IMG/VR virus record: IMGVR_UViG_3300047319_001872
Span: 249,316 to 313,315 of that record
Direction: 5' to 3' (one strand)
DNA length: 64,000 bases
Notes under the pieces: model-generated
Seen by the model: the letters and a program-made list of their open reading frames with translations, nothing else
Database searches by the model: none
Told to the model about the DNA's origin: nothing
In this document: positions 1-64,000 of the stretch, piece after piece
How positions within the stretch are numbered: the first letter of the stretch is position 1
Layout of the letters: each line of letters begins with the position of its first letter
Position numbers and translations under genes: made by a program

Positions 1-738
1 TCGAACACCCTCCTGTCCATGTCAGGGTGGCCGGACCTGGAAGCCCAGACATTCACCGCGCATGAAGGCATATACAAGGAGTCCTTCAGCATCGTGGATA
101 GCGTGGTCGACAGGTATGAGACATACGATATAACCGCCAATTTCCGGAACCTGCCGGGCGATCCTGTCACGTTGATGATGATGTCGTGGCTCTTTTACGA
201 GTCCTACGTCTACCTCGGCGAGCTCGTGCCGTATCCGGACATGCTGATCAATAACGAGATCGATTATCAGACCCGGATTTACCGCCTGGTGATGGACCCG
301 GATAAGCGGCGTGTGCAAGGCATTGCAGCGTGCGGTGCAGGCTTTCCGGTGACCTGTCCGATTGGGGCGAAGTTTAACTTCGAGTCGGATCAGCCGTTGA
401 ATAAGAACATGGATCAAATCAGCGTGACCTTCCGCTGTGCGGGTGCCATGTACAACGACGACATCCTGATTGATGAATTCAACCGGACGCAGGCGCTGCA
501 CAATAACAACATGCACCCGAGTAACTTCTCGGGCTTTGGACAGAATACGACCAATCCGAATTATCGGCTGCTTCAGCTTAACGAGGTGGAGCTCTTTAAC
601 CACACCGGTTATCCACGCATCGACCCGGTCACCTACGAGTTGCAATGGTGGGTCGATAAGACCACTTACGGGCGCATGCTGCCGACACTGAATTACCAGC
701 AGGGGTTGATTCAACGCCTCGCTTCCCCGACGAGCTAA
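1..738 (+). CDS. Conserved phiKZ-like virion structural protein, probably 5'-truncated by the window edge
   Basis: Frame is open from base 1 (SNTLLSM...); ORF track gives 19..738; lies directly upstream of the 969-aa structural gene; product inferred from context. Confidence 0.55.
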   Translation, partial: SNTLLSMSGWPDLEAQTFTAHEGIYKESFSIVDSVVDRYETYDITANFRNLPGDPVTLMMMSWLFYESYVYLGELVPYPDMLINNEIDYQTRIYRLVMDPDKRRVQGIAACGAGFPVTCPIGAKFNFESDQPLNKNMDQISVTFRCAGAMYNDDILIDEFNRTQALHNNNMHPSNFSGFGQNTTNPNYRLLQLNEVELFNHTGYPRIDPVTYELQWWVDKTTYGRMLPTLNYQQGLIQRLASPTS

Positions 739-749
739 AGGAATAGAAC

Positions 750-3659
750 ATGGCTGCAACCATCAGCGCATTGCTCTCGAACATGCAGAACTACCAGAAT
801 AACCCTGCGTTGATTCAGCAGGACATTCTGGACCACCTGGACATAGTCACCAGCGGTGAAGTCAATATCGTCGACCCGTCCAACCCCTTTGTGTTCGGAC
901 TGGAGTCAGCGACCGTGTGCACCGCGGGCATGATGAGCAAGAGCGATACCAATACGCGACGTCAGTATCCGCAGTTGGCACAAACCCCGGAAGACCTGTA
1001 TTACCACATGTCGGACTGGGACTACATCAACCGGTTTGCCGCCCCTTCGGTGGCGCTCTTTTCCTTCATCTTCGATAAGGATGAGTTGATCTCCAAGCTG
1101 GTGACTGACCCCGCGACCGGGGTGTCCCAGATCGTGATCCCACGCAACACCGTGGTGATGATTTCGGGCGTGCAGTTTAGTCTGCAGTACCCGATCGTGA
1201 TTCGCCAGATGCAACACGGTGGTCTGAATGTGACGTATGACGGCAGCGAGCCGTCGCCGTTGCAGGAACTGACCTCCAATGTGATCGACTGGGAAATCCG
1301 CACGGTCAATGGCACGAACTGGCTCTTCTTTGATGTGCCACTGTACCAGTTCAATATCCTGTCCACGCAGCAAGGGGTGGTGCTCGCTACCAAGTGGCAG
1401 ACCACCATCAGCTTTAGCGACCAGTTCTACTATGCTCGCGTGTGGGCTGAAAACAGTGACGGCACCTGGACTGAACTGCTCACGACGCATTCGATCGAAG
1501 TCTACGATCCGACCACGCCGACCGCAGTCCTGCAAGTGGTGAACCAGACGCTCACGGTCACGATTCCGCAGATCTATATCACTAGCGGGCAGGTGAAGAC
1601 GTCGGTGCGGGTGGACCTGTATCAGACCAAGGGCGACATCAACATGGATCTGTCGTCGTATCCGCAGAGCGCCTATTCGGCGAACTGGCTGGCGATCGAT
1701 GCGAACGACAATCTGCCGACCAACTTCTCGGCACCGCTGAAGGGCTTTAACCAGCTGGCGATCTGGTCCAATGATCGGACCGTGGATGGCAATAACGGGC
1801 TGACGTTCAGTCAGCTGCGTCAGCGCGTGATGACCAACTCGACCGGTGCGCAGAACCTGCCGATCACCAACGTGCAGGTGCAAGCGGCATTGCAGAACAT
1901 CGGCTACGATGTGGTCGAGAATGTGGATAACATCACCAACCGGGTGTTCCTGGCCACACGTGCGATGCCGGACCCGACCAACCCGGCCTTGATTACGTCT
2001 GCGGCGGCTTCGATCGAGACACTCTCGACGACACTTACCGCGCTGACGACACTCGAGTCGGTGATCAATAACGGTAACTCACTCACGATCACGCCGGACA
2101 CCATCTACCAGAGCACCAGTGGTGTGGTGAGCGCGGTGCCCACCGCAGCTGTGAAAGCGTTGCTGGCTCTGCCACCGGATCAACGGGCACTGGCTGTCAC
2201 CAAAGGGCAGTACTTCTACTCACCCTGGCATTACGTGCTGGATAACACGGGACCGGAGTTTGAAGTGCGCCCGTACTATTTGGATGCGCCGCTCGCGGAC
2301 ACCACGTTCTTTGTCTCGGAGAATGATACGACGCTCTTGCAAGTGAGCACCAAGAGCTACCAGATCACCAAGAACGCTGACGGCTCAGGCTATACGCTCA
2401 CGATCAGTACGTCGTCCAACGATGGCTGGAAAGCCCTGGCCGATGACAAGGTGTATGTGCAGCTCGCTTACATCCCGGAAGGCGAGAGCGGGTATGCTTA
2501 CCTGATGGGCACGCTGGTCGGGACCAACACCAGCACCAACGAGCGGACCTTCTCGTTTGATCTGTCGTCGAACTTCAATGTCGACTCCAACGACATGTTG
2601 CAGTTGAAGAAGTTCCTGATGTACACGACCGATCCGATGCTCACTGCCTGTAGTCTCACGCAAACGTTCGAGATTCTGTACGCCGCGGACGCTGTGATGG
2701 ATACGCAGTGGAAGCCGGGTGAGATCGACGCGATGCTCGGCATGTTCCTCTTGCCTGCAACCGCGGTGGGTGTGACGCACGAGCAAATCCGCGTGAAGTT
2801 CGGCTCTTCGTTGACGACACTCTGGGCATCGACGCGTACGGTGAATGATGCGGTCACCTATCGGACTTGGCCGATGGACGTGCTCTCGTACTACACGAAC
2901 GATGTGTATGGCGACCCGGCGGTGACGATTGTCAATGGTCAGCTGGTGCAAAACATCGTGCACCGTGCAGGCGACCCGGTGATTAATCCGGCAACGGGCC
3001 AACAGGTCTTGCTGCATGCGACAGGCGATGTGATGAGGGACGTGGATGGCAAGCCGATTCCGATCGGCACGCAAGACACTCTGCGTCAGATTGACCTGAT
3101 GTTGCTTGAAGGCGTGTACTGGTTCGCTACCGATGCGATTGCCACGGGCTACCGCACTGAGCTGGTGGATACGGTACTCGCCTGGTTGACGGAAGACCTG
3201 GTGAGCTTCCAGGCGAGGTTGCTGGAGCAGACCCGTATCTACTTCTATCCGAAGGCGACCACGGGGAACATCAACGTGATGATCAACGGGGGCTTGAAAA
3301 CCACCGTCGCAGCTGGTCAGTCGTTTAAGATCACGCTCTATGTTCCGGCTTCCGTCTACAGCAACAGCGATCTGCAGAATCAACTGGTCAAGACCACGAT
3401 CAGCACGATCTCGACGCAGCTGGAGAATGCAACCGTCGCCGATTCGGCGCTGAAGGTAGCGCTGATGAAGATCTACGGCGAGGATGTGATTGACTGTGAA
3501 GTCGCGGGTCTGGGTGGCTCGGGCTCGATCTCGGTGATGACGGTGATTGATGCATCGAACAAGCTCAGCATCCGTAAGCGTCTCTTTGCCCAGTCGGATA
3601 ACAGTCTGATTGTTCAGGAAGACGTGAGCGTCAACTTCATCCAGCATCAGCTGAGCTAA
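750..3659 (+). CDS. Large virion structural protein, possibly baseplate wedge-like (969 aa)
   Basis: AAGGA RBS; beta-rich T/S/V/N composition; 'GLTFSQLRQRV...PITNVQ' resembles the baseplate J/gp6-type 'ESxxxLRxR...vT..D' segment (inference). Confidence 0.6.
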   Translation: MAATISALLSNMQNYQNNPALIQQDILDHLDIVTSGEVNIVDPSNPFVFGLESATVCTAGMMSKSDTNTRRQYPQLAQTPEDLYYHMSDWDYINRFAAPSVALFSFIFDKDELISKLVTDPATGVSQIVIPRNTVVMISGVQFSLQYPIVIRQMQHGGLNVTYDGSEPSPLQELTSNVIDWEIRTVNGTNWLFFDVPLYQFNILSTQQGVVLATKWQTTISFSDQFYYARVWAENSDGTWTELLTTHSIEVYDPTTPTAVLQVVNQTLTVTIPQIYITSGQVKTSVRVDLYQTKGDINMDLSSYPQSAYSANWLAIDANDNLPTNFSAPLKGFNQLAIWSNDRTVDGNNGLTFSQLRQRVMTNSTGAQNLPITNVQVQAALQNIGYDVVENVDNITNRVFLATRAMPDPTNPALITSAAASIETLSTTLTALTTLESVINNGNSLTITPDTIYQSTSGVVSAVPTAAVKALLALPPDQRALAVTKGQYFYSPWHYVLDNTGPEFEVRPYYLDAPLADTTFFVSENDTTLLQVSTKSYQITKNADGSGYTLTISTSSNDGWKALADDKVYVQLAYIPEGESGYAYLMGTLVGTNTSTNERTFSFDLSSNFNVDSNDMLQLKKFLMYTTDPMLTACSLTQTFEILYAADAVMDTQWKPGEIDAMLGMFLLPATAVGVTHEQIRVKFGSSLTTLWASTRTVNDAVTYRTWPMDVLSYYTNDVYGDPAVTIVNGQLVQNIVHRAGDPVINPATGQQVLLHATGDVMRDVDGKPIPIGTQDTLRQIDLMLLEGVYWFATDAIATGYRTELVDTVLAWLTEDLVSFQARLLEQTRIYFYPKATTGNINVMINGGLKTTVAAGQSFKITLYVPASVYSNSDLQNQLVKTTISTISTQLENATVADSALKVALMKIYGEDVIDCEVAGLGGSGSISVMTVIDASNKLSIRKRLFAQSDNSLIVQEDVSVNFIQHQLS

Positions 3660-3661
3660 TC

Positions 3662-3946
3662 ATGGATACGGAACTCAAACCTGTGTTCGTGAAGACGATG
3701 CCACCGGAGTTGGAGCAGGGCGTGCTTTACGTGTCAGAGGAGTACGAGCTGGCGATCCATCTGTGTGCGTGCGGGTGGTGCAAAGAAAAGACCGTGACAC
3801 CGTTCAAAGACTTCCCGAACGATCGCGGCTGGACCTACGCACGGGACGCAGAGGATCGCGTGACGTTGCATCCTTCCATCGGGAATTTCCAGATGCCTTG
3901 CAAATCGCACTACTGGGTGCGGGAGAACAAGATCGTCTGGTGTTAA
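3662..3946 (+). CDS. DUF6527-like small Cys/His protein
   Basis: 'PPELEQGVLYVS...AIHLCACG...VTP...W...TLHPSIGN...CKSHYWVR...IVW' matches the DUF6527 pattern as recalled. Confidence 0.7.
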   Translation: MDTELKPVFVKTMPPELEQGVLYVSEEYELAIHLCACGWCKEKTVTPFKDFPNDRGWTYARDAEDRVTLHPSIGNFQMPCKSHYWVRENKIVWC

Positions 3947-3986
3947 CGGCATAAGGCCCAGGGGGAAACCCCTGGGCTCTATGACG
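3947..3986. terminator. Hairpin between convergent genes, flanked by CGGCATA / TATGACG
   Basis: gcccagggg-gaaa-cccctgggc inverted repeat. Confidence 0.75.
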
Positions 3987-3989
3987 CGT

Positions 3990-5507
3990 TTACGAGGCTT
4001 TGAAGAGGTTCTTCACCGCACTGGCAGCGTGGCGTTGCCGCATGCGCTCAGCCTGCTTAGCGAGCGCCTGGATGGCTTCTGGGGCCTTGCTGTCATGCGA
4101 GGACACTTCCAGGTCCCGATAGATCGCTACCGCAAGTCGATAAGCAAAACCGGTCACGCGGGCCGCCATGGTTTCCACGATGGAACGGTACGCATTCATG
4201 CGGTTTGCAATCATCGACAGGTCGCGCACATCCTGACGCACCGAGTCCAGCGCTTCACGCATTTCCGAGGCCATCGAGTGCTCCGGCATGTCTTCGGCGC
4301 CATCGGTCAAGATATTGCCAATCCCGACTTCGAGCAGATCCAGCCACTTCTCGATGGTGAGCAAGCGAAAAGCGACATCCCGGCCGGTTTCGATCAGCTT
4401 CTTGGTCGGTCCCGTCGAAAGGGCTTGCGCCATCGAAGCGAACACCATCTCAAACGAAAGCGCCAGATGCGGCTCGCCTTCGCTGGCCTGCAGGTAGATG
4501 TGGTTGTAGTTCGACGCCACATCCTGCAGATTCATCTGACGACCCTGAAAGCTCACCTGCACGCGCTGGTTCAGCACATCCAACGTGCGGCCTGCGATGA
4601 GCTGATCGGCAAACGAGGTCGAGCCCTTATTGGCCAACACGCCCGAGAGCGCGGTAGCTTTCTGGTTCATCACCGAGAGCGCTTGCTCCATGGTGTCAAC
4701 GAGGGCTTCGGTGGCTTGTGACCACGGACCGTTATCAACGATGTCGTGAAAGATCGGGTTACGACCTTCCATGAACTGACGCACTTCGTCACTGGCTTCG
4801 GTGTCGTACAGATAGTGCGCGACCAGCTTATCGAAGTCACTGACATGTTGGCTCTGGCCGTGCTGGTCTTTCAACTCGACGCCGCGTTTGATTTCCTTTA
4901 CGGCGGCTGAGGCGAGGCTCTTGAGCTCCTCCAGATCCTTGACGATCTCGTCGGCGCGGTACTCCTGCTGCTTGGCGGACTGCGTGACTTCTGCCAGGAT
5001 CTGCTCATTGGACTTGCTCATGAGCTTTTCGTTCGGGTCCCGCGAACCCACGAGCCAGAGCACGAAGCGCCGGATCATTTCGCGAATGCGCCGAATGAGA
5101 TCGGCGAAGGTGCTCTTCAGCTTATCCCACAGCGACTCCATCGCGGGCTTGTAGCGCGTGAGGGTGGGTGACTTGCTGTAGTAGTTCAGGTGCTTATTGC
5201 CGTCGAACTCGGGGTAAAGACGCTTGGCTTCCTGGGCGAAAGACTGGTTCATACCGCCGACCTTTTTCAGGTCGGCGAGTACGTACTGGAGATCTTCCAG
5301 GCAGGCGGACTCCGCCGCGATGATCCTCAGGTCGTCTTTGAGCTCGGGCACTTCACCCGGCACGACTTCCTTAAAGATGTCATGCGCGGTGAGCTCATCC
5401 ATGACGGCCACATCAGGCAAAGACTTCACCTCAACGATGTCATCGCCAAGCGTTGCTTCTTCGTCGAGTTCGACCCCGTGATTGAGGCCGAATTCCGACA
5501 GGTCCAT
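3990..5507 (-). CDS. Internal head (ejection-type) protein with acidic propeptide (505 aa)
   Basis: Start moved to ATG 5507 (TAATG overlap with upstream stop); acidic N-terminus; 'AME/SLWDKLK' fits the S/A/G-X-E prohead-protease site plus amphipathic helix typical of phiKZ head proteins. Confidence 0.65.
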   Translation of the reverse strand: MDLSEFGLNHGVELDEEATLGDDIVEVKSLPDVAVMDELTAHDIFKEVVPGEVPELKDDLRIIAAESACLEDLQYVLADLKKVGGMNQSFAQEAKRLYPEFDGNKHLNYYSKSPTLTRYKPAMESLWDKLKSTFADLIRRIREMIRRFVLWLVGSRDPNEKLMSKSNEQILAEVTQSAKQQEYRADEIVKDLEELKSLASAAVKEIKRGVELKDQHGQSQHVSDFDKLVAHYLYDTEASDEVRQFMEGRNPIFHDIVDNGPWSQATEALVDTMEQALSVMNQKATALSGVLANKGSTSFADQLIAGRTLDVLNQRVQVSFQGRQMNLQDVASNYNHIYLQASEGEPHLALSFEMVFASMAQALSTGPTKKLIETGRDVAFRLLTIEKWLDLLEVGIGNILTDGAEDMPEHSMASEMREALDSVRQDVRDLSMIANRMNAYRSIVETMAARVTGFAYRLAVAIYRDLEVSSHDSKAPEAIQALAKQAERMRQRHAASAVKNLFKAS

Positions 5508-5962
5508 TACGCGTGCTCCGTCACCGAGATGATGGTCATCGCTTCGCGCACGAGATTGAAGATCTCGTCCTTGTGGTCGTTGACGAACTGGTGCATGTCG
5601 TCCGCAAGCCAGAGCGTAGCACCCGCCCAGCAATCGACGAAGCCGAGCTTGGCTTCCACGTTATACTGCAGGCCCGGATAAGCCGCCGAGTAACGCAGCA
5701 GCCAGAAAGCGCGCATGGCTTCACGGCAGTAGCGCGTGTCGAACACCACTTCTTCGTTGAAGTCCGCGATGTAGTTCGAGGCACCCAGTGCGACTTGGGT
5801 GAGGAAGTAGTTGCTCGGTTCGACTTCGAGCGCCAGCGACGGCAGGCCCAGCTTGTTGGCAATCGCGATACCGACGGCTGCGCCGATAATCTTGCCGCGC
5901 TCGCTCGGGTCCTTGATATAGGTGTCGGCGTAGCGGGAGAAGCCCAGAAACTTGATGTCCAT
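5507..5962 (-). CDS. Hypothetical, probable virion protein (151 aa)
   Basis: Translationally coupled within the head-protein operon. Confidence 0.6.
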   Translation of the reverse strand: MDIKFLGFSRYADTYIKDPSERGKIIGAAVGIAIANKLGLPSLALEVEPSNYFLTQVALGASNYIADFNEEVVFDTRYCREAMRAFWLLRYSAAYPGLQYNVEAKLGFVDCWAGATLWLADDMHQFVNDHKDEIFNLVREAMTIISVTEHA

Positions 5963-5986
5963 GTTATTCAGTCCAGTGACAGAGGG

Positions 5987-7300
5987 TTAAAACAGTGTCT
6001 TGAGTTCCGCTGACTTGACAAACAAGTCATTGGCGGCGAGGGTTTCCAGTTCTTGCTGGAGCTTCTCTTGCTTCAGACGATTGCGCTTCTCGCCCGAGAG
6101 GAAGTTACCGAGGATGTCAAAGAGCTGGAAGCGATCCTTCACGGTGGCGAGCAGCTTGTCCACCGCGACGATGTCTTCCTTGATGCGTACGGCCAGTTCC
6201 TTGGCGAGATCGCGGTCTTTGAGTTGCTCGACCAGCTGATCGCGAATGCGCTTCAGACGCACACCCGGTCGATCGTAGATGGGGTCACCCGGACCATCGG
6301 CGCAGATCCAGGCCCACAGGAAGAAGACCGGCACCAGGATCGCCCCCACCAGCGGGGTGACTGCCATCCAGAGCGTACCCAACAGCATCAGCACCTTGAT
6401 GGACTCCAGCATCACGTACATGCCGGTGGAGCGCACCGAAATGTCCCCCACCAAATGGTGGACCTTATCGAGCGAGGTGATCAGATCACGCTGAGCGCCA
6501 TGGCGCGCGGCAAACTGGTCAGCGAGTTGCTCCCAGTTATTGAAGTCGTACAGCTCCGAGCCGATTTCCGAGCGGGCGTTCTTGGTGATTTCCTGGATGA
6601 TCACCACCGTGGCGGTTTTGCCGCCAGCGGTTTGGGCGAGTTCCTTCATGGTGGTCTCGTCCAGGTTCAGCGCCCGTGCTGCCGAGATGAGGACGAGTTC
6701 GCGATCACCCACGTCGGTACTTTCGTCCAGTCCCTTGGCCACCCCTGCCAGCACCTGATTGGTGGTGACCGAATGCCACAGGTATTCGAAGCCCGTGAAG
6801 AGATGGCCGAGCTCATGCAGGGTAATCGCCGAGAGTTCAGCGGCAGTAAAACCACCACCGGCAAACTTGCCCGAGACCCACCAGTCCGACATGTTCACGA
6901 GACACTCCATCTCGCTGAATACGCCCGACACCGTGCTCTTGGCCAGATTCACCGAACCACGGATCGCGCCGCCCGCTTTCTCGATCATCTTGAGCGAGGG
7001 GGCATTGGTGTACCATTCGCGATACACGTTGTGGATGAGCGGGTTGTTCTTGTCGACGGTGGGGGGCAGGCAGTAGGCGCCGCCGTCGTCCATCGTGAAC
7101 TTGACCTTGATGCCGGTGCGCTTGAAGAGCAAGTCCTCGATGGCGATGGCTTCTTTCGAGGCAGCCATCGCCTTGGTGTCGAGCTTTTTCATCGCCTCGT
7201 AGAGGGCGGTGAGCTCTTTGTGCAGGCTGTCGTCCTGGAACTCGATCATCTCGAGTGCGGCCTGATTTTTGACCGTCAAAAGTTGAGATTGACTCTTCAT
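5987..7300 (-). CDS. Probable virion protein with M48-like zinc metallopeptidase motifs and a membrane segment
   Basis: HELGH (HExxH), downstream 'EQLADQFA' (ExxAD), hydrophobic stretch 'VLMLLGTLWMAVTPLVGAILVPVFFLWAWI', N-terminal 'ALE' site. Confidence 0.65.
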   Translation of the reverse strand: MKSQSQLLTVKNQAALEMIEFQDDSLHKELTALYEAMKKLDTKAMAASKEAIAIEDLLFKRTGIKVKFTMDDGGAYCLPPTVDKNNPLIHNVYREWYTNAPSLKMIEKAGGAIRGSVNLAKSTVSGVFSEMECLVNMSDWWVSGKFAGGGFTAAELSAITLHELGHLFTGFEYLWHSVTTNQVLAGVAKGLDESTDVGDRELVLISAARALNLDETTMKELAQTAGGKTATVVIIQEITKNARSEIGSELYDFNNWEQLADQFAARHGAQRDLITSLDKVHHLVGDISVRSTGMYVMLESIKVLMLLGTLWMAVTPLVGAILVPVFFLWAWICADGPGDPIYDRPGVRLKRIRDQLVEQLKDRDLAKELAVRIKEDIVAVDKLLATVKDRFQLFDILGNFLSGEKRNRLKQEKLQQELETLAANDLFVKSAELKTLF

Positions 7301-7395
7301 GATTTCCCTAGGGTGATTTCATCAATAATCAGAAAATACCGAAGGCGGCCATCTTCTGACGTGAATGTCATAGAAATGAAGCCGCCGGAGCGAAC

Positions 7396-7713
7396 ATGCT
7401 ACAAATGTTGTTGGAATGGTTGCGTAGTCTGCCACTGGATCAGTGCAATGCCTGTCTGGAACTCGCGGGGGCGGGGCTTCGGATGCTGGACTGTTACCGG
7501 CTCTACCAAGCCAAACGATTCGTAGGAGGATCGATTTTTACGGCCCTGTTCTTTTTTGGCTGGGGCATGTTCAATGTGGTGTATTATCCGTCGTTGCACC
7601 AGGTCTATAGCTTTGCGGCAGCCCTTGCGCTGACAGCTGTGAACGGCCTGTGGATTGTGATGGCGGTGTTTTATAATTGGCGTTACAACAAACAACAGGG
7701 TCTATCAGCATGA
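7396..7713 (+). CDS. Small 3-TM membrane protein (PQ-loop/SemiSWEET-like topology)
   Basis: Three hydrophobic segments in 105 aa; GGAG RBS; ATGA overlap with the next gene. Confidence 0.6.
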   Translation: MLQMLLEWLRSLPLDQCNACLELAGAGLRMLDCYRLYQAKRFVGGSIFTALFFFGWGMFNVVYYPSLHQVYSFAAALALTAVNGLWIVMAVFYNWRYNKQQGLSA

Positions 7714-9683
7714 GCGAAGCTACGAACCTTCAGGCAGCGGAAAAGCCGATCGGCTACGAATGCCGGTTCGCTGTGTATTGCCCGCCGCAAAATGGCAGTG
7801 AAGATGACTGGCATTTGGTAAAAGAAATCGCCCACTATGCCCCGAGCCCGGCGCATCCTGAAGGGCGTCGCGAACCGCGCACACGGCTCGTGAAGAATTA
7901 CACGTATCCCTTCTACGTTACCAAGAAGGGCGGTCGTAACCACGAGCAGAAGAAAGAGTGGGAAGAGCTCACCATGCTCGATCGCTTTGAGTCCACCCGC
8001 AGTAAGCGCGATCGGGCAATTGCCAAAGCCCTCGGCATGGGTTGGTTCCAGGGTGACCCGCGTCAGTTAGCCCGCAGTCCTTACCTGTACGGCTCGGACA
8101 TTCTGTCGACCGCGGTGCTCAAGAAGACGTATCAGCAGAAGTGGCCTAACCTGATGTCCGGGTATTCGGTGGCCTGCTTCGATACGGAAAAGGATGTCGT
8201 CTACGGCACTGAAGAAATCAACATGGCGACGCTCTCCTTCGGCAAGAAGGTGTTCACCGCTGTGCAGAAGTCGTTCGTGGAAGGGCTCTCGAATGTACAA
8301 GAGCGCGCCCACGAGACCTTCAAGAAGTATCTGTCCGCGATTGACATGAAGGACAAGAAGGGTGAACCGATCACGGTAGACGTGATTGAGAAGCGCGGGC
8401 TCGAGTGGGAACTCGTTATCGTGGATCGCGAGATCGACGTGATTGTCGAGTGCATGAAGAAAGCGCATGAGTGGAAGCCCGACTTCGTGGCGATCTGGAA
8501 CATCGACTTCGACATGCAGATGATGGTCAAGGCGTGTGAGCGTGCCGGTTACGATCCCGCCCACATCTTCAGTGATCCGTCGGTGCCGCCTGCGTTTCGG
8601 CACTTTAAGTACAAGCAAGGTCAGAAGCAGAAGAAGACGGCTTCGGGCAAGCTCACGCCGATTAAACCGGCTGACCAGTGGCACAGTGTCTTTACCCCGT
8701 CGTCGTTTTACTTCATTGACGCGATGTGCGTGTACCGGAAGATCCGAATTGCCAAAGGGGAAGAACCGTCCTACGCCCTGGATGCGATTCTGGATAAGAT
8801 CCTCGGGGCGCGCAAGCTCAAGTTCAAAGAAGCCGAGCAGTACACCAAGCTGGAATGGCACCAGTTCATGCAGCTGAACTTCAAGCTCGAGTATATCGTC
8901 TACAACGTGTTTGACTGCGTGTCGATGGAAATGCTCGATGAGACCACGCTCGACTTACAGGTGGCCTTGCCCGGTGGTTCAGGTTGTTCGGACTTCAGCA
9001 ACTTTAAGAGCCAGCCGCGTCGTACGGTGGATGACTTGCATTACTTTGCGCTCGATTTGGGCTTAGTGATTGGGTCGACCTCCGATGAGATGCAAGTCGA
9101 TCTGGATAAGCTGACGCTCGGCCTGGAAAACTGGATCGTCACCTTGCCTGCGCATTTGGTGGCGGACAACGGACTCAAGCTGATCGAGGAGTATCCGGAA
9201 CTGCGTACCAACATCCGCGTGCACGTGGCGGACTTGGACGTGTCGGCGTCGTACCCGAATGGCGAGGTGGTGTTTAACATTGGCAAGTGTACCACCAAGA
9301 AGGAACTGTGTCGGATCGAAGGAGTACCCGAACAGTTGCAACGTGCGCAGGGTATTAACTTGTCGGGCGGTCACACCAACGCGGTCGAGTTCTGTGTGGA
9401 CTTGTATGGGTTGCCTCACATGGAACAGTGGCTTACCGCCTTCCGTCAAAGTCGTGGGATTCCAGTGGTGCGGGATGCCCTGGAGGATGCAGACCTCGCC
9501 AAGATCCAAGCCTGGATTGCACGTGGTGAAACGCTGAATCCGGTGGAACACCTGCCGAATCAGAAGCGTCTGGAAATGACCTTGCCGGGTGCACACCGTG
9601 AGCTGGATGCCGATGGCAACTGGATCGACCTGACAGGCGTTGACGGCGAAGAAGGCACGGCACTGCAACTCGAGCTGGCATAA
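7710..9683 (+). CDS. Family B DNA polymerase, 3'-5' exonuclease plus motif A subunit (phiKZ gp82-like)
   Basis: ExoI FDTEKD, ExoII WNIDFD, ExoIII YNVFD, PolB motif A DLDVSASYP; motifs B and C absent; start at ATG 7710 (ATGA overlap). Confidence 0.85.
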   Translation: MSEATNLQAAEKPIGYECRFAVYCPPQNGSEDDWHLVKEIAHYAPSPAHPEGRREPRTRLVKNYTYPFYVTKKGGRNHEQKKEWEELTMLDRFESTRSKRDRAIAKALGMGWFQGDPRQLARSPYLYGSDILSTAVLKKTYQQKWPNLMSGYSVACFDTEKDVVYGTEEINMATLSFGKKVFTAVQKSFVEGLSNVQERAHETFKKYLSAIDMKDKKGEPITVDVIEKRGLEWELVIVDREIDVIVECMKKAHEWKPDFVAIWNIDFDMQMMVKACERAGYDPAHIFSDPSVPPAFRHFKYKQGQKQKKTASGKLTPIKPADQWHSVFTPSSFYFIDAMCVYRKIRIAKGEEPSYALDAILDKILGARKLKFKEAEQYTKLEWHQFMQLNFKLEYIVYNVFDCVSMEMLDETTLDLQVALPGGSGCSDFSNFKSQPRRTVDDLHYFALDLGLVIGSTSDEMQVDLDKLTLGLENWIVTLPAHLVADNGLKLIEEYPELRTNIRVHVADLDVSASYPNGEVVFNIGKCTTKKELCRIEGVPEQLQRAQGINLSGGHTNAVEFCVDLYGLPHMEQWLTAFRQSRGIPVVRDALEDADLAKIQAWIARGETLNPVEHLPNQKRLEMTLPGAHRELDADGNWIDLTGVDGEEGTALQLELA

Positions 9684-9700
9684 AGCCAAAAAAAAAGAGA

Positions 9701-9740
9701 TGACATACTGCCCTCCCCGTAACGGGGAGGGCTTATGCCG
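9701..9740. terminator. Hairpin between convergent genes, followed by TATGCCG
   Basis: gccctccccgt-a-acggggagggc; A-tract upstream on + (U-tract on -). Confidence 0.75.
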
Positions 9741-9743
9741 CCG

Positions 9744-9977
9744 TTAGCCGACGACTGTCACCCAGCTTCTGCCTTCGCGGGTAATAACGTGGTTGTTCAC
9801 GTCCGTGTGGTCGAGGCTGCCATCGATGAGGCAGAGCACTTGGTCTCGTCCGAGGATGGTGATTTCACCCGCGTGACCGCTTTCCATGCTTGTTCCTGCG
9901 ATGATGATGCCGTGCTTCTTGCACACCTCAGCGATCTCGAGGATCGCTGTTTGAAGTTCTGCTTGGGTCTTTGCCAT
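9744..9977 (-). CDS. Hypothetical protein (77 aa)
   Basis: AAGGAG RBS before ATG 9977. Confidence 0.6.
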   Translation of the reverse strand: MAKTQAELQTAILEIAEVCKKHGIIIAGTSMESGHAGEITILGRDQVLCLIDGSLDHTDVNNHVITREGRSWVTVVG

Positions 9978-9978
9978 C

Positions 9979-10515
9979 TTACTTCTCCTTATCAATAAAG
10001 AAATACTGTTTCCATTTCTCTGCCTGGCTTTTAACTCTGTACTGAATCGTAGAAAGTGTAACGCCTAGTGCGCGAGCGAGCTCGTTCATGCTGCTATAGC
10101 GAACCCCGTTTGCGCATACTGCTTTTCTATTTGGGTTCGATAACATCATTTTTTCAAGATCCTCTTTGGAATGTTTCCTCCCTGAAGAACTCACCCGTAG
10201 CTTCTCTCGAGTCTGCTCACCCACAACACGATTTCGGCCTGCCAGGCCTATTTTCTTTTTGGTCCCCTCTGAGTGAGTATGACCTTTTTTGGCTTTCGAA
10301 ATATTCTCCGAGTGCTTCTGAGTTCTAACTTTGTTCTTCAGCGCTTTGGAAATGCTTTGCTTGCTTTCCTCGGAGTGGGTGCGGCCGCGCTTGGTGAAGC
10401 CTCCTAGACTACCTCGAGTCTTGTCTAGGATTCTCTTATCGTCCGCAGGAGTCCAGTTCTCCACGAGATCAGCAAGAACCTCATTGATGTCAAGCTTCGG
10501 TTTACGTTTGGTCAT
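9979..10515 (-). CDS. NUMOD3-repeat DNA-binding protein with C-terminal HTH-like domain; no evident nuclease domain
   Basis: Repeated GRTHSEESKQSIS, GHTHSEGTKKKIG, GRKHSKEDLEKM; C-terminal 'NGVRYSSMNELARALGV'; AT-rich. Confidence 0.75.
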   Translation of the reverse strand: MTKRKPKLDINEVLADLVENWTPADDKRILDKTRGSLGGFTKRGRTHSEESKQSISKALKNKVRTQKHSENISKAKKGHTHSEGTKKKIGLAGRNRVVGEQTREKLRVSSSGRKHSKEDLEKMMLSNPNRKAVCANGVRYSSMNELARALGVTLSTIQYRVKSQAEKWKQYFFIDKEK

Positions 10516-10541
10516 GATTTACTCGTAAAAGAAAAGCAATC

Positions 10542-10574
10542 TGATAAACCCCCTCTGCACCAAGGGGTTTATCA
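10542..10574 (-). terminator. Hairpin after the AAA ATPase gene
   Basis: tgataaacccc...ggggtttatca inverted repeat; T-rich tail on -. Confidence 0.6.
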
Positions 10575-10584
10575 AACGCTCTAG

Positions 10585-11442
10585 TTAAGCTGCTTTCAGA
10601 TGCGAGAGCCAGTGGTCAGGATAGTTCTCCGGATAGTTCACCATCTCGGCTGCCAGCTCCTTGATAGCTCGCATACTGGTGGACGGTAGATGGTCCCAGT
10701 GATTATCCAGGAACTCGACCAGCTCGCGCTTCTGGGTCTTGGTAAGCCCGAAGATGTTATTCTTCATGGTAACCGCCGCAGTCCACCCCCAGCTCAGCTC
10801 TCGATCGAAGTTATACTCCGCATACGCCACGCGATCGCGAATCGCTGCCTCGTCGATCTGGCGAGCTTTCTTTGGAGCCGGGTTGGAGGGCGCCAGCGGG
10901 TGGTTGGACGTCACGATAAAACTGATGTTATCTGTCGGGATAGCAATGCCGACCCCGTCCTTGGTCTGGTAGTGACGCAGAGCACGTGCGCGCAGCTGAT
11001 CCATCTCGTTCTCACTATTTTCGTAGATCTGGATCTGCGCGGTCATGTTCTTGTTCCACGAGAACACGTTACGATCTTCGTCCAGCGCGCCCTTCATTAC
11101 CGATAACGAAATGCGGTCCATGAAGACGGAATCGCAGTCGTCGATCCAGACAAAGATGTCCTTGTCCTTCGCGTCGTAGGCTGCCGTGGCGAGCTGGATC
11201 GCCATCGCGTTCATGGTAGCCACACCAATCACTTCAATCAGCTTGATGCGATGCTTCTTGGCGGTGTTACGCACCGTGACTGACTTACCGATCCCGGAGG
11301 GGCCGACGATGTAATGGTGGCGCTTGGCACGGAACTTCACATCCGTTTTCTTCAGTGCATCAGTGACCTTCAGCTCTAGCTGCTGAGTCATGATTTCACC
11401 GCGCTCCATGTTTTGGCGTTGTTTGGTCGTAAAGGGCTTCAT
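10585..11442 (-). CDS. AAA+ family ATPase
   Basis: Walker A GPSGIGKS, Walker B VWIDDCD, sensor-1 VTSN, Arg-finger-like AIRDR. Confidence 0.8.
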   Translation of the reverse strand: MKPFTTKQRQNMERGEIMTQQLELKVTDALKKTDVKFRAKRHHYIVGPSGIGKSVTVRNTAKKHRIKLIEVIGVATMNAMAIQLATAAYDAKDKDIFVWIDDCDSVFMDRISLSVMKGALDEDRNVFSWNKNMTAQIQIYENSENEMDQLRARALRHYQTKDGVGIAIPTDNISFIVTSNHPLAPSNPAPKKARQIDEAAIRDRVAYAEYNFDRELSWGWTAAVTMKNNIFGLTKTQKRELVEFLDNHWDHLPSTSMRAIKELAAEMVNYPENYPDHWLSHLKAA

Positions 11443-11524
11443 TGTAATTTCCTTTTCTATTCTAAGTTGATCAACTCATTCCGGACATAAAGGAGGCCGA
11501 AGCCTCCGATTCCGTGTTACTTTC

Positions 11525-11983
11525 TTATTTCGTGAGGAAGAGCGGACCCTTCCAGTTCATATTGCCGACCGTCATCACGAGATCCTCGGCGGTCTTGAGC
11601 CTGACCTCGGTGAAGTCACCGTTGAGAAAGAAGGTGACGTCGACGTAGCCGATTCCGACCCCCTTTTCTTTCTCGCGCTCGTAAATCGAGTAGAGATAGC
11701 GCAGGTCATCTTCGCCGTGGTCATGGAACGGGTAGGCGTTATCGACAAAGACTTCGAACAGTACGTCGAGATACTCAAAGGCGTCAGTCTTCACCATCAA
11801 CGCCGTCGTGTCGAATTCACCGTCTTCAGACTTCGTAACGGTACGCATTTTAAAGCTGACTTCACTCTCGAAGCTTGCGCTGTGCTCCATGTGAATGCCC
11901 ACGCACTTGGCAGCCCGAATGATGAAACCGTCTTCCGGCTTGATGATCTTGTCCAGCATTTGTGATACCGCTTGGTTACTCAT
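11525..11983 (-). CDS. Hypothetical protein (152 aa)
   Basis: AGGAG RBS; ORF track. Confidence 0.65.
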   Translation of the reverse strand: MSNQAVSQMLDKIIKPEDGFIIRAAKCVGIHMEHSASFESEVSFKMRTVTKSEDGEFDTTALMVKTDAFEYLDVLFEVFVDNAYPFHDHGEDDLRYLYSIYEREKEKGVGIGYVDVTFFLNGDFTEVRLKTAEDLVMTVGNMNWKGPLFLTK

Positions 11984-12052
11984 GATACTCTCCTGAATTA
12001 TTGATCAACTCTAAAGGTCATAGGCGGGAAGCCGAAGCCTCCCGTTACGTCG

Positions 12053-12742
12053 TTACAGCCACGGCATCCTGGACGGGCTATCTGTATCTTTACGCTCGGC
12101 TTCGAGACGAGCTGCCGCTGCGTACTGCCCCGCCAACACCCTGGTACGACCAGCGCTCAACCCAAGCGTGGCCGAGATTGTCAGGTACGTAAAACCGCGC
12201 GCGTGCAGATCGTGAATCACCTTGCTCAGCAGCATGGCCGCACAGTGAACCAAGTGATTAGCCCGTTCGACGTCGCGACTGAGATAGATAGTGTTATCCG
12301 CCTCGGTTACCCAGTCCCATTGTCCGGGTGTCAGCACTTGATCGAGCTTGTGCAGCGAACGAATTCGATTCACGTGCTCTTTAAAACGCTGGTGGTAAGT
12401 GCGCCGCGCTTTCTCGGTTTTGTCTTTCGCCATCCGGATACGAGCCTCTTCGACCAGTTCGTTGTACTTCTTCATGGCGAACTCACCGATACTTTCTAAG
12501 TAATCGCGATTGGGATCATGCGGGCTGTGCTCCCAGTCTCGATCAAACTCTTCGGTCCAACTCACGACGAGATCGAACAGTCCCCGCGAACCGTCCAACA
12601 GCTCCATGATGCCGTCGCTCAGGTCCGCCTTCATCTCCGCACAGCGCACGCCGAGGAACATCGAGATGTCAAAGAGAATCTCTTGTCGGCGCTGATAATC
12701 GACAACCGTTTCTTCGGCCGCGCGTTCGTAACCTTTACTCAT
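12053..12742 (-). CDS. Hypothetical protein with possible C-terminal HTH
   Basis: AAGGAG RBS before ATG 12742; 'GFTYLTISATLGLSAGRTR' is HTH-like. Confidence 0.6.
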   Translation of the reverse strand: MSKGYERAAEETVVDYQRRQEILFDISMFLGVRCAEMKADLSDGIMELLDGSRGLFDLVVSWTEEFDRDWEHSPHDPNRDYLESIGEFAMKKYNELVEEARIRMAKDKTEKARRTYHQRFKEHVNRIRSLHKLDQVLTPGQWDWVTEADNTIYLSRDVERANHLVHCAAMLLSKVIHDLHARGFTYLTISATLGLSAGRTRVLAGQYAAAARLEAERKDTDSPSRMPWL

Positions 12743-12772
12743 GTGTTGCTCCTTGTTTCTAATCATTTCAAT

Positions 12773-13075
12773 TTAGTACAGATCGATGACCAGCGGGGGA
12801 TTTTTAATCTTTCCCAGCCAGGCGCGGGCTTTTTGCAGTGAACGTGGCACGAGCTTGGGCTTGAGTCCCATGCCCGGTTCCACCAGGATGAAATAATAGC
12901 CCTCCGGCGTCTTGTAGAGGGTCTGCTTGCCGCCCCAGCGGTTGCCGACAACCCACACCCTCAGAATTGGGTGAGCGGTCTGCAGGTCGTATGTCCTGCG
13001 TCGGTGCACGAGTCGTGCTTGCTCGTAGTCCCAAGGCAGGTCATGACCGTAATGATCGATTTCACTCCAATTCAT
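12773..13075 (-). CDS. Hypothetical protein (100 aa)
   Basis: AGGAGAGAGGA RBS before ATG 13075. Confidence 0.6.
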   Translation of the reverse strand: MNWSEIDHYGHDLPWDYEQARLVHRRRTYDLQTAHPILRVWVVGNRWGGKQTLYKTPEGYYFILVEPGMGLKPKLVPRSLQKARAWLGKIKNPPLVIDLY

Positions 13076-13125
13076 TTCCTCTCTCCTGAGGGTCATAGCG
13101 GGAGGCCGAAGCCTCCCTTATGTCG

Positions 13126-14142
13126 TTAGTCCCGGTATTCAATCCGGAACTTCGTGACGGGGTAGCTGCCATCCCCGCACAGATCTTCTTCGAGCTCCGA
13201 CGAATCAAACACACCGGGATACGCTTCGTCGATCGCGTCACGCCGCACGCAGTCGCAGCTCGCGTTGTTCTCTTCCCAGTCGAAGATGGCGTAGTGGCCT
13301 TCGTAGCCGTAGCCATAGTCCTTGGTGATCTCGTACTCCTTGCCCTTGTAAAGCAGGGAGAGCACCGCAACCGTGCGCTTACGCACCAACGGACCTTCCG
13401 ATTCAGTCCACTCGAGCGTGTTGTAGAACTTCGGCAACAGCTTGAGGAACTCGGTCACCTGGGCTTTGAACATCTCGCGGTCTTCTGCGCTGTCGAAGTA
13501 CATCGCGCGCTGGTACATTTCGCCACCAGCACGCGGTACATCGGGCTTGCCGTAGCGCCCCACGAAAAGCGGATTGCCAAACGCCGCGCCGGTGAAGCTC
13601 AGCCGGTATTCCGTCTTACCGAACTTCGACGCTTGCTTGATAAACGCGGCATCTTCATCGCTCACTGCTTCGAAGAGTTCGCGCTCCGGGATGTACGGAC
13701 CCGTGAAGGTCTTTTCGAGCACCCATTGCTTAAAGTCCTCAGGCGGCTCGACGTTATGCTCTTTGACGTAGTGCATGAGCCCTTCCGGCCAGCACCAGTC
13801 TTCGATGCGGAACTCTCTGTAGCCATTGCTCTCACCGCAGCACCGGCAGGTCGATGAACCCCGATAGTGCTCGATGAACTGGTAGATGAACTGCCAGCGC
13901 GGCGTGAGCGAATTGTACTGCCAGAACGGGATCGAAGGCTTACCAGTGATCTGGCGTGCTTCAAAATCATCATTCCAGACCTTTGATGCTTTCTGTACCT
14001 TGACTAGTTCATTCCAGTAGACCGCTTCGATCCACGCGAGGTTGAGCAGGAACTCATCTTGTCCTACCCACTTCTCTTTCTGCGGCAACGGCCACGGGAA
14101 CGTGGGTTCTGCATCGCTATACCAAAATCCAACTTGTTTCAT
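13126..14142 (-). CDS. Hypothetical protein with putative Zn-binding motif
   Basis: AAGGAG RBS; 'CRCC...WPEGLMHYVKEH' and C-terminal 'CDC'. Confidence 0.65.
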   Translation of the reverse strand: MKQVGFWYSDAEPTFPWPLPQKEKWVGQDEFLLNLAWIEAVYWNELVKVQKASKVWNDDFEARQITGKPSIPFWQYNSLTPRWQFIYQFIEHYRGSSTCRCCGESNGYREFRIEDWCWPEGLMHYVKEHNVEPPEDFKQWVLEKTFTGPYIPERELFEAVSDEDAAFIKQASKFGKTEYRLSFTGAAFGNPLFVGRYGKPDVPRAGGEMYQRAMYFDSAEDREMFKAQVTEFLKLLPKFYNTLEWTESEGPLVRKRTVAVLSLLYKGKEYEITKDYGYGYEGHYAIFDWEENNASCDCVRRDAIDEAYPGVFDSSELEEDLCGDGSYPVTKFRIEYRD

Positions 14143-14181
14143 GTTCTTCTCCTTGTAATCAACTCATTCCGTACTACGTTT

Positions 14182-14838
14182 TTAAGCGGCGTACTTGCCG
14201 GGGTTGTTCGCCTTGTGACGGCGCACCAAGTGATCCCACGGACAGAAACGACCATCCTTAAACGCTTGGTTGTAACGCGTCTTGAAAGCCTCGATGAATT
14301 CGTCTCCGCCTGCGAGGGCTTCAGCGATCAAAAGGTCTTCATTGGCAGAGGAGGCGCGCCAGCCTGCGTTACTGTCGCTGTATTCGTAGGTCCAGTCGTG
14401 ACGATCGAGCTTCTCCTTGAAGTGATCGATCGGCCGCATGAACTTCTCGCGCATCTCCGCAATGCGACGCTTATACATCTCGGCGGTGTTCTGTTGTGCC
14501 TGACGCACGGCGGCATGGACGATCCCCATGATCATGTCTTCGCGGGCCTGGTGAAACGCATCGACGCCGCGAGGACCTAACTGCATGGCGCGCGCAAAGA
14601 GACGGTCTTCCTCTTTGAAACGCGTGCAGAAGTCGCAGTACGAGTTGCTGAAATTGGACCACTCGTGCTTTTCAAGCGTAGCCATGAACTGCTCCAGGCT
14701 CTCACTGGGTCGACGTACGTCGCGCTTTGTAGCAGGACGCTCAGTGCGCAGCGTAGGTTCAGTACGCTCGGCGCGACGGGGGTCACGTTGTTGCAGTAGT
14801 TGGGGTGCACGGATCACGATGGTTTTCCTTCTGATCAA
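14182..14838 (-). CDS. Hypothetical early protein with an internal duplication (start uncertain, alternative 14685)
   Basis: Two similar blocks, LEKHEWS...EDRLFARA and LDRHDWT...EDLLIAEA; directly downstream of an early promoter motif. Confidence 0.6.
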   Translation of the reverse strand: MIRRKTIVIRAPQLLQQRDPRRAERTEPTLRTERPATKRDVRRPSESLEQFMATLEKHEWSNFSNSYCDFCTRFKEEDRLFARAMQLGPRGVDAFHQAREDMIMGIVHAAVRQAQQNTAEMYKRRIAEMREKFMRPIDHFKEKLDRHDWTYEYSDSNAGWRASSANEDLLIAEALAGGDEFIEAFKTRYNQAFKDGRFCPWDHLVRRHKANNPGKYAA

Positions 14839-14887
14839 CGATAATAAAACGGTTTGTATTAGTTGTACTACTCGATGTAGCTGATCA

Positions 14888-14916
14888 GTAATATAGATCT
14901 ATAATTGGTTTGAATC
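14888..14916 (-). promoter_or_regulatory. Early promoter GATTCAAA-N13-TATATTAC
   Basis: TATATTAC is the established phiKZ early (virion RNAP) promoter core; upstream box recurs with identical spacing. Confidence 0.75.
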
Positions 14917-14952
14917 GACGGCATAGAGGGAGGACCGTAGTCCTCCCAGGCT

Positions 14953-15801
14953 TTATGCCCCGTAGAGCTGAGTACATGCCCCGTAGTTGCTGGCCATCTT
15001 GGTGTCGTACTGGTTCGCCGCGTAGTTCGGACCGTTGTAGACCTTCGCAAAGAGGGCCCAGTTACGTGCCTTCAAGGCGGTCTGCAATTGACCACTTGCG
15101 TACTTCTGGCAAAACGAGACGAACGCCATCAGGTGGGTATCTTCAGACTTGCGCATCGCCGTCACAAAGGAGCCAACATCAGCATAACCACAGAACGAGA
15201 AGTTCTCGCCCATGATCTGGAAAAGTCCCCAGGAAGCGGACATCATCGCACAGTCCTGGTCGATCGCAAATGCCCGGTTAAAGCGCGGGTACTCACCCGC
15301 CCCACCCGAGTAGCCACCCGACTGCGGATTGCAGATGTCGCTGTTGCCTGCTGCCATCAACTTATTGACCTGGGCCTGGCCGTACTTCTTCACCAGATAG
15401 CCGTAGAACTTGTGGCGCTCAAAGAGGATGATACAGCGACCATCAGGCAAGAAGCCCGCACCACTGGTTTCGGTCATGCACACGGCGCGCACCGCAGACT
15501 GACCAATCCCGAGCAATTGCGCGGCATCTACATAGTCCGGCGTTTGCAGATACTTGCCCGTGATAAACGCATCCAGCAGATTCTGGGTTGAGGCGTCGTA
15601 AAGACCCGAGGCCGGAATGCCTTGCTTGGTCTGGTATTGGGTGAGCGCAGTAATCGAGAGCGGCCCAAAGTTACCGTCCGGTTTTAGCGGCGGCGTGATG
15701 CCCTGTTTTTCATTCAGTGCTTTCTGAATGCCCTTGGTGTAATCGATGTCAAACTGGTTCGGTACTGCAGCACCCAGCTTCACCGGTGTGATCAGCGTCA
15801 T
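14953..15801 (-). CDS. Modular endolysin: peptidoglycan-binding domain plus N-acetylmuramidase (DUF3380 type)
   Basis: DGNFGPLSITALTQYQ (PG_binding_1); 'AVCMTETSGAGF...ILFERHKF...SASWGLFQIMGEN...WALFAKVYNGPNY...YD'. Confidence 0.9.
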   Translation of the reverse strand: MTLITPVKLGAAVPNQFDIDYTKGIQKALNEKQGITPPLKPDGNFGPLSITALTQYQTKQGIPASGLYDASTQNLLDAFITGKYLQTPDYVDAAQLLGIGQSAVRAVCMTETSGAGFLPDGRCIILFERHKFYGYLVKKYGQAQVNKLMAAGNSDICNPQSGGYSGGAGEYPRFNRAFAIDQDCAMMSASWGLFQIMGENFSFCGYADVGSFVTAMRKSEDTHLMAFVSFCQKYASGQLQTALKARNWALFAKVYNGPNYAANQYDTKMASNYGACTQLYGA

Positions 15802-15899
15802 CCCTACTCCCTTAACGTAATAGAACCCCCGAGGCATGGAACCCCGCTATAGGATTCCATGACCTCGAGGGCACTATGCCGCTAAAGCAGCCGTATTAC

Positions 15900-17447
15900 T
15901 TACTTGTCAAGCGACTGCAAGTGATCGATCACAGCGTGACGGTGTTTCGGCTCGAGCTTCTCGAGAAAGCCGATAACCGAGTGAATCACGCGGTGTTCGA
16001 ACTCTTCTGCTTCTTGGACGATCTTGTCGATCAGACCCAGACCGGCTTCCGTCACCTGATGTTCCGGTTCAGCCGGGGTTTCCGGCTCGGACGGCAGTTC
16101 GGGGGTCGGGTCGACCGGCACTTCCGGCGTGACCGGTTGGACCGGGTCCGTCGGTTGCGTCGGCTCAGCGGGTGTTTCACCAGCAGCCGGTTGCTCAGCG
16201 CCAGTAGCATCGCCACCAGTCGAAGCATCGGTTGCCGGAGCCGAAGGGTCCGTAGCGTCACCTGCCGCGGGATCAGTCGGTTCTTGTGCGGGGGTGTCAC
16301 CACCTTCTGCCGGGGTATCGCTACCTGCGGCTTGGTCGTCTGCGGGCGCAGCCGGTTGTTCCGGGCTCACCGGTTCTGCGGCTTGACCAGCGTCCGCTGC
16401 ATCGCTGTCTCCAGCCGGAGCGCCAGTGTCGGCAGCCGGGGCTTCGGGAGCGGCAGGAACATCACCCGTAGCGACGTCTTGATCAGCAGCCGGAGCTGCC
16501 GGTTCGTCCGTCGTTGCTGCGGGTGCGTCGGCCGGAGCTTCAGCCGACGGATCTTGGACGACAGGTTCGACGCCTGCATTGGCTGCCGGATCGACTTCTT
16601 CCGCAGCAGGATCGACTTCATCGGTAGCAGGCGGAACTTCCGGCGACGGATCGACCACCGGGTCCGTCACAGCAGCTACATCGCTGGTGGGTTGATCCGC
16701 TGCAGGTGCTTCCGGCTGAGCTTCGGCCGGTTGGTCCACAGGTTGTTCTGCGGGCGTGTCCACAGCCGGGGCGACCGGGTCGGTCGACGACGGCTGGGTG
16801 TGCTCGATCACTTCTTCGTCCGAAGGCGAGGCGGGGACAGGTTGAACAGCAACCGGTTCATCCGATTCTGCCGGGGCTTGGGCCGGATCGACAGCTACGG
16901 GAGCTGCCGGATCTTGAGCCGCTGCATCGCCAGCGTCGGTTCCCGAAACGGGTTGCGTCTCTTGTCCAGCATCGACTGCCGGGGTATCCGTCGCTGCAGA
17001 TACGTCCGTGACGACCGGGTCTGCTCCAGCGGGCGCAACTTCAGGCGCCACGACCGGTTCGACCGTGCTGCTATCCACATCTGCAGAACCTGCTCCTGCG
17101 TCAGTGGCGGGTTGTTCTTGGGTTGCATTGGCTTGTGCATCGTCCGTTGCCGGAGCGACGTCCGTCGTGGCCGGGGTAGCAGCTGCGGTGGCTGCGGCGG
17201 CTTGCGCGACGTTGGCAGCAGCTTGCGCGACCGTAATCCCTGCCGGTTGGATCAGCCCGTGACTATCGAGCTCTTCCCCTTCTTGCAGCGAGTACTGTTG
17301 AGCTTGGCCGTTGCTGTCGAGGTACGTCACGACGATTTGGCTTGCGGACGAAACAGGCGCAGACTGGTCTTGATCTGCGGCTGGAATGTTATTGGTTTGA
17401 CCAGCTTCCGCTTGCTGGTCTTGCGTTTGCGCTTGCACGTCCGACAT
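15900..17447 (-). CDS. Highly acidic A/P/D/E/T/Q low-complexity protein (515 aa)
   Basis: AGGAG RBS at ATG 17447; no K/R across the long central region; C-terminal amphipathic helix. Confidence 0.7.
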   Translation of the reverse strand: MSDVQAQTQDQQAEAGQTNNIPAADQDQSAPVSSASQIVVTYLDSNGQAQQYSLQEGEELDSHGLIQPAGITVAQAAANVAQAAAATAAATPATTDVAPATDDAQANATQEQPATDAGAGSADVDSSTVEPVVAPEVAPAGADPVVTDVSAATDTPAVDAGQETQPVSGTDAGDAAAQDPAAPVAVDPAQAPAESDEPVAVQPVPASPSDEEVIEHTQPSSTDPVAPAVDTPAEQPVDQPAEAQPEAPAADQPTSDVAAVTDPVVDPSPEVPPATDEVDPAAEEVDPAANAGVEPVVQDPSAEAPADAPAATTDEPAAPAADQDVATGDVPAAPEAPAADTGAPAGDSDAADAGQAAEPVSPEQPAAPADDQAAGSDTPAEGGDTPAQEPTDPAAGDATDPSAPATDASTGGDATGAEQPAAGETPAEPTQPTDPVQPVTPEVPVDPTPELPSEPETPAEPEHQVTEAGLGLIDKIVQEAEEFEHRVIHSVIGFLEKLEPKHRHAVIDHLQSLDK

Positions 17448-17543
17448 TACTACTCTCCTGGTTGGGTTATGGAGCATAAGCAGCGCTCCATAGAATTGGA
17501 GCGCTGGAAGTTTATTTTGCTTATGCTTACAACCCGTCTAGGA

Positions 17544-18638
17544 TCAGACGTTGTAGAAGTTAAAGAGCTTCTGCTTGCCTGCTTCGTTCACGCCGAATTC
17601 GAGCGTCTTCTTGAAGTCGACTTGGCGCGTCGCTGCTTGCCGACCTTGCGGGCTGGCGGTGAGTTTGACCAGGTTCAGCAACCGCTGGAACGCAGCCTGA
17701 TCTTCCTTCGAGAGCGTCACATGCTCCATCGCACGGAACACGTACGACTCGTGGAACACGCCGTCCTTCTGGCTGTGGAACGCCTTGAGGATCGTGCCCC
17801 AGACGAGGAAGAAGTCGTCGTCCAGGCGGTTGACCGTGTTGCTCAGCACGCGATAGAGCTGCACTTGCCAGCGCACGGTGTCGGCGGTCGACAGGAGCTT
17901 CTTCGGCGCCATGCTGTCGATGTAGCCCTTCAGTTGCTCGAGCACCATTTTGCCGTAGGTGCTGGCTTCTGCTTGGGCCTTCTCGATGAGCGCATCAATT
18001 TCAGCGAGCACCGGCGCAGCGGGCTTGACCGGCGTCGGCGTGACGACCGCGGCGGTAACAGGCGCTGCCGGAGCAACCGGGACCGCCGGGGCAATCGGAG
18101 TTGCACCCGTTTGCGACGGGCCGGTCTGGGTCACGGTGCCGGACACGCCGCTCGATTGGGGAGCTTCTTGCGGGGCAGGCGTGATGGTTTCGATCTTGAG
18201 CACGCCGTTGGCGGCTTGCTCTTCGTTCGGTTGCTGCACTTCGTCCTGGGGTTGATTGTCTTGCGTGCTCACTTCTTCTCCTTCGGAGGGGTTGGTTGCT
18301 TGGATGGTGTCACTTTGACTGACACCGGAACTTTGCGGTTCACCACCGCTTGAAACGGACTCGGGTTCATCAGCACTCCCGTTATCGGTACCAGCAGCAT
18401 CCGAGGTCGTCGTGCCAGCGGCGACAGATGCACTTGCGTTTCCCGCCGGTTCAGCCGCATTGACCAAGCCGTTATTGGGCGTGAAGTCCAGGCGCTTCGC
18501 GGCGTCGAGTACGGATAGACCCGCGGGCTGAATCAAACCCGTCACTGGGTCATGCGATTCGCCCGGCTGCAAGATGTAGTACGCCTTCTTGCCGTCTTCC
18601 TGCTCATAGAGAACACGTGCTACAGGAATATTACCCAT
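17544..18638 (-). CDS. Protein with N-terminal GLIQPAG motif, disordered linker and helical C-terminal domain
   Basis: AAGGAAG RBS at ATG 18638, just after the RNAP gene stop. Confidence 0.7.
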   Translation of the reverse strand: MGNIPVARVLYEQEDGKKAYYILQPGESHDPVTGLIQPAGLSVLDAAKRLDFTPNNGLVNAAEPAGNASASVAAGTTTSDAAGTDNGSADEPESVSSGGEPQSSGVSQSDTIQATNPSEGEEVSTQDNQPQDEVQQPNEEQAANGVLKIETITPAPQEAPQSSGVSGTVTQTGPSQTGATPIAPAVPVAPAAPVTAAVVTPTPVKPAAPVLAEIDALIEKAQAEASTYGKMVLEQLKGYIDSMAPKKLLSTADTVRWQVQLYRVLSNTVNRLDDDFFLVWGTILKAFHSQKDGVFHESYVFRAMEHVTLSKEDQAAFQRLLNLVKLTASPQGRQAATRQVDFKKTLEFGVNEAGKQKLFNFYNV

Positions 18639-18649
18639 GATTATCTTCC

Positions 18650-20026
18650 TTACTGGATGGCTGTCTTGTAGTCCATGTGAGCGAGCGCGAGCTGCGTGCC
18701 GTGCATCTTCTTCATGAACAAGAGCATGAACTTCGAACCGTATTCCGAGACTGCTGAAGAGAGTGCGGTGGGATTCATCGACAGACGCGGACCCACGCAC
18801 ACGGCGCAGTAGTCGGTCTTTTCGAGTCGACAGAACATCGGTGAGCGAATCATCACCTTCTTGCCGAGGTAGTTGCCAATGGATTCCTCGGTGAGCTTTT
18901 CGCTCCCGCCATCGGTCACTACACTAAAGCCCATGTACTTCTTCTTGTTCTCGTCCGAGAGCGCGACCGGATTACCCAGGGTCGAGTGACAGTCTTCTTG
19001 CGTGACCATCATGTTCGACGAAGCACGCAGCAGCCACTTCACGGCTTCACCGCCGAGCATGGTTTCAGCACCCCGGTTGTACGAACCGGCCCGCAGCGAA
19101 TCGTTCATGATCGGGAACTTGTTGATGTCCCAGCCTTCTGACAGCGAGTTCTGGATGAGGTCCACATCAATGCCATCGTCCAGACCCGCTTCTGCACCCG
19201 TCATCAGGAAGAGCTTACGTCGCACCACCTTACGGGACTTGTTCTCGATCAAGAAGCCTTCAGCATCGTCGCCCTTCAGGTACTCAGAGTCGAACTTAAT
19301 CAGCTCGGCGTCGATCTTCGCAATCACCGCCGGATCATGCAGCTTATCCTTGTACTGCTCAAGCAACTGCGCTTTAAGCTCCGCCAAGCCAGGGGGTGCG
19401 GTCATGGCTTTGCGGGTAGCGGCCGGGACCCACAGTTGCGTGAAGCCTGCCAGGTAGAAAGCGGCGTCCGCCATCACCAGGTACTCTTTCACGTAGATGG
19501 GTTGCTTGCGTGGATCACCCAGATCCAGCACGGGCGAACCCGTCTGATCCGCGACTGCCGCATTGGCGGCGAGCACCATCTGGGCATTGGGGGTCGGATC
19601 ATCCTGCAGGCGCGGTAGCACCATCTTCTCGATCGCCCCTGGGCTAATACGGCCCGAGAGGTAGGGGATCTTGTTGCCGAAGGGGTAGGCGACAATCACC
19701 CAGTTAAAGAAGTACTGGCCGTAACTGGTGGGGTGCGGGGTCGACTCCGTGTAGTTCGGAATCTGTCCGGCTTGCAGCAGGAACTGGTCCTTGCGATTAA
19801 ACGGTGCGATCGTAGGATCACAGCCTTCCAGCGGCAGGAGTTCGTTCGTGTTCTCCGGATTGACAAAGAAGTACCCCGTGCGTGTTTGCACGATCCGATA
19901 CGGGTACATGTCTTTCTGGTAGTCTTCCGGGCCCTCGTTGATGATGGAGAACGCGGAGATGACCCACGCACGGCGCCGGAATAACCCTGCGTTCATCGCC
20001 GCGATAAAGTAGTCGTGTTTCTTCAT
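18650..20026 (-). CDS. Virion RNA polymerase beta'-like subunit, C-terminal fragment (phiKZ gp80-like)
   Basis: 'SLSEG', 'SYNRGAET..GG' bridge-helix region, 'EDC', 'IRSPMFC...CAVCVG' Zn site, 'FMKKMH'. Confidence 0.8.
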   Translation of the reverse strand: MKKHDYFIAAMNAGLFRRRAWVISAFSIINEGPEDYQKDMYPYRIVQTRTGYFFVNPENTNELLPLEGCDPTIAPFNRKDQFLLQAGQIPNYTESTPHPTSYGQYFFNWVIVAYPFGNKIPYLSGRISPGAIEKMVLPRLQDDPTPNAQMVLAANAAVADQTGSPVLDLGDPRKQPIYVKEYLVMADAAFYLAGFTQLWVPAATRKAMTAPPGLAELKAQLLEQYKDKLHDPAVIAKIDAELIKFDSEYLKGDDAEGFLIENKSRKVVRRKLFLMTGAEAGLDDGIDVDLIQNSLSEGWDINKFPIMNDSLRAGSYNRGAETMLGGEAVKWLLRASSNMMVTQEDCHSTLGNPVALSDENKKKYMGFSVVTDGGSEKLTEESIGNYLGKKVMIRSPMFCRLEKTDYCAVCVGPRLSMNPTALSSAVSEYGSKFMLLFMKKMHGTQLALAHMDYKTAIQ

Positions 20027-20034
20027 GGTTCACC

Positions 20035-20901
20035 TCACGCCGTCGTGTCGAGCCGACTCTCGTACGCCTGGAAGCGCACCAGCAAGTCACTCACGGCGAT
20101 GTCAATCTGCGTGATCTTGTTCACATCCGAGACCAGGTTATCCATCTCGGTCTTGATGACGCCTTGCGGATTGCCAAACCCGTCGCCCGAGTAGAAGGCC
20201 ATGCCGAGCATGTTCTGCGCTGCGCTCTCGGCATCGAGCTCTTCGAACTCACGACCGATCATGTTGGCATAGACCACGTACGGGTAACCTGCGTCGATCC
20301 CCATGTGCGCAATCTTTGAGATCGCCAGCTCCGGGTCCGTGAGAAAGTGCATAAAGCGATTAAAGCGCGTGATGCGCGTTTCGCGGAATTCGCGCTCGCT
20401 ATCTTCCTCATTGTGGGTCCCAAACTCTTGTGCGCGGGCGAGCTCTTCGATCCGGGTGATCAGTGCGTCCGAGACATAGACGAGGTCGACCAGATAGTGT
20501 TCAGCTTCTTGGCTGCCTACGAGCGCCACCAGTTCACTGAAGAGCTCCTCGGGGTCGTGCTTCTGGGCGCAGATCTTGAGGATCTCCGGGATGTGGTCCG
20601 AGGCCTGTTGCAGTTCCACCAACGCGTCGATGAATTCTGTCAGGATGCTTACCGTCGCCTCATCGCTCACGGTGATGCTGTGCTGCTTAAGAATCCCATT
20701 CGCGAGACTCTTGGTGAGGTCGATGATGCCGCCCAGCGTATCGCCCTGGTCGGCCTCATCATTGATCATTAACAACTGTTCGAATCCGGGGTTGTAATCT
20801 TGCAACCCAATTCGGTCGAAGGCTTCATGAGCCTTCTCGATGGCGTCGACGTTCTCGGGGGACGTCGCTTCCACCAGATAGTCGCGAAGAATATCGAGCA
20901 T
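20035..20901 (-). CDS. Conserved hypothetical protein (288 aa)
   Basis: GGAG RBS; syntenic upstream of the gp80-like gene. Confidence 0.65.
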   Translation of the reverse strand: MLDILRDYLVEATSPENVDAIEKAHEAFDRIGLQDYNPGFEQLLMINDEADQGDTLGGIIDLTKSLANGILKQHSITVSDEATVSILTEFIDALVELQQASDHIPEILKICAQKHDPEELFSELVALVGSQEAEHYLVDLVYVSDALITRIEELARAQEFGTHNEEDSEREFRETRITRFNRFMHFLTDPELAISKIAHMGIDAGYPYVVYANMIGREFEELDAESAAQNMLGMAFYSGDGFGNPQGVIKTEMDNLVSDVNKITQIDIAVSDLLVRFQAYESRLDTTA

Positions 20902-21103
20902 GCGGTGCTCCAGAAACCCTGTAAGAAATTACTTGCGGTCGCCATGCTGTAGCTAACATGTTCGCAATCAGGCGATTACGTCATCGGAAGCTACAGTCCT
21001 CTGTGAAATCGAACCACACAACGGGGTCGTTCTTTTCGAGGATAGTCAGATGATTGAGCTATCCGATAGCACTTAACATTTAAAACGGTATTTGGGGTTT
21101 AGC

Positions 21104-21667
21104 ATGACGAAGAAGAGTCAGGGTCGGTTGATGCGCGACGCGATCAAGAAGGACGCGAAGGAAGAGCTCAACCAGAATCGCAACTGGGACGAGCTGCACG
21201 AGCGCTATGCAGAATGCCGCAACCTACTGTTGATGCATCTGGCTGTCGGGGAAATCCTCCAGCGCCCGGACATCCAGGGGGAGATCTACAAGCAAGAAGC
21301 CCAGACGGTGATCAGCAACATTCAGCTCCTCACCAAGGACCTGAACGAGCGCGCTCAAGAGCTCACGATGATCTACGGCACGCACTCGGATAAGACCGGG
21401 GGCTGCGACGAGAACGACATCATGCTCTCGTTTGAGATCATGGAGAAGTACACCGCGTGGCTCTCGCTGATGCAAGCGAACGTGCAGCCGACGCTCGCGC
21501 ACATCATGGAAATCACGAGCGAAGTCGAAAAGCGCCTCATCGCCAAAGCAGCCGTGCTCGATCCGAACGTCGTCACCGACGTGGAAGTGACCGAGTCGAC
21601 CAAGCACAACGACACGCTCGCCGCCGGGATTGCGGCGGCGGACAAGACCAACCCGAAGGCGGAGTAA
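21104..21667 (+). CDS. Hypothetical helical protein
   Basis: ORF track (ATG 21104); first gene of a divergent operon. Confidence 0.65.
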   Translation: MTKKSQGRLMRDAIKKDAKEELNQNRNWDELHERYAECRNLLLMHLAVGEILQRPDIQGEIYKQEAQTVISNIQLLTKDLNERAQELTMIYGTHSDKTGGCDENDIMLSFEIMEKYTAWLSLMQANVQPTLAHIMEITSEVEKRLIAKAAVLDPNVVTDVEVTESTKHNDTLAAGIAAADKTNPKAE

Positions 21668-21670
21668 ACG

Positions 21671-23299
21671 ATGGAAGGTCAAGAGAACAACAACATTCAC
21701 ACGCCGTCGGTGACCACCGCGGCTGACGTGCCGCCGGAGCTGCGTACACCGACGACGGCAGTCGAACCGGCCGTGATCCAGCCGCCCGCACCGGACGTCT
21801 CGGAAGGCGTGCACGAAGTGCTCGGGGGTTTGCCTGAAGATACGCTGAGTGATGCCGCGGCACCGGCGCAGGAAGACACCGAACTGAAGGTCGAAGAAAC
21901 GCCCAAGCGTTTGCCGCAAGCCGATACGACCACCGTCAAGCAAGAACAGGCGGTGTTCATTCCGCTGGGTGTGGCGTTCGACGTGAACGGTATCACGCTG
22001 GCTGTACCGGGTGCGCGGGAAGACGAGCTGCAAGAAGCCCTTGCCAAGATGCCCAACACCGATCTGGGTGCAACGGCTGAAGGTCGCGAGTGGATTGCCG
22101 TGGCGCAGGCAGGCTATCGTAATGCCACGCCGCGTAAGATGCTCACCGACCTCGACGTGCGCGAAGGCTCGCTGTGGGAGCAAGCAGTCAAGTCCGAGCG
22201 CGGTGGCATTCAGGCCTCGCGTCCCAAGCAAGCCGATACCGCTGGTGTCAGTCTGCGTGGCGAAGCCGGGGTGCTGGCCGTGCGTCAGGAAGTGGGTCTG
22301 GGTGGCATCATCCGGATTCCGCTGTGGCACTCGGGCTTTCACATTACGCTCAAGACGCCGAGCGATGCAGCCATCCTGGAACTGGAACGCCGCATTACTG
22401 ACGAGAAGGTGCTGCTCGGTCGCATGACCAACGGCATGCTCTTCTCCAACACGTCGGTGTTCATTGCCGAGTACCTGACCGAATTCGCCATTCGCCATCT
22501 GTACGACACGTCGCTGCGTAACAAGGAGAACATCTTCTCCAAGATCGTCTCGCACGACATCCAGCATCTGGCATGGGGACTGGCCACGGCGATCTGGCCG
22601 ACGGGCTTCCAGTACGTGCGGTCAGTGCTGGGCGAAACCGACGCGCAGAACAAGGTGGTGAAGGACAAGATCGCGGTCGGCAAGCTGCAGTTCACCGATA
22701 CGTCGCAACTGTCGAAGTGGCAGATCAACCACATGACCTCGGTCACGACGGGCTCGATGACGGACGACTCGATCAAGAAGTACCGCGAGGAGTTCCTGAA
22801 TCAGACGCCGCGTAAGGTGCAAGTCACCGACAAGGTCGCGATCACGCTGAAGGTCCCGACGCTCGCCGAGCATATCGCCTCGGGCCAGAAGTGGGTCAAC
22901 GGAATCGTCGTGATGACGGACCAGGTCTTCGGCATGGAACAGGACGTCGATGAGCGTAACCGCTTTATCTACGAACAGGGCCAAGCCACCTACATGCGTC
23001 AATACGGGCACTGGATCGAATCGATCGAGCTCTCGAACGGCGCGATTGTGGAAGACCCGGAAACCATCGACCAGACGATCGACGCGCTCTCCGCGGATGA
23101 CACGATTCGCAACAAGTTCGTGGACGCGGTGGTGAAGTACATCGAAGATACGACGGTCTCGATGATCGCCGTGCCGACGGTGGCGGCAAGCGAAGAACAG
23201 AAGTACCCGCGCTGGCCGCGGTTGCTGCCGATTGATGCGATGGCAACTTTTTTTACCCTACTCGACCAGAAGGTCTCGCAGATCCGGGCACGCAGCTAG
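21671..23299 (+). CDS. Conserved core protein (phiKZ gp77-like); candidate tail/baseplate assembly chaperone
   Basis: GGAG RBS; two repeats of 'ITLK(T/V)P(S/T)'; ends shortly after an in-frame T_TTT_TTT slippery site. Confidence 0.7.
   Translation: MEGQENNNIHTPSVTTAADVPPELRTPTTAVEPAVIQPPAPDVSEGVHEVLGGLPEDTLSDAAAPAQEDTELKVEETPKRLPQADTTTVKQEQAVFIPLGVAFDVNGITLAVPGAREDELQEALAKMPNTDLGATAEGREWIAVAQAGYRNATPRKMLTDLDVREGSLWEQAVKSERGGIQASRPKQADTAGVSLRGEAGVLAVRQEVGLGGIIRIPLWHSGFHITLKTPSDAAILELERRITDEKVLLGRMTNGMLFSNTSVFIAEYLTEFAIRHLYDTSLRNKENIFSKIVSHDIQHLAWGLATAIWPTGFQYVRSVLGETDAQNKVVKDKIAVGKLQFTDTSQLSKWQINHMTSVTTGSMTDDSIKKYREEFLNQTPRKVQVTDKVAITLKVPTLAEHIASGQKWVNGIVVMTDQVFGMEQDVDERNRFIYEQGQATYMRQYGHWIESIELSNGAIVEDPETIDQTIDALSADDTIRNKFVDAVVKYIEDTTVSMIAVPTVAASEEQKYPRWPRLLPIDAMATFFTLLDQKVSQIRARS
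23248..23254 (+). other. Predicted -1 programmed ribosomal frameshift heptamer T_TTT_TTT
   Basis: Reads ACT TTT TTT ACC in the 21671 frame; -1 frame is closed by TGA at 23233 and then open through 23763. Confidence 0.65.
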
Positions 23300-23763
23300 T
23301 TGCAAAACACGTCGGTCACCCATTCTTTGGAGAGCATGTCGATGTGGTCGCGAAGCTCAGCGAACTCATTGCCAACGCCCCCAAGATGTGCGTGACCGAC
23401 ACGCGACAGTTGTTGTTGCACCGCTACGAGACGGACTTTGGGATTTACAATCACGACATCTCTGATTTCGAGAAGAATCCCTTAGCCCTTATCCGGATGC
23501 ATTCTCGTGAGGATTCATACACGGGTAGTCATCTGGCCGAGCGCATCAGGCAGTATCACGAACGGCAAGTGTGGGAAATCACCCACGAACCGTTGAGCGC
23601 CTTTCTGAACTATCCGCGCCACATGGTGCTGGACATTTTGGAACTGGCCGACAAGGTGTTGCGGGATAAGACCGCAACGTTGGTGAAAGAAGGCAAGGTC
23701 CTGGAGGACCGTGTCGCCGCGCTGAAGGCCACGAACGGCGACATGACTCCACCACCGCACTAA
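23254..23763 (+). CDS. Frameshift-accessible C-terminal extension, or a separate ORF from GTG 23344
   Basis: -1 frame open 30 codons upstream of GTG 23344; 'FLNYPRHMVLDIL' recalls gpT/gp51-type chaperone tails (inference). Confidence 0.65.
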   Translation, partial: YPTRPEGLADPGTQLVAKHVGHPFFGEHVDVVAKLSELIANAPKMCVTDTRQLLLHRYETDFGIYNHDISDFEKNPLALIRMHSREDSYTGSHLAERIRQYHERQVWEITHEPLSAFLNYPRHMVLDILELADKVLRDKTATLVKEGKVLEDRVAALKATNGDMTPPPH

Positions 23764-23775
23764 CCGGGGCCGTCA

Positions 23776-24228
23776 ATGATCATTTACGATGAACCGCGTA
23801 ACATCTTTGAAGTAACGGAGCAAACGCTCGTTAATCCCGTGAACACGCAAGGTGTCATGGGTGCTGGCTTAGCGTTGGCTTTTCGCAGTACCTTTCCCGG
23901 TCTGTTTGAAGAGTATCGCGACGCTTGCCAGCAGGAGGTGTTTACGCGGCGAGGTTTCTTCGTGTACGACGTTGACGCTTCGCGCAAGGTGTTGTGTTTG
24001 CCCACTAAGCGAGAATGGCGCCATCCTTCGAGACTGGAATGGATCGAAGAAGGCCTTTGGTATTTGTCGAGAGAGTATGAGCACTACGGGATTACCTCAC
24101 TGGCGATTCCTGAGGTAGGCTGCGGGCGAGGTCAGTTAGGATGGGCAGATGTGCGCCCTCTGATCTATCAGTACCTGGACCCTATCGCGTTACCAGTGGG
24201 GATTTGTTTAAGCCCCTTTGCAGTCTAA
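23776..24228 (+). CDS. Macrodomain (ADP-ribose binding/hydrolase, DarG/Poa1p-like) protein
   Basis: LVNPVNTQGVMGAGLALAF; LPTKREWR.PSRLEWIEEGL; SLAIPEVGCGRGQLGW. Confidence 0.9.
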   Translation: MIIYDEPRNIFEVTEQTLVNPVNTQGVMGAGLALAFRSTFPGLFEEYRDACQQEVFTRRGFFVYDVDASRKVLCLPTKREWRHPSRLEWIEEGLWYLSREYEHYGITSLAIPEVGCGRGQLGWADVRPLIYQYLDPIALPVGICLSPFAV

Positions 24229-24244
24229 CTGACTGGGAACGACG

Positions 24245-24703
24245 ATGATCATCTACGAAACAGAGTGCGAACAGTTACGTGCAGAAGCGCAGACGCTTCT
24301 CACGCCCATCAACATCGATGCCGTGGGGGGCGGAGGTTTGCCTGCGGCGTTTCGGTATGGATTCCCCGGACTCTTTAAAGCCTATTGCTGGGCCATGAAA
24401 AAGGGGATCTTCGAAAACGATAGCCTGTTTGTCTACGACGTGTCGCCCGAGCGGAAAATCGCCTGCATGCCGATGAAGCAGCACCAGCGGTACAGCACCG
24501 AAGAAAAGCTCGAGTACCTCGAAGAAAGTCTGATGGTAGTGGCCACCAGCTACCAGAAGTACGGTATCATCTCCATGGCACTCAATGAAATCGGTTACGG
24601 TGACACTGCGCTACCATGGGAAAAGGTCAGGCCGGTCATCCAGCGTTGTTTTGGATCGATCGATCTGCCGGTGGGGATTTGTCGGGGAGTAGTACCTGTG
24701 TAA
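24245..24703 (+). CDS. Divergent macrodomain paralog
   Basis: Colinear with the preceding gene (MIIY..., FPGLF..Y, VYDV...RK, YGI.S.A..E.G.G...L.W..VRP.I, LPVGIC) but motif changed to TPINIDAVGGGGL. Confidence 0.8.
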   Translation: MIIYETECEQLRAEAQTLLTPINIDAVGGGGLPAAFRYGFPGLFKAYCWAMKKGIFENDSLFVYDVSPERKIACMPMKQHQRYSTEEKLEYLEESLMVVATSYQKYGIISMALNEIGYGDTALPWEKVRPVIQRCFGSIDLPVGICRGVVPV

Positions 24704-24725
24704 CTATCGCGCCGGAGACCAAACC

Positions 24726-24935
24726 ATGCGATGGCTGATCCAGCAATACCAAGACTGGCGGTTCGCTCGCTACGAGCGAGCTAAGCTGATCCGTGTCGAA
24801 GAAGAGTTGCGTATCCGACGTCAGTTGGACTACCTCGAACAATCCCGTAACGCAACTCGTCCGGGGAAGGTCCTTACGCTCACGGAAGCGGAGCTGATGG
24901 GCCAACAGATGACCGAGCTCAATCGGCGCTGCTAG
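24726..24935 (+). CDS. Hypothetical protein (69 aa)
   Basis: GGAG RBS; ends before a terminator. Confidence 0.55.
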   Translation: MRWLIQQYQDWRFARYERAKLIRVEEELRIRRQLDYLEQSRNATRPGKVLTLTEAELMGQQMTELNRRC

Positions 24936-24963
24936 AAGTACAAGAAGCAAAAAAAAAAGACGG

Positions 24964-25009
24964 GGTCATAGAGCCAGGAGCCCTTACGGGTCTCCTGGCT
25001 CCTATGCCG
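24964..25009. terminator. Hairpin between convergent genes, flanked by GGTCATA / TATGCCG
   Basis: gagccaggag...ctcctggctc; A-tract at 24949-24958. Confidence 0.75.
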
Positions 25010-25016
25010 TCAAGGC

Positions 25017-26855
25017 TTAGTCTGATACACCACGATAAAACAACTCGTGCAGACAACCATTGGTGACTTCAGTCCCCGGCTCGTAGTAATTGACCCCTTT
25101 CTCGATACAGTACTGCTTGTCTTCTGGAGCAGGATCAACCGTTACGCGGTAAGCTGGCATCGTCCCACTGCCGCCGTCGAGCATGACCAAGATCGAAAAC
25201 GCCACGCGATCGCAGCGTTCTTTCACCGTCCCGCCATTAGGCGTAGTCGCCCAGTAGTGCGCCTTATCCCGGAACGCTTGTAAGAACTCGTCCCGGACTT
25301 CGTCTTCTGTCCGCGCCCTGGGTTCGGGCTTCCTCTCCGACATAGACGGGAGCGTATTCAGATACGCACTGGCTTTGGTTTCTATTTCAGCTACAGGCTT
25401 CTCCCAGATCACAAACGGATCGCTTTCGTCGTCATTGTGGGTAGCATCCGCCGCGGCATTGATCACCGCGTACAGATCGGCGGAAAGCGCCAAACTGCTC
25501 GGACGCGAGTCGGCTACCAGCGGCGAGGTGAGCGCGTCCGCATACGAGGCGAAGTGGCGTTTACCCTGGTAGCTCGATCCGAACAGCAGGTTGTACTGGA
25601 TCGACGTATTGCCGAACACTTCCACGTTAAAGAAGAGGCTGCCACCTTCCAAGCCCATGCGCCGCAGATCCGGGAAGATCTCGCGGTCCATAACACCTTG
25701 CACGTGCTTGATGCGCTCCGCCGTATCCATGGTCCCTGCAAAGCCACGGGTATTGAGGAACGTGAAGGCGGTCGGATCTTCTTGATCGTGATACGGAATG
25801 TCGACCTGGAACTGCGCCGTGGTGAACCCCATCGAGTGGAACAGCGCCGGGATGGTCTGACCCAGATAGACGAGCGCTTGATTCGCGCGCTCGCTCACTG
25901 GGCTGTCTTCTTCGGGACCGGTGTATTCTTCGAAGGCCACGACACCCTTATCCACTACAGCAGGTAGCACCCGCTGCAGGTCTTCCATGGTGAAGCGACC
26001 CGCGAAAGGCCCGCCTTGCACCTGCGCGAGCGCGCGGAAGAACGAATTGAATGACAGCGCAGGCGGCTCCAGGTGAGTGCGCATCGTGTTGAAGACGAGA
26101 TCGTTTTTCAACATCTCATCGGGCGCCACGTCCTCGCCCTGCTCCAGTACCTTGAAGTAACACTGCATCAATTCGGCCAGAAAGCGCGAAGGCAAGACGT
26201 GACGACGATGCACATAGCGCGGCAGGGTAGTAACCATCGTGCGTGTATCGACAACATCCTCCGACCCCGCAAAGTCGAAGGCGGAAAAGTGGGTGGCCAC
26301 ATCCGACGGGCTCACGCGTGTTTCGCGCTTCGTCAAGTCGCCCGAAGCAAGCACGGCGTCAAAGATCAGGTGCTCAGCCGCTTCCAGACGGCGATGAACG
26401 CGATCGCCGTCCACGGTCCTCGTGACCGACGCATGTTCCACCAGACACGAGTTCACGTAGAAGATCACGCCCGACCAATCGATCCGATCTGCGAGCTGCA
26501 CCGGCATGCGATTGGTGTAACCGGCGATGTTGTAAATCGAGTTCACACCGATGGGCGAGACATGTTCCACGGCCAACACAAAGGAAAGCCGTTGTGCCTC
26601 CCAACCGCCATCGATGGGGCGCGCAGGCAACATCTTGCTGCCGTAGCTCAGCAGGCCATCCAGTTCACGGGCGACTGAGCGCGCGGTGATGCGCGTGCCA
26701 TCGCGCTCGTCCATGAACTTTTTCACACGGGCGATGGATTCCGGCGTGGCTTCACAGACGAGCTGAGGGCGTTGTTGCGCCTTCACGCCGTTGACAGTGC
26801 GCAGGACGAAGGCACGCAGTGCGTAGGTGCCATACTGCGATTCTTTACCAAACAT
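25017..26855 (-). CDS. Divergent PicA/Imp1 paralog with an extra C-terminal domain (612 aa)
   Basis: AGGAG RBS at ATG 26855; colinear motif matches to 35777-37306 (GW..RL.F, FYVNS, DTRT.VT.LP, DAL..P.V). Confidence 0.75.
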   Translation of the reverse strand: MFGKESQYGTYALRAFVLRTVNGVKAQQRPQLVCEATPESIARVKKFMDERDGTRITARSVARELDGLLSYGSKMLPARPIDGGWEAQRLSFVLAVEHVSPIGVNSIYNIAGYTNRMPVQLADRIDWSGVIFYVNSCLVEHASVTRTVDGDRVHRRLEAAEHLIFDAVLASGDLTKRETRVSPSDVATHFSAFDFAGSEDVVDTRTMVTTLPRYVHRRHVLPSRFLAELMQCYFKVLEQGEDVAPDEMLKNDLVFNTMRTHLEPPALSFNSFFRALAQVQGGPFAGRFTMEDLQRVLPAVVDKGVVAFEEYTGPEEDSPVSERANQALVYLGQTIPALFHSMGFTTAQFQVDIPYHDQEDPTAFTFLNTRGFAGTMDTAERIKHVQGVMDREIFPDLRRMGLEGGSLFFNVEVFGNTSIQYNLLFGSSYQGKRHFASYADALTSPLVADSRPSSLALSADLYAVINAAADATHNDDESDPFVIWEKPVAEIETKASAYLNTLPSMSERKPEPRARTEDEVRDEFLQAFRDKAHYWATTPNGGTVKERCDRVAFSILVMLDGGSGTMPAYRVTVDPAPEDKQYCIEKGVNYYEPGTEVTNGCLHELFYRGVSD

Positions 26856-26886
26856 TGTAATCTCCTGTTTTACTCTGGGGTGGGGG

Positions 26887-27417
26887 TTAGGATACAGCAT
26901 TCAGAAGGCGCACCACTTCTTCGTAGATTTCGCGAAGCGTGCGGTATTCGTTGCCTTGCGTGAACTCCGAGACGTGATAGAACACGCCGTCGTCGGCTTC
27001 CAGCTGCTGGGTGAGGATGCGCTCCATTTGGAAGATCCCGTTTTCCTGACCCAGTTCGTTGCACAGGTAGGCGAGCCAGACCAGATCGCCCAAGGTGAAC
27101 GCGTCCTTATTCCAGCGGCGCACGGTCGCCAGTTCGATTTGACGACCCGTCACCGTGCCCTTCCAGACACGGGTATTGGCCTCCACGATGTCGATCGCCC
27201 GCTCAAACGGATTGAACGAACCACCCCGTTGCCGGAAATCCGACTCGACCACCATGCGGTAGAAGTCGTCGCACTCAAAGGCACTGTTGCTACGCACTCG
27301 TTCGATCTGATGGAGGATCTGGATCGGACCCTTGTGCTCGTTGTAGGTGTAGTCAAAGAAGCCATTGAGCAGCAGGCCGACGTTGTGGCCGATTTGGTCG
27401 AGGCGTTGCGGAATCAT
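26887..27417 (-). CDS. Hypothetical protein (176 aa)
   Basis: AAGGAG RBS; ATGA overlap. Confidence 0.6.
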   Translation of the reverse strand: MIPQRLDQIGHNVGLLLNGFFDYTYNEHKGPIQILHQIERVRSNSAFECDDFYRMVVESDFRQRGGSFNPFERAIDIVEANTRVWKGTVTGRQIELATVRRWNKDAFTLGDLVWLAYLCNELGQENGIFQMERILTQQLEADDGVFYHVSEFTQGNEYRTLREIYEEVVRLLNAVS

Positions 27418-27821
27418 TGTTTCTCCTTGGTTTCTTCTTCAAAGTCTTCGAAGCGCAGGCTCGCGGGCGCCTCCGGGTTATTGCCGTAGAGCATGTTGAA
27501 CATGCCCCGCTCGTTGATCGTCAGAAAGCACACCGACGTCACCGGTTGTTCTTCGGTCTGCGGTTGAAACGCGACGCTCTCCCACAGGTAACCGAACACC
27601 GGGGTGGAACTGCCTGCCACCTTGGCGTGACCCGGAATCAGCGTATTCGCCGAGCGCACGTCCTTGACCAGGTTATCGCCCCCCGCCATGATAACCACGG
27701 ACTCGAGGAACATGCTCAGCTTCTTGCGCAGCGGATTGCTCGAGGCTTTGCGCTTGAGCAACTCGATGAAGATGTTCGGGTTCGCTTCCGCGATGCGTTT
27801 ATGTTCCAGCAGATTCGCCAT
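27414..27821 (-). CDS. Hypothetical protein
   Basis: AAGGA RBS before ATG 27821. Confidence 0.6.
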   Translation of the reverse strand: MANLLEHKRIAEANPNIFIELLKRKASSNPLRKKLSMFLESVVIMAGGDNLVKDVRSANTLIPGHAKVAGSSTPVFGYLWESVAFQPQTEEQPVTSVCFLTINERGMFNMLYGNNPEAPASLRFEDFEEETKEKQ

Positions 27822-27896
27822 TTGCGTTCCTTGGTTTTTTAGGGGCATAGGGCCAGGAGTTTCCCCCTGGCCCCGTTCTTCCCTGATTACCTGTAG

Positions 27897-29429
27897 TTAT
27901 ACCAGAATCCCGATGTTATCGCTGCGGTACGAGACGCACAGCGGCTCCATCAGGTTCTTCCGGTGATTGTGGTACTCGACGTGTTTCTCGATGTCCTGAC
28001 AGTTCGTCGTGATGAACACAGGGGTACGCCCGTCCGGCAGCTTACGAAGCCGCCCTAGGCCCTGTACGTTCGACTGTGAGGACTTTACCGCGGTGGTGAG
28101 CAGCGTATGCGTCAGTCCTGGGATGTCCACCGCTGTACCCGCCGACATGAGCGTGGTGACCCGGATGTCCGGATTCATCAGCATCTCGTACGGGTCCTCT
28201 TCCACGTAGCGCCCCACTTCCAGTGTCGGGTATTCCCGCGCCAGCCATTTGGTGAACACCGTACACATGTTGATCGAGGCCATGAAGACGATGAGCTTGT
28301 CCCCCGGCTTACGATCCTTAATGTAGGTGGACCGAATGATGGTGTTGAGCAACTGGAAGTAGTTCGCGGTGGTCTGCTCGTTCTTCAGAATAAACTGCTC
28401 GAAGACGTTGTGCGAATAACGCTTACTGCCGTAGTCCGAACACCGAATCTTCTCCGGCTGCTTGAAACTAAAGAACACCGCCCGCCACGCGATGTACTTG
28501 TCGTACTCGGGTCCCTTATGGCGCTGATGACCCGGATAGGCAATCTCGTACATCTGGTTCTTGAAGTCGTCATCCGAAATCAAGGTCGCCGAGAGGGAGA
28601 CGGAGTTCTCCACGTGGGTGTAGCAATCCATCTTGAAGTTGCGATGGAAGTCCTGGTGGACCTCATCGATAATCCGAGTCCCGACCTTCAGGTGCTCGTA
28701 AAACTGATGCGGCAGACAGGCGTAACCAGTCTCCAGCACTTCAGCCGCGACTTCCTCATACAGCTTGAGCCAGTTGGCGAACGTGACGTTACTCACGATG
28801 ATCCAGTAGTAGCTCGGCGTGGTTTCCTGCGCGGCCAGTTCCAGCAACGCCATCAGTTCCGCTGAGCCTTGCGCGACAATCACGTCACTCACTTCCAGAT
28901 CGAAGGTCTTGCGCAAGTCGATGAGCCACTTCTCAATGTACATCGGCTTGATCATCAGTAAGCCAATCCGGCGACGCTTGTACTGCGCGTACATCGCCGT
29001 GACGGACTTACCCTTACCCGTTTGAAACTCCACCAGCTTGTTCACGATGCCCGGTGTGTTGATATACTCGATCGCCTCTTCCTGGTAATCACGCGGGGTG
29101 ATTCCCTCTTTGATCGGCATGTCGACTTCGGGCAACTGGATAAAGGGTGCGACCGTCCACTCTACCAACTCATTGCGAAGGTAGTGGAAGTCCAGATGCT
29201 CCCTGAACTGCTTCAACAAGTTAATGTGGAACCGGTACTCCTCGCGATCCTTGGTGGCTGCCGCGTAGACCCGGTCAGCGACCTTGTGCCAACGGTTGCT
29301 ACGAGGGATCTTCTCCAGTTTGTATTCGACATACCTCCCGGCGAACTTGTTCAGCGCCTCTCGGGCGCGCGTGGTCATCCGCGTGCACGCGAAATGGTGC
29401 GAAAAGATTTCGACATGAAGATCAGCCAT
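27897..29429 (-). CDS. SF2 DNA helicase (UvsW/Rad25-like; phiKZ gp75-like)
   Basis: Q-motif PRDYQ, Walker A QTGKGKS, DEVH, SLSATL, QGLGRLR. Confidence 0.9.
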   Translation of the reverse strand: MADLHVEIFSHHFACTRMTTRAREALNKFAGRYVEYKLEKIPRSNRWHKVADRVYAAATKDREEYRFHINLLKQFREHLDFHYLRNELVEWTVAPFIQLPEVDMPIKEGITPRDYQEEAIEYINTPGIVNKLVEFQTGKGKSVTAMYAQYKRRRIGLLMIKPMYIEKWLIDLRKTFDLEVSDVIVAQGSAELMALLELAAQETTPSYYWIIVSNVTFANWLKLYEEVAAEVLETGYACLPHQFYEHLKVGTRIIDEVHQDFHRNFKMDCYTHVENSVSLSATLISDDDFKNQMYEIAYPGHQRHKGPEYDKYIAWRAVFFSFKQPEKIRCSDYGSKRYSHNVFEQFILKNEQTTANYFQLLNTIIRSTYIKDRKPGDKLIVFMASINMCTVFTKWLAREYPTLEVGRYVEEDPYEMLMNPDIRVTTLMSAGTAVDIPGLTHTLLTTAVKSSQSNVQGLGRLRKLPDGRTPVFITTNCQDIEKHVEYHNHRKNLMEPLCVSYRSDNIGILV

Positions 29430-29513
29430 GCTAAAGCCTATGGTTGGTTTTGAATCTCGAACACAGACTGCCGTACTGCTGCCCCACCCACCGAAGTGAG
29501 CGGGGCGTCTGGC

Positions 29514-31544
29514 TTAACCCATCCCGAGTACTTCGACGGGGCAAATCAATGCGTCCATCGGGTGATCCGGGCGGTTCTTCTTCGTGTAGCTTTCCGGCGA
29601 GATGAACACGTCGTAGTGACCTTCGTACGCCATCGTTGCCGAGAGCGAGCGTCGATCCATGGTCATGTCCATCACACCCAAGCCGCGATCCGTCCACGGC
29701 TTCGGCAGGCGATAGTCATCTTCTTCTGCGCTGATGATCATCGCCCCGTACAGCACGACTTCCAGCACCGCCAGATTGACAGTGAGTTTGTCGTTCACGA
29801 GGTTGTACAACTCGACCAAGAACGCGTCGGGTGACACGTCCTTATCCCGCGCTTCCATCTGCTTCTTACTCGACTCCAGCATCGAGGCGATGTCTTTCGA
29901 GTGATCGCTCATGTTGAAGTGAATCAGCGGCAGCGTCATCACAGGCTCATTCCAGTCCCAACCCGTCATGTCAATGACGTAGTCGTTATTGGCATTGAAG
30001 TCCCAGCGCACCTTGCGGATATGGCGCAGCATCGGATAGGTGAGCGAGGCGAGGCGCCGATCCTTGGAGGTATTGACACGCTCCGGATCGAACTCCACAT
30101 TGCCCTCTTTCACCTGCACCGCGATTTCCCGCATCTCCGACACCTGTCGGATGTTCAGGTCATCGATGCTGTGGTTAGCCAACACGTCGGTAATGTTCGG
30201 GGCGAACATCGCCGGAATGATCAGCTTCACCGTCTTGCCCTTGAGTCGATCGGCAAGCAGATACGACATGCCATCGGCACTGATCTTGAAGAACTTCTTC
30301 TCATCAGGCGTCAGGCTTGCCGGTTCTACAGCGGCCGAACTATCCAAGTGCTTAACCGACAGCACGGACTGCGAGGACTTCTGCGTCATCGAGGTGCAAC
30401 ACATGTGACCCAAGTTGGTCCGATCGTCCAGTACGGACAGGCTGAGTTCACCGAAACAGGTGGCACACACCCCATACGGATCAGGATGCGCGCAGTGAAT
30501 CACCGAGCGCAGCCGAATACTCTTGCCGATCAGATTCTCTTGGTCGTACTTGTCGCCACGAATCACCCGCAACCCGCCGGTCTTCTCGTCGACATAGAAC
30601 TTGCCGAGGAGCAGAGGCAGGTCACCACCGAAGACTTCATCGCCTTCCTCGTTCACTTCCTTACCCCGCACTTGCCAGCGCAGGGTTTCGGTCGTGCCAC
30701 AGTCGCAATTCTGGTGCAAGTTGCGCACCGTCTGACACATCAGCTGCAAGCGGCGGGAGAAATACTCCGCTTCCTGCAACGGCGACTTCGAGAACTGCAA
30801 TGCCTTCGCTGCCGAGCGCGACTCAATCACCGAGTCGTACAGACTGCGAATCCCTTCGACGTAGCCAGGGATGATCGGATAGCGGAACTGGTCCGAGTCG
30901 ATGTCGGTCAGATAACCGCGCGGCCCGATCGACTGCTGCACCTGGTTGGCATTCACGAGCTTGGAGCGCAGCGCCAGCGACACTGCGTTCAGCGGCAAGT
31001 CCTGGCCATTGCCGAGCACATCATCGATCACGCCATAGGCTTCCTTGATCATGCGACCGCCTTCGTCCGGGGTCTTGTTGACCGCGTCCTTGACCTTTTC
31101 CTTCATCGCGATGATCTTCGGATGATCGAGCACTTCCATCCAGTCCAAGATGTCCATCGAGCCCACATCGGCTTCGCACCGATAGCTCATCTCGTTGTAG
31201 ATGATGTTGTTCAGCTGATAAATACGCTGCGCCAACACATCGCGCCCGACCGCATCGCCGTAGATCTCGTAGACCGACCACATGCAATTGCCCAACAGAT
31301 CGAGTGGCGTACTCGCGCTGTACCGCTTCTTGCCCAACACGCCGTCGATATGGTGGTGTTTGAGCAGCGGGGTTTTGCCCCACTGCCGATGGAACTCCCA
31401 CGCATACGACGAGATCACTGTCTTGCGCCAGTTGGTTTCCAACTCCTGGTTGTCGTCGAAGATCAGAATGAACCGCCCCGTGAGGGTGTCCCACAGGTCA
31501 TCGGTGGTCATCGCGAGCAACTTCCTGGCCCGGATCTTAATCAT
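29514..31544 (-). CDS. Non-virion RNA polymerase beta'-like subunit, C-terminal part (phiKZ gp74-like)
   Basis: 'GPRGYLTD', 'EYFSRRLQ', 'DCGT', 'LRSVIHC...VCATCFG', 'SQSVLSVKH'. Confidence 0.85.
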   Translation of the reverse strand: MIKIRARKLLAMTTDDLWDTLTGRFILIFDDNQELETNWRKTVISSYAWEFHRQWGKTPLLKHHHIDGVLGKKRYSASTPLDLLGNCMWSVYEIYGDAVGRDVLAQRIYQLNNIIYNEMSYRCEADVGSMDILDWMEVLDHPKIIAMKEKVKDAVNKTPDEGGRMIKEAYGVIDDVLGNGQDLPLNAVSLALRSKLVNANQVQQSIGPRGYLTDIDSDQFRYPIIPGYVEGIRSLYDSVIESRSAAKALQFSKSPLQEAEYFSRRLQLMCQTVRNLHQNCDCGTTETLRWQVRGKEVNEEGDEVFGGDLPLLLGKFYVDEKTGGLRVIRGDKYDQENLIGKSIRLRSVIHCAHPDPYGVCATCFGELSLSVLDDRTNLGHMCCTSMTQKSSQSVLSVKHLDSSAAVEPASLTPDEKKFFKISADGMSYLLADRLKGKTVKLIIPAMFAPNITDVLANHSIDDLNIRQVSEMREIAVQVKEGNVEFDPERVNTSKDRRLASLTYPMLRHIRKVRWDFNANNDYVIDMTGWDWNEPVMTLPLIHFNMSDHSKDIASMLESSKKQMEARDKDVSPDAFLVELYNLVNDKLTVNLAVLEVVLYGAMIISAEEDDYRLPKPWTDRGLGVMDMTMDRRSLSATMAYEGHYDVFISPESYTKKNRPDHPMDALICPVEVLGMG

Positions 31545-31573
31545 TACATCCTCCTTGTTTCATGATCCGTTAA

Positions 31574-33799
31574 TTAAGCGGCCAGTTTCTGGCGCGGCGT
31601 GTAACCTTGTTCGGCCTGCTCGTACACGAACTTCCAGCCGCCGCATTGCGCGACGTGCCGTACGAGTTGGAGCGGCTTGGAACCGCCCAGTGGCACGATG
31701 CTACGATCGACCACCTTCTCGATCCCGGTAGGTTTGTCGGCCCGCAGGATTTGCTCGAGGATATGCTTGTGCGTGAACGGATTGTTGTTGCGATCCAGAA
31801 TGTCGGCCGTAATGCGTGCGCCTGCATACGACACGGCAATCCGAACTTCCGCCTCACCCCAGGCCCGAATCGCCTGCGTACGCGTGGGCGCTGCGTACTT
31901 GTCGGCATTGGTAACCTGAGAAAGCACCCCAAAGTGCTGCAGCTTACCCGAGGACACCGCCGTCCAGTCATCAGCGATCTTTTCCAGGATGATGATGTAG
32001 ACCGAAGCAATCCGCACTGGCTTCTTGGTCACCACCTTCTTGCCTGAGTTGCCGGTATATGCTACCGGACCATACACAGGCGGATACTGCTCCTGGATCG
32101 CCCGCACCATCGGGATATACGCCGGGTCGTTTTCCGGTGGCATGAAGAGCTGCAAGCCATCTGCATTCTCAATCGTGCCGTCGTGGTGCTTGATGATGTG
32201 GATCACACTGGCTAAGTGCTCGACGCGTGGGCGCGTATACGAGCCCGTCATGAACCAGCTATGTTGCAACGGGCTCACGATGGCATAATAGCCCATCAAG
32301 TACTCCCAGACTTCGTCGATCAGCTGGGGCTGTTCGATTTCCATCTGTGCCAGCTTCTTCGTGAGCATGTACTCCGGGTCGGTGCGATCCACCCCGAGCT
32401 TTGCCACGATGCGCTTCATCACGTCACGCGAAGCCGCATTGATGTAGGGCTCGTACAGACGACCGTAATTCATGCGGTTCACGGTGGACTCACCCGAGAC
32501 GATGATGTCCGCGCGATTGCCATGTTCGTCGATCGGCATTTCATGCGGTTCGCAGATCTTGCAGATCACACCCTTGCCGCCGAAGCAGTCCGTCAGCTTA
32601 AAGCCGATGGTCGGGGTGATTTCATACTCGATCACGAATTCCACCCGCCAATCATCGAGCGGGGCCTGACGATAGAGCTTCTTGATGGATTCGCTCGGGC
32701 TGGCGCTGTTCTTGCCGACCACACTGAGGGCTTCCACCACCAACCGATGAAACTCCGGCGACAGCCGCGGCTTGCCATCGGCATACTTCGACTTCTGGGA
32801 GTTATACAGCTGGATGATTTCCTGATAGAACTCGCGCCGAGCGCGGTCATACCGGGAAGGCTGCGTGTCCATGCCTTCGGGCACATTGGTGTTCTGGTTA
32901 TTCGCATCGTGATGCACGCGAATGTCCACCACCTTGCCGCCAGTCGGCACATAAGTCGCCTTGTCGAACGTGAAGTCCGGACGCCGCAACGCCGCTGCCG
33001 ACTGTTCCACCACGGCCAGACTTTCGTCGTAGCTGCGCAGCATCATCAGCAACCCATCTTCACGCACCATTTCGCCGATGTCCGGAAACGACTTGTACTT
33101 CTTATAGTCGCCATACAGGTTCAGCGGAAAGCGCTTGCTGCCCCACTCGACCACGCGGGTTTCATACGTCTTGAAGCTGAAACGATCCAGCACGTCGCGC
33201 GAGATCACGATGCCGTCCTCAGCCACGCCCGGAATCGACATGTAGGCCACGTTACACTGCACGCCGTACTTGTAGTCACCATCCGCAGTCACAGACGGGG
33301 AATCCAAGAACACCTCACCTTCTTGGATTTCCGCGCCTTGCACCAGCTTACCGCGCGCCGGGCGACTCACAAACGGAAAACCGAAATACTGATGCTGTGA
33401 ACAAAAGCGCGGCATGTTGATCATGCCGATTTCGCTGCCGCCTTCGGTGGTTTTGAAAATCACCACTTGTTGCGGATTTTGCCACTGGTCCTGAATGATC
33501 GAATCCGCCCCGTAGCTGGTCCGATACCGGTCGATCACTTTCAACACCTGGCCCGTCTTGGGCATTTTCACGTTCCAGGTATACTTGCCAAACTCACGTT
33601 CCATGCCGGTCTGACAGTAACGTGGCGTCGCTCCTTTCACCACCAGCGTCTGACCGATGTGGCTGGAGAACATCTGCTCCCGCGAAGCAGAGTTGGCCCC
33701 CTTCCACGGATTCAACCCACACACACCCAACAGCTGCCGCAGAAGCTGATTAGGTTCCGGAAGCGGTTCATAGACCTTCCGTGCTGAATGAACGTTCAT
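31574..33799 (-). CDS. Non-virion RNA polymerase beta-like subunit, C-terminal part (phiKZ gp71-73-like), uninterrupted
   Basis: 'QTGME', 'EDGIVIS', 'GFKLTDCFGGKGVI', 'RMNYG', 'RAWGEAE'; RBS at ATG 33799. Confidence 0.9.
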   Translation of the reverse strand: MNVHSARKVYEPLPEPNQLLRQLLGVCGLNPWKGANSASREQMFSSHIGQTLVVKGATPRYCQTGMEREFGKYTWNVKMPKTGQVLKVIDRYRTSYGADSIIQDQWQNPQQVVIFKTTEGGSEIGMINMPRFCSQHQYFGFPFVSRPARGKLVQGAEIQEGEVFLDSPSVTADGDYKYGVQCNVAYMSIPGVAEDGIVISRDVLDRFSFKTYETRVVEWGSKRFPLNLYGDYKKYKSFPDIGEMVREDGLLMMLRSYDESLAVVEQSAAALRRPDFTFDKATYVPTGGKVVDIRVHHDANNQNTNVPEGMDTQPSRYDRARREFYQEIIQLYNSQKSKYADGKPRLSPEFHRLVVEALSVVGKNSASPSESIKKLYRQAPLDDWRVEFVIEYEITPTIGFKLTDCFGGKGVICKICEPHEMPIDEHGNRADIIVSGESTVNRMNYGRLYEPYINAASRDVMKRIVAKLGVDRTDPEYMLTKKLAQMEIEQPQLIDEVWEYLMGYYAIVSPLQHSWFMTGSYTRPRVEHLASVIHIIKHHDGTIENADGLQLFMPPENDPAYIPMVRAIQEQYPPVYGPVAYTGNSGKKVVTKKPVRIASVYIIILEKIADDWTAVSSGKLQHFGVLSQVTNADKYAAPTRTQAIRAWGEAEVRIAVSYAGARITADILDRNNNPFTHKHILEQILRADKPTGIEKVVDRSIVPLGGSKPLQLVRHVAQCGGWKFVYEQAEQGYTPRQKLAA

Positions 33800-33905
33800 C
33801 TCGTACCTTTCCTTGTTGTAACGACCTACGCTATTACCCCGTCTGACTTCCACTAATGCACTCTTGCAATGCATTCGCAGAAATCATTTGAGGCTCTTCG
33901 TATTA

Positions 33906-33915
33906 GTAATATATG
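33906..33915. promoter_or_regulatory. Early core TATATTAC on - (33906-33913) overlapping a possible late TATG on + (33912-33915)
   Basis: gtaatatatg between divergent genes. Confidence 0.5.
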
Positions 33916-33940
33916 TTTGACTTTATTTAGGTGGAATACG

Positions 33941-34279
33941 ATGGATATTAACAAGTATTCGATTGGGCTGGATAACCTGGACTACTACAATCCCGGTTTT
34001 CGACGGGTCTTAGAAGACCACTTCTCCCTGTTGAAAACACTCGCCTCAACCAAGGCGGTGCCAATTGATGGGTATCTCGCCGTGCGTTACGAGTATGACT
34101 TCTATGGCCTGATGCAGCAGCAAAATGTGCCTCATCAGCTCCATTGGTTGGTGATGCGTTTATCGGGCTATACCTCGCCGGATCAAATGACGCAGGATTT
34201 GCAGTCGTACTACCTGCCGGACCCGAACTACGTGGAGTCGTTGCGCTCGGTGTGGAATGCCAAATCAGGCGTAAAGTGA
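33941..34279 (+). CDS. Small conserved protein, possibly baseplate wedge gp53/LysM-like
   Basis: 'RYEYDFYGL...HWLVMRLSGYTSP' resembles the gp53-type Y...W.I...N...P pattern (weak). Confidence 0.55.
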   Translation: MDINKYSIGLDNLDYYNPGFRRVLEDHFSLLKTLASTKAVPIDGYLAVRYEYDFYGLMQQQNVPHQLHWLVMRLSGYTSPDQMTQDLQSYYLPDPNYVESLRSVWNAKSGVK

Positions 34280-34330
34280 GGCAGAGTCGCTATAGATGAC
34301 TCCCTGGAATAAAAAAAGAAGATCGGTAAG

Positions 34331-34364
34331 CAGCAGAGGGCCGAAGCCCTCTGCTGTTATGCCG
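34331..34364. terminator. UUCG hairpin between convergent genes, followed by TATGCCG
   Basis: cagcagaggg-ccgaag-ccctctgctg. Confidence 0.75.
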
Positions 34365-34382
34365 TTAAGGGCAACGCCCTAG

Positions 34383-35738
34383 TTACAGACGCACTGCCGG
34401 TTGCTGATTCCAGCTTCCGCCGCCTTGGTTCCAGCTACCCGCTTGCTGACCCCACTGCTGCTGTTGCGGCTGCCCACCCCACTGATTACCCCCACCCCAG
34501 CCGGGATTGCCCACCGGACCGACCGGATTGGAGAGCGAGGCGCGTTGCGGCGGCTGCGGTTGCCAGGCCTGACCCGGATTCCAGCCATGCGAGCTACCGT
34601 AACCCACCGCTTGTTGCAGTGCGGGCTTGGAGCGCACGAGCGCTTCGAAGTCCGTACCACCCGTCGCGGTGCGTACCGGCGCACTGCTGGAGGCCGGAAC
34701 CGACGGTTGCGCAGCAGGCCAACCCGGTGTGGCGGGCGGAGGCGTAGCCGGGCGCTGCGCTGCCAGCGTAACGCCTGCTGCCCCCTGAGTCGAGGCACCG
34801 GCAGGCGCATTGAAAGCCGTCTGGGTCTGGGTGACCTGTTGTTGCTTCTCGGCTTCCGTCCCCGGTACCGTGCCTTCGTTACCCGCTTGCATCGGCGTGG
34901 AACGAATTTCCGGCAGCAGTTCGTCCAGATTTTCCAGCTGGTCGACCCAGTCCGCGTTCACCAGCAGATTCTCCGGCAAGATGCCTTCGAAGCGCGAGAT
35001 CAGATCGTTCAGCGGTGCGGCAATGGCTTTCACCGTCAGCAACAACGCTTCGATGGACGGCGCAATCGTGCTGTTCGAGCCACGGTTGTACACCCCGGCG
35101 ATGTCTTGCTCAGGCAGGATGTAGTCCAACAGACCGATCAGGGCTTCACGATCCTTCACGCGCAGCTTCACGCCGTGCAGCTCGTTTTCGCCCTTCTTCA
35201 GTTCGTTGTAGAACGGGAAGTGTGCCACACCCACGCGAGCGTAGCGTTTGTCGCCGACCGTGCCGCCCCGTTTGATGAAGATCGACACGAACAGCTTCTG
35301 GTGCTGAGTCGCACTGAGGCTATCCATGATTTTCTTCAGCGCAGCGAGCGTCTTCTCGTCGGCGTTCTTCACCTTGGAGAGGAATTCGCTTTGCTCGGGG
35401 CTGAGCTTGTGCTGCTCGGCCTGGCTGGTGCCCAGTTGCAGGAGCGTATGCACGATGGTGCCAAACACCACGTTCATGCGACCGTTGATCGCCATGCGAA
35501 AGCGCTCGAATACTTCCGATTCGCCGCGCATCACGTTTTCCTGCAACGGATGGAACAGCACCTTGGTGTCCGGGCTCGGATTAGCCTGGTGTTCGCGCGT
35601 GGGCAGAACCAGACGCTTACCCTTCATGGTGAGGGGCTTGCTATCCTTGCTCGTTTTGATCGAGACGCAACCGTCGGTGGTTACGGTCAACCCTGCCGCA
35701 TCCAGCACGGCTTCGTAGAACTTCAACATTTTACTCAT
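34383..35738 (-). CDS. Conserved nucleus-block protein (phiKZ gp70-like) with Q/G/P/W-rich disordered tail
   Basis: Synteny between PicA and the nvRNAP beta gene; low-complexity C-terminal ~150 aa. Confidence 0.65.
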   Translation of the reverse strand: MSKMLKFYEAVLDAAGLTVTTDGCVSIKTSKDSKPLTMKGKRLVLPTREHQANPSPDTKVLFHPLQENVMRGESEVFERFRMAINGRMNVVFGTIVHTLLQLGTSQAEQHKLSPEQSEFLSKVKNADEKTLAALKKIMDSLSATQHQKLFVSIFIKRGGTVGDKRYARVGVAHFPFYNELKKGENELHGVKLRVKDREALIGLLDYILPEQDIAGVYNRGSNSTIAPSIEALLLTVKAIAAPLNDLISRFEGILPENLLVNADWVDQLENLDELLPEIRSTPMQAGNEGTVPGTEAEKQQQVTQTQTAFNAPAGASTQGAAGVTLAAQRPATPPPATPGWPAAQPSVPASSSAPVRTATGGTDFEALVRSKPALQQAVGYGSSHGWNPGQAWQPQPPQRASLSNPVGPVGNPGWGGGNQWGGQPQQQQWGQQAGSWNQGGGSWNQQPAVRL

Positions 35739-35776
35739 TCTTCTCTCCTACCCTAGTTACCTAGGGGGTTCCTTGT

Positions 35777-37306
35777 TTACAGTTGACCGAATTGCACCCC
35801 GGACGTGCCGTGGTACGACGCACCCGGTGCGATGTCGTTGGAATTCAACACCGCATTAAAGAGGCTATTGAAGTCCGTCGCCAAAGCGAGCGCGCGCTGA
35901 TCGTTGTTGGTCACGATCGGCACGAGCAGGGCATCACAGAAGCTCGGCAGCGCGAAGGTCTCGAAAGGTCCACCATTCATCGAGATCTCCAGGATCGACT
36001 CACCCAGCAAATCGAGCTTCAGGTTGAACGCGTAATCCAGCGTGTTGCTGTACGACACATCGTTCAGCACTTCGTTGGCCACACGCCACTTGAACTTCTC
36101 GATAAACTGCGTCATGTCGATCGTGGTGCCTGCCATCGACGGGAAGTCGCGCATGCCGGAGATGACGATCTGCGGCTCACGGAATTCATTGCGGTTCGTA
36201 CAGTGCACGATGATGTTGGCGATCGCGGACTCGACCATGATAGCCGGGATCGAATGCGCGATGATCGTTGCCACCTGCGTGTACTGGTTCGAACCACCCC
36301 AACCCACTTCACTCGACGTGTTGTTGAAGAAGCCGCCGTGTTGTCCGCCCATCGGATTGATGGGGGACGCTTGCCCCTGATACGAGAGCAGTGCGATGTC
36401 GTCGTCCATCGCGTGCGGGTCCATACGCAGCAGATCGCTGATCGTGAAGGAGTTGCCGTTCTGGCTACCCCGGATCTTGTTGATCGCGTTCATGAACGGA
36501 TCTTGCGCCACCGACTGCTCGACCGAATGGCCGCGCGCTTGCGAGAGAATCTGGTCGTGCGACTGACCAAATGCATCGAGCTTCATCGCCGTCTGATAGT
36601 TTTCAAACAGCGCTGACGCGTAAGCCGTCGTATTGGCATTGCGCCGCCACGACTTTTGCGGCAGTCCCGTGACCAAGGTGCGCGTATCGTTCATGTCCGC
36701 ATTCGTCTCTTGGCCGAGATGGATACGTGTCATGGTCGAATACACATCCGCAGGGCGCATGCGGAATTCCTTGTTCGGCTGATGCACGTTCTCCCAGGCA
36801 TTGTCGACGATCACGTGCGCCGCATCAGCGACGTTGTAATAGTCGCGATTGCCGATCGCGGTGCGGGCCGTGACCCGACGCAGCGCCATGGTGGAATTCA
36901 CGTAGAAGAACATGTGCGGGTCGATATTACCCTGCAAGGTCGGATCGAAAAACTCCGAGTAGCCGGTGATGACCTGCGTGATTTCGACGCCTGCCGGTCC
37001 GATGTGGTCCAGCAGCATCATGAAGCGCAGGCGCCGCTCCTGCCAACCGTGCGGAATCACCACTTCTTTTTCGTACGCGGCCGAGGGCAAGATGAACTGA
37101 TTTGCCACCCCTGCCAACGATGCCGGAGTAGCCGGTTGCTTCGGGTCCAGCCGGTCCGCCACCAGCTGTTCCACGTTCGGCGTCACGACCGTTTCGTACG
37201 GTCGACGGTACTGTTGGCCATGACCGCTGGTCTCGACCATGACAAGCTGACGCACGCGAAACTTGTCACCCATCCCGTTACCTACGAAGTTGTTCAGCAT
37301 GTTCAA
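35777..37306 (-). CDS. picA: Phage nuclear import factor PicA/Imp1 (phiKZ gp69-like)
   Basis: Size (509 aa) and position between gp68-like and gp70-like genes; 'QYRRPY', 'IPHGW..RRLRF' motifs; assignment by synteny and recall. Confidence 0.7.
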   Translation of the reverse strand: MNMLNNFVGNGMGDKFRVRQLVMVETSGHGQQYRRPYETVVTPNVEQLVADRLDPKQPATPASLAGVANQFILPSAAYEKEVVIPHGWQERRLRFMMLLDHIGPAGVEITQVITGYSEFFDPTLQGNIDPHMFFYVNSTMALRRVTARTAIGNRDYYNVADAAHVIVDNAWENVHQPNKEFRMRPADVYSTMTRIHLGQETNADMNDTRTLVTGLPQKSWRRNANTTAYASALFENYQTAMKLDAFGQSHDQILSQARGHSVEQSVAQDPFMNAINKIRGSQNGNSFTISDLLRMDPHAMDDDIALLSYQGQASPINPMGGQHGGFFNNTSSEVGWGGSNQYTQVATIIAHSIPAIMVESAIANIIVHCTNRNEFREPQIVISGMRDFPSMAGTTIDMTQFIEKFKWRVANEVLNDVSYSNTLDYAFNLKLDLLGESILEISMNGGPFETFALPSFCDALLVPIVTNNDQRALALATDFNSLFNAVLNSNDIAPGASYHGTSGVQFGQL

Positions 37307-38871
37307 ACGCTCCTGTTTGCTTGGTTCATTGCGATTTCGATCGACAGTTTTGCCATTTTGATTTTTATATCGTAAGGCACCGCGTACCGCCGATCATTGG
37401 TGTTTTGGACGACCTTCGCGAGCCATCCCGCGGGCACCGTTAAGCGCCACTCATGTTCGCGAAGTTGCTTGGTCACGTGGTCGATGCCCAGTACCGCGAC
37501 ATTCTTTTCCTTTTGTGACTTCTGCTTGCCGGACTGCCGTCGTGCGTGCGGATAGAGCTTATTGAGCTCTTCCACCATGTTCGCCGGAATCCGGGCTTGG
37601 GGGATCACACCGGTCAGCTGCAATTCCTGTGCGTTCGACTGGGCCACTGCTGTCATCAACCCAGCCAGCTCGAAGTGTCCCCGTTGCCAGAGTACTGCCT
37701 GCGCTACTCCCATAGCCTCCAGCACGGATTTCTTCGAGAGATACGGAAAAGCACGGGGACTCACGGCGTCTTCCAGCGTCCACTGGATCAGCGCCAACTG
37801 CGGGTCCCAGATGTGTTCGTTGGTCAGTTGTTTGACCGCATCCAACGATTCCAACAAAATCCCGAGGTTCTCCTTAAGCTCCGGGCACACACGCAACGCC
37901 AGTTTGGTGGTGTCGCTGATGTAGTGCTCGACGATCGCGATGTCGCCTGCGGGAATTTCCTGCTTGACCTTGTAGCCTTCCAACTTCGAGAGATTGTTTT
38001 CGCTATCCCCCGACTGGCTTTCCGGAATCTTCGGCTTGACCATCCCCATGAAACTGTGGTCATGGCCCTTGACCTTTTGGCCCACGTAGCGGTAGATAAA
38101 CGCCACCAGGTTAAAGTCCGGGTCCGTCCCGCTGATGTCGCCAATCGTCAGACGACGAATCACCACCAGCGCCAGCACCCAGGTGGAAAAGTCTTCCGTG
38201 GAAATCCCGTCGAGAATCGCCGAATCGAATTCCTTCGTTTGCGGCAAGCTCAATTCCACGTACTTCTGCAAACGCTCCATCGGCGGGCACTGACCTTCAG
38301 CGAGGATGTACGACTGCGAGAGCAACTGGAACGCCTTGTACTCCTTCCAGTTGGTCCCGTGTTCCTTCTCGGTGCGAAACACATACTCGCCCCACACCAA
38401 CAGCATCGGCCGCAGTACGACGCTCAATACCACGAGCTGTTTATAGTCTTCGCGCAGATAGGTACGATCTCGCGTACCGATGGCGCTGTGACTGTCGCCG
38501 TATTCCTCATTGAGGTTGTGCGGCATGGCAATGTCGCTGTGGAAATCAATCCACGAGCGAACATCGTCGAGCTTGTGCAGTGCGCACAACTCTGCGATCT
38601 GGGGCAAGAGCGCACGGGCCAGATCCTCGGTTTCCCAGATCTCGTCGAAGGTGATGTGAATGCGCTTGTACACCTCGAAGATCTTATCCTGGGCTTCCGC
38701 TGGCTGCTTCTCCCAGAACCCATTGATCTGGTGGAAGATGTCCACATCAGGCTTGATCGACGCCTTATCAATCAGCTTGATATTCCACTTCAGTTCCTGA
38801 TCACGGTGACGTAGGAGCGCAACCGTCTGGTCTCCCAGATGGCCTTCCCGTTCGGTGACTACACGCATCAT
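37303..38871 (-). CDS. Non-virion RNAP promoter-specificity (sigma-like) subunit (phiKZ gp68-like)
   Basis: AGGAG RBS at ATG 38871; about 520 aa; 'RTYLREDY..LV..S...RPM...WGEY'; synteny. Confidence 0.7.
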   Translation of the reverse strand: MMRVVTEREGHLGDQTVALLRHRDQELKWNIKLIDKASIKPDVDIFHQINGFWEKQPAEAQDKIFEVYKRIHITFDEIWETEDLARALLPQIAELCALHKLDDVRSWIDFHSDIAMPHNLNEEYGDSHSAIGTRDRTYLREDYKQLVVLSVVLRPMLLVWGEYVFRTEKEHGTNWKEYKAFQLLSQSYILAEGQCPPMERLQKYVELSLPQTKEFDSAILDGISTEDFSTWVLALVVIRRLTIGDISGTDPDFNLVAFIYRYVGQKVKGHDHSFMGMVKPKIPESQSGDSENNLSKLEGYKVKQEIPAGDIAIVEHYISDTTKLALRVCPELKENLGILLESLDAVKQLTNEHIWDPQLALIQWTLEDAVSPRAFPYLSKKSVLEAMGVAQAVLWQRGHFELAGLMTAVAQSNAQELQLTGVIPQARIPANMVEELNKLYPHARRQSGKQKSQKEKNVAVLGIDHVTKQLREHEWRLTVPAGWLAKVVQNTNDRRYAVPYDIKIKMAKLSIEIAMNQANRSV

Positions 38872-38923
38872 TTTCTCCTGCGTAATAAACGTTGTAACGA
38901 CTCTTTGGATACTGCTCAGTGTA

Positions 38924-38952
38924 GTAATATAGGTTTTCAACGAGTTTGAATC
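38924..38952 (-). promoter_or_regulatory. Early promoter GATTCAAA-N13-TATATTAC
   Basis: Exact match to the motif at 14888-14916. Confidence 0.75.
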
Positions 38953-39073
38953 CTCGAGGGATTCTCGGGTATTCTGTCGTTTTAGGAAAAGGCTGGATCA
39001 CCCCCATCAGACCACGCCTACCCAAGCGTGGTCTGAGGGAGTGTATCCATTAAGCTATGCTACTGCCTGGCGC

Positions 39074-39841
39074 TTAGAAGGGCAGGTCGTCCCCGGCGCC
39101 ATCGCTGCCACCAGCGAAGCCCGAATCGTTACCGCCGCCACCGCCACCGCCGCGGTTATATCCGCCGCCACCGCCTTGACCGCCACCGCGGTTGTAACCA
39201 CCACCGCCGCCACCGCCACGATTGAAGCCACCGCCACCCTGACCGCCTTCCTTCGGAATCGGTTCTTCCCAGTGCGAGACTTGCATGTGCGCGAGCATCT
39301 CGGTGAGAATGTTCCAGTACGCTTCAGCGGCGACCTTCGACGCTTCGGCCGCCGAGTAGTACTCGCCCGTGCCGTGCTTGAGCAAATGGAAGTCCGAAAG
39401 CTGGAAGTTGAACTTGATGCGCGGCCGATCCTTGGCCATCACACCCATCCACAACACGCCTTCCTTGTCCTTGCCGACGAACAGTTCGGACTGCACCACC
39501 GGCTTTTCGCTGCGCTTGCCGCCGGGGAAGATGAAGTTCTTGTTCTCGATCGAGTTCTTGAACTCGTCCTTGCCGCCCGTGCCGGGAATGAAGTCGATCG
39601 CTTGACGCAGCAGGTTCAGGAAGCCGTAGAATGCGGGCGTGTCCATGTTCGCGCTGATCTTGCCGTAGTTCGTATCGCGGTCGCTGTCCACGTTCGTGTA
39701 AACGGTGATACGCGGGTTGTTCGCGAAAAGCCCCCACTGGAGCGACGCGAATTTGCCTTCCTGGTTCTTCGCCGACATCTGCAGCTTCTTGTTGTCGAGC
39801 GGAGTCTTCTTGCGCGGTGCTGCTTTGAAATCGCCTGCCAT
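39074..39841 (-). CDS. chmC: ChmC-like nucleic-acid-binding protein with (F/Y)NRGG repeats and acidic DDLPF tail
   Basis: Immediately upstream of the gp68-like gene; folded N-domain plus Gly-rich tail; symbol from synteny and recall. Confidence 0.6.
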   Translation of the reverse strand: MAGDFKAAPRKKTPLDNKKLQMSAKNQEGKFASLQWGLFANNPRITVYTNVDSDRDTNYGKISANMDTPAFYGFLNLLRQAIDFIPGTGGKDEFKNSIENKNFIFPGGKRSEKPVVQSELFVGKDKEGVLWMGVMAKDRPRIKFNFQLSDFHLLKHGTGEYYSAAEASKVAAEAYWNILTEMLAHMQVSHWEEPIPKEGGQGGGGFNRGGGGGGGYNRGGGQGGGGGYNRGGGGGGGNDSGFAGGSDGAGDDLPF

Positions 39842-39896
39842 GATGCGTTTTCCTATTGGTTTTATGGTACTCAGACCATAGGTCGGGTGAATAAAT

Positions 39897-40751
39897 TTAC
39901 ACTAGGATTTCCAGGAGCAGCTTGCGCGTCTCCAAATCCTCCAACTGACCGATGTTCTGGCGGATCTTCTCATCCGTCGTCACTGCCGACCAGTTGTATT
40001 TCGTTGCCAGCTCGATCACCTGTCGCCGGATGCGAATCGGCATCTGGAAAAAGGTGCGCGAATCCCCAAAGACCTGGATGAAATCTTCCCGAAACGGGAT
40101 CATCGAGAGTTCACGACCGTTCTGATACTTGGTGTACCATTGCGCTCGCTTCTTGACGTTGCCCGTGTTGGACTCCAGGAGGTCTAACGAGGAAAAGGCT
40201 TTCCACGACAACAGATCGTACGCAAAGTGCGTAAAGATCAGCGTCTTGGCTTGCTGCTGCGGGAAGAGTTTGAGCTTGAACACCCGAATATCTTCACCGC
40301 CTTGTTGCTCCAGGGACTTTAAAAGCAGCTCGAGCGTCTGGTTTTTGATTTCCATATACTCTTGCTGCTTATCCGTGTTAGCTCCGCGTAGTTTGGCATG
40401 CGGATACTTCTCCTTCATGCCCGCGTAGTTGCTCACGTAAAACACGACCTTGCAATGATTGTGCGTAAACTCCTGCACGATCCGCTTGATCTGATCCATC
40501 TCATCACGAATGCCTTCGTCCAGTTGACGCGGCACGACCCCGCCTTGCACCTCCTTCGGTAAGGCACCCATGAAGTTGCGAAACAGTGTTCGCAGGTTAA
40601 TCCACAGCTCGCCGTAATCCAACAGCGGGGCTTTCTTGACCTTTGGGTCATGATCCGGGTGCACACCACATGCGCCCTCCAGCGCAAGCGACGTCGCAAC
40701 CGAAAGAGGATATTGACCGACTTCCCGTTCTGCAATCGCTTGCTCAAACAT
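39897..40751 (-). CDS. Conserved core protein, possibly PIN/FEN-like fold (phiKZ gp66-like)
   Basis: 'LWINLRTLFRN', 'LIFTHFAYDLL', 'QVFGD'; AAGGAG RBS. Confidence 0.55.
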   Translation of the reverse strand: MFEQAIAEREVGQYPLSVATSLALEGACGVHPDHDPKVKKAPLLDYGELWINLRTLFRNFMGALPKEVQGGVVPRQLDEGIRDEMDQIKRIVQEFTHNHCKVVFYVSNYAGMKEKYPHAKLRGANTDKQQEYMEIKNQTLELLLKSLEQQGGEDIRVFKLKLFPQQQAKTLIFTHFAYDLLSWKAFSSLDLLESNTGNVKKRAQWYTKYQNGRELSMIPFREDFIQVFGDSRTFFQMPIRIRRQVIELATKYNWSAVTTDEKIRQNIGQLEDLETRKLLLEILV

Positions 40752-40769
40752 GACACATTCTCCTTGTTT

Positions 40770-41897
40770 TTACAGTACTTCGGGCATGATTGCTTGAGCC
40801 ATCGCCAGTACATCGGAGGTGGCACCCGCGTTAATCAGGCGGTCCGTGAGTAACGACGTCACGTTGTCCTTGGTGATCGTAATCGGGACATACGTAATCT
40901 CATCATCCAAAGCCGCTTCCGCAGTTTCCACTTCCCCATCATCTACAGGCTGTTTGTCCCAGGTAAACCACGGCCACTTGCGAATCAGTGCATCCATGCT
41001 CGAGAAGATGGGATTATCCCACGAGCCTCGAACCCGCACGAATGACTCTTCCGGCAAGCCCTCTACTTGCTTGGCGATTTCCGCCAGCGTATCTTCCAGC
41101 GTCATCGCCTCGCACTTTACCGTCACGAAGCGCATCGCGTCGACATTCTCCACAAACACCACATCGTGGTCCTCGCCGCGCCGATAGGCACGCACGTGTC
41201 CCTTCGGACCCTCTTCGCCATGCGTGAGGCGATCAAAGGAGCCTTGCGCGATAATGCGTTCATAGCGCGAGTGGATGTGCACGTGACCGATAAAGATCAG
41301 ATGCTTGACGATCTTCAAGTACTCTTCGCTCGAGTGCTTCTGAGCTTTCACGATCGGGGGGAGTTGATACTCGAACTGACCGTGCATGAAGGCGTAATCG
41401 ACTTGGGTGAGCCCTTTGGCTCGTAACAGGTCATGAACTTGGCTAAGGGTGGTTTCGGTGGAATTGGTCCACTCATCGGGTACGAAGAGCAACCACTGAT
41501 CGTGGCGCTCTTCGTACTCGATGGATAGACTTCTCACGTATTTGAGATCGGCGCCAATGCCTGTTACTTCGTTCAGTGACTCGAAAATGCGTGACTGTTT
41601 CCAGTCATGGCTCGGTGTGCCCTCTAGGACGTACATGCGAATACCGTGCTTCTTGCACAGTCGCAGCATATACGCCACCCACACCTTGATTTCGGTCACT
41701 TCATCATCGGGAAGTTCGAGCAACGTATCAAACACGTCGCCAGCCAACACGATGATGTCCAGCTCGGCGGTCTCGGCGTTATCCGGAAAAGCAGTGCGGA
41801 GGTTCTTAATGATACGCTCCGCGGGATTTCGCGCGTGACCAAGGTGAATATCGCTTACCACTGCGATCTTCAGGTTAGAGGGGTTCCCATTCATCAT
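40770..41897 (-). CDS. sbcD: SbcD/Mre11-like metallophosphoesterase nuclease
   Basis: SDIHLG, AGDVFD, EGTPSHD, MHG, GHVH motifs. Confidence 0.85.
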   Translation of the reverse strand: MMNGNPSNLKIAVVSDIHLGHARNPAERIIKNLRTAFPDNAETAELDIIVLAGDVFDTLLELPDDEVTEIKVWVAYMLRLCKKHGIRMYVLEGTPSHDWKQSRIFESLNEVTGIGADLKYVRSLSIEYEERHDQWLLFVPDEWTNSTETTLSQVHDLLRAKGLTQVDYAFMHGQFEYQLPPIVKAQKHSSEEYLKIVKHLIFIGHVHIHSRYERIIAQGSFDRLTHGEEGPKGHVRAYRRGEDHDVVFVENVDAMRFVTVKCEAMTLEDTLAEIAKQVEGLPEESFVRVRGSWDNPIFSSMDALIRKWPWFTWDKQPVDDGEVETAEAALDDEITYVPITITKDNVTSLLTDRLINAGATSDVLAMAQAIMPEVL

Positions 41898-42537
41898 TTT
41901 GCGTCGTCGGTTGGTCGGCGGAATTGCTCACACTATCTTTCTGTGCGGTAACTTCTTCCGTCTCCAACACACCCGGCAAACCATAACGCTTAAAGATCGC
42001 ATCCCAGCGTTCGAGATTGGTTCTAACCGAGGGCGGTAAATCCGCCATGAAGAGCGCGCGTTGCTTCAGGTGGGCGCTCAGATAATTGCGACCATCCTGC
42101 GGGGAGACCCGTGAACGCAGCTCGGCGTTACGGATGATATTCAGGATGTTGCCACCGGGCATGCGCGTGCGGTCTTTACCCTGGATCGCTTTGATACCGC
42201 TGCGATCAAACAAAGGCGGCACCGAAAAGAGCACTTCGCCCTTGGCGTTAATGATGTCGACCTCGCGGTATTCGTTACCCGCGTAGTTCGCCCACATGTC
42301 CAGATTTACTTGCGGGTAGAACTCATTTTGGCCTTTATGGAAGACAGCCAGCCAGAGACCGACGAAAATGCGCTCCGGCATGCGTGCACGAGTTGCAGTT
42401 TCTTGTTCATCCAGCGATTGACGAATGGCATTGATTTCCTCCGTTGAGCGACCAGTACCCGTCATGTCGATGTTACGCGTCATCCACTCCAGACGACGTT
42501 TGGCAGGGTTCTGATCGGGTTGCGTGGGTTGGGTCAT
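41875..42537 (-). CDS. Conserved hypothetical protein (220 aa)
   Basis: AGGAGG RBS; ATGA overlap. Confidence 0.65.
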   Translation of the reverse strand: MTQPTQPDQNPAKRRLEWMTRNIDMTGTGRSTEEINAIRQSLDEQETATRARMPERIFVGLWLAVFHKGQNEFYPQVNLDMWANYAGNEYREVDIINAKGEVLFSVPPLFDRSGIKAIQGKDRTRMPGGNILNIIRNAELRSRVSPQDGRNYLSAHLKQRALFMADLPPSVRTNLERWDAIFKRYGLPGVLETEEVTAQKDSVSNSADQPTTQNDEWEPL

Positions 42538-42974
42538 GATGGGATGCCTCCTGAGTCAGTGGGTAGCACACCATAATTGATCAAACCCATGACGCGTTTA
42601 AAGCTCGAGTCGTTCACCTGCACGAGCGAACCCAGCGAGTACTCCTGACCGTTATCGCGAATGGTCGCCTGCACCGTCAAGGTGATGGCATTCGTCGGAT
42701 TCACGCTCGGGTCATTATTGGCGTTGACTTCGACGACGGTCGCATCGAAGTAACCGGCGAAATACGGCTCCAGTATCTGGCGCAGTTGCAAGCACAGCTG
42801 GGGAATGTTGTTACCATACTGCTGAAGGATATTCTGCAAGTTGGCAACATGACCTGGATAGAGATACGTCTGAATCTTGTCAGATTCGAAAAAGTGCGAC
42901 AACATCAGGTCGACCTTCTCGGGCACGGACTTGACCCAGCCCTTCATGCTAATACTCGGAACGGCAGCACCCAT
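42534..42974 (-). CDS. Conserved hypothetical protein, possibly gp25-like baseplate protein
   Basis: Helices followed by 'VVEVN...ITLTVQATI' strands; fold call is weak. Confidence 0.55.
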   Translation of the reverse strand: MGAAVPSISMKGWVKSVPEKVDLMLSHFFESDKIQTYLYPGHVANLQNILQQYGNNIPQLCLQLRQILEPYFAGYFDATVVEVNANNDPSVNPTNAITLTVQATIRDNGQEYSLGSLVQVNDSSFKRVMGLINYGVLPTDSGGIPS

Positions 42975-43085
42975 GGCAGATTCTGAAAGTTGGTAATGGA
43001 CATAGAATCCACCCGCTGAAAGAAAAAAAGAGCCTGAGGGATAAAAACCCCCTCGACCACCGTCAGGCAGTCGAGAGGAAAAGCA

Positions 43086-43724
43086 CTACAGCTTGCTGGC
43101 GTACGGCGATGTCGGATCTTCCCCGCCATCTGCGATCAAAGCGTTCATGGCATCCCAGCACTTGAAAATATCGTGCTGTTCGAGCAGATGCAAGTAACGA
43201 TCGCCTTCGACCGGTTCGTCGAAGAAGAATTCCACATGGAAGCCCCCCTCTTCGTGACCGTCCTTATCTTTTACCACAGGCGTCTGGACGAAGCCATGCG
43301 CGGCCATCTGGTAATCATAGTGCTGCCATCCGATCTTGCCCGGATGCATGTCCACGTAGGTTTCCGAATAGCCGTCAATCCGTTGGTCGTTATACATCTC
43401 CCGCACGACCGGATTAGCCACCAAGAAACGCTGCATCGAAAGCGGTGCCTGCTGAAAGGCACCCATCTCCCAGATGCTACGAATCTCGTCGCGCTGCCAC
43501 ATGTGAGACACCATGCGCACGGCGGCCTTTGCACGTCGGAAGGCTTCGCTATTGCCAAAGCGCTCCCACGCACTGCGGGCCGTCTCCATGAAACCCTGAC
43601 CAAACCCCGCCATCGAGCTCGACATGTTGTCGAACTGATTTTGCAGATAGCTCATGGTTCCCGGATGGGGCTCATGATAAATCACAGCGTCAAAGACGTC
43701 TGCACCTCCTGTAATTACTCGCAC
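43086..43724 (-). CDS. Conserved hypothetical protein (212 aa)
   Basis: GAGGAGG RBS before GTG; follows the RNAP gene. Confidence 0.65.
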   Translation of the reverse strand: MRVITGGADVFDAVIYHEPHPGTMSYLQNQFDNMSSSMAGFGQGFMETARSAWERFGNSEAFRRAKAAVRMVSHMWQRDEIRSIWEMGAFQQAPLSMQRFLVANPVVREMYNDQRIDGYSETYVDMHPGKIGWQHYDYQMAAHGFVQTPVVKDKDGHEEGGFHVEFFFDEPVEGDRYLHLLEQHDIFKCWDAMNALIADGGEDPTSPYASKL

Positions 43725-43737
43725 GATGTCCTCCTCG

Positions 43738-45207
43738 TTAAGCGGCTTCAGCCAACAACATCATCTTGTTCCACTTGGCTTGATCCACCGATTCGTCCGT
43801 GTCATGCAAGAAGTTCGCCGTGGTGGCAATCACCGGTTTAGGTTGCGCGAGGTTACTCGACACCTTCTTCGGCTGGTCGAGACCAAACGTGCTCTTATGC
43901 GGCGCCAGGGCCCGCAGTTCTTCGGTCGTGTAGTTATCCAGACACGGCGTGAAGTTCAGCTGGTCACCATCGAAGTCCGCGTTCAAGCCCTTCACGTCCA
44001 GAATACTGATCGAGACGGTCGGGATCTCCACCACAGACTTCACTTGCGTCACATACACGAGCTGCGCCGAGCCGCGTTCCAACGAGGGGTTACGCTGCAT
44101 GATACACGGAATGCCTTTGTACGGACATTCTGCGATCAGCTCCTGGAACAACTGATCCAGGTCCTCGTTGTAAATCGACGCGTGCTTGTTCAGGAACGCG
44201 ATTCCTTCGTTCGGTGTGTAACCACGCCGTATCAGCTTATTCATCAAGTGGATACGGAACACCGACAGACCGATCCCCCACGGAATGTGGATTTCCTCGT
44301 AATCGTGCGCATCCGTCAACGACGAGATCACGGCACGGAACGAGAAGTGGGAACGAGAGCCGAACACGTGCTTACGGAAAATCCCCTGCTTCTTGGCGAG
44401 CGTGGTCTTATACAGACCCTCGTAAAACTCCGCCAATTGCGAGATCGTCTTCACGGTCCGATTCTCTTTCACACGCACGGTGTGAGAGGTCAGGGAGGAA
44501 TCGATGCCTGCCATCATGCGAATCGCATCCACCGCACCGGTGATGATGGGGTCCACATAGGTGCCGACGTTGCTCTCCTCGATCACGAGAAGCGCCCGGT
44601 TCGGCAAGGGCAGGTGATCGCTAAACACGCAGTCCCGTTGATTGCGTATCGCCGTCATGAGCTCCAGATGCTCCTCACTCTTGCGATACTCCTTGAGATC
44701 CATGAGCAACGCCATGATCTCGTCGAACTTGTTCACGAAGTTGTTCAACCCGCGCGGGCAGTTCAACTCCTCCAGCCGATACACGACCTGGGGCTTACGC
44801 ACCGGCGGCGCGTAGTTCGTGTCACAAATCCAGCGAATGATCTCATAACCACTGCGGGTGAATCGCTTCTTCAACATCATCCACACGATCGGGTTGATCA
44901 GGCCATCGACGCCTTTCGGCCTTCTGATCCACACGATCGGTTCGAGGTCACGCTCCACATGCGAGCGGACTTCTGTGCCGCAGGAGCCACATACCACACC
45001 GACGTTGTAGCCACCAACGATCTCCCCACATTCGCACGACGGCAGATTGCTCAGCAAATCGCCCGAATAGGTGGTATAGATCAGTCGGTTAAACTCTTGC
45101 CGATCCTTCTCCGATGATTCCGCAATCTCGTTGATGATCTTCGGCTCGCGCGTCGAGTGCTGGTAAAACAGCTCGTTGAAATTGATCAAACTGAGTCTTA
45201 CGCCCAC
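43738..45207 (-). CDS. Non-virion RNA polymerase catalytic beta'-like subunit (phiKZ gp55-like), uninterrupted
   Basis: Catalytic NADFDGD; CECG...CGSC Zn finger; 'KQGIFRKHVFGSR..FSFRAVI'; 'RNPSL'. Confidence 0.92.
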   Translation of the reverse strand: MGVRLSLINFNELFYQHSTREPKIINEIAESSEKDRQEFNRLIYTTYSGDLLSNLPSCECGEIVGGYNVGVVCGSCGTEVRSHVERDLEPIVWIRRPKGVDGLINPIVWMMLKKRFTRSGYEIIRWICDTNYAPPVRKPQVVYRLEELNCPRGLNNFVNKFDEIMALLMDLKEYRKSEEHLELMTAIRNQRDCVFSDHLPLPNRALLVIEESNVGTYVDPIITGAVDAIRMMAGIDSSLTSHTVRVKENRTVKTISQLAEFYEGLYKTTLAKKQGIFRKHVFGSRSHFSFRAVISSLTDAHDYEEIHIPWGIGLSVFRIHLMNKLIRRGYTPNEGIAFLNKHASIYNEDLDQLFQELIAECPYKGIPCIMQRNPSLERGSAQLVYVTQVKSVVEIPTVSISILDVKGLNADFDGDQLNFTPCLDNYTTEELRALAPHKSTFGLDQPKKVSSNLAQPKPVIATTANFLHDTDESVDQAKWNKMMLLAEAA

Positions 45208-45291
45208 TCGTTTCTCCTTGTTTCCTGTTTACTCGGGTACGGAATACCACTAGCTAGATGATACTCCAATAGATACCTCACCCCTGTAAAA

Positions 45292-45324
45292 AGAAAAAAA
45301 AGAGGGACCCGAAGGCCCCTCTTT
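45292..45324 (-). terminator. Intrinsic terminator after chimallin
   Basis: aagagggg-ccttcgggt-ccctctt hairpin followed by a T-tract on -. Confidence 0.75.
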
Positions 45325-45372
45325 CGACCGCTTGCGCGGAAATGACTACTGCCGCGCTACGTATTCAGCTGC

Positions 45373-47283
45373 TTACCAGCGCGAGCTGAAGCCCGTGCGA
45401 CCCCAGCCAGCGCCTTGGTTCGACTGACCGCCGAAGCCTGCCGCGAACAGACCGGTTGCACCCGGAGCCATGAGCAGGCCGTTGGCGAACTGCGCCGTTG
45501 CACGCTCTTGACCCGCGACGTCGCCGAACGGGTATTGTGCACGCAGGACGAGACCCGCATCCACGCAGCCCTTGGCCAGCGCTTCCATGAACGCACCGTC
45601 CAGCGTTGCACGACGTGCGAAACCCGTGAAGGTTGCGTCGCCGACCAGACCCTGGATGATGTTCTTGCGACGCGCGAGACGCTGCGCGGGCGAGATTTGC
45701 AGATTGACAAACGTGTCGCTCCAGTCCTTGATGACCGTCGGGTCCTTCTCGCCGATCAGGTTCGCTACCGCGAGGTAGTCGATGTCGCGGATGTCGCGCT
45801 TGCGACCTTGCTGGTCGACGTACCAACCCAGGTGAATGCGGTTGTTGTTGTCGAACGCAACGCGGCCCGTGCCGTTCGTGTAGTGCTTCAGGAAGTTGCC
45901 GTTCGTCAGCGTCTGCGCTGCTTCGATGATGAACTCGTTGGCCTTCTGGCTGCCTTCAGCAGCAGCCGCGAACACCGAGTTCGACCAGGTCGACGGACCG
46001 CATTCCGGCACGTCGATCGAGAGCAGCAGGCCCGGACGCACGAAAGCTTGCAGCAGCTTGTGCAGCGTGCCTTGTGCCGTGAACGCGTCCGACTTCGTGT
46101 CGATGCGCGCGCCGATACCGTTCGCGTTGCCTTCCGGGTTCGCTTCGATACCGATTGCACCGATGTCGTGCATGTCGATGCCTTGCGCGTAAGGACGCGG
46201 TGCGAAACCACGTGCCCAGGCGTTGCCGTCACGCAGCGTGAGTGCCTGAACCAGCGCGAACAGCTGAGCCGGAACGGTCATCAGCTCGAGCGTTTCCAGG
46301 TGCGTCATCACGAAGTGCGTGATGTACAGCGGGTTGAACTGCTGTTGCTGCGACTGACCCCACTGCGCGTACGGGTTCGCGGTCGGTGCGACCGGGTCCC
46401 ACACGAGGTCGAGGAAGCCGCCGACTTGCGAGACCTTCGTCGCGCGTGCGTCTGCATTGGCGCCCTGGCCGGTCGTGATTGCCGTGGCGATCAGGTCGAT
46501 CATCACGTCGGTGCGGATCGGCTCGCCGACCGGGTCAACCAGCTGGTCGTGGTTGAACGCGACGCGTGCGGTCAGGTTCGAGTCACGTGCTGCGCCTGCG
46601 AGGTTCAGGTCGCGGAAGTCCGGACGCATGCGGTTCAGTTCGTGGTTCGCTGCAAACAGTGCGTTCGCGGCGAGCTGGTACACGAGCTGTTCGTCTGCGA
46701 CGTCGAACGAACGCGGCACGACTTCGGCTTCAGCGTCGATCAGACGCGCGCCGTTGAACGTACGGGCCACGGCATCGGCCACGACTTCGCGGAACTTGTC
46801 GTCCCACACGTCGCCGTCGACACGCTGGATTTCGACGTTCTGACCGTTGATCTGGTCGTACTTCGGCGGGAACGGTTCGCCCGAGCCTGCGAGGATCAGC
46901 GTGTGGTACGCGACGCCCAGGTCCAGGTCGTTCTTGTCGAACAGGGCCACGATGAGCGCCGAGCGCGCGATCGCCGGGTTGTTGTTCATGTCGAGCGGGA
47001 GCAGCTTGATCTCGAAAGCCGGGTTCGCCGACTTGTACGTTTCGATCAGGGCCTTCTCGAGCTTGACGAGCACTTCAGCAGCCGGGTTGCGGCCCATCGG
47101 TGCGTTGCCCAGGCGGCCGAGCGAGCGGAAGCTGAAGCCCGCCGGTGCGGATTGTTGTTGCTGGTTCATGGTGCCTCGCGGTTGAGAGTTCTGGTTATCC
47201 TTGGCACGGGTGAAACCCGCTGCCATTTGCGTTTCCGCCGGAGCTGCTGCTTGGCCTTCTTGGCCCGGTTGTTCGATTGCCAT
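45373..47283 (-). CDS. chmA: Chimallin, phage nuclear shell protein (636 aa)
   Basis: Size, position immediately upstream of the gp55-like RNAP gene, strongly biased codon use, disordered N- and C-terminal segments, early promoter upstream. Confidence 0.85.
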   Translation of the reverse strand: MAIEQPGQEGQAAAPAETQMAAGFTRAKDNQNSQPRGTMNQQQQSAPAGFSFRSLGRLGNAPMGRNPAAEVLVKLEKALIETYKSANPAFEIKLLPLDMNNNPAIARSALIVALFDKNDLDLGVAYHTLILAGSGEPFPPKYDQINGQNVEIQRVDGDVWDDKFREVVADAVARTFNGARLIDAEAEVVPRSFDVADEQLVYQLAANALFAANHELNRMRPDFRDLNLAGAARDSNLTARVAFNHDQLVDPVGEPIRTDVMIDLIATAITTGQGANADARATKVSQVGGFLDLVWDPVAPTANPYAQWGQSQQQQFNPLYITHFVMTHLETLELMTVPAQLFALVQALTLRDGNAWARGFAPRPYAQGIDMHDIGAIGIEANPEGNANGIGARIDTKSDAFTAQGTLHKLLQAFVRPGLLLSIDVPECGPSTWSNSVFAAAAEGSQKANEFIIEAAQTLTNGNFLKHYTNGTGRVAFDNNNRIHLGWYVDQQGRKRDIRDIDYLAVANLIGEKDPTVIKDWSDTFVNLQISPAQRLARRKNIIQGLVGDATFTGFARRATLDGAFMEALAKGCVDAGLVLRAQYPFGDVAGQERATAQFANGLLMAPGATGLFAAGFGGQSNQGAGWGRTGFSSRW

Positions 47284-47367
47284 AGTGCTATTCCTTGTTT
47301 CAGAATTATCGTTTAATACACTCGAGTGTGTACTAGGGGAAAGCGATTTCCATTCCAGTACAAGTTA

Positions 47368-47396
47368 GTAATATGTCATTGACTTTTCTTTGAATC
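47368..47396 (-). promoter_or_regulatory. Early promoter GATTCAAA-N13-CATATTAC for chimallin
   Basis: Same bipartite motif and spacing with one mismatch. Confidence 0.7.
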
Positions 47397-47403
47397 ACGC
47401 ATA

Positions 47404-48009
47404 TCACTCACTTGTATAGAATCCCGTCCACTGCTTGTGGCTGGGACGTTTACCACTCAAGACTTTGGCCAGATTAGCCTGGTCGAGATTGTGTTGCTTG
47501 CAAAACTCTACTACATTTTTACCACGGTGAACCGTACCATCAGGTGCTCTTAGGACGAATTCCTTTGCAAGCTTGTCAGCCTGCGCGGCGCGACCTTGAT
47601 CGTTTTCCTTCGTACGACCCGTCTTCTTCTGAGCCATCTTCCGGACACGCTCAGAGGTCTCTTTTGTTTGACCAATCATTGCGGCATGGTGTCGATCCAG
47701 CGTGCCGTTCTGAATGGCCTCAAAATGATTCTCTCTGGCAGTAATAAAACGACAGTTACCCGTCGTGTAATTCCCTGCATCGCCGTGGCGAGACAAATGA
47801 AACTGCTCAGCACTACGACCAATCTGATCGGGTTTCGTTAATCCAGCTTGGTTAGCCAGATTGAGATACTCCCTGAAACTCAGATCGCGTCCAATTCCGC
47901 GCTGTTGAGCACTCTGGCGTTGAATCGCGTACTTCTGATACCAGGCTTGCGAATCTGCCTGATCAAACCCCGTTTCAGAACAGATTTTAATTTGCTCTTC
48001 TACACGCAT
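47404..48009 (-). mobile_element. Free-standing HNH-type homing endonuclease-like gene
   Basis: 'HLSRHGDAGNYTTGNCRFITARENH' His-Me finger; G(Q/R)TKE repeats; C-terminal 'NVVEFCKQHNL...L.KVLSGKR.SHK.W' DNA-binding module; AT-richer than neighbours. Confidence 0.75.
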
Positions 48010-48180
48010 CTTAAACTCCAACTTGTTACTGTCTAAGAGGGTGATATATTGCCGAGTTTTATTAGAGCAACATCAAACCTCGCTCATAGGGGGGTCCCCT
48101 AGCCAGTGGGTAAGACTGGCTAGGAGTAAAGACAGCGGTTTAGACTGTCTCTATACCATAGGCATTATCGCAGTAAGAAT

Positions 48181-48816
48181 TTACTTCGCCAATTCTGCCT
48201 GGCGACGCTGCTTGCGTGGCATCGCTTTGTGTTGCTGGAGCTTCTGGGCAGCGAGCTCTGCGTCCGTGTACTGGACGTTGGTGGTGACCCCGATGTAGGG
48301 ACGCTTCAGTGCCACCTTAACTTCGCCGTCGTCTTGACGGTACACCGCGATATTGCCGGTCATGATGCCGTGGTACCACTGGCCGTCGAAGAGTGCCGCG
48401 ATTTCCGGTTGATGATCGAACTCGGCCTTCTCGTGACAGATGAGCAAGTACTTGACCAAGCCCCATTCACAGGTGCGTGCGCTCGCCGGTTGCGGACGGT
48501 GGGCCATGAACTGCCAGAAGTGCTGCTGCTTCAGGTAGTTCATGTAGGCTTCTTGCTGCTGAGCCATCTCGAGCGACTTGGCTTGCTCTTCCGGGGTTTG
48601 TTCCGGATTGGCTGCCAGGCCTTCCAGCGTGATCTGTTCCAGTTCATCGGCGTTCATCACGTCGTCGAGCACCGGCACGCTTTTGCGCGGTTCGGCTTCG
48701 GCTTGTTCCTGCATGGCTTGTTCGACCATGAGACCCTCTTGGATCTCTGCCAGTCGTGCAGCATCTTCTTCCGAGACGGGCAGCACAGCCTCGCTCTCTA
48801 CCTTAACATCCATCAT
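48181..48816 (-). CDS. Hypothetical protein with acidic N-half and basic C-tail
   Basis: TGATG overlap with upstream gene. Confidence 0.6.
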   Translation of the reverse strand: MMDVKVESEAVLPVSEEDAARLAEIQEGLMVEQAMQEQAEAEPRKSVPVLDDVMNADELEQITLEGLAANPEQTPEEQAKSLEMAQQQEAYMNYLKQQHFWQFMAHRPQPASARTCEWGLVKYLLICHEKAEFDHQPEIAALFDGQWYHGIMTGNIAVYRQDDGEVKVALKRPYIGVTTNVQYTDAELAAQKLQQHKAMPRKQRRQAELAK

Positions 48817-49592
48817 CAGTTCCACCGATCGCGTTTTCTGTTCTTGGGCAAGGCGGGCCGCCGGGAGCTTTTCCCAGGGTTATTCACCTCGAATGCGGGC
48901 ATAGCGTGTACAACTTCTGCCAAGCCCAATGGCTCGACGTCACTTCTCATGGGATGCACCATCCCAGTAAGTTTTTCCAGGATGTTGCGCTCACTCATCC
49001 CGCGACCGCGCAGTTCTGACTTCAGTTCATCCTGGGTCGCGACCACGATAATGGGTAGATCTGATTGCCTAAGCAGATGCGTGACGTGATTCCGAATCAG
49101 CATGTGCTCGTCAATATAGAGGATGGGGAGATCCTTTCGATCCAGGCGCCGCAGCATTCCATCTCCATCTGCTTCCACCACGGCCTTGAGAATATCCTTG
49201 ACAATCTTCTCATCCGCGGGATCAAGCGCATGCAAGGGGGTGTCGAGTGCGACCTGGAGATCGGAGACGTCCAGACCCGACCGGTACTCTACCTTAGTCT
49301 CAACTAGGAGCAGGTGCTTTTCCATCCCCTGAACAGGCCGTACACTGTAAGCTTCGATCACAAAAGGCGTCTTGCCTGGCGATTGCATTATGAACGGATC
49401 ACGCCATGCACCCTTCTCGTGAGAACTCAGTCGCATTACAACTTGACCGCCCAGCTCAATGTCGACGTGACTGACAGATTGATCGATCGGCGCACGGAGT
49501 TGTTGCTGGACATGATCAACGATCGCCACAATCCCATCGCCGTATTCCTGTACGATTGAGCGATAGAAGCCAGACTGTTCCGAATCGGTCAT
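48816..49592 (-). CDS. Hypothetical protein with basic/Trp C-tail
   Basis: ATGA overlap; ends KNRKRDRWN. Confidence 0.6.
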   Translation of the reverse strand: MTDSEQSGFYRSIVQEYGDGIVAIVDHVQQQLRAPIDQSVSHVDIELGGQVVMRLSSHEKGAWRDPFIMQSPGKTPFVIEAYSVRPVQGMEKHLLLVETKVEYRSGLDVSDLQVALDTPLHALDPADEKIVKDILKAVVEADGDGMLRRLDRKDLPILYIDEHMLIRNHVTHLLRQSDLPIIVVATQDELKSELRGRGMSERNILEKLTGMVHPMRSDVEPLGLAEVVHAMPAFEVNNPGKSSRRPALPKNRKRDRWN

Positions 49593-49897
49593 TCCCACCA
49601 CCTCCCTTTCTTATAGCGTGAGCCGGACTTCGGTCCATTCCGGCGCTTCTTCTTGCCCCGACGTTCATCGCGCGTCCGATAGTCCTGCATCGGGCCTTGG
49701 TTCATGTTGGTGTACGTTTTGGGTTCCGCAGGAGCGTTCCCATACAGCGACATCGAACTGGTATCTTGCGCAGCAACCGCAGCATTCAGCGCCGCCAGTT
49801 GCATCAGCATGCGAGCCCGGCTGCGAGTACTGCCTGGACTATAGTGAGCGATCGTGCCCACGTTGATGTGGGGCTTGGTGCGTTCGAACTTAGCCAT
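49589..49897 (-). CDS. Small basic protein starting with an EF-Tu-like N-terminal peptide
   Basis: [18 protein letters not shown] vs bacterial EF-Tu [22 protein letters not shown] RBS; abuts upstream stop and overlaps downstream start. Confidence 0.75.
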   Translation of the reverse strand: [102 protein letters not shown]

Positions 49898-50167
49898 CTA
49901 CAACCCCTCGAACCAGGAGACGACCATCGGGATCGCCAACACAAAGAAGAGTGCGACCGCACCGCGCTCGCGCCAATACCACTTGTCGTCTGGATACTGA
50001 TAGACAGTGCGCTTCAGCACGTACTCATCGACACCGTGCGTGACGATGCTTTTCGTGGTGACGGGCACTTGCTGGCCCTGGAAGTAAGCCCGCGTACCCC
50101 AGGCGCTGACGATCCACAACAACGAGTAGACGACGCGAAACACCGACCACCAGTTGATGTTATTCAC
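49898..50167 (-). CDS. Small 2-TM membrane protein
   Basis: GAGGAG RBS before GTG 50167; two hydrophobic segments. Confidence 0.55.
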   Translation of the reverse strand: MNNINWWSVFRVVYSLLWIVSAWGTRAYFQGQQVPVTTKSIVTHGVDEYVLKRTVYQYPDDKWYWRERGAVALFFVLAIPMVVSWFEGL

Positions 50168-50444
50168 TTTTCGTCTCCTCAGGCGCCGTCGCACAGACCT
50201 TACAACACAACCGGCGCTTGTAGCCCAAGAAGTGATGACGGCAATGCAGGCAAATACATTCGTACATGCCGTTTTCATGCGCGAAGTCTTCCGGCCAGTG
50301 ACGCTCCGTGCTTTGCGGATGCTTACGATTGAATCCGGCGATAATGGCGGCGTCCAGTTTATCGCGCTGGGCTTCCAGGCGCTGCACGATCGCTGCCCTG
50401 GCGATCTCGGCAGGTGTGGGGTGGGGCTGGGTCTCGTTGGTCAT
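50160..50444 (-). CDS. Small zinc-ribbon protein
   Basis: CICLHC...CCKVC; ATGA overlap. Confidence 0.6.
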   Translation of the reverse strand: MTNETQPHPTPAEIARAAIVQRLEAQRDKLDAAIIAGFNRKHPQSTERHWPEDFAHENGMYECICLHCRHHFLGYKRRLCCKVCATAPEETKSE

Positions 50445-50665
50445 GCTGCTTCTCGTTCTTGGTATCGTGCTAATGTGGCTTCGGCTTCTTCGAGTGCAGC
50501 GCGCACTTCTGCTAGGCGATTCGCTGCTTCCTCGACAGTCCAGGCTTCACCACCCCGTTGGGCGCTATGCACGATCCGCCCAAACTGATGCTGGATCGCG
50601 CGAGCGCCGCGCTCTTGTTCCTGTCGCCATGACGGCGCCCATGATTTGTTCTGACGCTTGGCCAT
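50441..50665 (-). CDS. Hypothetical coiled-coil protein (74 aa)
   Basis: ORF track; tight packing. Confidence 0.55.
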   Translation of the reverse strand: MAKRQNKSWAPSWRQEQERGARAIQHQFGRIVHSAQRGGEAWTVEEAANRLAEVRAALEEAEATLARYQEREAA

Positions 50666-50671
50666 GCTCGT

Positions 50672-50851
50672 TCACCGATGATTCCACCACTGACGACTAC
50701 GTTGGTTCTTCATGCGCTTAGCCTGTCGCTCTCGGTCTTCTTGACGTTGTTCTGCGGCGGACAATGGCGCTGCCATAAACTCCAGCTCTTCTTCCGTGGG
50801 TGAATTCGGATCTGGCGGAAAGAGTTGGTTGAGAATGCGCTTGACGCTCAT
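50672..50851 (-). CDS. Small protein with basic/WW C-tail
   Basis: AGGAGG RBS; ends RSRQWWNHR. Confidence 0.55.
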   Translation of the reverse strand: MSVKRILNQLFPPDPNSPTEEELEFMAAPLSAAEQRQEDRERQAKRMKNQRSRQWWNHR

Positions 50852-50859
50852 CACGCCTC

Positions 50860-51039
50860 CTAGAACAAATACCACATCAACCAGGCTGCCCCGGAGAGCA
50901 GAATGCCGATCACCAGAAAAGCCGCGGCGGCGATGCTTTGAAACGGCACCCGCTCAGGGGTGGCGAGGCCCAGTGCGGGCAGACCCACGCAAAGGACCGT
51001 CACCCAGATCGGCAACCAGTAAGAGTGAAAGGAGATCAT
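50860..51039 (-). CDS. Small 2-TM membrane protein (59 aa)
   Basis: ATG 51039 overlaps upstream TGA; two hydrophobic helices. Confidence 0.55.
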   Translation of the reverse strand: MISFHSYWLPIWVTVLCVGLPALGLATPERVPFQSIAAAAFLVIGILLSGAAWLMWYLF

Positions 51040-51392
51040 GTCGTGGTAAGGATGCTGGGGAGCTTCAAGATGATGTTCTCGAGTGCCGTGGGGACACCGC
51101 GATCGCGCGCCGAGCCGCGCGACATGGCAAACGAGAAATAGGTACGGATCTTCGCGACCAGTTCCGTATCGGCAACATCGCACGTGTAGATGCTGGTGTT
51201 CGCATTCGGCGTGCCTTGAAACGAATCGATCAGCAGCGCGCAGGCGCGCGACATGTAGGGTTCGGCACTGATGTCTTTCTCATCGAAGACCTCCGGGTGC
51301 TGACGAATGAAACTGGTCCAGCCACGGATAATCCCAACACTGGCGATGAGGTTATCCGGCTCCACGGTTTCCCGTGTTTGATCGAAATTCAT
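51036..51392 (-). CDS. Hypothetical protein
   Basis: GGAG RBS; ATGA overlap at 51389-51392. Confidence 0.55.
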   Translation of the reverse strand: MNFDQTRETVEPDNLIASVGIIRGWTSFIRQHPEVFDEKDISAEPYMSRACALLIDSFQGTPNANTSIYTCDVADTELVAKIRTYFSFAMSRGSARDRGVPTALENIILKLPSILTTT

Positions 51393-51640
51393 TTGCGTTT
51401 TCTCCGGCGTTCTTTCTTGGGGGTATTCCACCACTCGCGCTGACGACTATACTGGGTGTCAAAGATGTTGCTCTTCGGCACCGGTTCGGTCTCAGCGCAG
51501 ACGTAGCTGCTATTGGCCAACACTTCGATAATGGCTTTCGTGACGGTGGCGCTGGTACCATGCGAGACCATCAGAATCCGCTGCTGGCTTGTCGCCGCAT
51601 GAATCGCCCGCAAGTCATCATCGTCGACAATGGCGGTCAT
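51389..51640 (-). CDS. Small protein with WW/basic C-tail
   Basis: AAGGA RBS; ends RQREWWNTPKKERRRKRK. Confidence 0.6.
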   Translation of the reverse strand: MTAIVDDDDLRAIHAATSQQRILMVSHGTSATVTKAIIEVLANSSYVCAETEPVPKSNIFDTQYSRQREWWNTPKKERRRKRK

Positions 51641-51813
51641 GAAACTATTCCTTCAAAGACCCAGCGGCGCAAAGCCACTTGGGCAGCAATCTGGCGATCC
51701 AGTGCGCCGCGCCGATACCCGCTCATCGTCTGCGAATTGCCACTGGCGTTGGTATTACGAATCCTGACACGATTCTTTATCGTCGTGCGTTTGACTACAT
51801 TCACCCCGAACAT
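51637..51813 (-). CDS. Possible 58-aa basic protein, not in the ORF track
   Basis: Hand translation MFGVNVVKRTT...RRWVFEGIVS*; GAGG upstream; ATGA overlap with 51640. Confidence 0.4.
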   Translation of the reverse strand: MFGVNVVKRTTIKNRVRIRNTNASGNSQTMSGYRRGALDRQIAAQVALRRWVFEGIVS

Positions 51814-51859
51814 CTGCTGGCCTCATCGTATGCTTATCTGACTAATATAGGACGTTTCT

Positions 51860-52996
51860 ATGCACGGCCTTTTTAATTTGTTGCCTGGTGTCAATCTGCC
51901 CACCATGTATGCAGCAAATTGGCATTACGCCAAAGAGGGACTCAAACACAACCTCAAAAAGGTCGTGGAGTTCTATCACTCGCATTCCATGGCAGTCGAA
52001 TCGGAGCACTTCCTGATTCGTTTGCTGCAATCCATCAGCACACCTAAAGCCCTGAGCCTCGATCGTTACTACGCAATCGTGGACGCACTGTCATTGAATC
52101 TTGGCATGGCGTTAAAAATGACTTCGTCGATTTCCAAGGGTCACGTGTTTTCCGGGGTGTTCTATGGGCCAGGTTGCACCGAAGTCTTGATTGCAGAAAA
52201 TGCTGAGTTCGATCCCGTCGACGCCACCCGTAACTGGGAGCACGTACAGGCTATCCGGGTGTTGCGGCATCCGCGCAGTGATTTGATGCTCAATCTCCCC
52301 GATGGTAAGAAGACCGGTTCGGAAGAAGGCATCGCTGTGATCGCGATCAATATCCCGATGCTGGCGGTTCAATACCGGGCGTTTCGCCTACAGGAAGATG
52401 CCTATACGGTGCGCACTGGAGAGCCCGGTCGCACTATCCAGCAGTTTGTCCACATGCACGTGTTGCCCAATATGCTCTACACGCATCTGGACTATGTGAT
52501 CCTGAACCGGATCTGGAATCTGCTGCATGGTGCCCCGATGGGCGAAGGTAAACCCCATTCCTTCTACATCACGGACTTTAGCCAGAAGCTCAATGCCGTG
52601 CACACCACCATCCTCACGAATCTGCAAGCAGTGGGCCAGGACTTTACGGGGGTGCTGCGCAGTATTCCGTGCGTGAGCAAAGACAATCTGGATGAGGCCC
52701 TGGCGATTCCGGAGATGGCCCCCACCCGGCAAGTGGAATGGGCCTTGGCTTTGTCGCGCTTCCCGGCGCTGGATGTGATGGTGGATCTCACCGAAGGCGG
52801 TAACCAGGGCGGTGCCAATATCCGCAACCAGCAACAGTTAAACATCCTGATGCAGGCCGTGCGTCAGTATCGCTCAGGCGCTTACTTCTCAAGTGTACTG
52901 ACGGGCGATGTGTTGTACGACGTCAATACGGAAATCGATGAGCTGGTCGAGAAGATTCGCCAACGCAGCGGTACCGTACAAGCTACGCCGACTTAA
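51860..52996 (+). CDS. Conserved core protein (phiKZ gp52-like), probable virion/late protein
   Basis: 378 aa; opposite strand between chimallin and DNA polymerase blocks, as recalled for phiKZ-like phages. Confidence 0.6.
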   Translation: MHGLFNLLPGVNLPTMYAANWHYAKEGLKHNLKKVVEFYHSHSMAVESEHFLIRLLQSISTPKALSLDRYYAIVDALSLNLGMALKMTSSISKGHVFSGVFYGPGCTEVLIAENAEFDPVDATRNWEHVQAIRVLRHPRSDLMLNLPDGKKTGSEEGIAVIAINIPMLAVQYRAFRLQEDAYTVRTGEPGRTIQQFVHMHVLPNMLYTHLDYVILNRIWNLLHGAPMGEGKPHSFYITDFSQKLNAVHTTILTNLQAVGQDFTGVLRSIPCVSKDNLDEALAIPEMAPTRQVEWALALSRFPALDVMVDLTEGGNQGGANIRNQQQLNILMQAVRQYRSGAYFSSVLTGDVLYDVNTEIDELVEKIRQRSGTVQATPT

Positions 52997-53043
52997 GGGC
53001 ATAAAAGCCACAGGAGCCAGGGGTACCCCTGGCTCCTATGACG
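52997..53043. terminator. Hairpin between convergent genes, flanked by GGGCATA / TATGACG
   Basis: aggagccagggg-ta-cccctggctcct. Confidence 0.75.
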
Positions 53044-53052
53044 TCGCTGCCG

Positions 53053-53334
53053 TTACTTGGTACAACGAGTAATGACCCCGCGCTTCTTGCGCTCTTGAAC
53101 TGCCAAACGCAAGATGTCCACGCCCACAATCTTCTTGCAATACAGCTGCTGTCCCGAGTAAGTGGCAGCGATAAAACCATCATCGCCTGCGTAAACGATT
53201 TTTGATAGATACCCGTCGCGTACCAGGGTGTTCACGGCGAGTTTGTCCTCGACATCGTCTTTATGCAAAGGACCTTCCTCGACCATTTTCACCATGATCG
53301 CGATGTGACTGGTCTCCAACTGTGTTGCGGACAT
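53053..53334 (-). CDS. Small protein, possibly winged-helix-like (start uncertain)
   Basis: ORF track; 'AVNTLVRDGYLSK...ATYSG'. Confidence 0.5.
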   Translation of the reverse strand: MSATQLETSHIAIMVKMVEEGPLHKDDVEDKLAVNTLVRDGYLSKIVYAGDDGFIAATYSGQQLYCKKIVGVDILRLAVQERKKRGVITRCTK

Positions 53335-53592
53335 TATAACCCCAAAAGTAGCGTATTGTTTCCTTTTCTCGAGTGGCCCGAAACCCCACTCATAACGATG
53401 CACTATTTAACGGCATATGGGGTCGATCACCCACCTCGCCCGGTACAGGACGCGGTCGGTGATCTTTTGCACCCCTCTCCAATTAACAGTGAGAGAGGTG
53501 CTCGCCCAGACAGCTAGATAGGGTAAGGGTGCACCAAGTGAATCAGGTAAGCCGACGTGAATGTCCTGCTTTCTGCTTACCTGGGTCGAGTC

Positions 53593-55722
53593 TTAGTGCG
53601 AGTCTGACACGAGGCGTGTCAATTTGTCGTTCGAGAGATAAATCCCGAGCGTTTCGAGGATAATGTAAAATACGCGCGTAGCATCCGCGACGATCTTACG
53701 CACCCCAGCCACCTGGAGGATTTCAGTCGGAATCCCTTTAGTCTGGAGATTCTGTTCCGGCAATTGCACCGAGCCCACATAGCGCTTACCCATTCGCTTC
53801 ATGTACGCTTCCATGCGACCTGCCAGTTCCCGATCCTCGAGCGACTCTAACCACTCACGGGTCTTAGTCGGTGTGTCCAGCTCAGTGGCAATCTTGACAC
53901 AGGTGTACGGTACAGGGGGGGCGATACCGTACTTGGGACCAAACACCTCATTCCACATCACGTACTGCTGATACGGCGATTCATCCGCCGACTTCGCATA
54001 CGAATCGGGCGTTTTAATCTGACCCATCCGGAAAAACTGATAGCCGCCTTCGCCGATCGCCGTAAAGATCTGGCGCTCGATGTCAGCAATCGTCTTCAGG
54101 ATGTCGTGGATCTTGATCTTCTCACCCTTCAGGACCGAGTTCATGATAAAGAGCATCATCTTCTCGGCTTCCTTAATTACGAAGCGCGGGGCGTTCGACG
54201 CCTTCAAGTGCACACCCTTGATTTCCTTCTTGTACTCCTTGAAGAGGTTGCCTTCCTGGCAGCCAATCAAGGCGAAGTAGTGCTTGGCCACTTGGGTCGC
54301 GACAAACACATCGAACTTGAATTCGTTCTTCATGGCGACTTTGTGGATGTACTTCTCCACAATGCCAAAGTTCGCACTCATGCGCGCCAAGACGTGAATG
54401 ATGGTCTGCGCAGCGAGGTACACCATCGACGCTGCCACCGCATTACACTTCTCGTCAAAACCGAGCCAGCCCTGATGCCAGAGCACCCAATCTTGCACGG
54501 TAAAGATGGTCGAGTCCGTATCCGACGTAATCGCCGAACGACGAATCGAGTCGGGGAAGAACGCGAGCGAGGCCGGTACATTGGTCGTCACCCAGAAGGC
54601 CGCGATCAGGTCCCGATATTCTTCACCCACATCGCCGATGTTCTTGGCCGTCGAGGCCAGGATACCGCGCGCTTCGCCGACGATTTCATGCATCTGCAAG
54701 CCCTTGGTGTAGCGCTCACAGATTTGGGCTGCCAGGTGCACGTGTTCTTCTTGCACCGTCTTCAAGATGCTGTCCGGCTCCGGATGCGGCACTTCCACCA
54801 GCATCGACAGCTTGCTGATGAACTTACGCACCACCTCGTCATTAAAACGCATCAGGTGGTACAAGTCACCCGTGTAGACAAAGGCGGAACGCTGCTCGGG
54901 CGAGAGCGTCTTCACCAGGTCATACACCTTTTTCATCTTGAACTTGTCGCGCACATAGAAGTTCGTCGAGTACATGATGCATTCCATCGTCTCATCGACC
55001 GACGGATGACGAATGCCAAACTTCTGCATCGCCGCAGCTTGCGCTGCATAGTCCGTGTGGTTGATAATCGAGATGATATTCTGCATGCAGATCTCGATCG
55101 ACCAGTAATGGCGATTGCCCGAGAGGAACTTCTCGTTATTCGCATTACCAAAGCCCGAGGTCGAGCGACAGTTCGAGGTGAGCGTCGAGTGAGCGGTCTT
55201 ATTGTACAGCGGGGTCGAAGGACTGACGTGCGCACCCGAGATCGAGTTATTCGCCAGCTTCTTATTGGTCTGCTCATTGTCCTTGATCTGCATCAGGACG
55301 ATGTCGCCTTCCATTTCCGCCTTGAACTTTGCCTTCTTTGCCACCCCCCGTGCTTTCACGTTGCCCTCGATGTAGTCGACGAGCGGTGACTGCTTCTGGT
55401 CCGGATGCAAATACGTGGTGAGCGTCGGCGCAATCAGTTCTTTGTTACGGATCGAATCATTCAGGTAGGCCTGCAGCGTGCCTTCCATCTGGACCCGGTC
55501 ACCGTTGTCCTGACGCTCGAGGTAGACGATCTTCGGGTCCTTGAATTCAAACTGTCCGCCGGGACGCATCTCCGTTTTCACAAAGGTCGTGCAGTCCTCG
55601 ATCGGTGCCCCCGTCATTTGATGCAAATAGGTCGCGCAGTCCTGGACATAATAGCCGAGGACGTTTAGATCGCGCTTGTACTGGGAAGGCGCCAGTACAA
55701 ATGGGTTGTTCGCTTCTGACAC
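53593..55722 (-). CDS. Family B DNA polymerase catalytic subunit (phiKZ gp50-like)
   Basis: Motif B 'Q..KKLANNSISG', motif C 'SDTDST', 'KHY', 'IKGVHLK'; AAGGAG RBS with GTG start. Confidence 0.88.
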   Translation of the reverse strand: MSEANNPFVLAPSQYKRDLNVLGYYVQDCATYLHQMTGAPIEDCTTFVKTEMRPGGQFEFKDPKIVYLERQDNGDRVQMEGTLQAYLNDSIRNKELIAPTLTTYLHPDQKQSPLVDYIEGNVKARGVAKKAKFKAEMEGDIVLMQIKDNEQTNKKLANNSISGAHVSPSTPLYNKTAHSTLTSNCRSTSGFGNANNEKFLSGNRHYWSIEICMQNIISIINHTDYAAQAAAMQKFGIRHPSVDETMECIMYSTNFYVRDKFKMKKVYDLVKTLSPEQRSAFVYTGDLYHLMRFNDEVVRKFISKLSMLVEVPHPEPDSILKTVQEEHVHLAAQICERYTKGLQMHEIVGEARGILASTAKNIGDVGEEYRDLIAAFWVTTNVPASLAFFPDSIRRSAITSDTDSTIFTVQDWVLWHQGWLGFDEKCNAVAASMVYLAAQTIIHVLARMSANFGIVEKYIHKVAMKNEFKFDVFVATQVAKHYFALIGCQEGNLFKEYKKEIKGVHLKASNAPRFVIKEAEKMMLFIMNSVLKGEKIKIHDILKTIADIERQIFTAIGEGGYQFFRMGQIKTPDSYAKSADESPYQQYVMWNEVFGPKYGIAPPVPYTCVKIATELDTPTKTREWLESLEDRELAGRMEAYMKRMGKRYVGSVQLPEQNLQTKGIPTEILQVAGVRKIVADATRVFYIILETLGIYLSNDKLTRLVSDSH

Positions 55723-55778
55723 TTTGTTTTACTCCTTGTCGACCTACATGATCAAGGAGCCCAATAAAAACGAATCAG

Positions 55779-55830
55779 CGGCATAAAAAGGAAAAAAGGG
55801 CGAGGAGCGGTTTCGGGCCGCCACCTCGCC
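55779..55830 (-). terminator. Hairpin, U-tract and TATGCCG
   Basis: ggcgagg...cctcgcc inverted repeat; A-tract and cggcata on +. Confidence 0.65.
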
Positions 55831-55959
55831 TAAATACAGGTCGTTACAAGTACCGAAAAGGAAAACCAGTCACTGAACATGCCCGATCAATTCGGAGCCA
55901 CAGAGACTCTACTACCACTACCACTTCAACCAAAATCGAGATAGACAGGGGCCAGCTTA

Positions 55960-56260
55960 CTCTTAATCCACGCGATCGACCAACTTCCACAGGAGACTCC
56001 TATATTCGCCAAAGAGCGCTTGCGGAGGCGCAGAGCAGCGATAGGAGTAGGATCGATGTACGAGGAAACGCTGGTGCCAGGGGAAACAAGGAGGAAACCC
56101 CAGCAGCGTGAATAAGCCAGCCCCGCGTCTAGGCATACGGCGCGGTAGCCCGCGGGAGGGCTCGCGCGAGAGTCCTTATCGGCACCAGTCAGGAGGAGGT
56201 CTGCTGTCGATGAGGGTACAGGCTTGCCGGGCCTTTCTCTTCAGAACATTACGGATGGGC
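55960..56260 (+). ncRNA. Candidate structured non-coding RNA with GGA-rich loops
   Basis: Five or more hairpins in an ORF-free gap; wobble pairs are G-U on the + strand. Confidence 0.45.
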
Positions 56261-56289
56261 GATATAAATTAACTAGGGTAAACCCACGT

Positions 56290-56691
56290 TTACTTGATCG
56301 CTACCGTAACGAAGTTGTAACCGTTGGCGGCCAAAATAGCCTGAACCTTCGGAATGTCCTGCGGGGTCACCTGGGCGATGGTCGCCGTGATGGTCTGCGC
56401 TGTGACGAGCGTCACGGACGAGTCGTCAATCCATGCCACACCCAGAATTTGGGTGTTGCCGTTTTGCGTCTTGACCTTGATGTACAGGTACGCGGCCGGA
56501 TCGTTCGGCGTGTGGGTCTGCGGACCGAAGAACGGATAGAACTGCACGTGCAAGGACGTCATGTCTTCGTCCTTCATCGCGTCTTCGTACGACATCACCG
56601 AGGTGACCTTGACGTTCTGCCAGTCGCTGCCCAGCAGAGGCGGATAGACGTTAAACGAGTACGTCTGCCCGATAGCAAAATTGTAAGCCAT
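56290..56691 (-). CDS. Conserved SH3-like beta-barrel protein (phiKZ gp49-like)
   Basis: 'IGQTYSFNVYPPLLG...NVKV...Y.....LGVAWIDDSSV'; synteny upstream of the polymerase. Confidence 0.6.
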   Translation of the reverse strand: MAYNFAIGQTYSFNVYPPLLGSDWQNVKVTSVMSYEDAMKDEDMTSLHVQFYPFFGPQTHTPNDPAAYLYIKVKTQNGNTQILGVAWIDDSSVTLVTAQTITATIAQVTPQDIPKVQAILAANGYNFVTVAIK

Positions 56692-56725
56692 GGTTTCCCG
56701 TGCCCAAATGAACAAAAAAAAAAGA

Positions 56726-57127
56726 TCAGAAGGGCAGGTGATCCAAAATCACGTCGTCACCGAGAAACTGGTGGACGTAGTACGGGAAGCCGTAGCCGCT
56801 ACCGGCCGCTCCTGTACGTAGTCCACGCAATCCCTCGAGACGCGCGTACACACTCTGTGCCAGATTTTGAACCGCTGCCCGCAATCGCTGATACTCGCTA
56901 GACGCCGTGTTTTCATAAACCGGGTCTACTATACGATTGGTAATGGGCAGCGCCTCGAGTCGGGCAGGACCGTTTGCTGAATAGTCCAAAAACACTTCGA
57001 AGATCTGCGTGATGATTTCGCGCTTATCGTTGAAGTGAATAGGCAAACCTTGCACTTCAAACAGAAACTGCGCCCAGAGATCCGCCGTCTCAACGATCAT
57101 GAGTCTGCTGTAATGCTCGTTTGCCAT
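56726..57127 (-). CDS. Hypothetical protein, member of a local paralog array
   Basis: C-terminal FPYYVHQFLGDDVIL resembles neighbours. Confidence 0.6.
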   Translation of the reverse strand: MANEHYSRLMIVETADLWAQFLFEVQGLPIHFNDKREIITQIFEVFLDYSANGPARLEALPITNRIVDPVYENTASSEYQRLRAAVQNLAQSVYARLEGLRGLRTGAAGSGYGFPYYVHQFLGDDVILDHLPF

Positions 57128-57134
57128 AGTCAAT

Positions 57135-57578
57135 TCACAGGTTAGGGATGTGCTCAGCATGCAGGTGTCGCAGCACCATGTCACGACCGAGCCAGTCGTG
57201 GAACTGATAATACAGGTAACCGTTCTGGTAGGCCCGCATCATGCGCAGCTTCTCGAGCACCTCTTCGCCAAAGCGATTCAAGAGCCCGGCAAAACGCCGA
57301 TACGAGTCCTCGCACGAGGAACCCAATTCATTCAGGAACATCTCGGCACAGGCGAAGTTCAACTCATCACGGGCTGTGCGCTCGTAGTGGATCGACTCCA
57401 TCACGATCTGGGCGACCATGTCCATCACCGTGTGGGGAAACTTATCCACCAGCATGACGGGCGTATCCGGAATCAATGACTCCAGATCTCGAGCTTTCCA
57501 CAGCAGCGTGGCCAACTCAGAGTCGGTATCCAGAACCAAAAAGGTCGAAGGAGGCTGGCGGTTGACCGAACTCCTCAA
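57135..57578 (-). CDS. Hypothetical protein, member of a local paralog array (start uncertain; TTG 57578 proposed)
   Basis: C-terminal LYYQFHDWLGRDMVL; overlaps upstream gene. Confidence 0.55.
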   Translation of the reverse strand: MRSSVNRQPPSTFLVLDTDSELATLLWKARDLESLIPDTPVMLVDKFPHTVMDMVAQIVMESIHYERTARDELNFACAEMFLNELGSSCEDSYRRFAGLLNRFGEEVLEKLRMMRAYQNGYLYYQFHDWLGRDMVLRHLHAEHIPNL

Positions 57579-57972
57579 AATCGGCCTTGGCAAACCGGAC
57601 AAGATGGTCACTGTGGACCTCCGCAAAAAGATAGGGAAAATAGCCGTCAGGCGGCAGATAAGCGTTGTACTCAAAGCGCAACCGATCTCGCATGGCGAGT
57701 CCCATCTTCATCACGGCTTCAAACATATCGCGATGAGGACCACGGGGAATATCGGCTTCCTCGATGCGGAACTCCTGGTAGCCGCAGTCGTATGCCAGTA
57801 CGATCGCCACTTCCGTGAGCTCAGACTCTGCACAATCATACACGCTAATTGCGCCAAACACGCTCGCCAGCACTTCGCTCAAATCAAAGGGCGGACGAAA
57901 AGGCTGGGTCGCCACGCGCAGAAACCCATGGATCTCTTGCGTGAAGTCGATCAATAGGTTTTCAGTATACAC
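57517..57972 (-). CDS. Hypothetical protein, member of a local paralog array
   Basis: GTG 57972 with GGGGA RBS; GYFPYLF motif. Confidence 0.55.
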   Translation of the reverse strand: MYTENLLIDFTQEIHGFLRVATQPFRPPFDLSEVLASVFGAISVYDCAESELTEVAIVLAYDCGYQEFRIEEADIPRGPHRDMFEAVMKMGLAMRDRLRFEYNAYLPPDGYFPYLFAEVHSDHLVRFAKADFEEFGQPPASFDLFGSGYRL

Positions 57973-58447
57973 GGCGTTTTCCCCAATTGTTGGTGAGGAC
58001 CTCGATACCCACCACCAGATCTCGACCGATCCAGCGCGGACTTTGGTCATCGATCTGGTAAGGTCGAGTGCTAAAGAGATCTTGCATGATGAGCAATACT
58101 TGCTCTTCAATGGATTGCGTGATCATCTCCAGCTCACCCACCCGGCTCATGTATTCGCTTAAGTCCACGGACGTATGTTTGATACGGCCCGTACGCTCAT
58201 CGAACTGTTCATGACGCCGGTTAACGTAACTGTCAAACTTCTTCAACACGAAATCCACCAACTCACTGTGGTGATGCTGCAGCGAGCGCTGGTACTCAGT
58301 GTACGGCGAGGTTTCCTGAAACGACGTACCCAAGACTGCATTCTTCACGACGGAATGCACACCGCCCTTCAGAAAGAGCTTGAACAACTCATCGTACACC
58401 ATGGATTCCGTGATCAGATCACACGTCGGCAATATGAAAACGGACAT
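57962..58447 (-). CDS. Hypothetical protein (161 aa)
   Basis: AAGGA RBS; C-terminal WIGRDLVV. Confidence 0.6.
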   Translation of the reverse strand: MSVFILPTCDLITESMVYDELFKLFLKGGVHSVVKNAVLGTSFQETSPYTEYQRSLQHHHSELVDFVLKKFDSYVNRRHEQFDERTGRIKHTSVDLSEYMSRVGELEMITQSIEEQVLLIMQDLFSTRPYQIDDQSPRWIGRDLVVGIEVLTNNWGKRRVY

Positions 58448-58485
58448 GGTTGCTATTCCTTGTTTCGATTGTAATGACCTGTTAC

Positions 58486-58953
58486 TTATAGTCGTACGGG
58501 CGCGTTGATGAGATCTTCCATCGGGAGGCGTTCAATCGTGTCCATGTAGTTCGGGAATTCCGTCACCACCACATCCCACGAGCCCGTAAGATCAGCGTAC
58601 GCCTGGGTCGACGTATCGTTTATTTTCAGGTGCGGCAACACCGCGCCGATGTAATCGACGATCATGTCAAACGCACGGTTGCATAACTGGTGCGCGGCAT
58701 TATGATTCATGCCCGAATTCTGCAACAGGGCTTTGGCCGCGACCAGGTATTCGGAAGGATGCGCCTCACACGTGTTGTCAAACACGTCCTTGAGCAAGGC
58801 TTCCAGGAGCGGGCCACTGTCGTAGCTTCTCCAGTTCGGATCAAGTGCGGCTTCCGGATTGCGTGGGTTACGCTTGCGTGCTTGATACAGAGCCAGCTCG
58901 CGTTGCACGAACATGCCCACATCCAGCAGCGAAATCACCGTACTGCTTTTCAT
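58486..58953 (-). CDS. Hypothetical protein (155 aa)
   Basis: ORF track; operon packing. Confidence 0.6.
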   Translation of the reverse strand: MKSSTVISLLDVGMFVQRELALYQARKRNPRNPEAALDPNWRSYDSGPLLEALLKDVFDNTCEAHPSEYLVAAKALLQNSGMNHNAAHQLCNRAFDMIVDYIGAVLPHLKINDTSTQAYADLTGSWDVVVTEFPNYMDTIERLPMEDLINAPVRL

Positions 58954-58980
58954 CTCTACTCATCCCCGCCACGCGCTCTG

Positions 58981-59790
58981 TTAATCTTCAAAATCGCGGC
59001 CGTGCTCCATCATCCACGAATAGATCCGATAGTCGATGGTCTTTTCCACCCGCACCACCGTGTTATCCACTTTCATGAAGTGCATGATCCAGCGATCTTG
59101 TCCCAAGAAGTCTGTCAACTGATGTAGCATGTCGCTCAATTGCAGCGTGATGCTCTCACAGATCTCCTGCGACGCGTAAAAAAGTTGCTTGTCCTGTTCC
59201 GAGATGCGCGCGCGGCCCAGGTCATCCGTGGGTTCATGCTCCACGGCGACGATGTTGCCGGTTTCCCCCCAGCTAAAATTGGCGTCATTCGGATCTTTCG
59301 GATACTGGAACACCGAATCGACCGTGATGCCCGAGCGCTGGAACTGCTCGAAAAGAAACGGACGGATCACCGCGTCGAAATTCAGCTTCTTGTGGCCGCG
59401 ACGAATCCGGCCTTGGCTGGACCACTTCGCATGGTTGATCACCATGTGGTCAATCAGCTCGATGAGCAAATTGCGTGCGCGCAGTGAAAAGCGTGACTGC
59501 GGCTTCAGATACGGCAGATGCACCTTGGGTACGACCAGATCGGCTTTCGCATCGTAGACTTCGTCGCGCAACGGCAACTCGAAAGACGTAATCGGGATCG
59601 GTGTGGCGACATTGTTGACCGCTTCACCTGCGTAGAAATACGGCTGTCCCGCGACCATCACCGGCTCACACTGAGTCGGCAGGTACAAGCCTTCCGGATT
59701 GGGCAACATGTAGGGACCTGCGGCAGCTTCCACCGCGTCGACCCAGTCTCCCAGATCCAGCACCAGCGTTCCAGTGATTTTCAGTTCCAT
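58981..59790 (-). CDS. Conserved hypothetical protein
   Basis: ATG 59790 overlaps the upstream gene end; C-terminal 'VEKTIDYRI'. Confidence 0.6.
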   Translation of the reverse strand: MELKITGTLVLDLGDWVDAVEAAAGPYMLPNPEGLYLPTQCEPVMVAGQPYFYAGEAVNNVATPIPITSFELPLRDEVYDAKADLVVPKVHLPYLKPQSRFSLRARNLLIELIDHMVINHAKWSSQGRIRRGHKKLNFDAVIRPFLFEQFQRSGITVDSVFQYPKDPNDANFSWGETGNIVAVEHEPTDDLGRARISEQDKQLFYASQEICESITLQLSDMLHQLTDFLGQDRWIMHFMKVDNTVVRVEKTIDYRIYSWMMEHGRDFED

Positions 59791-60188
59791 TTTCTTTGGT
59801 AGTCGTAGTTCGTATTGGCAGGGCGATTGTGCACGTAGTACCACATGTACAAGTCAATCCCGCGGATTTCTAAGTCGATGAAGCAGTTGTCGCCGTACAG
59901 CTGCGGCACCTTGATGTATTGGCCGGTGTAGTAATCCAGGTCCAACTCGGAGCGGATCTGGGCATGCAGTCGGGCAAAGCGCCAGTCCTGCGGGTCGTGG
60001 TTCACCGAGAACAAATGATACACCTGCTCAATCTGTTCTTTGACGATCCATTCGATTAAGCGCTCTTCAGTCAACCCGGAGAAGATCAGTTGACTCGCAA
60101 CTGCCCTCGTAGCGCCCTTTAAGACGCTCAGGAAGTCATGGATCTCCTGGATCAATAGCGCCCTAGGTTCGACGGTTAAGAGGTTCAT
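59781..60188 (-). CDS. Hypothetical protein (135 aa)
   Basis: AAGGAG RBS. Confidence 0.6.
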   Translation of the reverse strand: MNLLTVEPRALLIQEIHDFLSVLKGATRAVASQLIFSGLTEERLIEWIVKEQIEQVYHLFSVNHDPQDWRFARLHAQIRSELDLDYYTGQYIKVPQLYGDNCFIDLEIRGIDLYMWYYVHNRPANTNYDYQRKWN

Positions 60189-60247
60189 GGCGGCTCCTTA
60201 TACACAGTATCCAGCGGCTACGTTTGTTTTGACTATTTGTGTAACTG

Positions 60248-60307
60248 CGGCATAAAAAAATAATCAGTCCCTTTTGCACCCTCCCGTAGGAAGGCATAAA
60301 AGGGACT
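60248..60307 (-). terminator. Hairpin, U-tract and TATGCCG closing the post-PhuZ region
   Basis: agtccctttt...aaaagggact; A-tract and cggcata on +. Confidence 0.65.
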
Positions 60308-60309
60308 CG

Positions 60310-60925
60310 CCTCGTCCGATGCTCACCCAAACAGCTACCCGTAAAACGGACTGTGGTATTGTTGCGGTCGGAACTGAGGCGGTCTGGACATCTCAAGCTG
60401 CGAGCCAAGTGTTAGGCCCTAGTGCTAATTTTTAGACAGTCCATGGACCTCTAAACAATTGCTTCGGGTACTCCCTTGAAAACTGTCGCACTTATTGCCT
60501 CCTGCGCACCAGTAGGCGGCAGGCCATTACTCACGGAATGTAAAAGACCCTAGCCCCCGATGCACCCCCTGCGCCTGATGCGCGGTTCGGCTGGAATGGG
60601 ACTAAAGTCTGCGCATGGCCAAATCATCGGTCCGAGTCAACGGGCCAAGCGCATCGCCTCAATGGCTGAAGGTACTACGAGCACCCTTAGCTCGCGTTGC
60701 CTTCCCCAGCTGGGGACGTCGCGCATGATGTCTATTCACCCTCGCATGCGCCTGCAAGGGTGAGGACCGATGAACTTTACGAGTGGCGGCGGCCTGAATG
60801 GACGGGAACCACGAAAAATCGTGATAGATAAACCGTCCAAAGTCAGACCACCACCACCGGGCCAGAGAGCTGATCTGGCTAAACATCGGTTCTTATTGCT
60901 TTCCTTATCGTGTCGTCCAGCGTTG
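60310..60925 (-). ncRNA. Candidate ~600-nt structured RNA downstream of phuZ
   Basis: No credible ORF; nested helices whose mismatches are G-U only on the - strand. Confidence 0.5.
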
Positions 60926-60928
60926 TTG

Positions 60929-61933
60929 TTAGAGGATCAGCCCCGTTTCATCCGCACGGTCGCCTGCGCCCAGAATGGACTTGTGCGCGACGCGCGACTG
61001 CTGTTCCTCGCTCAGGTGCGAGAGCACCTTTTGCACGTTGGCCACGGCTTCGTGGATCACCCGGTCGCCCGTGATGTAATGCACCGGCGATTCCTTGGCG
61101 ATGTTCTCGGGCATGTCGGCCGGGAACAGTCCGAGAAAGCGCACTTCGGGCATGAACGGTAGCGTCGCATCAGCGCCCGCTTTCGCCAGCGTCGCAACGC
61201 TGATGACATTGCCCACGTGAGCGTGCGATTCGCCGTTCTTGACGATGTGCAGGCCTGCGAGCATCGGCTGCTTGAAGGTGGTGACCTTGTCGAAGCGCAA
61301 CCAGTTGTAGAGGTCACGTGTATCGAGCTCGGTGTTCTCGCGGCTAAAGAGCGCAGCGAGGCCGACCACGACGGTTTCGATTTCAGCGTCCACCGCAGCG
61401 CGCGGGGTGTCTTGCGTGTTCTGCAGATAGGCGATGACGATCGGGGCGCCCGCGGCCTTGGCGATGGCTTCGTAGGACTTGATCGTGTTGAGCGTGTTCT
61501 CCGCGTACAGCCGGGTCGAGGCATCGCCCACCATGACCACCACCACCGGCACGTCACGTGCGAGCAGCTCTTGCGTAAGAATCGGGCCGATCACCGAACC
61601 CGAACCACCCGACGCCGAATGCAACACCAGTGCCAGGTTACCCGGCTTGTGCGCGTGCAGGATTTCCTTGACGCGTTCCTTCACGACAGCGGCATGTTCG
61701 CGGCGCACTTGTCCAGAACCGTCGAGGCCCTGGAAGTGGTAGATCGCGTTCGCATCGATGTTCGCGTTGAGCATGTTCGACTTGCTGGTGTCGATATACG
61801 TCGGCTCGACGACAGCCATGCCAGCTTGTGCTTTACCGCGGTACTTCTCGAAGCGCGTCGCAATGTTCGTGCCAGCTCCGCCCGCTGCGTAGATGCTGAT
61901 ACGACCTTTGACTTTCTCGATGATTTCGGACAT
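60929..61933 (-). CDS. phuZ: PhuZ tubulin/FtsZ-family GTPase
   Basis: GGAGTN, IDTS, GSGQVR, SASGGSGS signature, ELDTRD T7-like loop; 334 aa. Confidence 0.93.
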   Translation of the reverse strand: MSEIIEKVKGRISIYAAGGAGTNIATRFEKYRGKAQAGMAVVEPTYIDTSKSNMLNANIDANAIYHFQGLDGSGQVRREHAAVVKERVKEILHAHKPGNLALVLHSASGGSGSVIGPILTQELLARDVPVVVVMVGDASTRLYAENTLNTIKSYEAIAKAAGAPIVIAYLQNTQDTPRAAVDAEIETVVVGLAALFSRENTELDTRDLYNWLRFDKVTTFKQPMLAGLHIVKNGESHAHVGNVISVATLAKAGADATLPFMPEVRFLGLFPADMPENIAKESPVHYITGDRVIHEAVANVQKVLSHLSEEQQSRVAHKSILGAGDRADETGLIL

Positions 61934-62019
61934 GTTTCTTTCCTAGTTTTTTCAAATTGAAGCACTCCTACATAGTAGGGGATGTGCTCGTAAAAAATGC
62001 CCGTGGTGAAACGGGCACC

Positions 62020-62430
62020 TTAGACTGCAACCGCTTCCGAGCTCAGGACGTCAGCCGTGATGATGAGGGTCGACATCGGCTTGTGTTCAGCGATGAAGAA
62101 CTCTTCAAACTTCGATTCATGGAAGTGCATTTCGAGCGGGGTGAGTTCCGTCGATTGGCGATCCTTCGCGTTCAGGTAGTCAAACACCTTGCGCTTGGAA
62201 CCGGCCCACAGCACGCCAGCTTCGAGTTCGCCCTTGAAAGTCTTGTTTGCGCCATCAGCCATCGATGCGCGAAATCCTTCAATCACGAAGTCACCGTTGG
62301 CGTTTTGCGACACACGGTACAGGATAGTAGCGCCATCGGTGGACACTTCGTCCACCACATAGTGCTTGTTCATGTACACGAGAGCGGAGAGGTTAGCTGC
62401 GTAAGCCTTGATGTTAGCAACGTTGTTCAT
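62020..62430 (-). CDS. Hypothetical early protein (136 aa)
   Basis: AGGAG RBS; early promoter upstream. Confidence 0.65.
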   Translation of the reverse strand: MNNVANIKAYAANLSALVYMNKHYVVDEVSTDGATILYRVSQNANGDFVIEGFRASMADGANKTFKGELEAGVLWAGSKRKVFDYLNAKDRQSTELTPLEMHFHESKFEEFFIAEHKPMSTLIITADVLSSEAVAV

Positions 62431-62486
62431 GGTAATGCTCCTGATAGGTTAGATAATCTTAGAAGCTTCTGCTTCTGTCTACGTGC

Positions 62487-62515
62487 GTAATATAGGTCTG
62501 AAATTGTTTTCAATC
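62487..62515 (-). promoter_or_regulatory. Early promoter GATTGAAA-N13-TATATTAC
   Basis: Same bipartite motif and spacing with one mismatch. Confidence 0.7.
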
Positions 62516-62567
62516 GACTTTTAACACGCGATCCTATGTAGATTCTTTTTTTGAGCGGAGGCCTAGA

Positions 62568-63371
62568 GTGAATCCTATCACCCGAGCTGTGGATGATCTG
62601 AAGTTCCGGATTCCACGGCGTGTATTGGAAGAGGTGTTTGTCGAGCGCACGGCCCGTTGGCGCACAGCCCCGCGTTCGATCGACGAATGTATTTTGGAAC
62701 AAGTGGTCCGCCCTCGTGTCCTGGTGGACTGCAATCTCGTGGGTGGCACGGAAGCATTCGTCTATCTGGACGATATTCCGTACGAGCGGATGAACGACTA
62801 TACGTCGGTGTATCGCATCCCGAAGACCAAGACGCAGGGGCGCTCGATTCTGTCGGTGCTGAACATCACGTTCGCCGACCCCACCAAAGTCTCAAGCTAC
62901 GGGGTGGCCGCGGGTGCGCAGAACACGACCATGCTGCAAGCCGGACAGGCCGTGATGGACGCCTACGGGGCCTTGCCCGTGACCTCAACGCATCGCGTGC
63001 AGTTGATCGGGGAAAACACGATCATGGTGCGCGACACCATAGTGCTGCCCCCTGATGTGTATCTGCGCTGTATTCTCGCCAATGACGAGAACATGTCGCA
63101 CATCCAGATGCGCAGCTACCGGCCGTTCTGTCGGCTGGTGGAACTCGCGGTGAAAGCCTACATCTACAATGACCAAGTCATCGAGGTGGACATCGGCAAG
63201 ATCCGGGGTGGTCAGGAAATCGGTAAGTTCAAGGAAATCGTCGAGGAGTACAAGGACGCGGAAGAACAGTATCAGGAGTTCCTCGCCACCACCTGGCAGA
63301 AGGTGGCGTACATGAACGACAACGAAACGTTTAACCGCTTTGTACGCAGTTTGATTGGTGGCTATCGGTAA
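62568..63371 (+). CDS. Conserved core, probable virion (neck/adaptor-like) protein
   Basis: GGAGG RBS with GTG start; TATG at about 62536 upstream; function inferred. Confidence 0.6.
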   Translation: MNPITRAVDDLKFRIPRRVLEEVFVERTARWRTAPRSIDECILEQVVRPRVLVDCNLVGGTEAFVYLDDIPYERMNDYTSVYRIPKTKTQGRSILSVLNITFADPTKVSSYGVAAGAQNTTMLQAGQAVMDAYGALPVTSTHRVQLIGENTIMVRDTIVLPPDVYLRCILANDENMSHIQMRSYRPFCRLVELAVKAYIYNDQVIEVDIGKIRGGQEIGKFKEIVEEYKDAEEQYQEFLATTWQKVAYMNDNETFNRFVRSLIGGYR

Positions 63372-63373
63372 CA

Positions 63374-63411
63374 CGGTCATAGCGGGCAGCCCTAGGGCTG
63401 CCCGTATGCCG
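63374..63411. terminator. Hairpin between convergent genes, flanked by GGTCATA / TATGCCG
   Basis: cgggcagccc-ta-gggctgcccg. Confidence 0.75.
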
Positions 63412-63421
63412 CTGTAGCGGC

Positions 63422-64000
63422 TTATGCAGCGTTGCGCAACTGGATCTTCACGAAGGTTCCCGCGGCGGCTTCCTGCCCCTTAGCGAAGTCTACCAGGCCC
63501 TTGGTGAGCGGCATGATGGTGAGCGTGAAGCCCACGCCGTTCTCATCGACCTTGAAGACGCAGCTGTTGGAGAGCTGGCTCACGAGATTGCGCATCTGGC
63601 TGAAGGCCGCCGCATAGTCGAAGTCGACTCCGGCCGCTTTCTGCCAGCGCTTGCCGAATTCGCGCTTCGCCGCTTTCTCGAGCTTCGGGTAGATGACCTT
63701 GGCCGCGACGTAGGTTCCGGCATCTTCGCCCATCTCGATCGTGATCTTCATGACGAGTTGCTCGTCGACATTCACGCGATAGCCTTCCAGGCGACGGTAC
63801 ATGCCCTGGTGGGAGCCCGCATCGAACACGAAGTCGGTGGCGAGCGCCGGGTGAGCACTCAGTTCGCGCACCGTGCGACGCACGAGCCGCATCACGGGTT
63901 GCTCGTCGGGCGTATACAGCGAGTTGATATGGTTTTCGATAAACCCTTCATCTGCGTTTGTCGCTTCGAAATTCTTGAAGTCGTAGTTGGCGAAGAAGAA
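63422..64000 (-). CDS. Hypothetical protein, 5' end beyond the window
   Basis: Frame stays open past 63895 to the window edge. Confidence 0.55.
   Translation of the reverse strand, partial: FFFANYDFKNFEATNADEGFIENHINSLYTPDEQPVMRLVRRTVRELSAHPALATDFVFDAGSHQGMYRRLEGYRVNVDEQLVMKITIEMGEDAGTYVAAKVIYPKLEKAAKREFGKRWQKAAGVDFDYAAAFSQMRNLVSQLSNSCVFKVDENGVGFTLTIMPLTKGLVDFAKGQEAAAGTFVKIQLRNAA

What the first reader, a model, noticed from the sequence alone, without database searches (positions are those of the whole stretch)
3947..63411. Recurrent gene-end signal: hairpin followed by TATG(C/A/T)C(G/C), often without a U-tract
Seen: on +, TATGHC follows hairpins at 3980, 9734, 13119, about 14954, about 15875, 25003, 34358, 53037 and 63405. 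On -, it follows hairpins at 3947, 9701, about 11484, about 12017, 13090, about 14919, 24964, about 27843, 52997, about 53411, 55779, 60248 and 63374. Convergent junctions mostly carry it on both sides, while several co-directional junctions carry it only on the transcript's 3' side, so it acts as a strand-specific sequence and not just a stem extension. Established: TATG is the phiKZ late-promoter core. Inference: a termination or processing signal read by a phage RNAP or RNase.
Basis: partly seen in the sequence, partly recalled or inferred. Interest (0 to 1): 0.65.

Follow-up and report, generated by a model that had tools for sequence, protein, structure and literature searches.

The report
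Jumbo-phage terminators with TATG tail
The recurring "hairpin followed by TATGCCG" signal is real, and it is the gene-end transcription terminator already mapped by RNA sequencing in phiKZ-type giant phages, so this uncultured soil relative gives a new example of a known signal, not a new kind.

Summary
All 22 listed sites exist, and each has a stable hairpin upstream. The window is the last 64 kb of a 313-kb nucleus-forming jumbo phage. It encodes chimallin and split RNA-polymerase subunits, and its nearest relative is Burkholderia phage FLC9.

Genome-wide there are 69 GC-rich tetraloop hairpins followed within 0-3 nt by TATG(C/A/T)C. The consensus tail is YY-TATG-M-Y-G-Y-Y.
- 65 of the 69 stems are different sequences.
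- In co-directional junctions the tail lies on the sense strand 35 times and on the antisense strand 7 times.
- 29 of the 35 sense copies have no complementary CATA, so the tail is not a stem extension.
- Most convergent junctions carry it on both strands.

This matches the published phiKZ terminator motif, a stem-loop plus TTATKYYGT (Putzeys 2024). When I placed published RNA 3' ends on the sequences, transcripts ended 1-2 nt after TATG in all eight validated 201phi2-1 terminators and at motif positions 2-5 in six phiKZ TATG-type terminators. That is about 5-9 nt past the stem. In phiKZ, late start sites use other TATGs.

The same tail is the top 4-mer after hairpins in FLC9, Ralstonia FLC1-1B, Erwinia Desertfox and phiKZ, but not in an SPN3US-like phage or AR9. 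No RNA data exist for this phage. Which enzyme reads the tail is untested.

The parts
3945..3988 (.). Bidirectional terminator between convergent genes 3662-3946(+) and 3990-5507(-). Hairpin 3955-3978 (GAAA/UUUC loop). Tails: TATGACG on + at 3980, TATGCCG on - at 3947-3953.
   Evidence: The orthologous FLC9 junction has a different stem and the same tails.
9699..9742 (.). Bidirectional terminator between convergent genes 7710-9683(+) and 9744-9977(-). Hairpin 9710-9732. Tails: TATGCCG (+, 9734) and TATGTCA (-, 9701-9707). On the - strand a run of 9 T follows at 9687-9695.
   Evidence: The same hairpin occurs again at G000:~141,360-141,395. In FLC9 the stem differs and the tails are kept.
11481..11507 (-). 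Sense-only terminator after gene 11525-11983(-). UUCG hairpin 11507-11492, tail TTTATGTCC. No CATA on the 5' side.
12014..12044 (-). Sense-only terminator after gene 12053-12742(-). UUCG hairpin 12044-12025, tail CCTATGACC.
   Evidence: A strain variant's replaced segment ends exactly here.
13089..13127 (.). Two-sided element in a co-directional (-,-) junction. Hairpin 13100-13117 (UUCG on the sense strand). Sense tail TATGACC (13091-13097), antisense tail TATGTCG (13119).
14917..14960 (.). Two-sided element in a co-directional (-,-) junction. Hairpin 14928-14947 (UACG on the sense strand). Sense tail TATGCCG (14919-14925), antisense TATGCCC (14954). An early-promoter-like CTATATTAC follows at 14888 (-).
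   Evidence: FLC9 has an orthologous element with the TATG(A/C)CGTCGATTC stretch conserved.
15821..15881 (.). Long imperfect hairpin after gene 15900-17447(-). TATGCCG lies on the antisense (+) strand at 15875. The sense-strand tail is the variant TATTACG.
   Evidence: gene strand
24962..25011 (.). Bidirectional terminator between convergent genes 24726-24935(+) and 25017-26855(-). Hairpin 24971-25001. Tails: TATGCCG (+, 25003) and TATGACC (-, 24964-24970). A run of 10 T follows on the - strand.
   Evidence: The orthologous FLC9 junction is at L004 20077/20109.
27841..27873 (-). Sense-only terminator after helicase-like gene 27897-29429(-). GAAA hairpin, tail TATGCCC. It lies 22 nt before the next start codon.
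   Evidence: The element is identical in FLC9.
34330..34366 (+). Terminator after gene 33941-34279(+) at a convergent junction. Hairpin 34330-34357, tail TATGCCG at 34358. The - strand sees the same hairpin (UUCG loop) with the degenerate tail CTTACCG and then a T-run.
   Evidence: FLC9 orthologue at L004 28242.
52995..53045 (.). Bidirectional terminator between convergent genes 51860-52996(+) and 53053-53334(-). Hairpin 53007-53042. Tails: TATGACG (+, 53037) and TATGCCC (-, 52997-53003).
53411..53462 (-). Hairpin, then a 7-nt spacer, then TATGCCG, in the 259-nt gap after DNA-polymerase gene 53593-55722(-). Atypical spacing.
55779..55831 (-). Canonical-looking terminator (hairpin + T-rich tract) with TATGCCG 13 nt after the stem.
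60248..60306 (-). Long hairpin + T-rich tract + TATGCCG 11 nt after the stem. A second TATGCC (60293) lies inside the 5' arm.
63373..63413 (.). Bidirectional terminator between convergent genes 62568-63371(+) and 63422-63892(-). Hairpin 63383-63404. Tails: TATGCCG (+, 63405) and TATGACC (-, 63375-63381).
29514..33799 (-). Two jumbo-phage multisubunit RNA-polymerase pieces (29514-31544 and 31574-33799). These are candidate readers of the signal.
   Evidence: phrog_3015 E = 1e-182; phrog_3295 E = 8e-227; 80.7% aa identity to FLC9, 37% to phiKZ-group phages
43738..47283 (-). A third RNA-polymerase piece (43738-45207) and the nuclear shell protein, chimallin (45373-47283). These mark the phage as phiKZ-like and nucleus-forming.
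   Evidence: phrog_2987 E = 4e-158; phrog_4795 E = 4e-109

Best explanation
These are the phiKZ-type transcription terminators of a nucleus-forming jumbo phage.

Each is a GC-rich RNA hairpin of 7-15 bp, usually closed by a UUCG/UACG or GNRA tetraloop on the sense strand. It starts a median of 17 nt after a stop codon. A conserved tail YY-UAUG-(C/A)-Y-G-Y-Y follows, and it occupies the position a U-tract holds in ordinary intrinsic terminators. By analogy with mapped RNA ends in phiKZ and 201phi2-1, the transcript ends 1-2 nt after UAUG, about 5-9 nt past the stem. The tail is therefore the last stretch of RNA:DNA hybrid.

At convergent gene pairs the tail is present on both strands (CATA...TATG), which gives a bidirectional terminator.

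The rest is inference, not shown. The Y-U-A-U next to the stem supplies weak base pairs for the hairpin to invade. The conserved pyrimidine-then-G at tail positions 5/6 resembles the Y(-1)G(+1) core of the consensus pause of multisubunit polymerases. That pause would hold the enzyme at the right distance for the hairpin to act, replacing the long U-tract. The same tail recurs in phages of Pseudomonas, Erwinia, Ralstonia and Burkholderia at 38-57% GC. This points to the phage's own polymerases as the main reader, although host polymerase can stop there too.
For: Anatomy and statistics in this genome:
- 69 hairpin + TATGHC elements, 65 with distinct stem sequences.
- TATG follows intergenic hairpins 86 times, against 6-20 times for ten other 4-mers tested.
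- TATG is the most enriched of all 4-mers after perfect stems in the window, at 11x.
- Sense-strand bias of 35 to 7 in co-directional junctions; 29 of 35 sense copies lack a complementary 5' CATA.
- Sense-strand loops in co-directional junctions are UUCG (15), UACG (4) and GNRA (5) of 35, which fits an RNA-level role.
- By the strict hairpin criteria, 14 of 21 convergent junctions carry an element, 10 of them on both strands.

Consensus: YY-TATG-M-Y(93%)-G(64%)-Y-Y. This fits the published phiKZ tail TTATKYYGT.

Mapped RNA ends in relatives:
- All eight published 201phi2-1 termination sites fall 1-2 nt after TATG or TATA, 7-9 nt after the stem.
- The six phiKZ TATG-type sites in 100-150 kb fall at motif positions 2-5.
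- Those 201phi2-1 terminators reduced downstream reporter expression in vivo.

Lineage: the window encodes chimallin and split RNA-polymerase subunits.

Conservation:
- Six orthologous junctions in FLC9 keep the tails. Five have different stems that still pair, and one is identical.
- TATG is the top 4-mer after hairpins in FLC9 (30x), FLC1-1B (17x), phiKZ (14x) and Erwinia Desertfox (12x). It is weaker in RSF1 (4.4x). It is not enriched in an SPN3US-like phage (1.7x) or AR9 (1.3x).

Pause consensus: PMC6336406 and PMC6062546.
Against: - No RNA data exist for this phage. All 16 runs that hold it are rhizosphere metagenome DNA, so no 3' end has been seen here.
- Mapped 3' ends in the relatives cannot by themselves separate termination from trimming or cleavage.
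- The tail has a G/C-rich distal half (GCCG), which does not fit the weak-hybrid logic of classical intrinsic termination.
- G at tail position 6 is present in only 64% of copies.
- A few hairpins carry TATG only on the antisense side (G000 2760, 87622, 144486, 154674). Three of the four have a TGTG-variant or U-tract tail on the sense side.
- Host polymerase also terminates at such sites in 201phi2-1, so a phage-specific reader is not required.
- ONT end positions are precise only to about +/-2 nt.
Confidence: 0.85

Rival explanations
1. The TATG behind the hairpin is a late promoter (start at the G), placed just after the previous gene's terminator. In this reading the motif belongs to the downstream gene, or the site does both jobs (stop and restart).
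For: - TATG is the phiKZ late-promoter core, necessary but not sufficient. [quoted passage not shown]
- In co-directional junctions the motif faces the next gene, at a median of 63 nt from its start codon.
- Several copies lie only 14-26 nt before a start codon with just a ribosome-binding site between them. Examples are window 13091 and 27843. That leaves no room for any other promoter type.
Against: - By the strict criteria 14 of 21 convergent junctions carry an element, 10 of them on both strands. There the motif points into the antisense of the opposing gene, whose stop codon is often 1-20 nt away.
- TATGCCG without a hairpin is not found facing genes in divergent junctions.
- Hairpin-less TATG upstream of genes shows only a weak sense bias, 88 to 66.
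- In the phiKZ start-site table, none of 59 listed starts sits on a terminator's TATG. P054 starts 20 nt after termination site T046, P049 starts 5 nt after the terminator TATG, and P119L has no hairpin.
Confidence: 0.07
2. The signal is an RNA processing or stabilising site. A host or phage endoribonuclease cuts in the UAUG tail, or 3' exonucleases trim back to it. The hairpin then protects the upstream mRNA. The mapped 3' ends would be processed ends, not termination points.
For: - The sequence-specific tail has a G/C-rich distal half, which is unusual for intrinsic termination.
- Stable UNCG/GNRA hairpins are classic 3'-end protectors.
- ONT 3' ends cannot distinguish termination from processing.
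Against: - 201phi2-1 terminators of this type lowered downstream reporter expression in a two-reporter trap in uninfected cells. That is the behaviour of a terminator, although cleavage could also uncouple the reporters.
- RNA ends lie 5-9 nt past the stem, which is the classical termination distance. Exonuclease trimming would be expected to stop closer to the stem.
- The tail is conserved across phages of four host genera with different RNases.
Confidence: 0.07
3. The signal is a DNA-level palindromic repeat, such as a REP-like or mobile element, a recombination or module boundary, or a protein-binding cruciform. In this reading it has no direct role in RNA.
For: - Strain variants in metagenomes swap segments whose edges lie at or next to these elements (9983-12016 and 14824-14914).
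- Four hairpin sequences occur twice. Two of these repeats lie at different loci; the other two are the two strands of one palindromic hairpin.
- The two-sided copies are palindromes.
Against: - 65 of 69 stems are different sequences, so the elements are not copies of one element.
- There is a strong bias to the transcribed strand, and RNA-specific tetraloops sit on that strand.
- Most co-directional copies are not palindromic beyond the stem (29 of 35).
- The position is fixed just after stop codons, a median of 17 nt.
Confidence: 0.01

Closest known systems
Conserved phiKZ terminator motif (Putzeys et al. 2024, Microlife 5:uqae002; PMC10914365)
   Same: - A GC-rich CCYCCCC...GGGRRGG-type stem-loop followed by TTATKYYGT.
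- Found at 61 mapped termination regions.
- Bidirectional versions occur between convergent genes.
- Here the tail is YYTATG(C/A)YGYY. The stems are often GGGAGGC/GCCTCCC with UUCG loops, and the placement is the same.
   Different: - This phage has 56% GC against 37-38% for phiKZ, so the tail is TATGCCG here and TATGTTG there. That shows which positions are truly fixed (T-A-T-G, then Y, then G).
- The host is unknown and the source is rhizosphere metagenomes.
- No RNA ends have been mapped here.
201phi2-1 terminator motifs A and B (PMC11512511)
   Same: - Hairpin + TTTATG(C/T/A)(C/T)G tail.
- All eight validated termination sites lie 1-2 nt after TATG or TATA.
- An early promoter sits roughly 25-40 nt further downstream, as here.
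   Different: - Motif B elongates the stem there. Here the elongation comes from the CATA/TATG flanks in two-sided copies.
- Activity has been tested in vivo only for 201phi2-1.
Canonical bacterial intrinsic (Rho-independent) terminator
   Same: - A GC-rich hairpin, with the RNA end about 7-9 nt after the stem.
- Works without added phage factors in a host reporter assay.
- Bidirectional at convergent genes.
   Different: - No U-tract. Only Y-U-A-U next to the stem, then a conserved G and a G/C-rich distal part.
- Positions are sequence-specific, not merely U-rich.
- The standard hairpin + T-tract scan misses nearly all of them.
phiKZ late promoter core 5'-TATG-3' (Yakunina 2015, PMC4666361; IUCrJ 2026, PMC12809450)
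   Same: The same four bases, on the same (non-template) strand relative to transcription.
   Different: - Promoter TATGs need no upstream hairpin (P119L).
- Terminator TATGs are not used as start sites in the phiKZ data.
- Terminator TATGs occur where no downstream gene exists (convergent junctions).
AR9 and SPN3US-like jumbo-phage terminators
   Same: Hairpins at gene ends in phages that also carry split multisubunit polymerases.
   Different: Their hairpins are followed by T-runs. TATG is not enriched: 1.3x in AR9 and 1.7x in the SPN3US-like phage SEGD1. AR9's late promoter is also different, AACA-N6-T(A/G).

Membership tests
phiKZ-type conserved terminator | GC-rich stem-loop directly upstream of the tail | tested here: met
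   68 of 117 intergenic TATGHC copies have a stem ending 0-3 nt upstream, against 7.3% of random intergenic positions. All 22 listed sites fold at -13 to -33 kcal/mol.
phiKZ-type conserved terminator | Tail matching TTATKYYGT | tested here: met
   The position matrix of 59 sense elements and of 86 hairpin + TATG sites gives YY-TATG-M-Y-G-Y-Y. TGTG and TATT variants also occur.
phiKZ-type conserved terminator | Sits at gene 3' ends on the transcribed strand; two-sided between convergent genes | tested here: met
   The hairpin starts a median of 17 nt after the stop codon. Sense to antisense is 35 to 7 in co-directional junctions. By the strict criteria 14 of 21 convergent junctions carry an element, 10 on both strands.
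phiKZ-type conserved terminator | RNA 3' ends accumulate in the tail | not testable with these tools
   No RNA run holds this phage. In relatives the ends lie 1-2 nt after TATG in 201phi2-1 and at motif positions 2-5 in phiKZ.
phiKZ-type conserved terminator | Host phage belongs to the phiKZ-like lineage with its own multisubunit RNA polymerases | tested here: met
   Rpb2_6 and Rpb1_2 domains, three RNA-polymerase PHROG families and the nuclear shell protein are all in the window. The beta-like subunit is 37% identical to phiKZ-group phages.
phiKZ-type conserved terminator | Reduces read-through (termination activity) | not tested
   Shown only for eight 201phi2-1 elements in a reporter trap.
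Canonical intrinsic terminator | U-tract (at least 5 T in 8) starting 0-2 nt after the stem | tested here: not met
   The scan of window 1-20000 finds 23 sites against 18.4 expected and catches one TATG hairpin. Among strong sense hairpins genome-wide in co-directional junctions, 39 are TATG-type and 13 U-tract-type. In convergent junctions the counts are 27 and 1.
phiKZ late promoter | TATG with transcription starting at the G, upstream of a gene on the same strand | tested here: inconclusive
   The TATG is present, but start sites cannot be mapped here. The motif occurs at convergent junctions with no gene downstream. In phiKZ, terminator TATGs are not listed as start sites.

The most novel reading that the evidence does not exclude
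The tail is not a degenerate U-tract. It is a sequence-specific stop signal that co-evolved with the phage's own multisubunit polymerases. Those polymerases work inside the phage nucleus, presumably away from host termination factors.

Two mechanisms are possible. The non-template TATG could be caught during elongation by the same beta-lobe pocket that reads TATG at late promoters. Alternatively, the Y-G step could act as a built-in pause. Either would let a hairpin terminate transcription without a U-tract.

The clade distribution is what prompts this reading. TATG tails occur in the five tested genomes whose polymerase is closest to this phage's (those with a measured beta subunit are at least 33% identical) and are weaker in a sixth (RSF1, 4.4x). 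One of them, phiKZ, is known to use a TATG promoter. The tails are absent in AR9, which uses a different promoter, and in an SPN3US-like phage.
Probability: 0.25. Interest if true: 0.65.

Novelty: new member of a known kind. Interest (0 to 1): 0.3.

Why it matters
Practical use: the hairpin + TATG(C/A)YG rule gives a simple, strand-aware way to mark operon ends in uncultured phiKZ-like phages. Standard terminator predictors miss these sites because there is no U-tract.

Biological interest: the same tail is kept from 38% to 57% GC and across phages of Pseudomonas, Erwinia, Ralstonia and Burkholderia. It is missing in AR9 and an SPN3US-like phage. That pattern separates the fixed positions (T-A-T-G, Y, G) from mere U-richness. 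It also makes testable the open question of how the non-canonical jumbo-phage polymerases terminate. The finding itself re-discovers a published motif.

Tried and rejected
- RNA evidence. Laying four of them on window 9500-15400 (5,901 letters, within the operators' limit) gave only strain variation.
- Hairpin finders. My first three were too lax or too strict, or swallowed the TATG into the stem. I replaced them with a finder anchored on the stem's 3' end.
- Supplements. None are held for the two PMC papers. The bioRxiv version of Putzeys et al. holds the tables, and I read only the parts covering phiKZ TSS at ~20-118 kb and TTS at ~70-168 kb. Ceyssens 2014 is not held.
- Rfam and tRNA scans of the window found nothing.
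- A hairpin-free TATG promoter class. The sense bias is only 88 to 66, which is not convincing.
- Stem extension only. Rejected, because 29 of 35 sense copies lack CATA.
- A repeat family by descent. Rejected, because there are 65 distinct stems.
- Chance. Rejected.
- No protein search, fold or complex prediction was needed. No alternative genetic code was used.

Full report
**What the window is.** The window is G000:C1:249316-313315, the right end of a 313,315-bp virus record with direct terminal repeats. It has 56% GC. The nearest cultured relative is Burkholderia phage FLC9, at 74% nucleotide identity over part of the window, with shared gene order. The window encodes three pieces of jumbo-phage multisubunit RNA polymerase and the nuclear shell protein. 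The beta-like piece is 80.7% identical to FLC9, 38.7% to Ralstonia phage RSF1 and 37% to phiKZ-group phages. This is therefore a phiKZ-like, nucleus-forming jumbo phage. Its DNA is found in rhizosphere metagenomes. I called genes with a codon-usage scorer. That gave 375 genes, mostly on the minus strand, and the order agrees with FLC9's annotation.

**Checking the observation.** All 22 listed sites carry the motif on the stated strand, and each has a stable hairpin upstream. The raw count of the heptamer in the window is not above chance: 36 against 31.9 +/- 5.9. The signal lies in where the copies fall.
- TATGCCG occurs 57 times in the genome, 48 of them in or next to intergenic DNA, an 8.8-fold enrichment.
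- 117 of 203 TATGHC copies are intergenic (p = 8e-58).
- 68 of those 117 have a stem ending 0-3 nt upstream, against 7.3% of random intergenic positions (p = 4e-46).
- After intergenic hairpins TATG occurs 86 times, against 6-20 times for ten other 4-mers.
- In an unbiased count of all 4-mers after perfect stems, TATG ranks first in the window at 11x.

*Corrections.*
- Sites 53411, 55779 and 60248 have 7-13 nt between stem and motif. The last two are ordinary T-tract terminators with the motif behind them.
- The 15875(+) copy is antisense, because the genes there are on the minus strand. The 825-aa plus-strand ORF is a shadow ORF. The sense-side tail of that hairpin is the variant TATTACG.

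**Anatomy.** Genome-wide there are 69 hairpin + TATGHC elements, with 65 different stem-loop sequences.
- Stems are mostly 8-10 bp.
- The gap between stem and TATG is 0-2 nt in 54 of 59 sense copies.
- The tail consensus is YY-TATG-(C>A>T)-Y(93%)-G(64%)-Y-Y.
- In co-directional junctions the sense-strand loops are UUCG (15), UACG (4) and GNRA (5) of 35. These are RNA-stabilising tetraloops on the transcribed strand.
- The hairpin starts a median of 17 nt after the upstream stop codon.
- In co-directional junctions 35 copies are on the sense strand and 7 on the antisense strand (p = 1.5e-5). Three of the 7 share a hairpin with a detected sense copy.
- Of the four antisense-only cases, three have a TGTG-variant or U-tract tail on the sense side.
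- 29 of the 35 sense copies have no CATA on the 5' side, so the tail is not an extension of the stem.
- By strict criteria 14 of 21 convergent junctions carry the element, 10 of them on both strands.
- In the window, five of six convergent junctions are two-sided.
- Canonical hairpin + T-tract terminators are not enriched (23 against 18.4 expected), and sigma-70-like promoters are depleted (2 against 7.9) in window 1-20000.

**What it is.** Putzeys et al. (PMC10914365) mapped 133 termination regions in phiKZ by ONT-cappable-seq. They reported that 61 share a conserved stem-loop followed by TTATKYYGT, and they found bidirectional versions between convergent genes. The 201phi2-1 study (PMC11512511) found the same motif A in 59 terminators. 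It validated eight strong terminators in uninfected P. chlororaphis. The tail found here fits that consensus.

I checked this directly on sequence.
- In phiKZ 100-150 kb the same anatomy appears, for example after the major head gene.
- The eight 201phi2-1 termination sites given in the paper's text all fall 1-2 nt after TATG or TATA. That is 7-9 nt after the stem.
- phiKZ termination sites come from the preprint's supplementary table. The six next to a hairpin + TATG fall at motif positions 2-5. The 3' nucleotide is always a pyrimidine, and in 4 of 6 it is followed by G.

The tail therefore occupies the place of the U-tract, in the last RNA:DNA hybrid.

**Conservation.** At six orthologous junctions in FLC9 the tails are kept. 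Five have different stems that still pair, and one element is identical. TATG enrichment after hairpins:

| Phage | TATG enrichment | Rank or note |
|---|---|---|
| FLC9 | 30x | top 4-mer |
| Ralstonia FLC1-1B | 17x | top 4-mer |
| phiKZ | 14x | top 4-mer |
| Erwinia Desertfox | 12x | top 4-mer |
| Ralstonia RSF1 | 4.4x | weaker; some tails sit 3-5 nt from the stem |
| SPN3US-like SEGD1 | 1.7x | not enriched; TTTT leads |
| Bacillus AR9 | 1.3x | not enriched; TTTT leads |

AR9's late promoter is AACA-N6-T(A/G), not TATG.

**The promoter question.** TATG is the phiKZ late-promoter core, with the start at G. [quoted passage not shown] Several facts argue against the terminator TATG being a promoter.
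- P119L has no upstream hairpin.
- None of the 59 phiKZ start sites I read (P008-P066) lies on a terminator's TATG. P054 starts 20 nt beyond termination site T046, P049 starts 5 nt beyond a terminator TATG, and P016 starts about 25 nt beyond one.
- Early promoters (P017, P028) sit 30-40 nt beyond terminator tails.
- In this genome the motif occurs at convergent junctions, where nothing lies downstream.
- Hairpin-free TATGCCG does not face genes in divergent junctions.
- Hairpin-free TATG shows only a weak sense bias, 88 to 66.

A dual stop-and-restart role is not excluded for the copies that lie 14-26 nt before a start codon. It is not the general explanation.

**How it most likely works.** Shown here: the anatomy, the strand bias, the placement and the conservation. 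Shown in relatives: RNA ends in the tail and termination activity. The rest is inferred. The hairpin invades a hybrid whose stem-proximal part (Y-U-A-U) is weak. The pyrimidine-then-G step at positions 5/6 resembles the Y(-1)G(+1) core of the consensus pause that acts on multisubunit polymerases. That step would hold the enzyme at the right distance. Conservation across four host genera and a wide GC range suggests the phage polymerases are the main readers. Host polymerase also stops at such sites.

**Limits.** No RNA from this phage exists in the runs searched. My gene calls are home-made. The phiKZ tables were read only in part. ONT ends are precise to about +/-2 nt. The comparative 4-mer tests used 30-50 kb per phage.

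**Verdict.** The termination reading is supported by homology to an experimentally mapped motif. This is a new member of a known kind. What remains open, and moderately interesting, is who reads the conserved tail and why it shares four bases with the late promoter.

Noticed in passing
window 14888, 33906, 38924, 48041, 62487 (all minus strand); 14 more sites elsewhere in G000: An early-promoter-like motif (C/A)TATAT(T/C/A)AC, often preceded by GATTCAAA...TTTCAGCC. There are 19 intergenic copies, and 18 point at a same-strand gene 31-202 nt away. It resembles the phiKZ early promoter core TATATTAC and often sits 30-45 nt after a terminator tail, as in phiKZ P017 and P028. One copy precedes the RNA-polymerase gene 31574-33799.
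   Followed up: partly
window 9687-9695 and 24947-24956 (T-runs on the minus strand); G000 20463, 44494, 80741, 106763, 115419, 134075, 136927: 10 of 59 sense elements have a run of 6-11 T starting 10-16 nt after the T of TATG. That is beyond the expected RNA end and too far from the stem to be a normal U-tract. FLC9 shows the same feature. Its function is unknown; a backstop or a DNA-level feature are possibilities.
   Followed up: partly
window ~11465-11475 and ~11998-12008 (minus strand): The 11-mer GAGTTGATCAA follows two neighbouring terminators (11483 and 12016) at nearly the same distance, ahead of the next genes. It may be a shared operator or promoter element.
   Followed up: no
window 9983-12016 and 14824-14914: In metagenome strain variants, one 211-kb contig replaces 2,032 bp with 970 other letters, and the right edge falls exactly at the 12016 terminator tail. 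Another contig swaps 89 bp for 105 next to the 14919 element. Terminators seem to mark mosaic module boundaries.
   Followed up: no
window 55723-56289 and 60189-60928: Two long gaps (568 and 741 nt) have no credible ORF, tRNA or Rfam match. They contain nested hairpins and extra TATGCC copies (56132, 60293). They may hold non-coding RNAs or leader regions, as described for phiKZ 5'UTR-derived RNAs.
   Followed up: no
window 15876-18353 (+): An 825-aa open frame opposite the real minus-strand genes 15900-17447 and 17544-18638, in a 60% GC stretch. It is a shadow ORF, and it misled the strand assignment of the 15875 site.
   Followed up: yes
G000 2760, 154674 and others; window 15821-15830: Variant tails occur after otherwise typical hairpins: TGTG(C/A/T)C and TATTAC. 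This fits the K (G/T) in the phiKZ consensus and suggests the core is T-R-T-K.
   Followed up: partly
G000 upstream regions (examples listed): A repeated GCATCCTATGCG-like context surrounds hairpin-free TATGs 50-65 nt upstream of several genes. These are candidate late promoters of this phage.
   Followed up: no
window 1-20000: Sigma-70-like promoter matches are depleted (2 against 7.9 +/- 2.6 in shuffles). This is consistent with transcription that does not depend on the host polymerase.
   Followed up: no

Follow-up and report, generated by a model that had tools for sequence, protein, structure and literature searches.

A probable, conserved -1 frameshift in a core gene of nucleus-forming jumbo phages

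The DNA analyzed here, referred to as the window, is a stretch of 64,000 nucleotides from the IMG/VR virus record IMGVR_UViG_3300047319_001872. It contains a core gene of phiKZ-like giant phages, here called gene A, followed by a smaller open reading frame, ORF B, which lies in the -1 frame relative to A (Table 1). Gene A belongs to phrog_4585 (E 3.9e-98) and was found by tblastn in 194 phage records. Its orthology was taken from notes in HQ630627 and from the table of Chimalliviridae core genes. The gene order with the phiKZ gp078-like gene upstream is the same in phiKZ, 201phi2-1, PhiPA3, Goslar, RAY, and FLC9. Near the 3' end of A, a run of seven T's is read as ACT TTT TTT ACC, with 14 sense codons remaining before the stop. 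The -1 frame has a TGA at 23233-23235 and then stays open to the TAA at 23761-23763, and the first ATG, GTG, or TTG in that frame is the GTG at 23344. Slippage at the run would give 528 + 169 = 697 amino acids with the junction ...MATFF|YPTRPEGLADPGTQLVAK. The initial annotation had described this arrangement from the sequence alone, and its observation was confirmed in every detail.

Table 1. Coordinates of features at the gene A-ORF B locus (positions in the window)
Position	Strand	Feature	Remarks
21092..21667	+	Upstream gene of the same block, phiKZ gp078-like, 191 aa	Stop lies 3 nt before the ATG of A
21671..23299	+	Gene A, 542 aa (ATG 21671 to TAG 23297-23299), 0-frame product	Ortholog of phiKZ gp077 / 201phi2-1 gp136 / PhiPA3 gp074 / Goslar gp081 / RAY gp267; core gene cg18
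23236..23299	+	Overlap zone where both frames are open	The shift must occur here
23248..23254	+	Slippery heptamer T_TTT_TTT	Phe527-Phe528 of A
23254..23343	+	-1-frame coding stretch with no possible start codon	Encodes a predicted flexible linker (YPTRPEGLADPGTQLVAK) and the first part of domain B
23264..23275	+	4-bp hairpin GACC-AGAA-GGTC	Present, but not supported as a stimulator
23308..23331	+	Conserved motif HVGHPFFG (consensus H-V-x4-F-G)	Start of domain B, upstream of the annotated GTG
23344..23763	+	ORF B as called by gene finders, GTG start, 139 aa, phrog_12109	Best read as the C-terminal domain of the 697-aa A-B trans-frame protein (21671-23254 joined to 23254-23763)

The T run is more than expected by chance. 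The window has 56% GC, TTT accounts for 32% of Phe codons and ACT for 9% of Thr codons, TTT-TTT is 1 of 27 Phe-Phe pairs, and only two T runs of 7 or more occur in the 64 kb. By contrast, the hairpin that had been proposed to follow the slip site as a stimulator is not supported. It appears in the minimum-energy fold of 23255-23345, but this 91-nt fold is no more stable than shuffled sequences (z = +0.93). The hairpin is broken in the closest isolate, FLC9, and folding of the 70 nt after the run in 56 orthologous loci gave no common structure (mean z = -0.65). No upstream SD-like element is conserved either, so that the efficiency of a shift cannot be guessed from the sequence. Such stimulators are frequent but not obligatory at -1 frameshift sites.

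Comparison of orthologous loci strongly supports recoding. In all 92 loci inspected (80 IMG/VR loci, the window, and 11 isolate genomes), with hosts from Pseudomonas to Bacillus, the -1 frame is open from upstream of a homologous T run to 386-512 nt beyond the stop of A, whereas the +1 frame closes within a few codons. In some orthologs the -1 frame opens exactly at the T run (minimum distance 0 nt). The 80 tabulated loci show 29 different lengths, all shifted by multiples of three, and the indels seen in relatives are likewise multiples of three. Among these 80 loci the first Phe codon is TTT in 80, against 34% TTT elsewhere in A, and the base before it is T in 72. The sites are T_TTT_TTT in 50, T_TTT_TTC in 13, G_TTT_TTT in 8, T_TTT_TTG in 3, T_TTT_TTA in 1, and T_TTT only in 5, so that 67 of 80 have a canonical X_XXY_YYZ heptamer. 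However, the 8 loci with G_TTT_TTT and the 5 with only T_TTT plus a non-slippery A-site codon are poorer sites for tandem slippage. In the clade of the window, neighboring synonymous sites vary while the run is kept. Both frames are constrained in the overlap, and the 0-frame tail T-L-L-x-Q-K is also conserved. This last observation is against the possibility that the true genome, or a subpopulation made by replication slippage, has one more T and encodes a single 697-aa ORF. Homopolymers are indeed error-prone in sequencing and replication, but the same two-frame arrangement occurs in 92 independent assemblies and isolate genomes with runs of 5 to 8 T's. Moreover, no natural in-frame A-B fusion was found among 50 A homologs (lengths 332-554) or the 150 best B homologs (97-186 aa). 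DNA-level heterogeneity or an assembly artifact is therefore considered very improbable, although the lack of a natural fusion also withholds one kind of support from the recoding model.

It is also very unlikely that A and B are two ordinary genes, with B initiated at GTG 23344, at a non-canonical codon, or by termination-reinitiation, and with the T run present only because protein A needs Phe-Phe. In this view the shared -1 frame would be a relic of compact ATGA/TGATG overlaps, and -1 is the frame produced by the commonest gene overlaps. All databases annotate two genes, and in the window a GGAG lies 12 nt before GTG 23344. However, this GGAG is the Gly-Glu codons of the conserved motif and is absent from FLC9, and the GTGs of the window and of FLC9 are not at aligned positions. 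An SD-like motif precedes 5 of 80 first start codons (6%), equal to the 5% background, and 1 of 12 annotated B starts, against 41 of 62 (66%) neighboring genes. The H-V-x4-F-G motif was found in 77 of 80 loci and starts before the first possible start codon in 66 of these 77, and in several loci no start occurs for more than 70 codons. The motif is identical, apart from V/L, in 8 of 8 close relatives, and the PHROG 12109 profile extends over it and covers the start-less part. The B profile is matched by 1647 representative clusters, whose called starts are scattered over profile positions 1-60. Phe-Phe alone does not explain TTT in 80 of 80 loci, or the T at the preceding wobble base, and spacer lengths vary by up to about 126 nt yet never break the frame. 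In 11 of 77 loci a start codon does precede the motif, for example in RP31, where an ATG overlaps the stop of A, so that free B may exist in some lineages.

The same A-B fusion would be made if the phage or host RNA polymerase stuttered on the dA template run and inserted an extra U in a fraction of mRNAs. Several features fit such transcriptional slippage. The conserved element is a homopolymeric run of 7-8 T's in 66 of 80 loci, no stimulatory RNA structure is conserved, and all three phases of the run relative to the reading frame occur, as expected if run length rather than register mattered. These phages also use unusual multisubunit RNA polymerases of unknown slippage behavior. However, the runs are never 9 or longer, the length at which bacterial RNA polymerases slip efficiently. 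Nine loci have 6 T's and five have only 5, yet keep the whole arrangement, and those five short runs are all in the register that preserves an in-frame T_TTT. No RNA run was listed for the phage of the window. At a phiKZ-type locus, RNA-seq contigs from infections pass the T7 run without an indel in 4 of 4 runs, but this is weak evidence because assembled contigs hide rare variants, and a few per cent of U-insertion transcripts would have gone unseen. Transcriptional slippage remains a minor and unlikely rival.

The explanation considered likely is that gene A and ORF B form one recoding unit. Most ribosomes would read through A and terminate at TAG 23297, giving the 542-aa protein, whose last 14 residues complete a C-terminal helix. 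At U_UUU_UUU a fraction of ribosomes would slip back one nucleotide, with the two tRNA-Phe re-pairing on UUU UUU, and continue in the -1 frame through a roughly 20-residue disordered linker into domain B, that is, the H-V-x4-F-G motif and a helical domain ending in a 40-residue helix. The result would be a 697-aa protein consisting of residues 1-528 of A, without its terminal helix, plus B. The predicted junction peptide is LLPIDAMATFFYPTR in this phage and FPHLIPIDMLSTFFYFGGLEVK in phiKZ, and the start-less stretch includes HVGHPFFGEHVDVVAK. In this view B is not made alone, since in most lineages it has neither a start codon in the right place nor a ribosome-binding site. The predicted structure of B is helical with a long C-terminal helix (pLDDT 86), and pLDDT is 54-58 over its first 20 residues. 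The anatomy of the locus, its conservation, and the coding character of the start-less stretch are demonstrated by the sequence comparisons. That the trans-frame protein is made, that the slip is ribosomal rather than transcriptional, and that both isoforms are needed in a fixed ratio are inferred. No trans-frame peptide, Ribo-seq data, or reporter assay was found, and paper searches found no report linking frameshifting with phiKZ-like or Chimalliviridae phages. The signal is unannotated in all twelve records read.

The initial annotation further inferred that the two genes are the missing tail assembly chaperone pair of phiKZ-like phages, of the lambda G/GT type. Its interpretation is thus only partly supported, as recoding is strongly supported on comparative grounds but the chaperone identity is not supported as stated. 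In lambda gpG/gpGT, and in P2 E/E+E' and Mu gp41/42, a slippery heptamer lies a few codons before the stop of the upstream gene, the -1 frame runs into a next ORF without a start of its own, and a short and a C-terminally extended product are made. This arrangement is reportedly conserved across very divergent phages although the sequences are not (Xu, Hendrix & Duda 2004), and no obligatory RNA structure is needed. The locus described here resembles it in these respects, by comparative inference only. However, A has 542 aa rather than about 100-150, and the heptamer is U_UUU_UUU rather than of the G_GGA_AAG type. A is not placed between tube and tape-measure genes but between a block with a virion RNAP beta-like subunit, a gp079-like head protein, and gp078 on one side and macro-domain genes on the other. 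Neighboring genes include a helicase in PhiPA3, 201phi2-1, and Eowyn, and a DNA polymerase in RP31. A has no Pfam hit, and hence no Pfam chaperone domain, and Foldseek matches to tail assembly chaperones are insignificant (E >= 0.67). The Churi ortholog was detected 15 min after infection and listed as non-structural (PMC11849849). As for presence in virions, 201phi2-1 gp135-137 carry no note of identification by mass spectrometry, unlike gp138/139, and the Goslar ortholog (gp81) is not mentioned in the text of the Goslar virion paper. The pair works like G/GT at the level of gene expression, as far as sequence comparison shows, but is not supported as a member of that family.

Two other frameshifts can be compared. 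In E. coli dnaX, tandem slippage on a homopolymeric heptamer, A_AAA_AAG, sets a fixed ratio of the isoforms tau and gamma, which share the N-terminal body. There, the shift truncates the protein and is boosted by an upstream SD and a downstream hairpin, whereas here it would extend the protein and no stimulators are seen. T7 gene 10A/10B is a phage morphogenetic gene with a U-rich slippery site (G_GUU_UUC) near the 3' end and a minor C-terminally extended isoform. The T7 extension is short and dispensable, is not known outside T7-like phages, and is not a separate conserved domain.

A weaker lead to function came from structure prediction. Comparison of orthologous pairs and a structural comparison with T4 gp26/gp51 had both been suggested in the initial annotation; the former gave the support described above, and the latter a weak resemblance. 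The predicted fold of A (about residues 200-540) matches BFVD models named 'baseplate hub assembly protein, T4-like' or 'baseplate hub subunit' (Foldseek E 2.5e-5 to 6e-4, probability 1.0, TM 0.43-0.50 on the target). In the ESM Atlas, 44 of the 100 nearest clusters carry PF12322 (T4_baseplate), and a structural match has TM 0.72. Both sides of these comparisons are predictions. T4 gp26 and gp51 belong to PF12322 (E 9e-64 and 4e-52), and both families carry CPxC plus a Cys pair in most members. T4 gene 26 also makes two nested products, 26 and 26', but by internal initiation and not by frameshift. However, none of 34 members of the A family matched the Pfam model even at E <= 5, and three hhalign runs were not significant, with E 0.15 over 73 columns that include a Cys pair and a Q-x2-H motif, and E 0.002 for the CPxC motif alone. 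A is twice as long and is not next to hub genes. Membership is not established. A profile of B against gp51 gave nothing. Sequence and profile searches found no solved structure for A, B, or phiKZ gp077, phiKZ gp077 is not in any PDB entry, and Foldseek of A against the PDB gave nothing below E = 2. For B, Foldseek against BFVD found only uncharacterized jumbo-phage orthologs, and BTB-like eukaryotic clusters from the ESM Atlas were rejected because their scores are not trustworthy. The ESM Atlas gave no usable lead for the gp078-like gene, and the PCH45 Tn-seq paper does not mention cg18.

It is possible, though with low confidence, that the pair is a non-virion assembly factor in which the minority A-B isoform brings an adaptor domain, analogous in logic to, but not homologous with, lambda G/GT. 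A morphogenetic role is unproven. A further, unlikely but not excluded possibility is that A and A-B are the hub/tape-measure assembly factor of giant contractile tails and true, very distant homologs of T4 gp26/gp51. T4-type hub assembly catalysts would then be the myovirus counterpart of the G/GT chaperones, two isoforms in a fixed ratio would be an ancestral principle, realized by a frameshift here and by internal initiation in T4 gene 26, and the B domain would be a hidden extra core gene of all phiKZ-like phages. Alternatively, since the Churi ortholog is detected early, the pair may act in a nucleus-era process unrelated to tails, and its isoform ratio might respond to phage factors that bind the ribosome.

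phiKZ gp077 is one of the roughly 70 core genes of nucleus-forming jumbo phages and has no known function. If the recoding is real, every one of these genomes is mis-annotated at this spot. In phiKZ only the last 80 codons of B are annotated, in RAY B is stretched back into A, and B is missing from the published core-gene list although it is as conserved as A. The real products would be a 60-kDa and a roughly 78-kDa protein sharing one body, and this would change how knock-outs, tags, localization screens, and structure predictions of this gene should be designed. One synonymous change would abolish the long form and one added T would force it. For recoding biology, it would be a U_UUU_UUU site kept across hosts from Bacillus to Pseudomonas without an obvious stimulator.

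The initial annotation, which described a run of seven T residues near the end of gene A and an open -1 frame leading into ORF B, held in every detail of the sequence. Gene A encodes 542 aa, and its 0 frame reads GCA ACT TTT TTT ACC around the run, so that the run forms an in-frame T_TTT_TTT located 14 sense codons before the stop. The -1 frame is closed by a TGA upstream of the run and then stays open to the end of B. A -1 slip would join residues 1-528 of A to 169 further residues, giving a protein of 697 aa. This configuration is unusual for this genome. The window has 56% GC, TTT accounts for 32% of Phe codons and ACT for 9% of Thr codons, only 1 of 27 Phe-Phe pairs is TTT-TTT, and only two T runs of 7 or more occur in 64 kb. 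Other long homopolymer runs were also found in the window, and several in-frame A_AAA_AAN heptamers occur in its putative genes.

Positions of the features of the A-B region, of other runs in the window, and of related loci
Sequence	Position	Strand	Feature
window	21665-21673		junction of the gp078-like gene and gene A
window	21665-21667		TAA of the gp078-like gene, 3 nt before the ATG of A
window	21671		ATG of gene A
window	23233-23235		TGA in the -1 frame
window	23248-23254		T7 run
window	23297-23299		TAG of gene A
window	23308-23331		HVGHPFFG motif in the -1 frame
window	23344		GTG, first ATG/GTG/TTG in the -1 frame
window	23761-23763		TAA closing the -1 frame
window	23776-24228	+	first Macro-domain gene (Pfam Macro, E 2e-11)
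window	24245-24703	+	second Macro-domain gene (Pfam Macro, E 1.2e-3)
window	9688		A9 run
window	24949		A10 run, between convergent genes
window	45294		A8 run
window	56714		A10 run
window	62546		T7 run
protein A of the window	about 315-325 and about 505-512 (residues)		region of the four cysteines carried by most gp077 orthologs
L086 (phiKZ locus)	3321-3563		B as annotated (PHIKZ076.4)
L089 (RAY locus)	2736-3284		B as annotated
L004 (Eowyn locus)	2654-2980		B as annotated
L005 (pEa_SNUABM_54 locus)	2699-2926		B as annotated
L094 (Serratia phage PCH45 locus)	566-2380		locus with the T run farther from the stop of A
L093 (contig of phiKZ-type phage PA7)	3517		one extra A in RNA-seq contigs of two runs

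Over the gene A region, the window matches an uncultivated viral contig of 313 kb with 100% protein identity, and its nearest isolate is Burkholderia phage FLC9 at 74% nucleotide identity. A belongs to phrog_4585 and B to phrog_12109, and neither has a Pfam domain. By tblastn, A is found in 194 phage records. Annotation notes identify A as the ortholog of phiKZ gp077, 201phi2-1 gp136, PhiPA3 gp074 and EL gp47, and Goslar gp081, phiKZ gp077 and RAY gp267 are listed together as Chimalliviridae core gene cg18, a "hypothetical protein" (supplement of Prichard et al., 2023). B is absent from that core-gene list, and its annotation is inconsistent among the isolates. In phiKZ only its last 80 codons are annotated, in RAY it is stretched 135 nt back into gp267, and in Eowyn and pEa_SNUABM_54 it is cut to 75-108 codons. 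The ATG of A is preceded by a GGAG 9 nt upstream, and the block gp078-A(-B) looks like one translationally compact operon, conserved from phiKZ to FLC9. Directly downstream of B are two tandem Macro-domain genes. The same pair follows B in five close relatives, and a macro gene follows B in Goslar.

To test the recoding by comparison, we collected 80 loci from IMG/VR, eleven isolate genomes (FLC9, RP31, PhiPA3, Eowyn, pEa_SNUABM_54, phiKZ, 201phi2-1, Goslar, RAY, Bacillus phage AgentSmith and Seoulvirus SPFM16) plus PCH45, and five close metagenomic relatives. In every locus, the -1 frame is open from upstream of a T run to 386-512 nt beyond the stop of A, and the +1 frame closes within a few codons. 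The distance from the stop of A to the stop of B takes 29 different values in the 80 loci that were tabulated, all congruent modulo 3. Many indels have therefore occurred without ever breaking the frame. These 80 non-identical loci comprise 68 of the IMG/VR loci, the window and the eleven isolates other than PCH45. In PCH45, the T run (-1 peptide GFFYPS...) lies about 140 nt before the stop of A rather than about 50, and the 0-frame tail after the slip site is therefore much longer in this lineage. The T run sits at the nearly invariant Phe-Phe of A. Among the 80 tabulated loci, the heptamer is T_TTT_TTT in 50, T_TTT_TTC in 13, G_TTT_TTT in 8, T_TTT_TTG in 3 and T_TTT_TTA in 1, and the remaining 5 have T_TTT followed by a non-slippery codon. 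The first Phe codon is TTT in 80 of 80 loci, although TTT is only 34% of the other Phe codons of A. Within the clade of the window, the wobble positions on both sides vary (GCA/GCG, CTA/CTG, AAG/AAA, GTC/GTT/GTA) while the run is kept.

It was also found that, in most lineages, B has no start of its own. Translation of the -1 frame from the run gives a variable, Pro/Glu/Asp/Gly-rich stretch, which is followed by a conserved motif H-V-x4-F-G (HVGHPFFG in the window). This motif is recognizable in 77 of 80 loci and begins before the first possible start codon in 66 of them, and in several loci no start codon occurs for more than 70 codons. The GTG of the window aligns with GTC in FLC9, and the GTG of FLC9 aligns with AAG in the window. 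When the start-less part is included, the PHROG 12109 profile aligns to it, with profile positions 10-130 instead of 26-130 and 95.5 instead of 89 bits. An SD-like motif precedes the first -1-frame start codon in 5 of 80 loci, against a background of 5% within gene A, and precedes 1 of 12 annotated B starts, against 41 of 62 neighboring annotated genes. The single positive among the annotated B starts is the GGAG of the window itself, which is simply the Gly-Glu codons of the motif and is absent from FLC9. In an exhaustive profile search, B has 1647 representative clusters, and gene callers start them anywhere between profile positions 1 and 60, which is the signature of a domain without a conserved initiation site. 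The 0-frame tail of A after the run (T-L-L-x-Q-K...) is also conserved. Both frames are therefore coding in the overlap, and both products are expected.

The anatomy fits tandem -1 slippage of two tRNA-Phe on U_UUU_UUU. No stimulatory element is evident, since folding of 70 nt downstream of the run in 56 loci gave a mean z of -0.65 and no shared stem. The 4-bp hairpin pointed out in the initial annotation is in the minimum-energy fold of the window, but this fold is no better than shuffles (z = +0.93), and the hairpin is disrupted in FLC9. The serious rival is transcriptional slippage on the T run, against which three points count. First, the runs are 5-8 long and never 9 or more. Second, fourteen loci have only 5-6 T, and the five shortest all keep an in-register T_TTT. 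Third, RNA-seq contigs of four phiKZ-type infection runs cross the T7 run without an indel, although this last point is weak because assembled contigs drop rare variants. In two of the RNA-seq runs, the contigs carry one extra A at about the position of the stop codon of B, which is probably a strain difference between PA7 and the infecting phiKZ stock. The frame relation, the conservation of the slippery site and the coding character of the start-less stretch are established by sequence comparison, whereas the production of the two proteins, and slippage of the ribosome rather than of the polymerase, are inferred from it. We regard ribosomal slippage as probable and transcriptional slippage as unlikely.

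An AlphaFold model of A built with 34 homologs is confident (pLDDT 77.7) and predicts a disordered region at residues 1-74, a mixed alpha/beta body and a C-terminal helix at residues 523-541. The slip at Phe527/528 would therefore replace most of that last helix. The model of B has a pLDDT of 86. Its first ~20 residues are of low confidence (mean pLDDT 54-58), and helices follow, the last being 124-163. Neither protein, nor phiKZ gp077 itself, matches any solved structure by sequence or profile, and a fold search of the PDB with A gave no match. Among predicted viral structures, A matches its orthologs and then a series of models named "baseplate hub assembly protein, T4-like" or "baseplate hub subunit" (E 2.5e-5 to 6e-4, TM about 0.45-0.5 on the target). 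The ESM Atlas independently places PF12322-bearing clusters among the neighbors of A (44 of 100 hits, with a structural TM of 0.72), and both gp26 and gp51 of T4 are PF12322. However, sequence methods do not confirm this link, since there is no Pfam hit in 34 members, and hhalign gives E 0.15, or E 0.002 for a CPxC motif only. Most gp077 orthologs carry four cysteines, C-x6-C and a CPxC about 40 residues before the Phe-Phe site, which probably form a zinc site. The clade of the window (the window, RP31 and sequences P0015-P0038 in the alignment of the orthologs) has lost all four. T4 gp51 relatives also have CPxC plus CC. B matches only uncharacterized jumbo-phage proteins.

The interpretation offered in the initial annotation was only partly supported, because the frameshift is strongly supported by the comparative data but the proposed identity of the pair with G/GT fails on size, gene position and fold. 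Evidence on presence in the virion is indirect. In 201phi2-1, gp135-137 lack the mass-spectrometry note that gp138/139 carry. The Goslar ortholog (gp81) is not mentioned in the text of the Goslar virion paper, which models 28 virion proteins, and the Churi ortholog is listed among non-structural proteins seen 15 min after infection (PMC11849849). A non-virion protein with a gp26/gp51-like predicted fold could be an assembly factor, and in that case the A/A-B pair would be a functional analog of G/GT in logic only. However, the early detection and the neighborhood (virion RNA polymerase subunit, head protein, macro domains and helicase) leave room for other roles. The morphogenetic reading is held with low confidence.

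In the literature that could be searched, no paper connecting frameshifting with these phages was found, and none of the twelve annotated records inspected carries a joined CDS. Although -1 frameshifting that makes a C-terminally extended isoform is well known as an event, its occurrence in a universal core gene of phiKZ-like phages appears undescribed so far. The finding is of good interest because the arrangement is universal and easily tested, and because, if the recoding is real, it changes the annotation of a whole phage family.

What the first reader, a model, noticed from the sequence alone, without database searches (positions are those of the whole stretch)
60310..60925. About 600-nt structured RNA downstream of phuZ, with a possible alternative pairing
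Seen: a 15-bp helix 60783-60797/60843-60857 with three C-A mismatches on + that are G-U on -. It encloses TGGACGG/CCGTCCA and CACGA/TCGTG. An 11-bp hairpin at 60736-60763 and GAAGG..CGAGC/GCTCG..CCTTC at about 60668-60704 are also G-U on -. GGACCGATG (60764-60772) can pair with either CATCGGTCC (about 60625-60633) or CATCGGT (60884-60890). The region ends at a terminator near 60260. I do not recognise tRNA, RNase P, tmRNA or intron signatures. Inference: a new large phage ncRNA or switchable 3' UTR co-transcribed with phuZ.
Basis: partly seen in the sequence, partly recalled or inferred. Interest (0 to 1): 0.7.

Follow-up and report, generated by a model that had tools for sequence, protein, structure and literature searches.

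The report
Hidden small gene plus structured RNA
Just after the tubulin gene phuZ of a Burkholderia-type jumbo phage lies a conserved, tightly folded ~670-base transcript tail that is not a pure non-coding RNA. Its first third encodes an unannotated ~75-residue protein, and the rest is a new RNA structure that may control that protein's translation.

Summary
The helices and the alternative pairing are at the stated coordinates, and the RNA is read from the minus strand. The minus strand folds far better than shuffles (z -10.3; plus strand -4.4; phuZ control +0.5). Across 14 homologues, 28 of 64 core pairs show compensatory changes, against 10.2 +/- 2.2 in shuffles. Rfam, ARAGORN and literature searches found nothing known.

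The interpretation needs one correction. The 5' third (60659-60886, minus) is an ORF that stays open in every homologue found (74-85 aa). Its N-terminal ~43 codons are under purifying selection: pN/pS 0.38, changes by codon position 35/30/64. Gene callers missed it on all contigs but one (L033).

Its last ~25 codons and the following ~350 nt show no coding signal. They are 2.5-4 times more conserved than phuZ synonymous sites, which points to RNA-level constraint.

The ORF's AUG lies in ACCGAUG, which pairs with CAUCGGU. A covariation-supported stem in the 3' core displays GGACCGAUG, a perfect 9-nt competitor. All three elements are essentially invariant.

Most likely this is a phuZ-cotranscribed small-protein mRNA with a long structured 3' domain that gates the ORF's start codon. 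Transcription, translation and switching are untested. The family is FLC9-like phages. More distant relatives carry equally structured gaps after phuZ with no significant homology.

The parts
61965..61979 (-). Conserved CCTACTATGTAGGAG motif upstream of phuZ. It holds a TATG at 61971-61974 and is the likely promoter and start of the transcription unit.
   Evidence: Invariant in 5 relatives (one, L008, has a single-base insertion inside it) and sits just after a covarying terminator hairpin. phiKZ late promoters are TATG with G as the start site (PMC4666361). Promoter function here is inferred.
60929..61933 (-). phuZ, the phage tubulin gene (334 aa).
   Evidence: Pfam TubZ_C_2 scores 29.1 bits (cut-off 27) and Tubulin 29.7 bits (cut-off 33). 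tblastn hits annotated PhuZ genes in 209 phage records.
60659..60886 (-). Unannotated small ORF of 75 codons plus stop. The N-terminal ~43 residues (MF.....LARWW......Y.D.SW.PSI.AAA.RK.HRS) are conserved at the protein level.
   Evidence: - Open in all 15 homologues (74-85 aa).
- The only indel among the first nine sequences is 3 nt.
- Changes by codon position are 30/27/53 over 9 sequences and 35/30/64 over the N-terminal 45 columns of 14 sequences.
- pN/pS is 0.40 in the ORF frame and 1.07 and 1.43 in the other frames; the N-terminal part gives 0.38.
- The antisense frame with the same wobble phase contains stops.
- Against: atypical codon usage and no protein homologue.
60884..60890 (-). 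ACCGAUG, which contains the ORF start codon. It is the 5' strand of the closing helix P1.
   Evidence: Pairs with CAUCGGU in the RNAalifold consensus and in the MFE structure. Invariant in 13 of 14 sequences; L033 has AUCGAUG, which keeps the pair as G-U.
60783..60857 (-). Long helix (60783-60797 with 60843-60857) that encloses GGACGG/CCGUCC and the CACGA/UCGUG hairpin (60810-60823). It lies inside the ORF.
   Evidence: Variation is mostly wobble-compatible one-sided change, with a few compensatory pairs. The 3' strand changes synonymously while the 5' strand changes the protein.
60764..60772 (-). CAUCGGUCC, the 'anti-start' strand (ORF codons for H-R-S). It is complementary both to the start-codon element and to the 3' loop.
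   Evidence: Invariant in 14 sequences with no synonymous change, although flanking codons vary.
60736..60763 (-). Covarying hairpin inside the ORF. Its loop GGCGC is conserved in 9 of 14 sequences.
   Evidence: 8 of 10 pairs have compensatory changes, and these changes alter the encoded amino acids.
60489..60736 (-). Conserved core domain, covered by covariance models R1 and R2. It starts in the last ~25 ORF codons, and the ORF stop codon lies in a hairpin loop.
   Evidence: - 12 helices, 95.6% of cells paired, 28 of 64 pairs compensatory.
- Divergence from L007 and from FLC9 is 0.00 and 0.11 at RNA positions 195-270, and 0.06 and 0.21 at positions 271-440. The phuZ synonymous values for the same pairs are 0.235 and 0.544.
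- No 3-nt periodicity.
60625..60633 (-). GGACCGAUG, a perfect 9-nt complement of CAUCGGUCC, displayed in the loop of helix 6 (stem about 60608-60653).
   Evidence: Invariant in 13 of 14 sequences; L028 has GGACCGGUG, which keeps a G-U pair. The enclosing stem has 6 of 10 compensatory pairs.
60382..60488 (-). Domain 4: long-range helices around a variable hairpin. FLC9 has a 22-nt insertion here.
   Evidence: RNAalifold pairs 420-562 include several compensatory changes.
60308..60381 (-). Domain 5: an irregular hairpin that abuts the terminator. It exists as two sequence types that are ~60% divergent yet fold alike.
   Evidence: Several pairs split 4:4 between two pair types (for example CG and GC).
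60254..60307 (-). Terminator: hairpin 60266-60307, then GAUUA, then a U7 run at 60254-60260.
   Evidence: Conserved with compensatory UA/AU changes. It belongs to a genome-wide 'GC hairpin + TTATGCCG' signal.
60248..60255 (-). TTATGCCG motif (TATG at 60251-60254). It is the likely restart promoter for the next gene, 59781-60188.
   Evidence: Found 33 times in the genome against 9 expected, almost always right after a GC-rich hairpin. The TATG analogy comes from PMC4666361. Promoter function is inferred.

Best explanation
The region is the tail of the phuZ transcription unit and has two overlapping layers.

(1) A small protein gene. It has 74-85 codons, and the functional part is the N-terminal ~43 residues. 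It lies inside a very stable 5' RNA domain whose closing helix (ACCGAUG with CAUCGGU) buries its start codon. No conserved Shine-Dalgarno sequence lies at a usable distance.

(2) A conserved, multi-helix RNA domain of about 350-400 nt without coding constraint. It begins within the last ~25 codons of the ORF and runs to a hairpin-U7 terminator.

One stem of this domain displays GGACCGAUG in its loop. That loop is a perfect 9-bp partner for the anti-start strand CAUCGGUCC, including two extra C residues that could act as a toehold. I propose that this loop-strand contact competes with the start-codon helix. The 3' domain would then work as a cis-acting translational switch or timer for the small ORF. 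Only complete, correctly folded transcripts, or transcripts whose 3' domain has bound some factor, would expose the AUG.

Shown: the structure, the strand, the covariation, the coding constraint, the invariance of the three elements and the clade-limited distribution.

Inferred: co-transcription with phuZ, translation of the ORF, the switching itself, and whatever signal the 3' domain responds to.
For: Structure:
- z -10.3 on the minus strand against -4.4 on the plus strand; the ORF domain alone gives z -7.0.
- RNAalifold on 8 sequences gives 42 of 180 pairs with compensatory change.
- The core in 14 sequences has 28 of 64 compensatory pairs, with 0 of 500 shuffles reaching that. The 5' domain has 14 of 43.

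Coding:
- The ORF is open in all 15 homologues.
- Codon-position changes are 30/27/53 and 35/30/64. Periodicity is confined to the first ~270 nt.
- pN/pS is 0.40 in the ORF frame and 1.07 and 1.43 in the other frames. L007 and L005 differ by 5 synonymous changes and 1 non-synonymous.
- The block YHDFSWFPSIQAAA.RKV varies almost only at third positions.
- The antisense frame is closed.

RNA-level constraint beyond coding:
- Codons 52-75 are invariant at all codon positions among the closer relatives. The C-terminal pN/pS is 0.82.
- The core diverges 2.5-4 times more slowly than phuZ synonymous sites.

Switch:
- The three elements are essentially invariant, and both observed variants keep pairing through G-U.
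- Duplex energies are -8.9 and -15.1 kcal/mol. The two nested states lie within about 7 kcal/mol of each other in all 9 homologues tested, and the MFE is one state in some and the other in others.
- The stem that displays the loop covaries at 6 of 10 pairs.

Transcription unit:
- A conserved TATG motif lies upstream of phuZ and none lies between phuZ and the ORF.
- The terminator plus TTATGCCG is a genome-wide boundary signal.
Against: - There is no expression data of any kind; no RNA run was listed.
- The ORF has atypical codon usage: LLR -0.07 per codon against 0.35 +/- 0.15 for real genes, with GC1/2/3 of 0.53/0.57/0.59 against 0.63/0.41/0.69.
- It has no convincing Shine-Dalgarno sequence.
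- It has no protein homologue among 5.8 billion and 1.8 billion sequences.
- It scores low for 'protein-likeness' in the ESM Atlas and gives a low-confidence AF2 model, pLDDT 59.7.
- Gene callers missed it on all contigs but one.
- Because all three pairing elements are invariant, neither P1 nor the loop contact has true compensatory support. Two wobble-compatible changes are only weak evidence (about 1 in 9 by chance).
- Helix 6 covaries, so the loop contact would have to be a pseudoknot, which was not modelled.
- The 3' non-coding part alone folds only marginally better than shuffles (z -1.9).
- Nothing indicates what signal, if any, flips the switch.
Confidence: 0.45

Rival explanations
1. 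The RNA itself is the product. It would be a trans-acting or scaffold RNA, or a ribonucleoprotein: for example a decoy or sponge, an RNA that binds the small basic protein encoded within it, or a 3'-UTR-derived regulatory RNA. The AUG/anti-AUG/loop complementarities would then be architectural long-range contacts, possibly even intermolecular, rather than a translational switch.
For: - The core is conserved well beyond any need of the ORF, and its sequence-invariant single-stranded stretches suggest binding surfaces.
- The encoded protein has an Arg/Lys/His-rich tail.
- Equally structured gaps of about 600-800 nt follow phuZ in relatives where the sequence is not significantly alignable. That argues for selection on an RNA as such.
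- Large phage-borne structured RNAs such as ROOL and GOLLD are a precedent (my own knowledge).
Against: - No partner or target is known.
- The basic tail is at most weakly constrained at the protein level (pN/pS 0.82), so it is unlikely to be a specific RNA-binding motif.
- The protein-RNA complex prediction was not folded by the tool, so it gives no evidence either way.
- There is no evidence of processing.
Confidence: 0.2
2. A passive structured 3' UTR. The folds only stabilise the phuZ/ORF mRNA against 3' exonucleases and ensure termination. There is no switching and no separate RNA function.
For: The element ends in a strong conserved terminator and has stacked helices directly upstream. 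Domain 5 exists as two very different sequences with a similar fold, as expected for a generic protective hairpin.
Against: - Generic stabilisers do not need 170 nt of near-invariant sequence with invariant loops.
- They do not need three invariant mutually complementary 7-9-mers, one of which covers a start codon.
- The 32 other sites carrying the same hairpin + TTATGCCG boundary signal show a single hairpin before the motif in the ~45 nt displayed.
Confidence: 0.15
3. A pure non-coding RNA. The ORF would be an untranslated by-product of a GC-rich conserved sequence.
For: - Atypical codon usage and no Shine-Dalgarno sequence.
- No homologues and low language-model recognition.
- Almost never called by gene finders.
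- Other frames also hold conserved short ORFs simply because the sequence is conserved.
Against: - The 3-nt periodicity of substitutions is in phase with the only open frame and confined to it.
- pN/pS is 0.38-0.40, against at least 1 in the other frames.
- In one helix, one strand changes only synonymously while its partner absorbs the non-synonymous changes.
- The ORF stays open at 60-85% nucleotide identity in 15 sequences.
Confidence: 0.1
4. A type I toxin-antitoxin-like or exclusion module. The small peptide would be harmful to the host or to competing phages, and its mRNA would be kept silent by fold-back pairing until it is processed, as with hok mRNA.
For: The start codon is buried by long-range pairing, there is a competing downstream element, and the mRNA is very stable and long relative to the ORF.
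Against: - The peptide has no hydrophobic transmembrane stretch. Charged residues interrupt the Trp/Phe-rich helix, and AF2 predicts three short helices plus a disordered basic tail.
- No antisense promoter or terminator was detected.
- The element sits inside an ordinary phage operon.
- PADLOC and toxin libraries were not searched.
Confidence: 0.07

Closest known systems
Dual-function (coding plus structured) bacterial RNAs such as S. aureus RNAIII/hld and E. coli SgrS/SgrT
   Same: A small ORF under selection is embedded in a long, multi-hairpin RNA. That RNA is conserved well beyond the needs of the ORF.
   Different: No trans-acting base-pairing role is known here. The ORF sits at the 5' end and overlaps the structured core only at its 3' end. 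The element is the tail of a phage operon rather than an independent gene. There is no sequence or Rfam relationship.
Long-range translational control in structured mRNAs (hok mRNA fold-back inhibition; RNA phage MS2 long-distance pairings)
   Same: The initiation region is sequestered by pairing with a distant segment. A second distant segment can compete for the same strand.
   Different: Here the competitor lies in a large conserved 3' domain on a covarying stem. No antisense RNA or processing site is known, and the peptide is not hydrophobic. Membership features were not met or could not be tested.
Large structured RNAs carried by phages and prophages (ROOL, GOLLD) and other 'orphan' large ncRNAs (OLE, raiA)
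   Same: Size class of about 400-650 nt, many helices with covariation, phage-borne, function unknown.
   Different: There is no match to their Rfam models even at E<=10. The distribution is far narrower (one chimallivirus clade). The element overlaps a coding ORF and belongs to an mRNA.
Small RNAs reported in chimalliviruses (phiKZ and 201phi2-1 sRNAs, PMC11512511)
   Same: Non-coding, conserved RNA elements in nucleus-forming jumbo phages, defined by promoter and terminator mapping.
   Different: Those are under 250 nt and are mostly 5'-UTR premature-termination products. None is described downstream of phuZ, and none carries an ORF.
Riboswitches and other cis-regulatory leaders
   Same: A conserved folded domain coupled to an alternative pairing that hides or exposes a start codon.
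   Different: The sensor-like domain lies 3' of the ORF it would regulate. No ligand, aptamer class or Rfam match is known.

Membership tests
Any Rfam 15 family (including RNase P, tmRNA, 6S, group I/II introns, ROOL, GOLLD, HEARO, riboswitches) | A covariance-model match at or near the family's gathering score | tested here: not met
   No hit in the whole window at the gathering threshold. No hit at E<=10 in 60100-61000. Four relatives searched at E<=10 gave only scattered, inconsistent weak hits outside the element.
tRNA / tmRNA | A tRNA-like fold, or a tag-peptide reading frame flanked by a tRNA-like domain | tested here: not met
   ARAGORN found 0 genes in the window.
Protein-coding gene (small ORF) | An open frame conserved across homologues, with indels in multiples of three | tested here: met
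   Open in all 15 homologues at 74-85 aa. The only indel among the first nine sequences is 3 nt.
Protein-coding gene (small ORF) | Purifying selection on the protein: excess of synonymous changes, 3-nt periodicity | tested here: met
   pN/pS is 0.40 (0.38 for the N-terminal part), against 1.07 and 1.43 in the other frames. Codon-position changes are 35/30/64. Periodicity is absent from the rest of the element.
Protein-coding gene (small ORF) | Typical translation signals and codon usage of the genome | tested here: not met
   No conserved Shine-Dalgarno sequence at 5-10 nt. The codon-usage score falls below 99% of 75-codon pieces of real genes.
Protein-coding gene (small ORF) | Evidence of translation | not testable with these tools
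   No Ribo-seq, proteome or RNA run is available.
Conserved structured RNA | Compensatory base changes above phylogeny-aware controls | tested here: met
   11 and then 28 pairs with double changes, with 0 of 500 shuffles reaching that and slid controls giving 0-2 and 4-11. Caveat: the alignment was fitted to the model.
Translational riboregulator (start-codon sequestration switch) | The start codon is paired in one conformer, and a mutually exclusive competitor of comparable energy exists | tested here: met
   P1 buries the AUG in the MFE and consensus structures. The competitor duplex is -15.1 against -8.9 kcal/mol, and the states lie within about 7 kcal/mol in 9 homologues.
Translational riboregulator (start-codon sequestration switch) | Covariation, or experimental proof, of both pairings and of an effect on expression | tested here: inconclusive
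   All three elements are invariant. Only two wobble-preserving single changes were seen. An effect on expression cannot be tested here.
Type I toxin-antitoxin (hok/sok-like) | A small hydrophobic membrane peptide and a cis-encoded antisense RNA | tested here: not met
   The alignment shows no uninterrupted hydrophobic stretch. AF2 gives short helices plus a basic disordered tail. The consensus scan found no antisense promoter or terminator, though that scan is weak.
Intrinsic terminator / transcription-unit boundary of this phage | A GC-rich hairpin followed by a U-run, and the recurring TTATGCCG | tested here: met
   Hairpin 60266-60307, U7 at 60254-60260 and TTATGCCG at 60248-60255. The same signal occurs 33 times in the genome against 9 expected. 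The generic scanner missed it because the U-run starts 5 nt after the stem.
PhuZ (upstream gene) | A tubulin/FtsZ GTPase domain plus the phage TubZ C-terminal domain | tested here: met
   PF22334 scores 29.1 bits, above its cut-off of 27. PF00091 scores 29.7 bits, just under its cut-off of 33. There are 209 phage records with matches annotated as PhuZ.

The most novel reading that the evidence does not exclude
The phuZ-downstream element would be a new class of phage ribonucleic device. A ~400-nt sensor-like RNA domain located 3' of a small ORF would control that ORF's start codon through a long-range loop-strand pseudoknot, or would assemble with the encoded peptide into an RNP. Functionally equivalent but sequence-divergent versions would follow phuZ across a wide clade of soil chimalliviruses. 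That would link an RNA-level regulator to the tubulin and nucleus-positioning module of nucleus-forming phages.
Probability: 0.2. Interest if true: 0.8.

Novelty: new variant of a known kind. Interest (0 to 1): 0.55.

Why it matters
Nucleus-forming jumbo phages are studied intensively, yet almost nothing is known about their RNA-level regulation beyond a few short sRNAs.

This work identifies a gene-sized, strongly conserved RNA structure and a hidden small protein gene directly attached to phuZ in FLC9-like phages. Both are missing from the FLC9 annotation and from nearly all metagenomic gene calls.

It also gives a concrete, testable design: three invariant complementary elements, one of which covers the start codon. 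FLC9 is a cultured phage, so the design can be tested there.

If the wider pattern holds (long structured gaps after phuZ in relatives with only 46-50% PhuZ identity), this may be a general feature of a large phage clade. The case also shows that scans for structured 'intergenic' RNA should test for coding periodicity before calling an ncRNA.

Tried and rejected
- **Known RNA families.** Rfam at the gathering threshold and at E<=10, on the window and on relatives, plus ARAGORN, found nothing.
- **Expression data.** Only DNA metagenome runs hold the sequence and no RNA run was listed. Laying contigs of four runs gave short fragments of already known variants.
- **Cellular homologues.** A pattern scan of 185,579 genomes gave one chance hit in a Bacteroidales MAG.
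- **Protein homologues of the ORF.**
  - The word-index search found none.
  - PHROGs found none; the ORF was not scanned against Pfam.
  - tblastn against phages hit only FLC9.
  - The profile search of 1.8 billion proteins returned only two tandem-repeat artefacts.
  - ESM Atlas gave scores of 0.58 or less.
  - AF2 gave low confidence.
- **Protein-RNA complex prediction.** The tool did not fold this kind of complex, so it is no evidence either way.
- **Antisense coding** as the source of the periodicity was rejected because that frame contains stops.
- **phuZ read-through into the ORF** was rejected because two in-frame stops lie between them.
- **Other small ORFs in 60270-60658** were rejected. 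There is no periodicity, there are many 1-2-nt indels, and the second recurrent ORF is broken in the window itself.
- **'Insertion between conserved neighbours'** was not claimed. The flanking genes show no BLASTP similarity to those of Ralstonia phage RP12.
- **Homologues of the core.** None was found in RP12, RSF1, FLC1-1B or the L010 contig, and there is no second copy in the window's own genome or in FLC9.
- **An internal promoter between phuZ and the ORF.** No over-represented k-mer and no TATG was found.
- **Nested 'state B'** is unlikely as such, because helix 6 covaries. If the contact forms, it must be a pseudoknot.
Full report
**Context**

The window is the right end (249316-313315) of a 313,315-bp IMG/VR virus record with direct terminal repeats. 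Genes around the finding run on the minus strand. phuZ is 60929-61933 (Pfam TubZ_C_2 and Tubulin) and the next called gene is 59781-60188, which leaves 739 nt unassigned. The nearest cultured relative is Burkholderia glumae phage FLC9 (LC667451; 321,833 bp). A review places FLC9 in an unclassified genus beside the Burkholderia members of Chimalliviridae (PMC12388082). FLC9 has the same unannotated 770-nt gap between gp10 and gp11 (PhuZ).

**Checking the observation**

They pair better on the minus strand, because G-U pairs there become C-A on the plus strand.

| Segment | Strand | Folding result |
|---|---|---|
| 60250-60930 | minus | MFE -291.7 kcal/mol, z -10.3 |
| 60250-60930 | plus | z -4.4 |
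| phuZ coding control, same length | minus | z +0.5 |
| ORF-containing 5' domain | minus | z -7.0 |
| Non-coding 60300-60658 | minus | z -1.9 |

The energy signal therefore comes mainly from the 5' domain and the terminator. Evidence for structure in the non-coding part has to come from comparison with relatives.

**Homologues**

PhuZ-guided and pattern-guided searches of IMG/VR, JGI metagenomes and Logan/ENA assemblies recovered 14 distinct versions of the element:
- the window;
- L003/L004, L005 and L006=L007;
- FLC9;
- L008, L016 and L018;
- L025, L026, L027, L028, L032 and L033.

Their PhuZ identity to the window ranges from about 99% down to 58%. The source runs are rhizosphere and soil metagenomes. 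A pattern scan of 185,579 prokaryotic genomes gave only a chance hit. The element is single-copy in the window's genome and in FLC9. A covariance model of the core finds nothing in Ralstonia phages RP12, RSF1 and FLC1-1B. Where checked (RP12, RSF1, FLC1-1B), only 123-199 nt separate phuZ from the next gene.

**Structure**

RNAalifold on 8 sequences predicts 180 pairs, 42 of them with compensatory double changes. The core (RNA positions ~193-440, window 60489-60736) was aligned to the model in 14 sequences. There, 95.6% of cells pair and 28 of 64 pairs carry compensatory changes. Column shuffles give 10.2 +/- 2.2 (0 of 500 reach the observed value) and slid partners give 4-11 (the 8-sequence version is). 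These alignments are fitted to the model, which favours the structure, but the margin is large. The 5' domain has 14 of 43 compensatory pairs.

The architecture, from 5' to 3', is:
- a 5' domain closed by helix P1;
- a core of about 12 helices;
- domain 4;
- domain 5;
- the terminator.

No Rfam family matches, even at E<=10, in the window or in four relatives. ARAGORN finds nothing. The literature on chimallivirus transcription reports only sRNAs under 250 nt, none of them near phuZ.

**The turn: a hidden gene**

The RNA-sense frame that starts at the ATG of ACCGATG (60886) is open in every homologue, at 74-85 aa. The evidence that it is coding is as follows.
- Substitutions are 3-periodic in phase with this frame: 30/27/53 over 9 sequences, and 35/30/64 over the N-terminal 45 alignment columns of 14 sequences.
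- The periodicity is confined to the first ~270 nt. The remainder gives p>0.4 in every window.
- Pooled pN/pS is 0.40 in this frame and 1.07 and 1.43 in the other two.
- The close pair L007 and L005 differs by 5 synonymous changes and 1 non-synonymous.
- In the codon alignment, the block YHDFSWFPSIQAAA.RKV varies at 15 of 19 third positions, but at only 3 first positions and 1 second position.
- The antisense frame with the same wobble phase contains stops.

In the helix GGACGG/CCGUCC and the long GGU/GCC helix, the 3' strand changes only synonymously. The 5' strand absorbs radical amino-acid changes while keeping the pairing. Both constraints therefore act on the same nucleotides.

Selection on the protein is limited to the N-terminal ~43 residues (pN/pS 0.38). 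The C-terminal part has pN/pS 0.82 with low pS, is frame-variable at its end, and is nucleotide-invariant among the closer relatives. Its sequence is therefore set mainly by the RNA rather than by the protein.

Several points count against a normal gene:
- atypical codon usage and GC-by-position;
- no conserved Shine-Dalgarno sequence;
- no homologue in any protein resource;
- low language-model recognition;
- a low-confidence three-helix AF2 model;
- gene callers called it on only one contig, L033.

I put the probability that it is translated at about 0.75-0.8.

**The non-coding part**

From the stop codon, which sits in a hairpin loop, to the terminator there is no periodicity. There are many 1-2-nt indels, some of them compensating across a helix, and no ORF shared by all homologues. 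Divergence from L007 and from FLC9 compares with phuZ synonymous sites as follows.

| Region | Window vs L007 | Window vs FLC9 |
|---|---|---|
| phuZ synonymous sites | 0.235 | 0.544 |
| Core, RNA positions 271-440 | 0.06 | 0.21 |
| ORF 3' end, RNA positions 195-270 | 0.00 | 0.11 |

Domain 5 occurs as two ~60%-divergent sequence types that fold alike, and the ORF 5' part also occurs as two types. The two sets of types are distributed discordantly among phages, which indicates modular recombination.

**The alternative pairing**

Three elements are involved:
- ACCGAUG, which includes the start codon (60884-60890);
- CAUCGGUCC (60764-60772), at the ORF codons for H-R-S, with no synonymous variation;
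- GGACCGAUG (60625-60633).

All are invariant except for one base each in L033 (C to U) and L028 (A to G). Both changes keep pairing with the middle element through G-U. The duplexes are 7 bp (-8.9 kcal/mol) and 9 bp (-15.1 kcal/mol). In constrained nested folds the two states differ by no more than about 7 kcal/mol in all nine homologues tested, and the MFE is one state in some and the other in others. 5' fragments of the window's RNA usually form P1 first, in 4 of the 5 lengths tried.

The stem that displays GGACCGAUG in its loop has 6 of 10 compensatory pairs. If the contact forms, it therefore does so as a loop-strand pseudoknot with that stem intact. The two extra C-G pairs could serve as a toehold. 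This is the basis of the proposed cis-acting gate on the ORF's start codon. It is an inference, because invariance prevents a covariation test.

**Transcription unit**

Upstream of phuZ, a covarying terminator is followed by an invariant CCTACTATGTAGGAG. In phiKZ, late promoters are TATG with G as the start site (PMC4666361). There is no TATG or terminator hairpin between phuZ and the ORF.

The element's terminator is followed by TTATGCCG. That motif occurs 33 times in this genome against 9 expected, almost always immediately after a GC-rich hairpin. RP12 has a similar hairpin followed by TTGTATGCC after phuZ. I therefore infer one transcript running from about 61971 to about 60254. It would carry phuZ, the small ORF and the structured tail, with re-initiation for the next gene.

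**Wider distribution (a lead, not a result)**

Relatives with only 46-50% PhuZ identity also have long uncalled gaps after phuZ that are strongly structured:

| Locus | Gap length (nt) | z-score |
|---|---|---|
| L029 | 616 | -6.6 |
| L031 | 680 | -7.8 |
| L034 | 789 | -8.5 |

nhmmer finds no similarity to the family in L029 or L031; L034 was not included in that search. The broadened covariance model's best hit in 67.6 kb is in the L034 gap, at the right place and orientation, but it is not significant (E 0.73). L034 also starts its gap with a Trp-rich 78-aa ORF beginning MFS (E 0.006 in a 9-sequence database). Other relatives have gaps of about 300 nt (L035, L036), and RP12 and FLC1-1B have about 125 nt.

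**Verdict**

This is a new, conserved, structured RNA element attached to phuZ, but a third of it is a hidden small-protein gene. The most economical mechanism is cis control of that gene's start codon by the 3' domain. Function, expression and switching remain untested.

I rate it a new variant of a known kind (structured, dual-layer mRNA or riboregulator), of moderate to good interest. FLC9 provides a clear experimental path.

Noticed in passing
window 60248-60255 and 55779-55786; 33 sites genome-wide (G000); also L020:4500-4545 (RP12): A GC-rich hairpin followed immediately by TTATGCCG recurs 33 times in this phage, against 9 expected. It marks ends of genes in both co-directional and convergent arrangements. 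RP12 has a hairpin followed by TTGTATGCC after phuZ. It looks like a combined terminator and TATG-promoter boundary signal for the phage RNA polymerases.
   Followed up: partly
window 61965-61979 (minus strand): CCTACTATGTAGGAG is invariant upstream of phuZ in five relatives (L008 carries one inserted base inside it). It is near-palindromic around a TATG and directly follows a covarying intrinsic terminator (about 61985-62012).
   Followed up: partly
L029:1763-2378, L031:4000-4679, L034:3491-4279: Relatives with only 46-50% PhuZ identity carry gaps of 616-789 nt after phuZ that fold far better than shuffles (z -6.6 to -8.5). The gaps end in the same hairpin-TTATGCCG signal. L029 and L031 have no detectable sequence homology to the element. 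L034 has a borderline model hit and a Trp-rich ORF starting MFS.
   Followed up: partly
window 60308-60381 and 60760-60860, compared across L001, L003, L005, L007, L008, L016, L018: The element is mosaic. Domain 5 and the ORF 5' part each occur as two sequence types. Their distribution among phages disagrees with each other and with the phuZ tree, which suggests recombination between co-occurring phages.
   Followed up: partly
window 55723-56223: This is a second ~500-nt stretch without a long ORF, and it also ends in hairpin + TTATGCCG. It is only modestly structured (z -2.4) and 68% identical to FLC9, where part of it is annotated as a hypothetical protein.
   Followed up: partly
G000 143553-144503, 16783-17295, 119606-120094 (outside the window): A crude ORF map of the whole phage genome shows other large stretches without a long ORF, up to 951 nt. 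They were not examined.
   Followed up: no
L026:3852-4493 (minus strand of that locus): A 213-aa gene was called antisense across the phuZ 3' end and the small ORF. It is probably a spurious call caused by the unannotated element.
   Followed up: no
window 62568-63371 (plus strand); L025-L028, L030 and L034-L036 upstream of phuZ: A divergently oriented 267-268-aa gene carrying Pfam DUF7484 sits one to three called genes upstream of phuZ in all examined relatives that retain the upstream flank. An ORF of the same length and orientation lies at the matching position in the window but was not scanned. This would be a conserved syntenic anchor for this phage clade.
   Followed up: no
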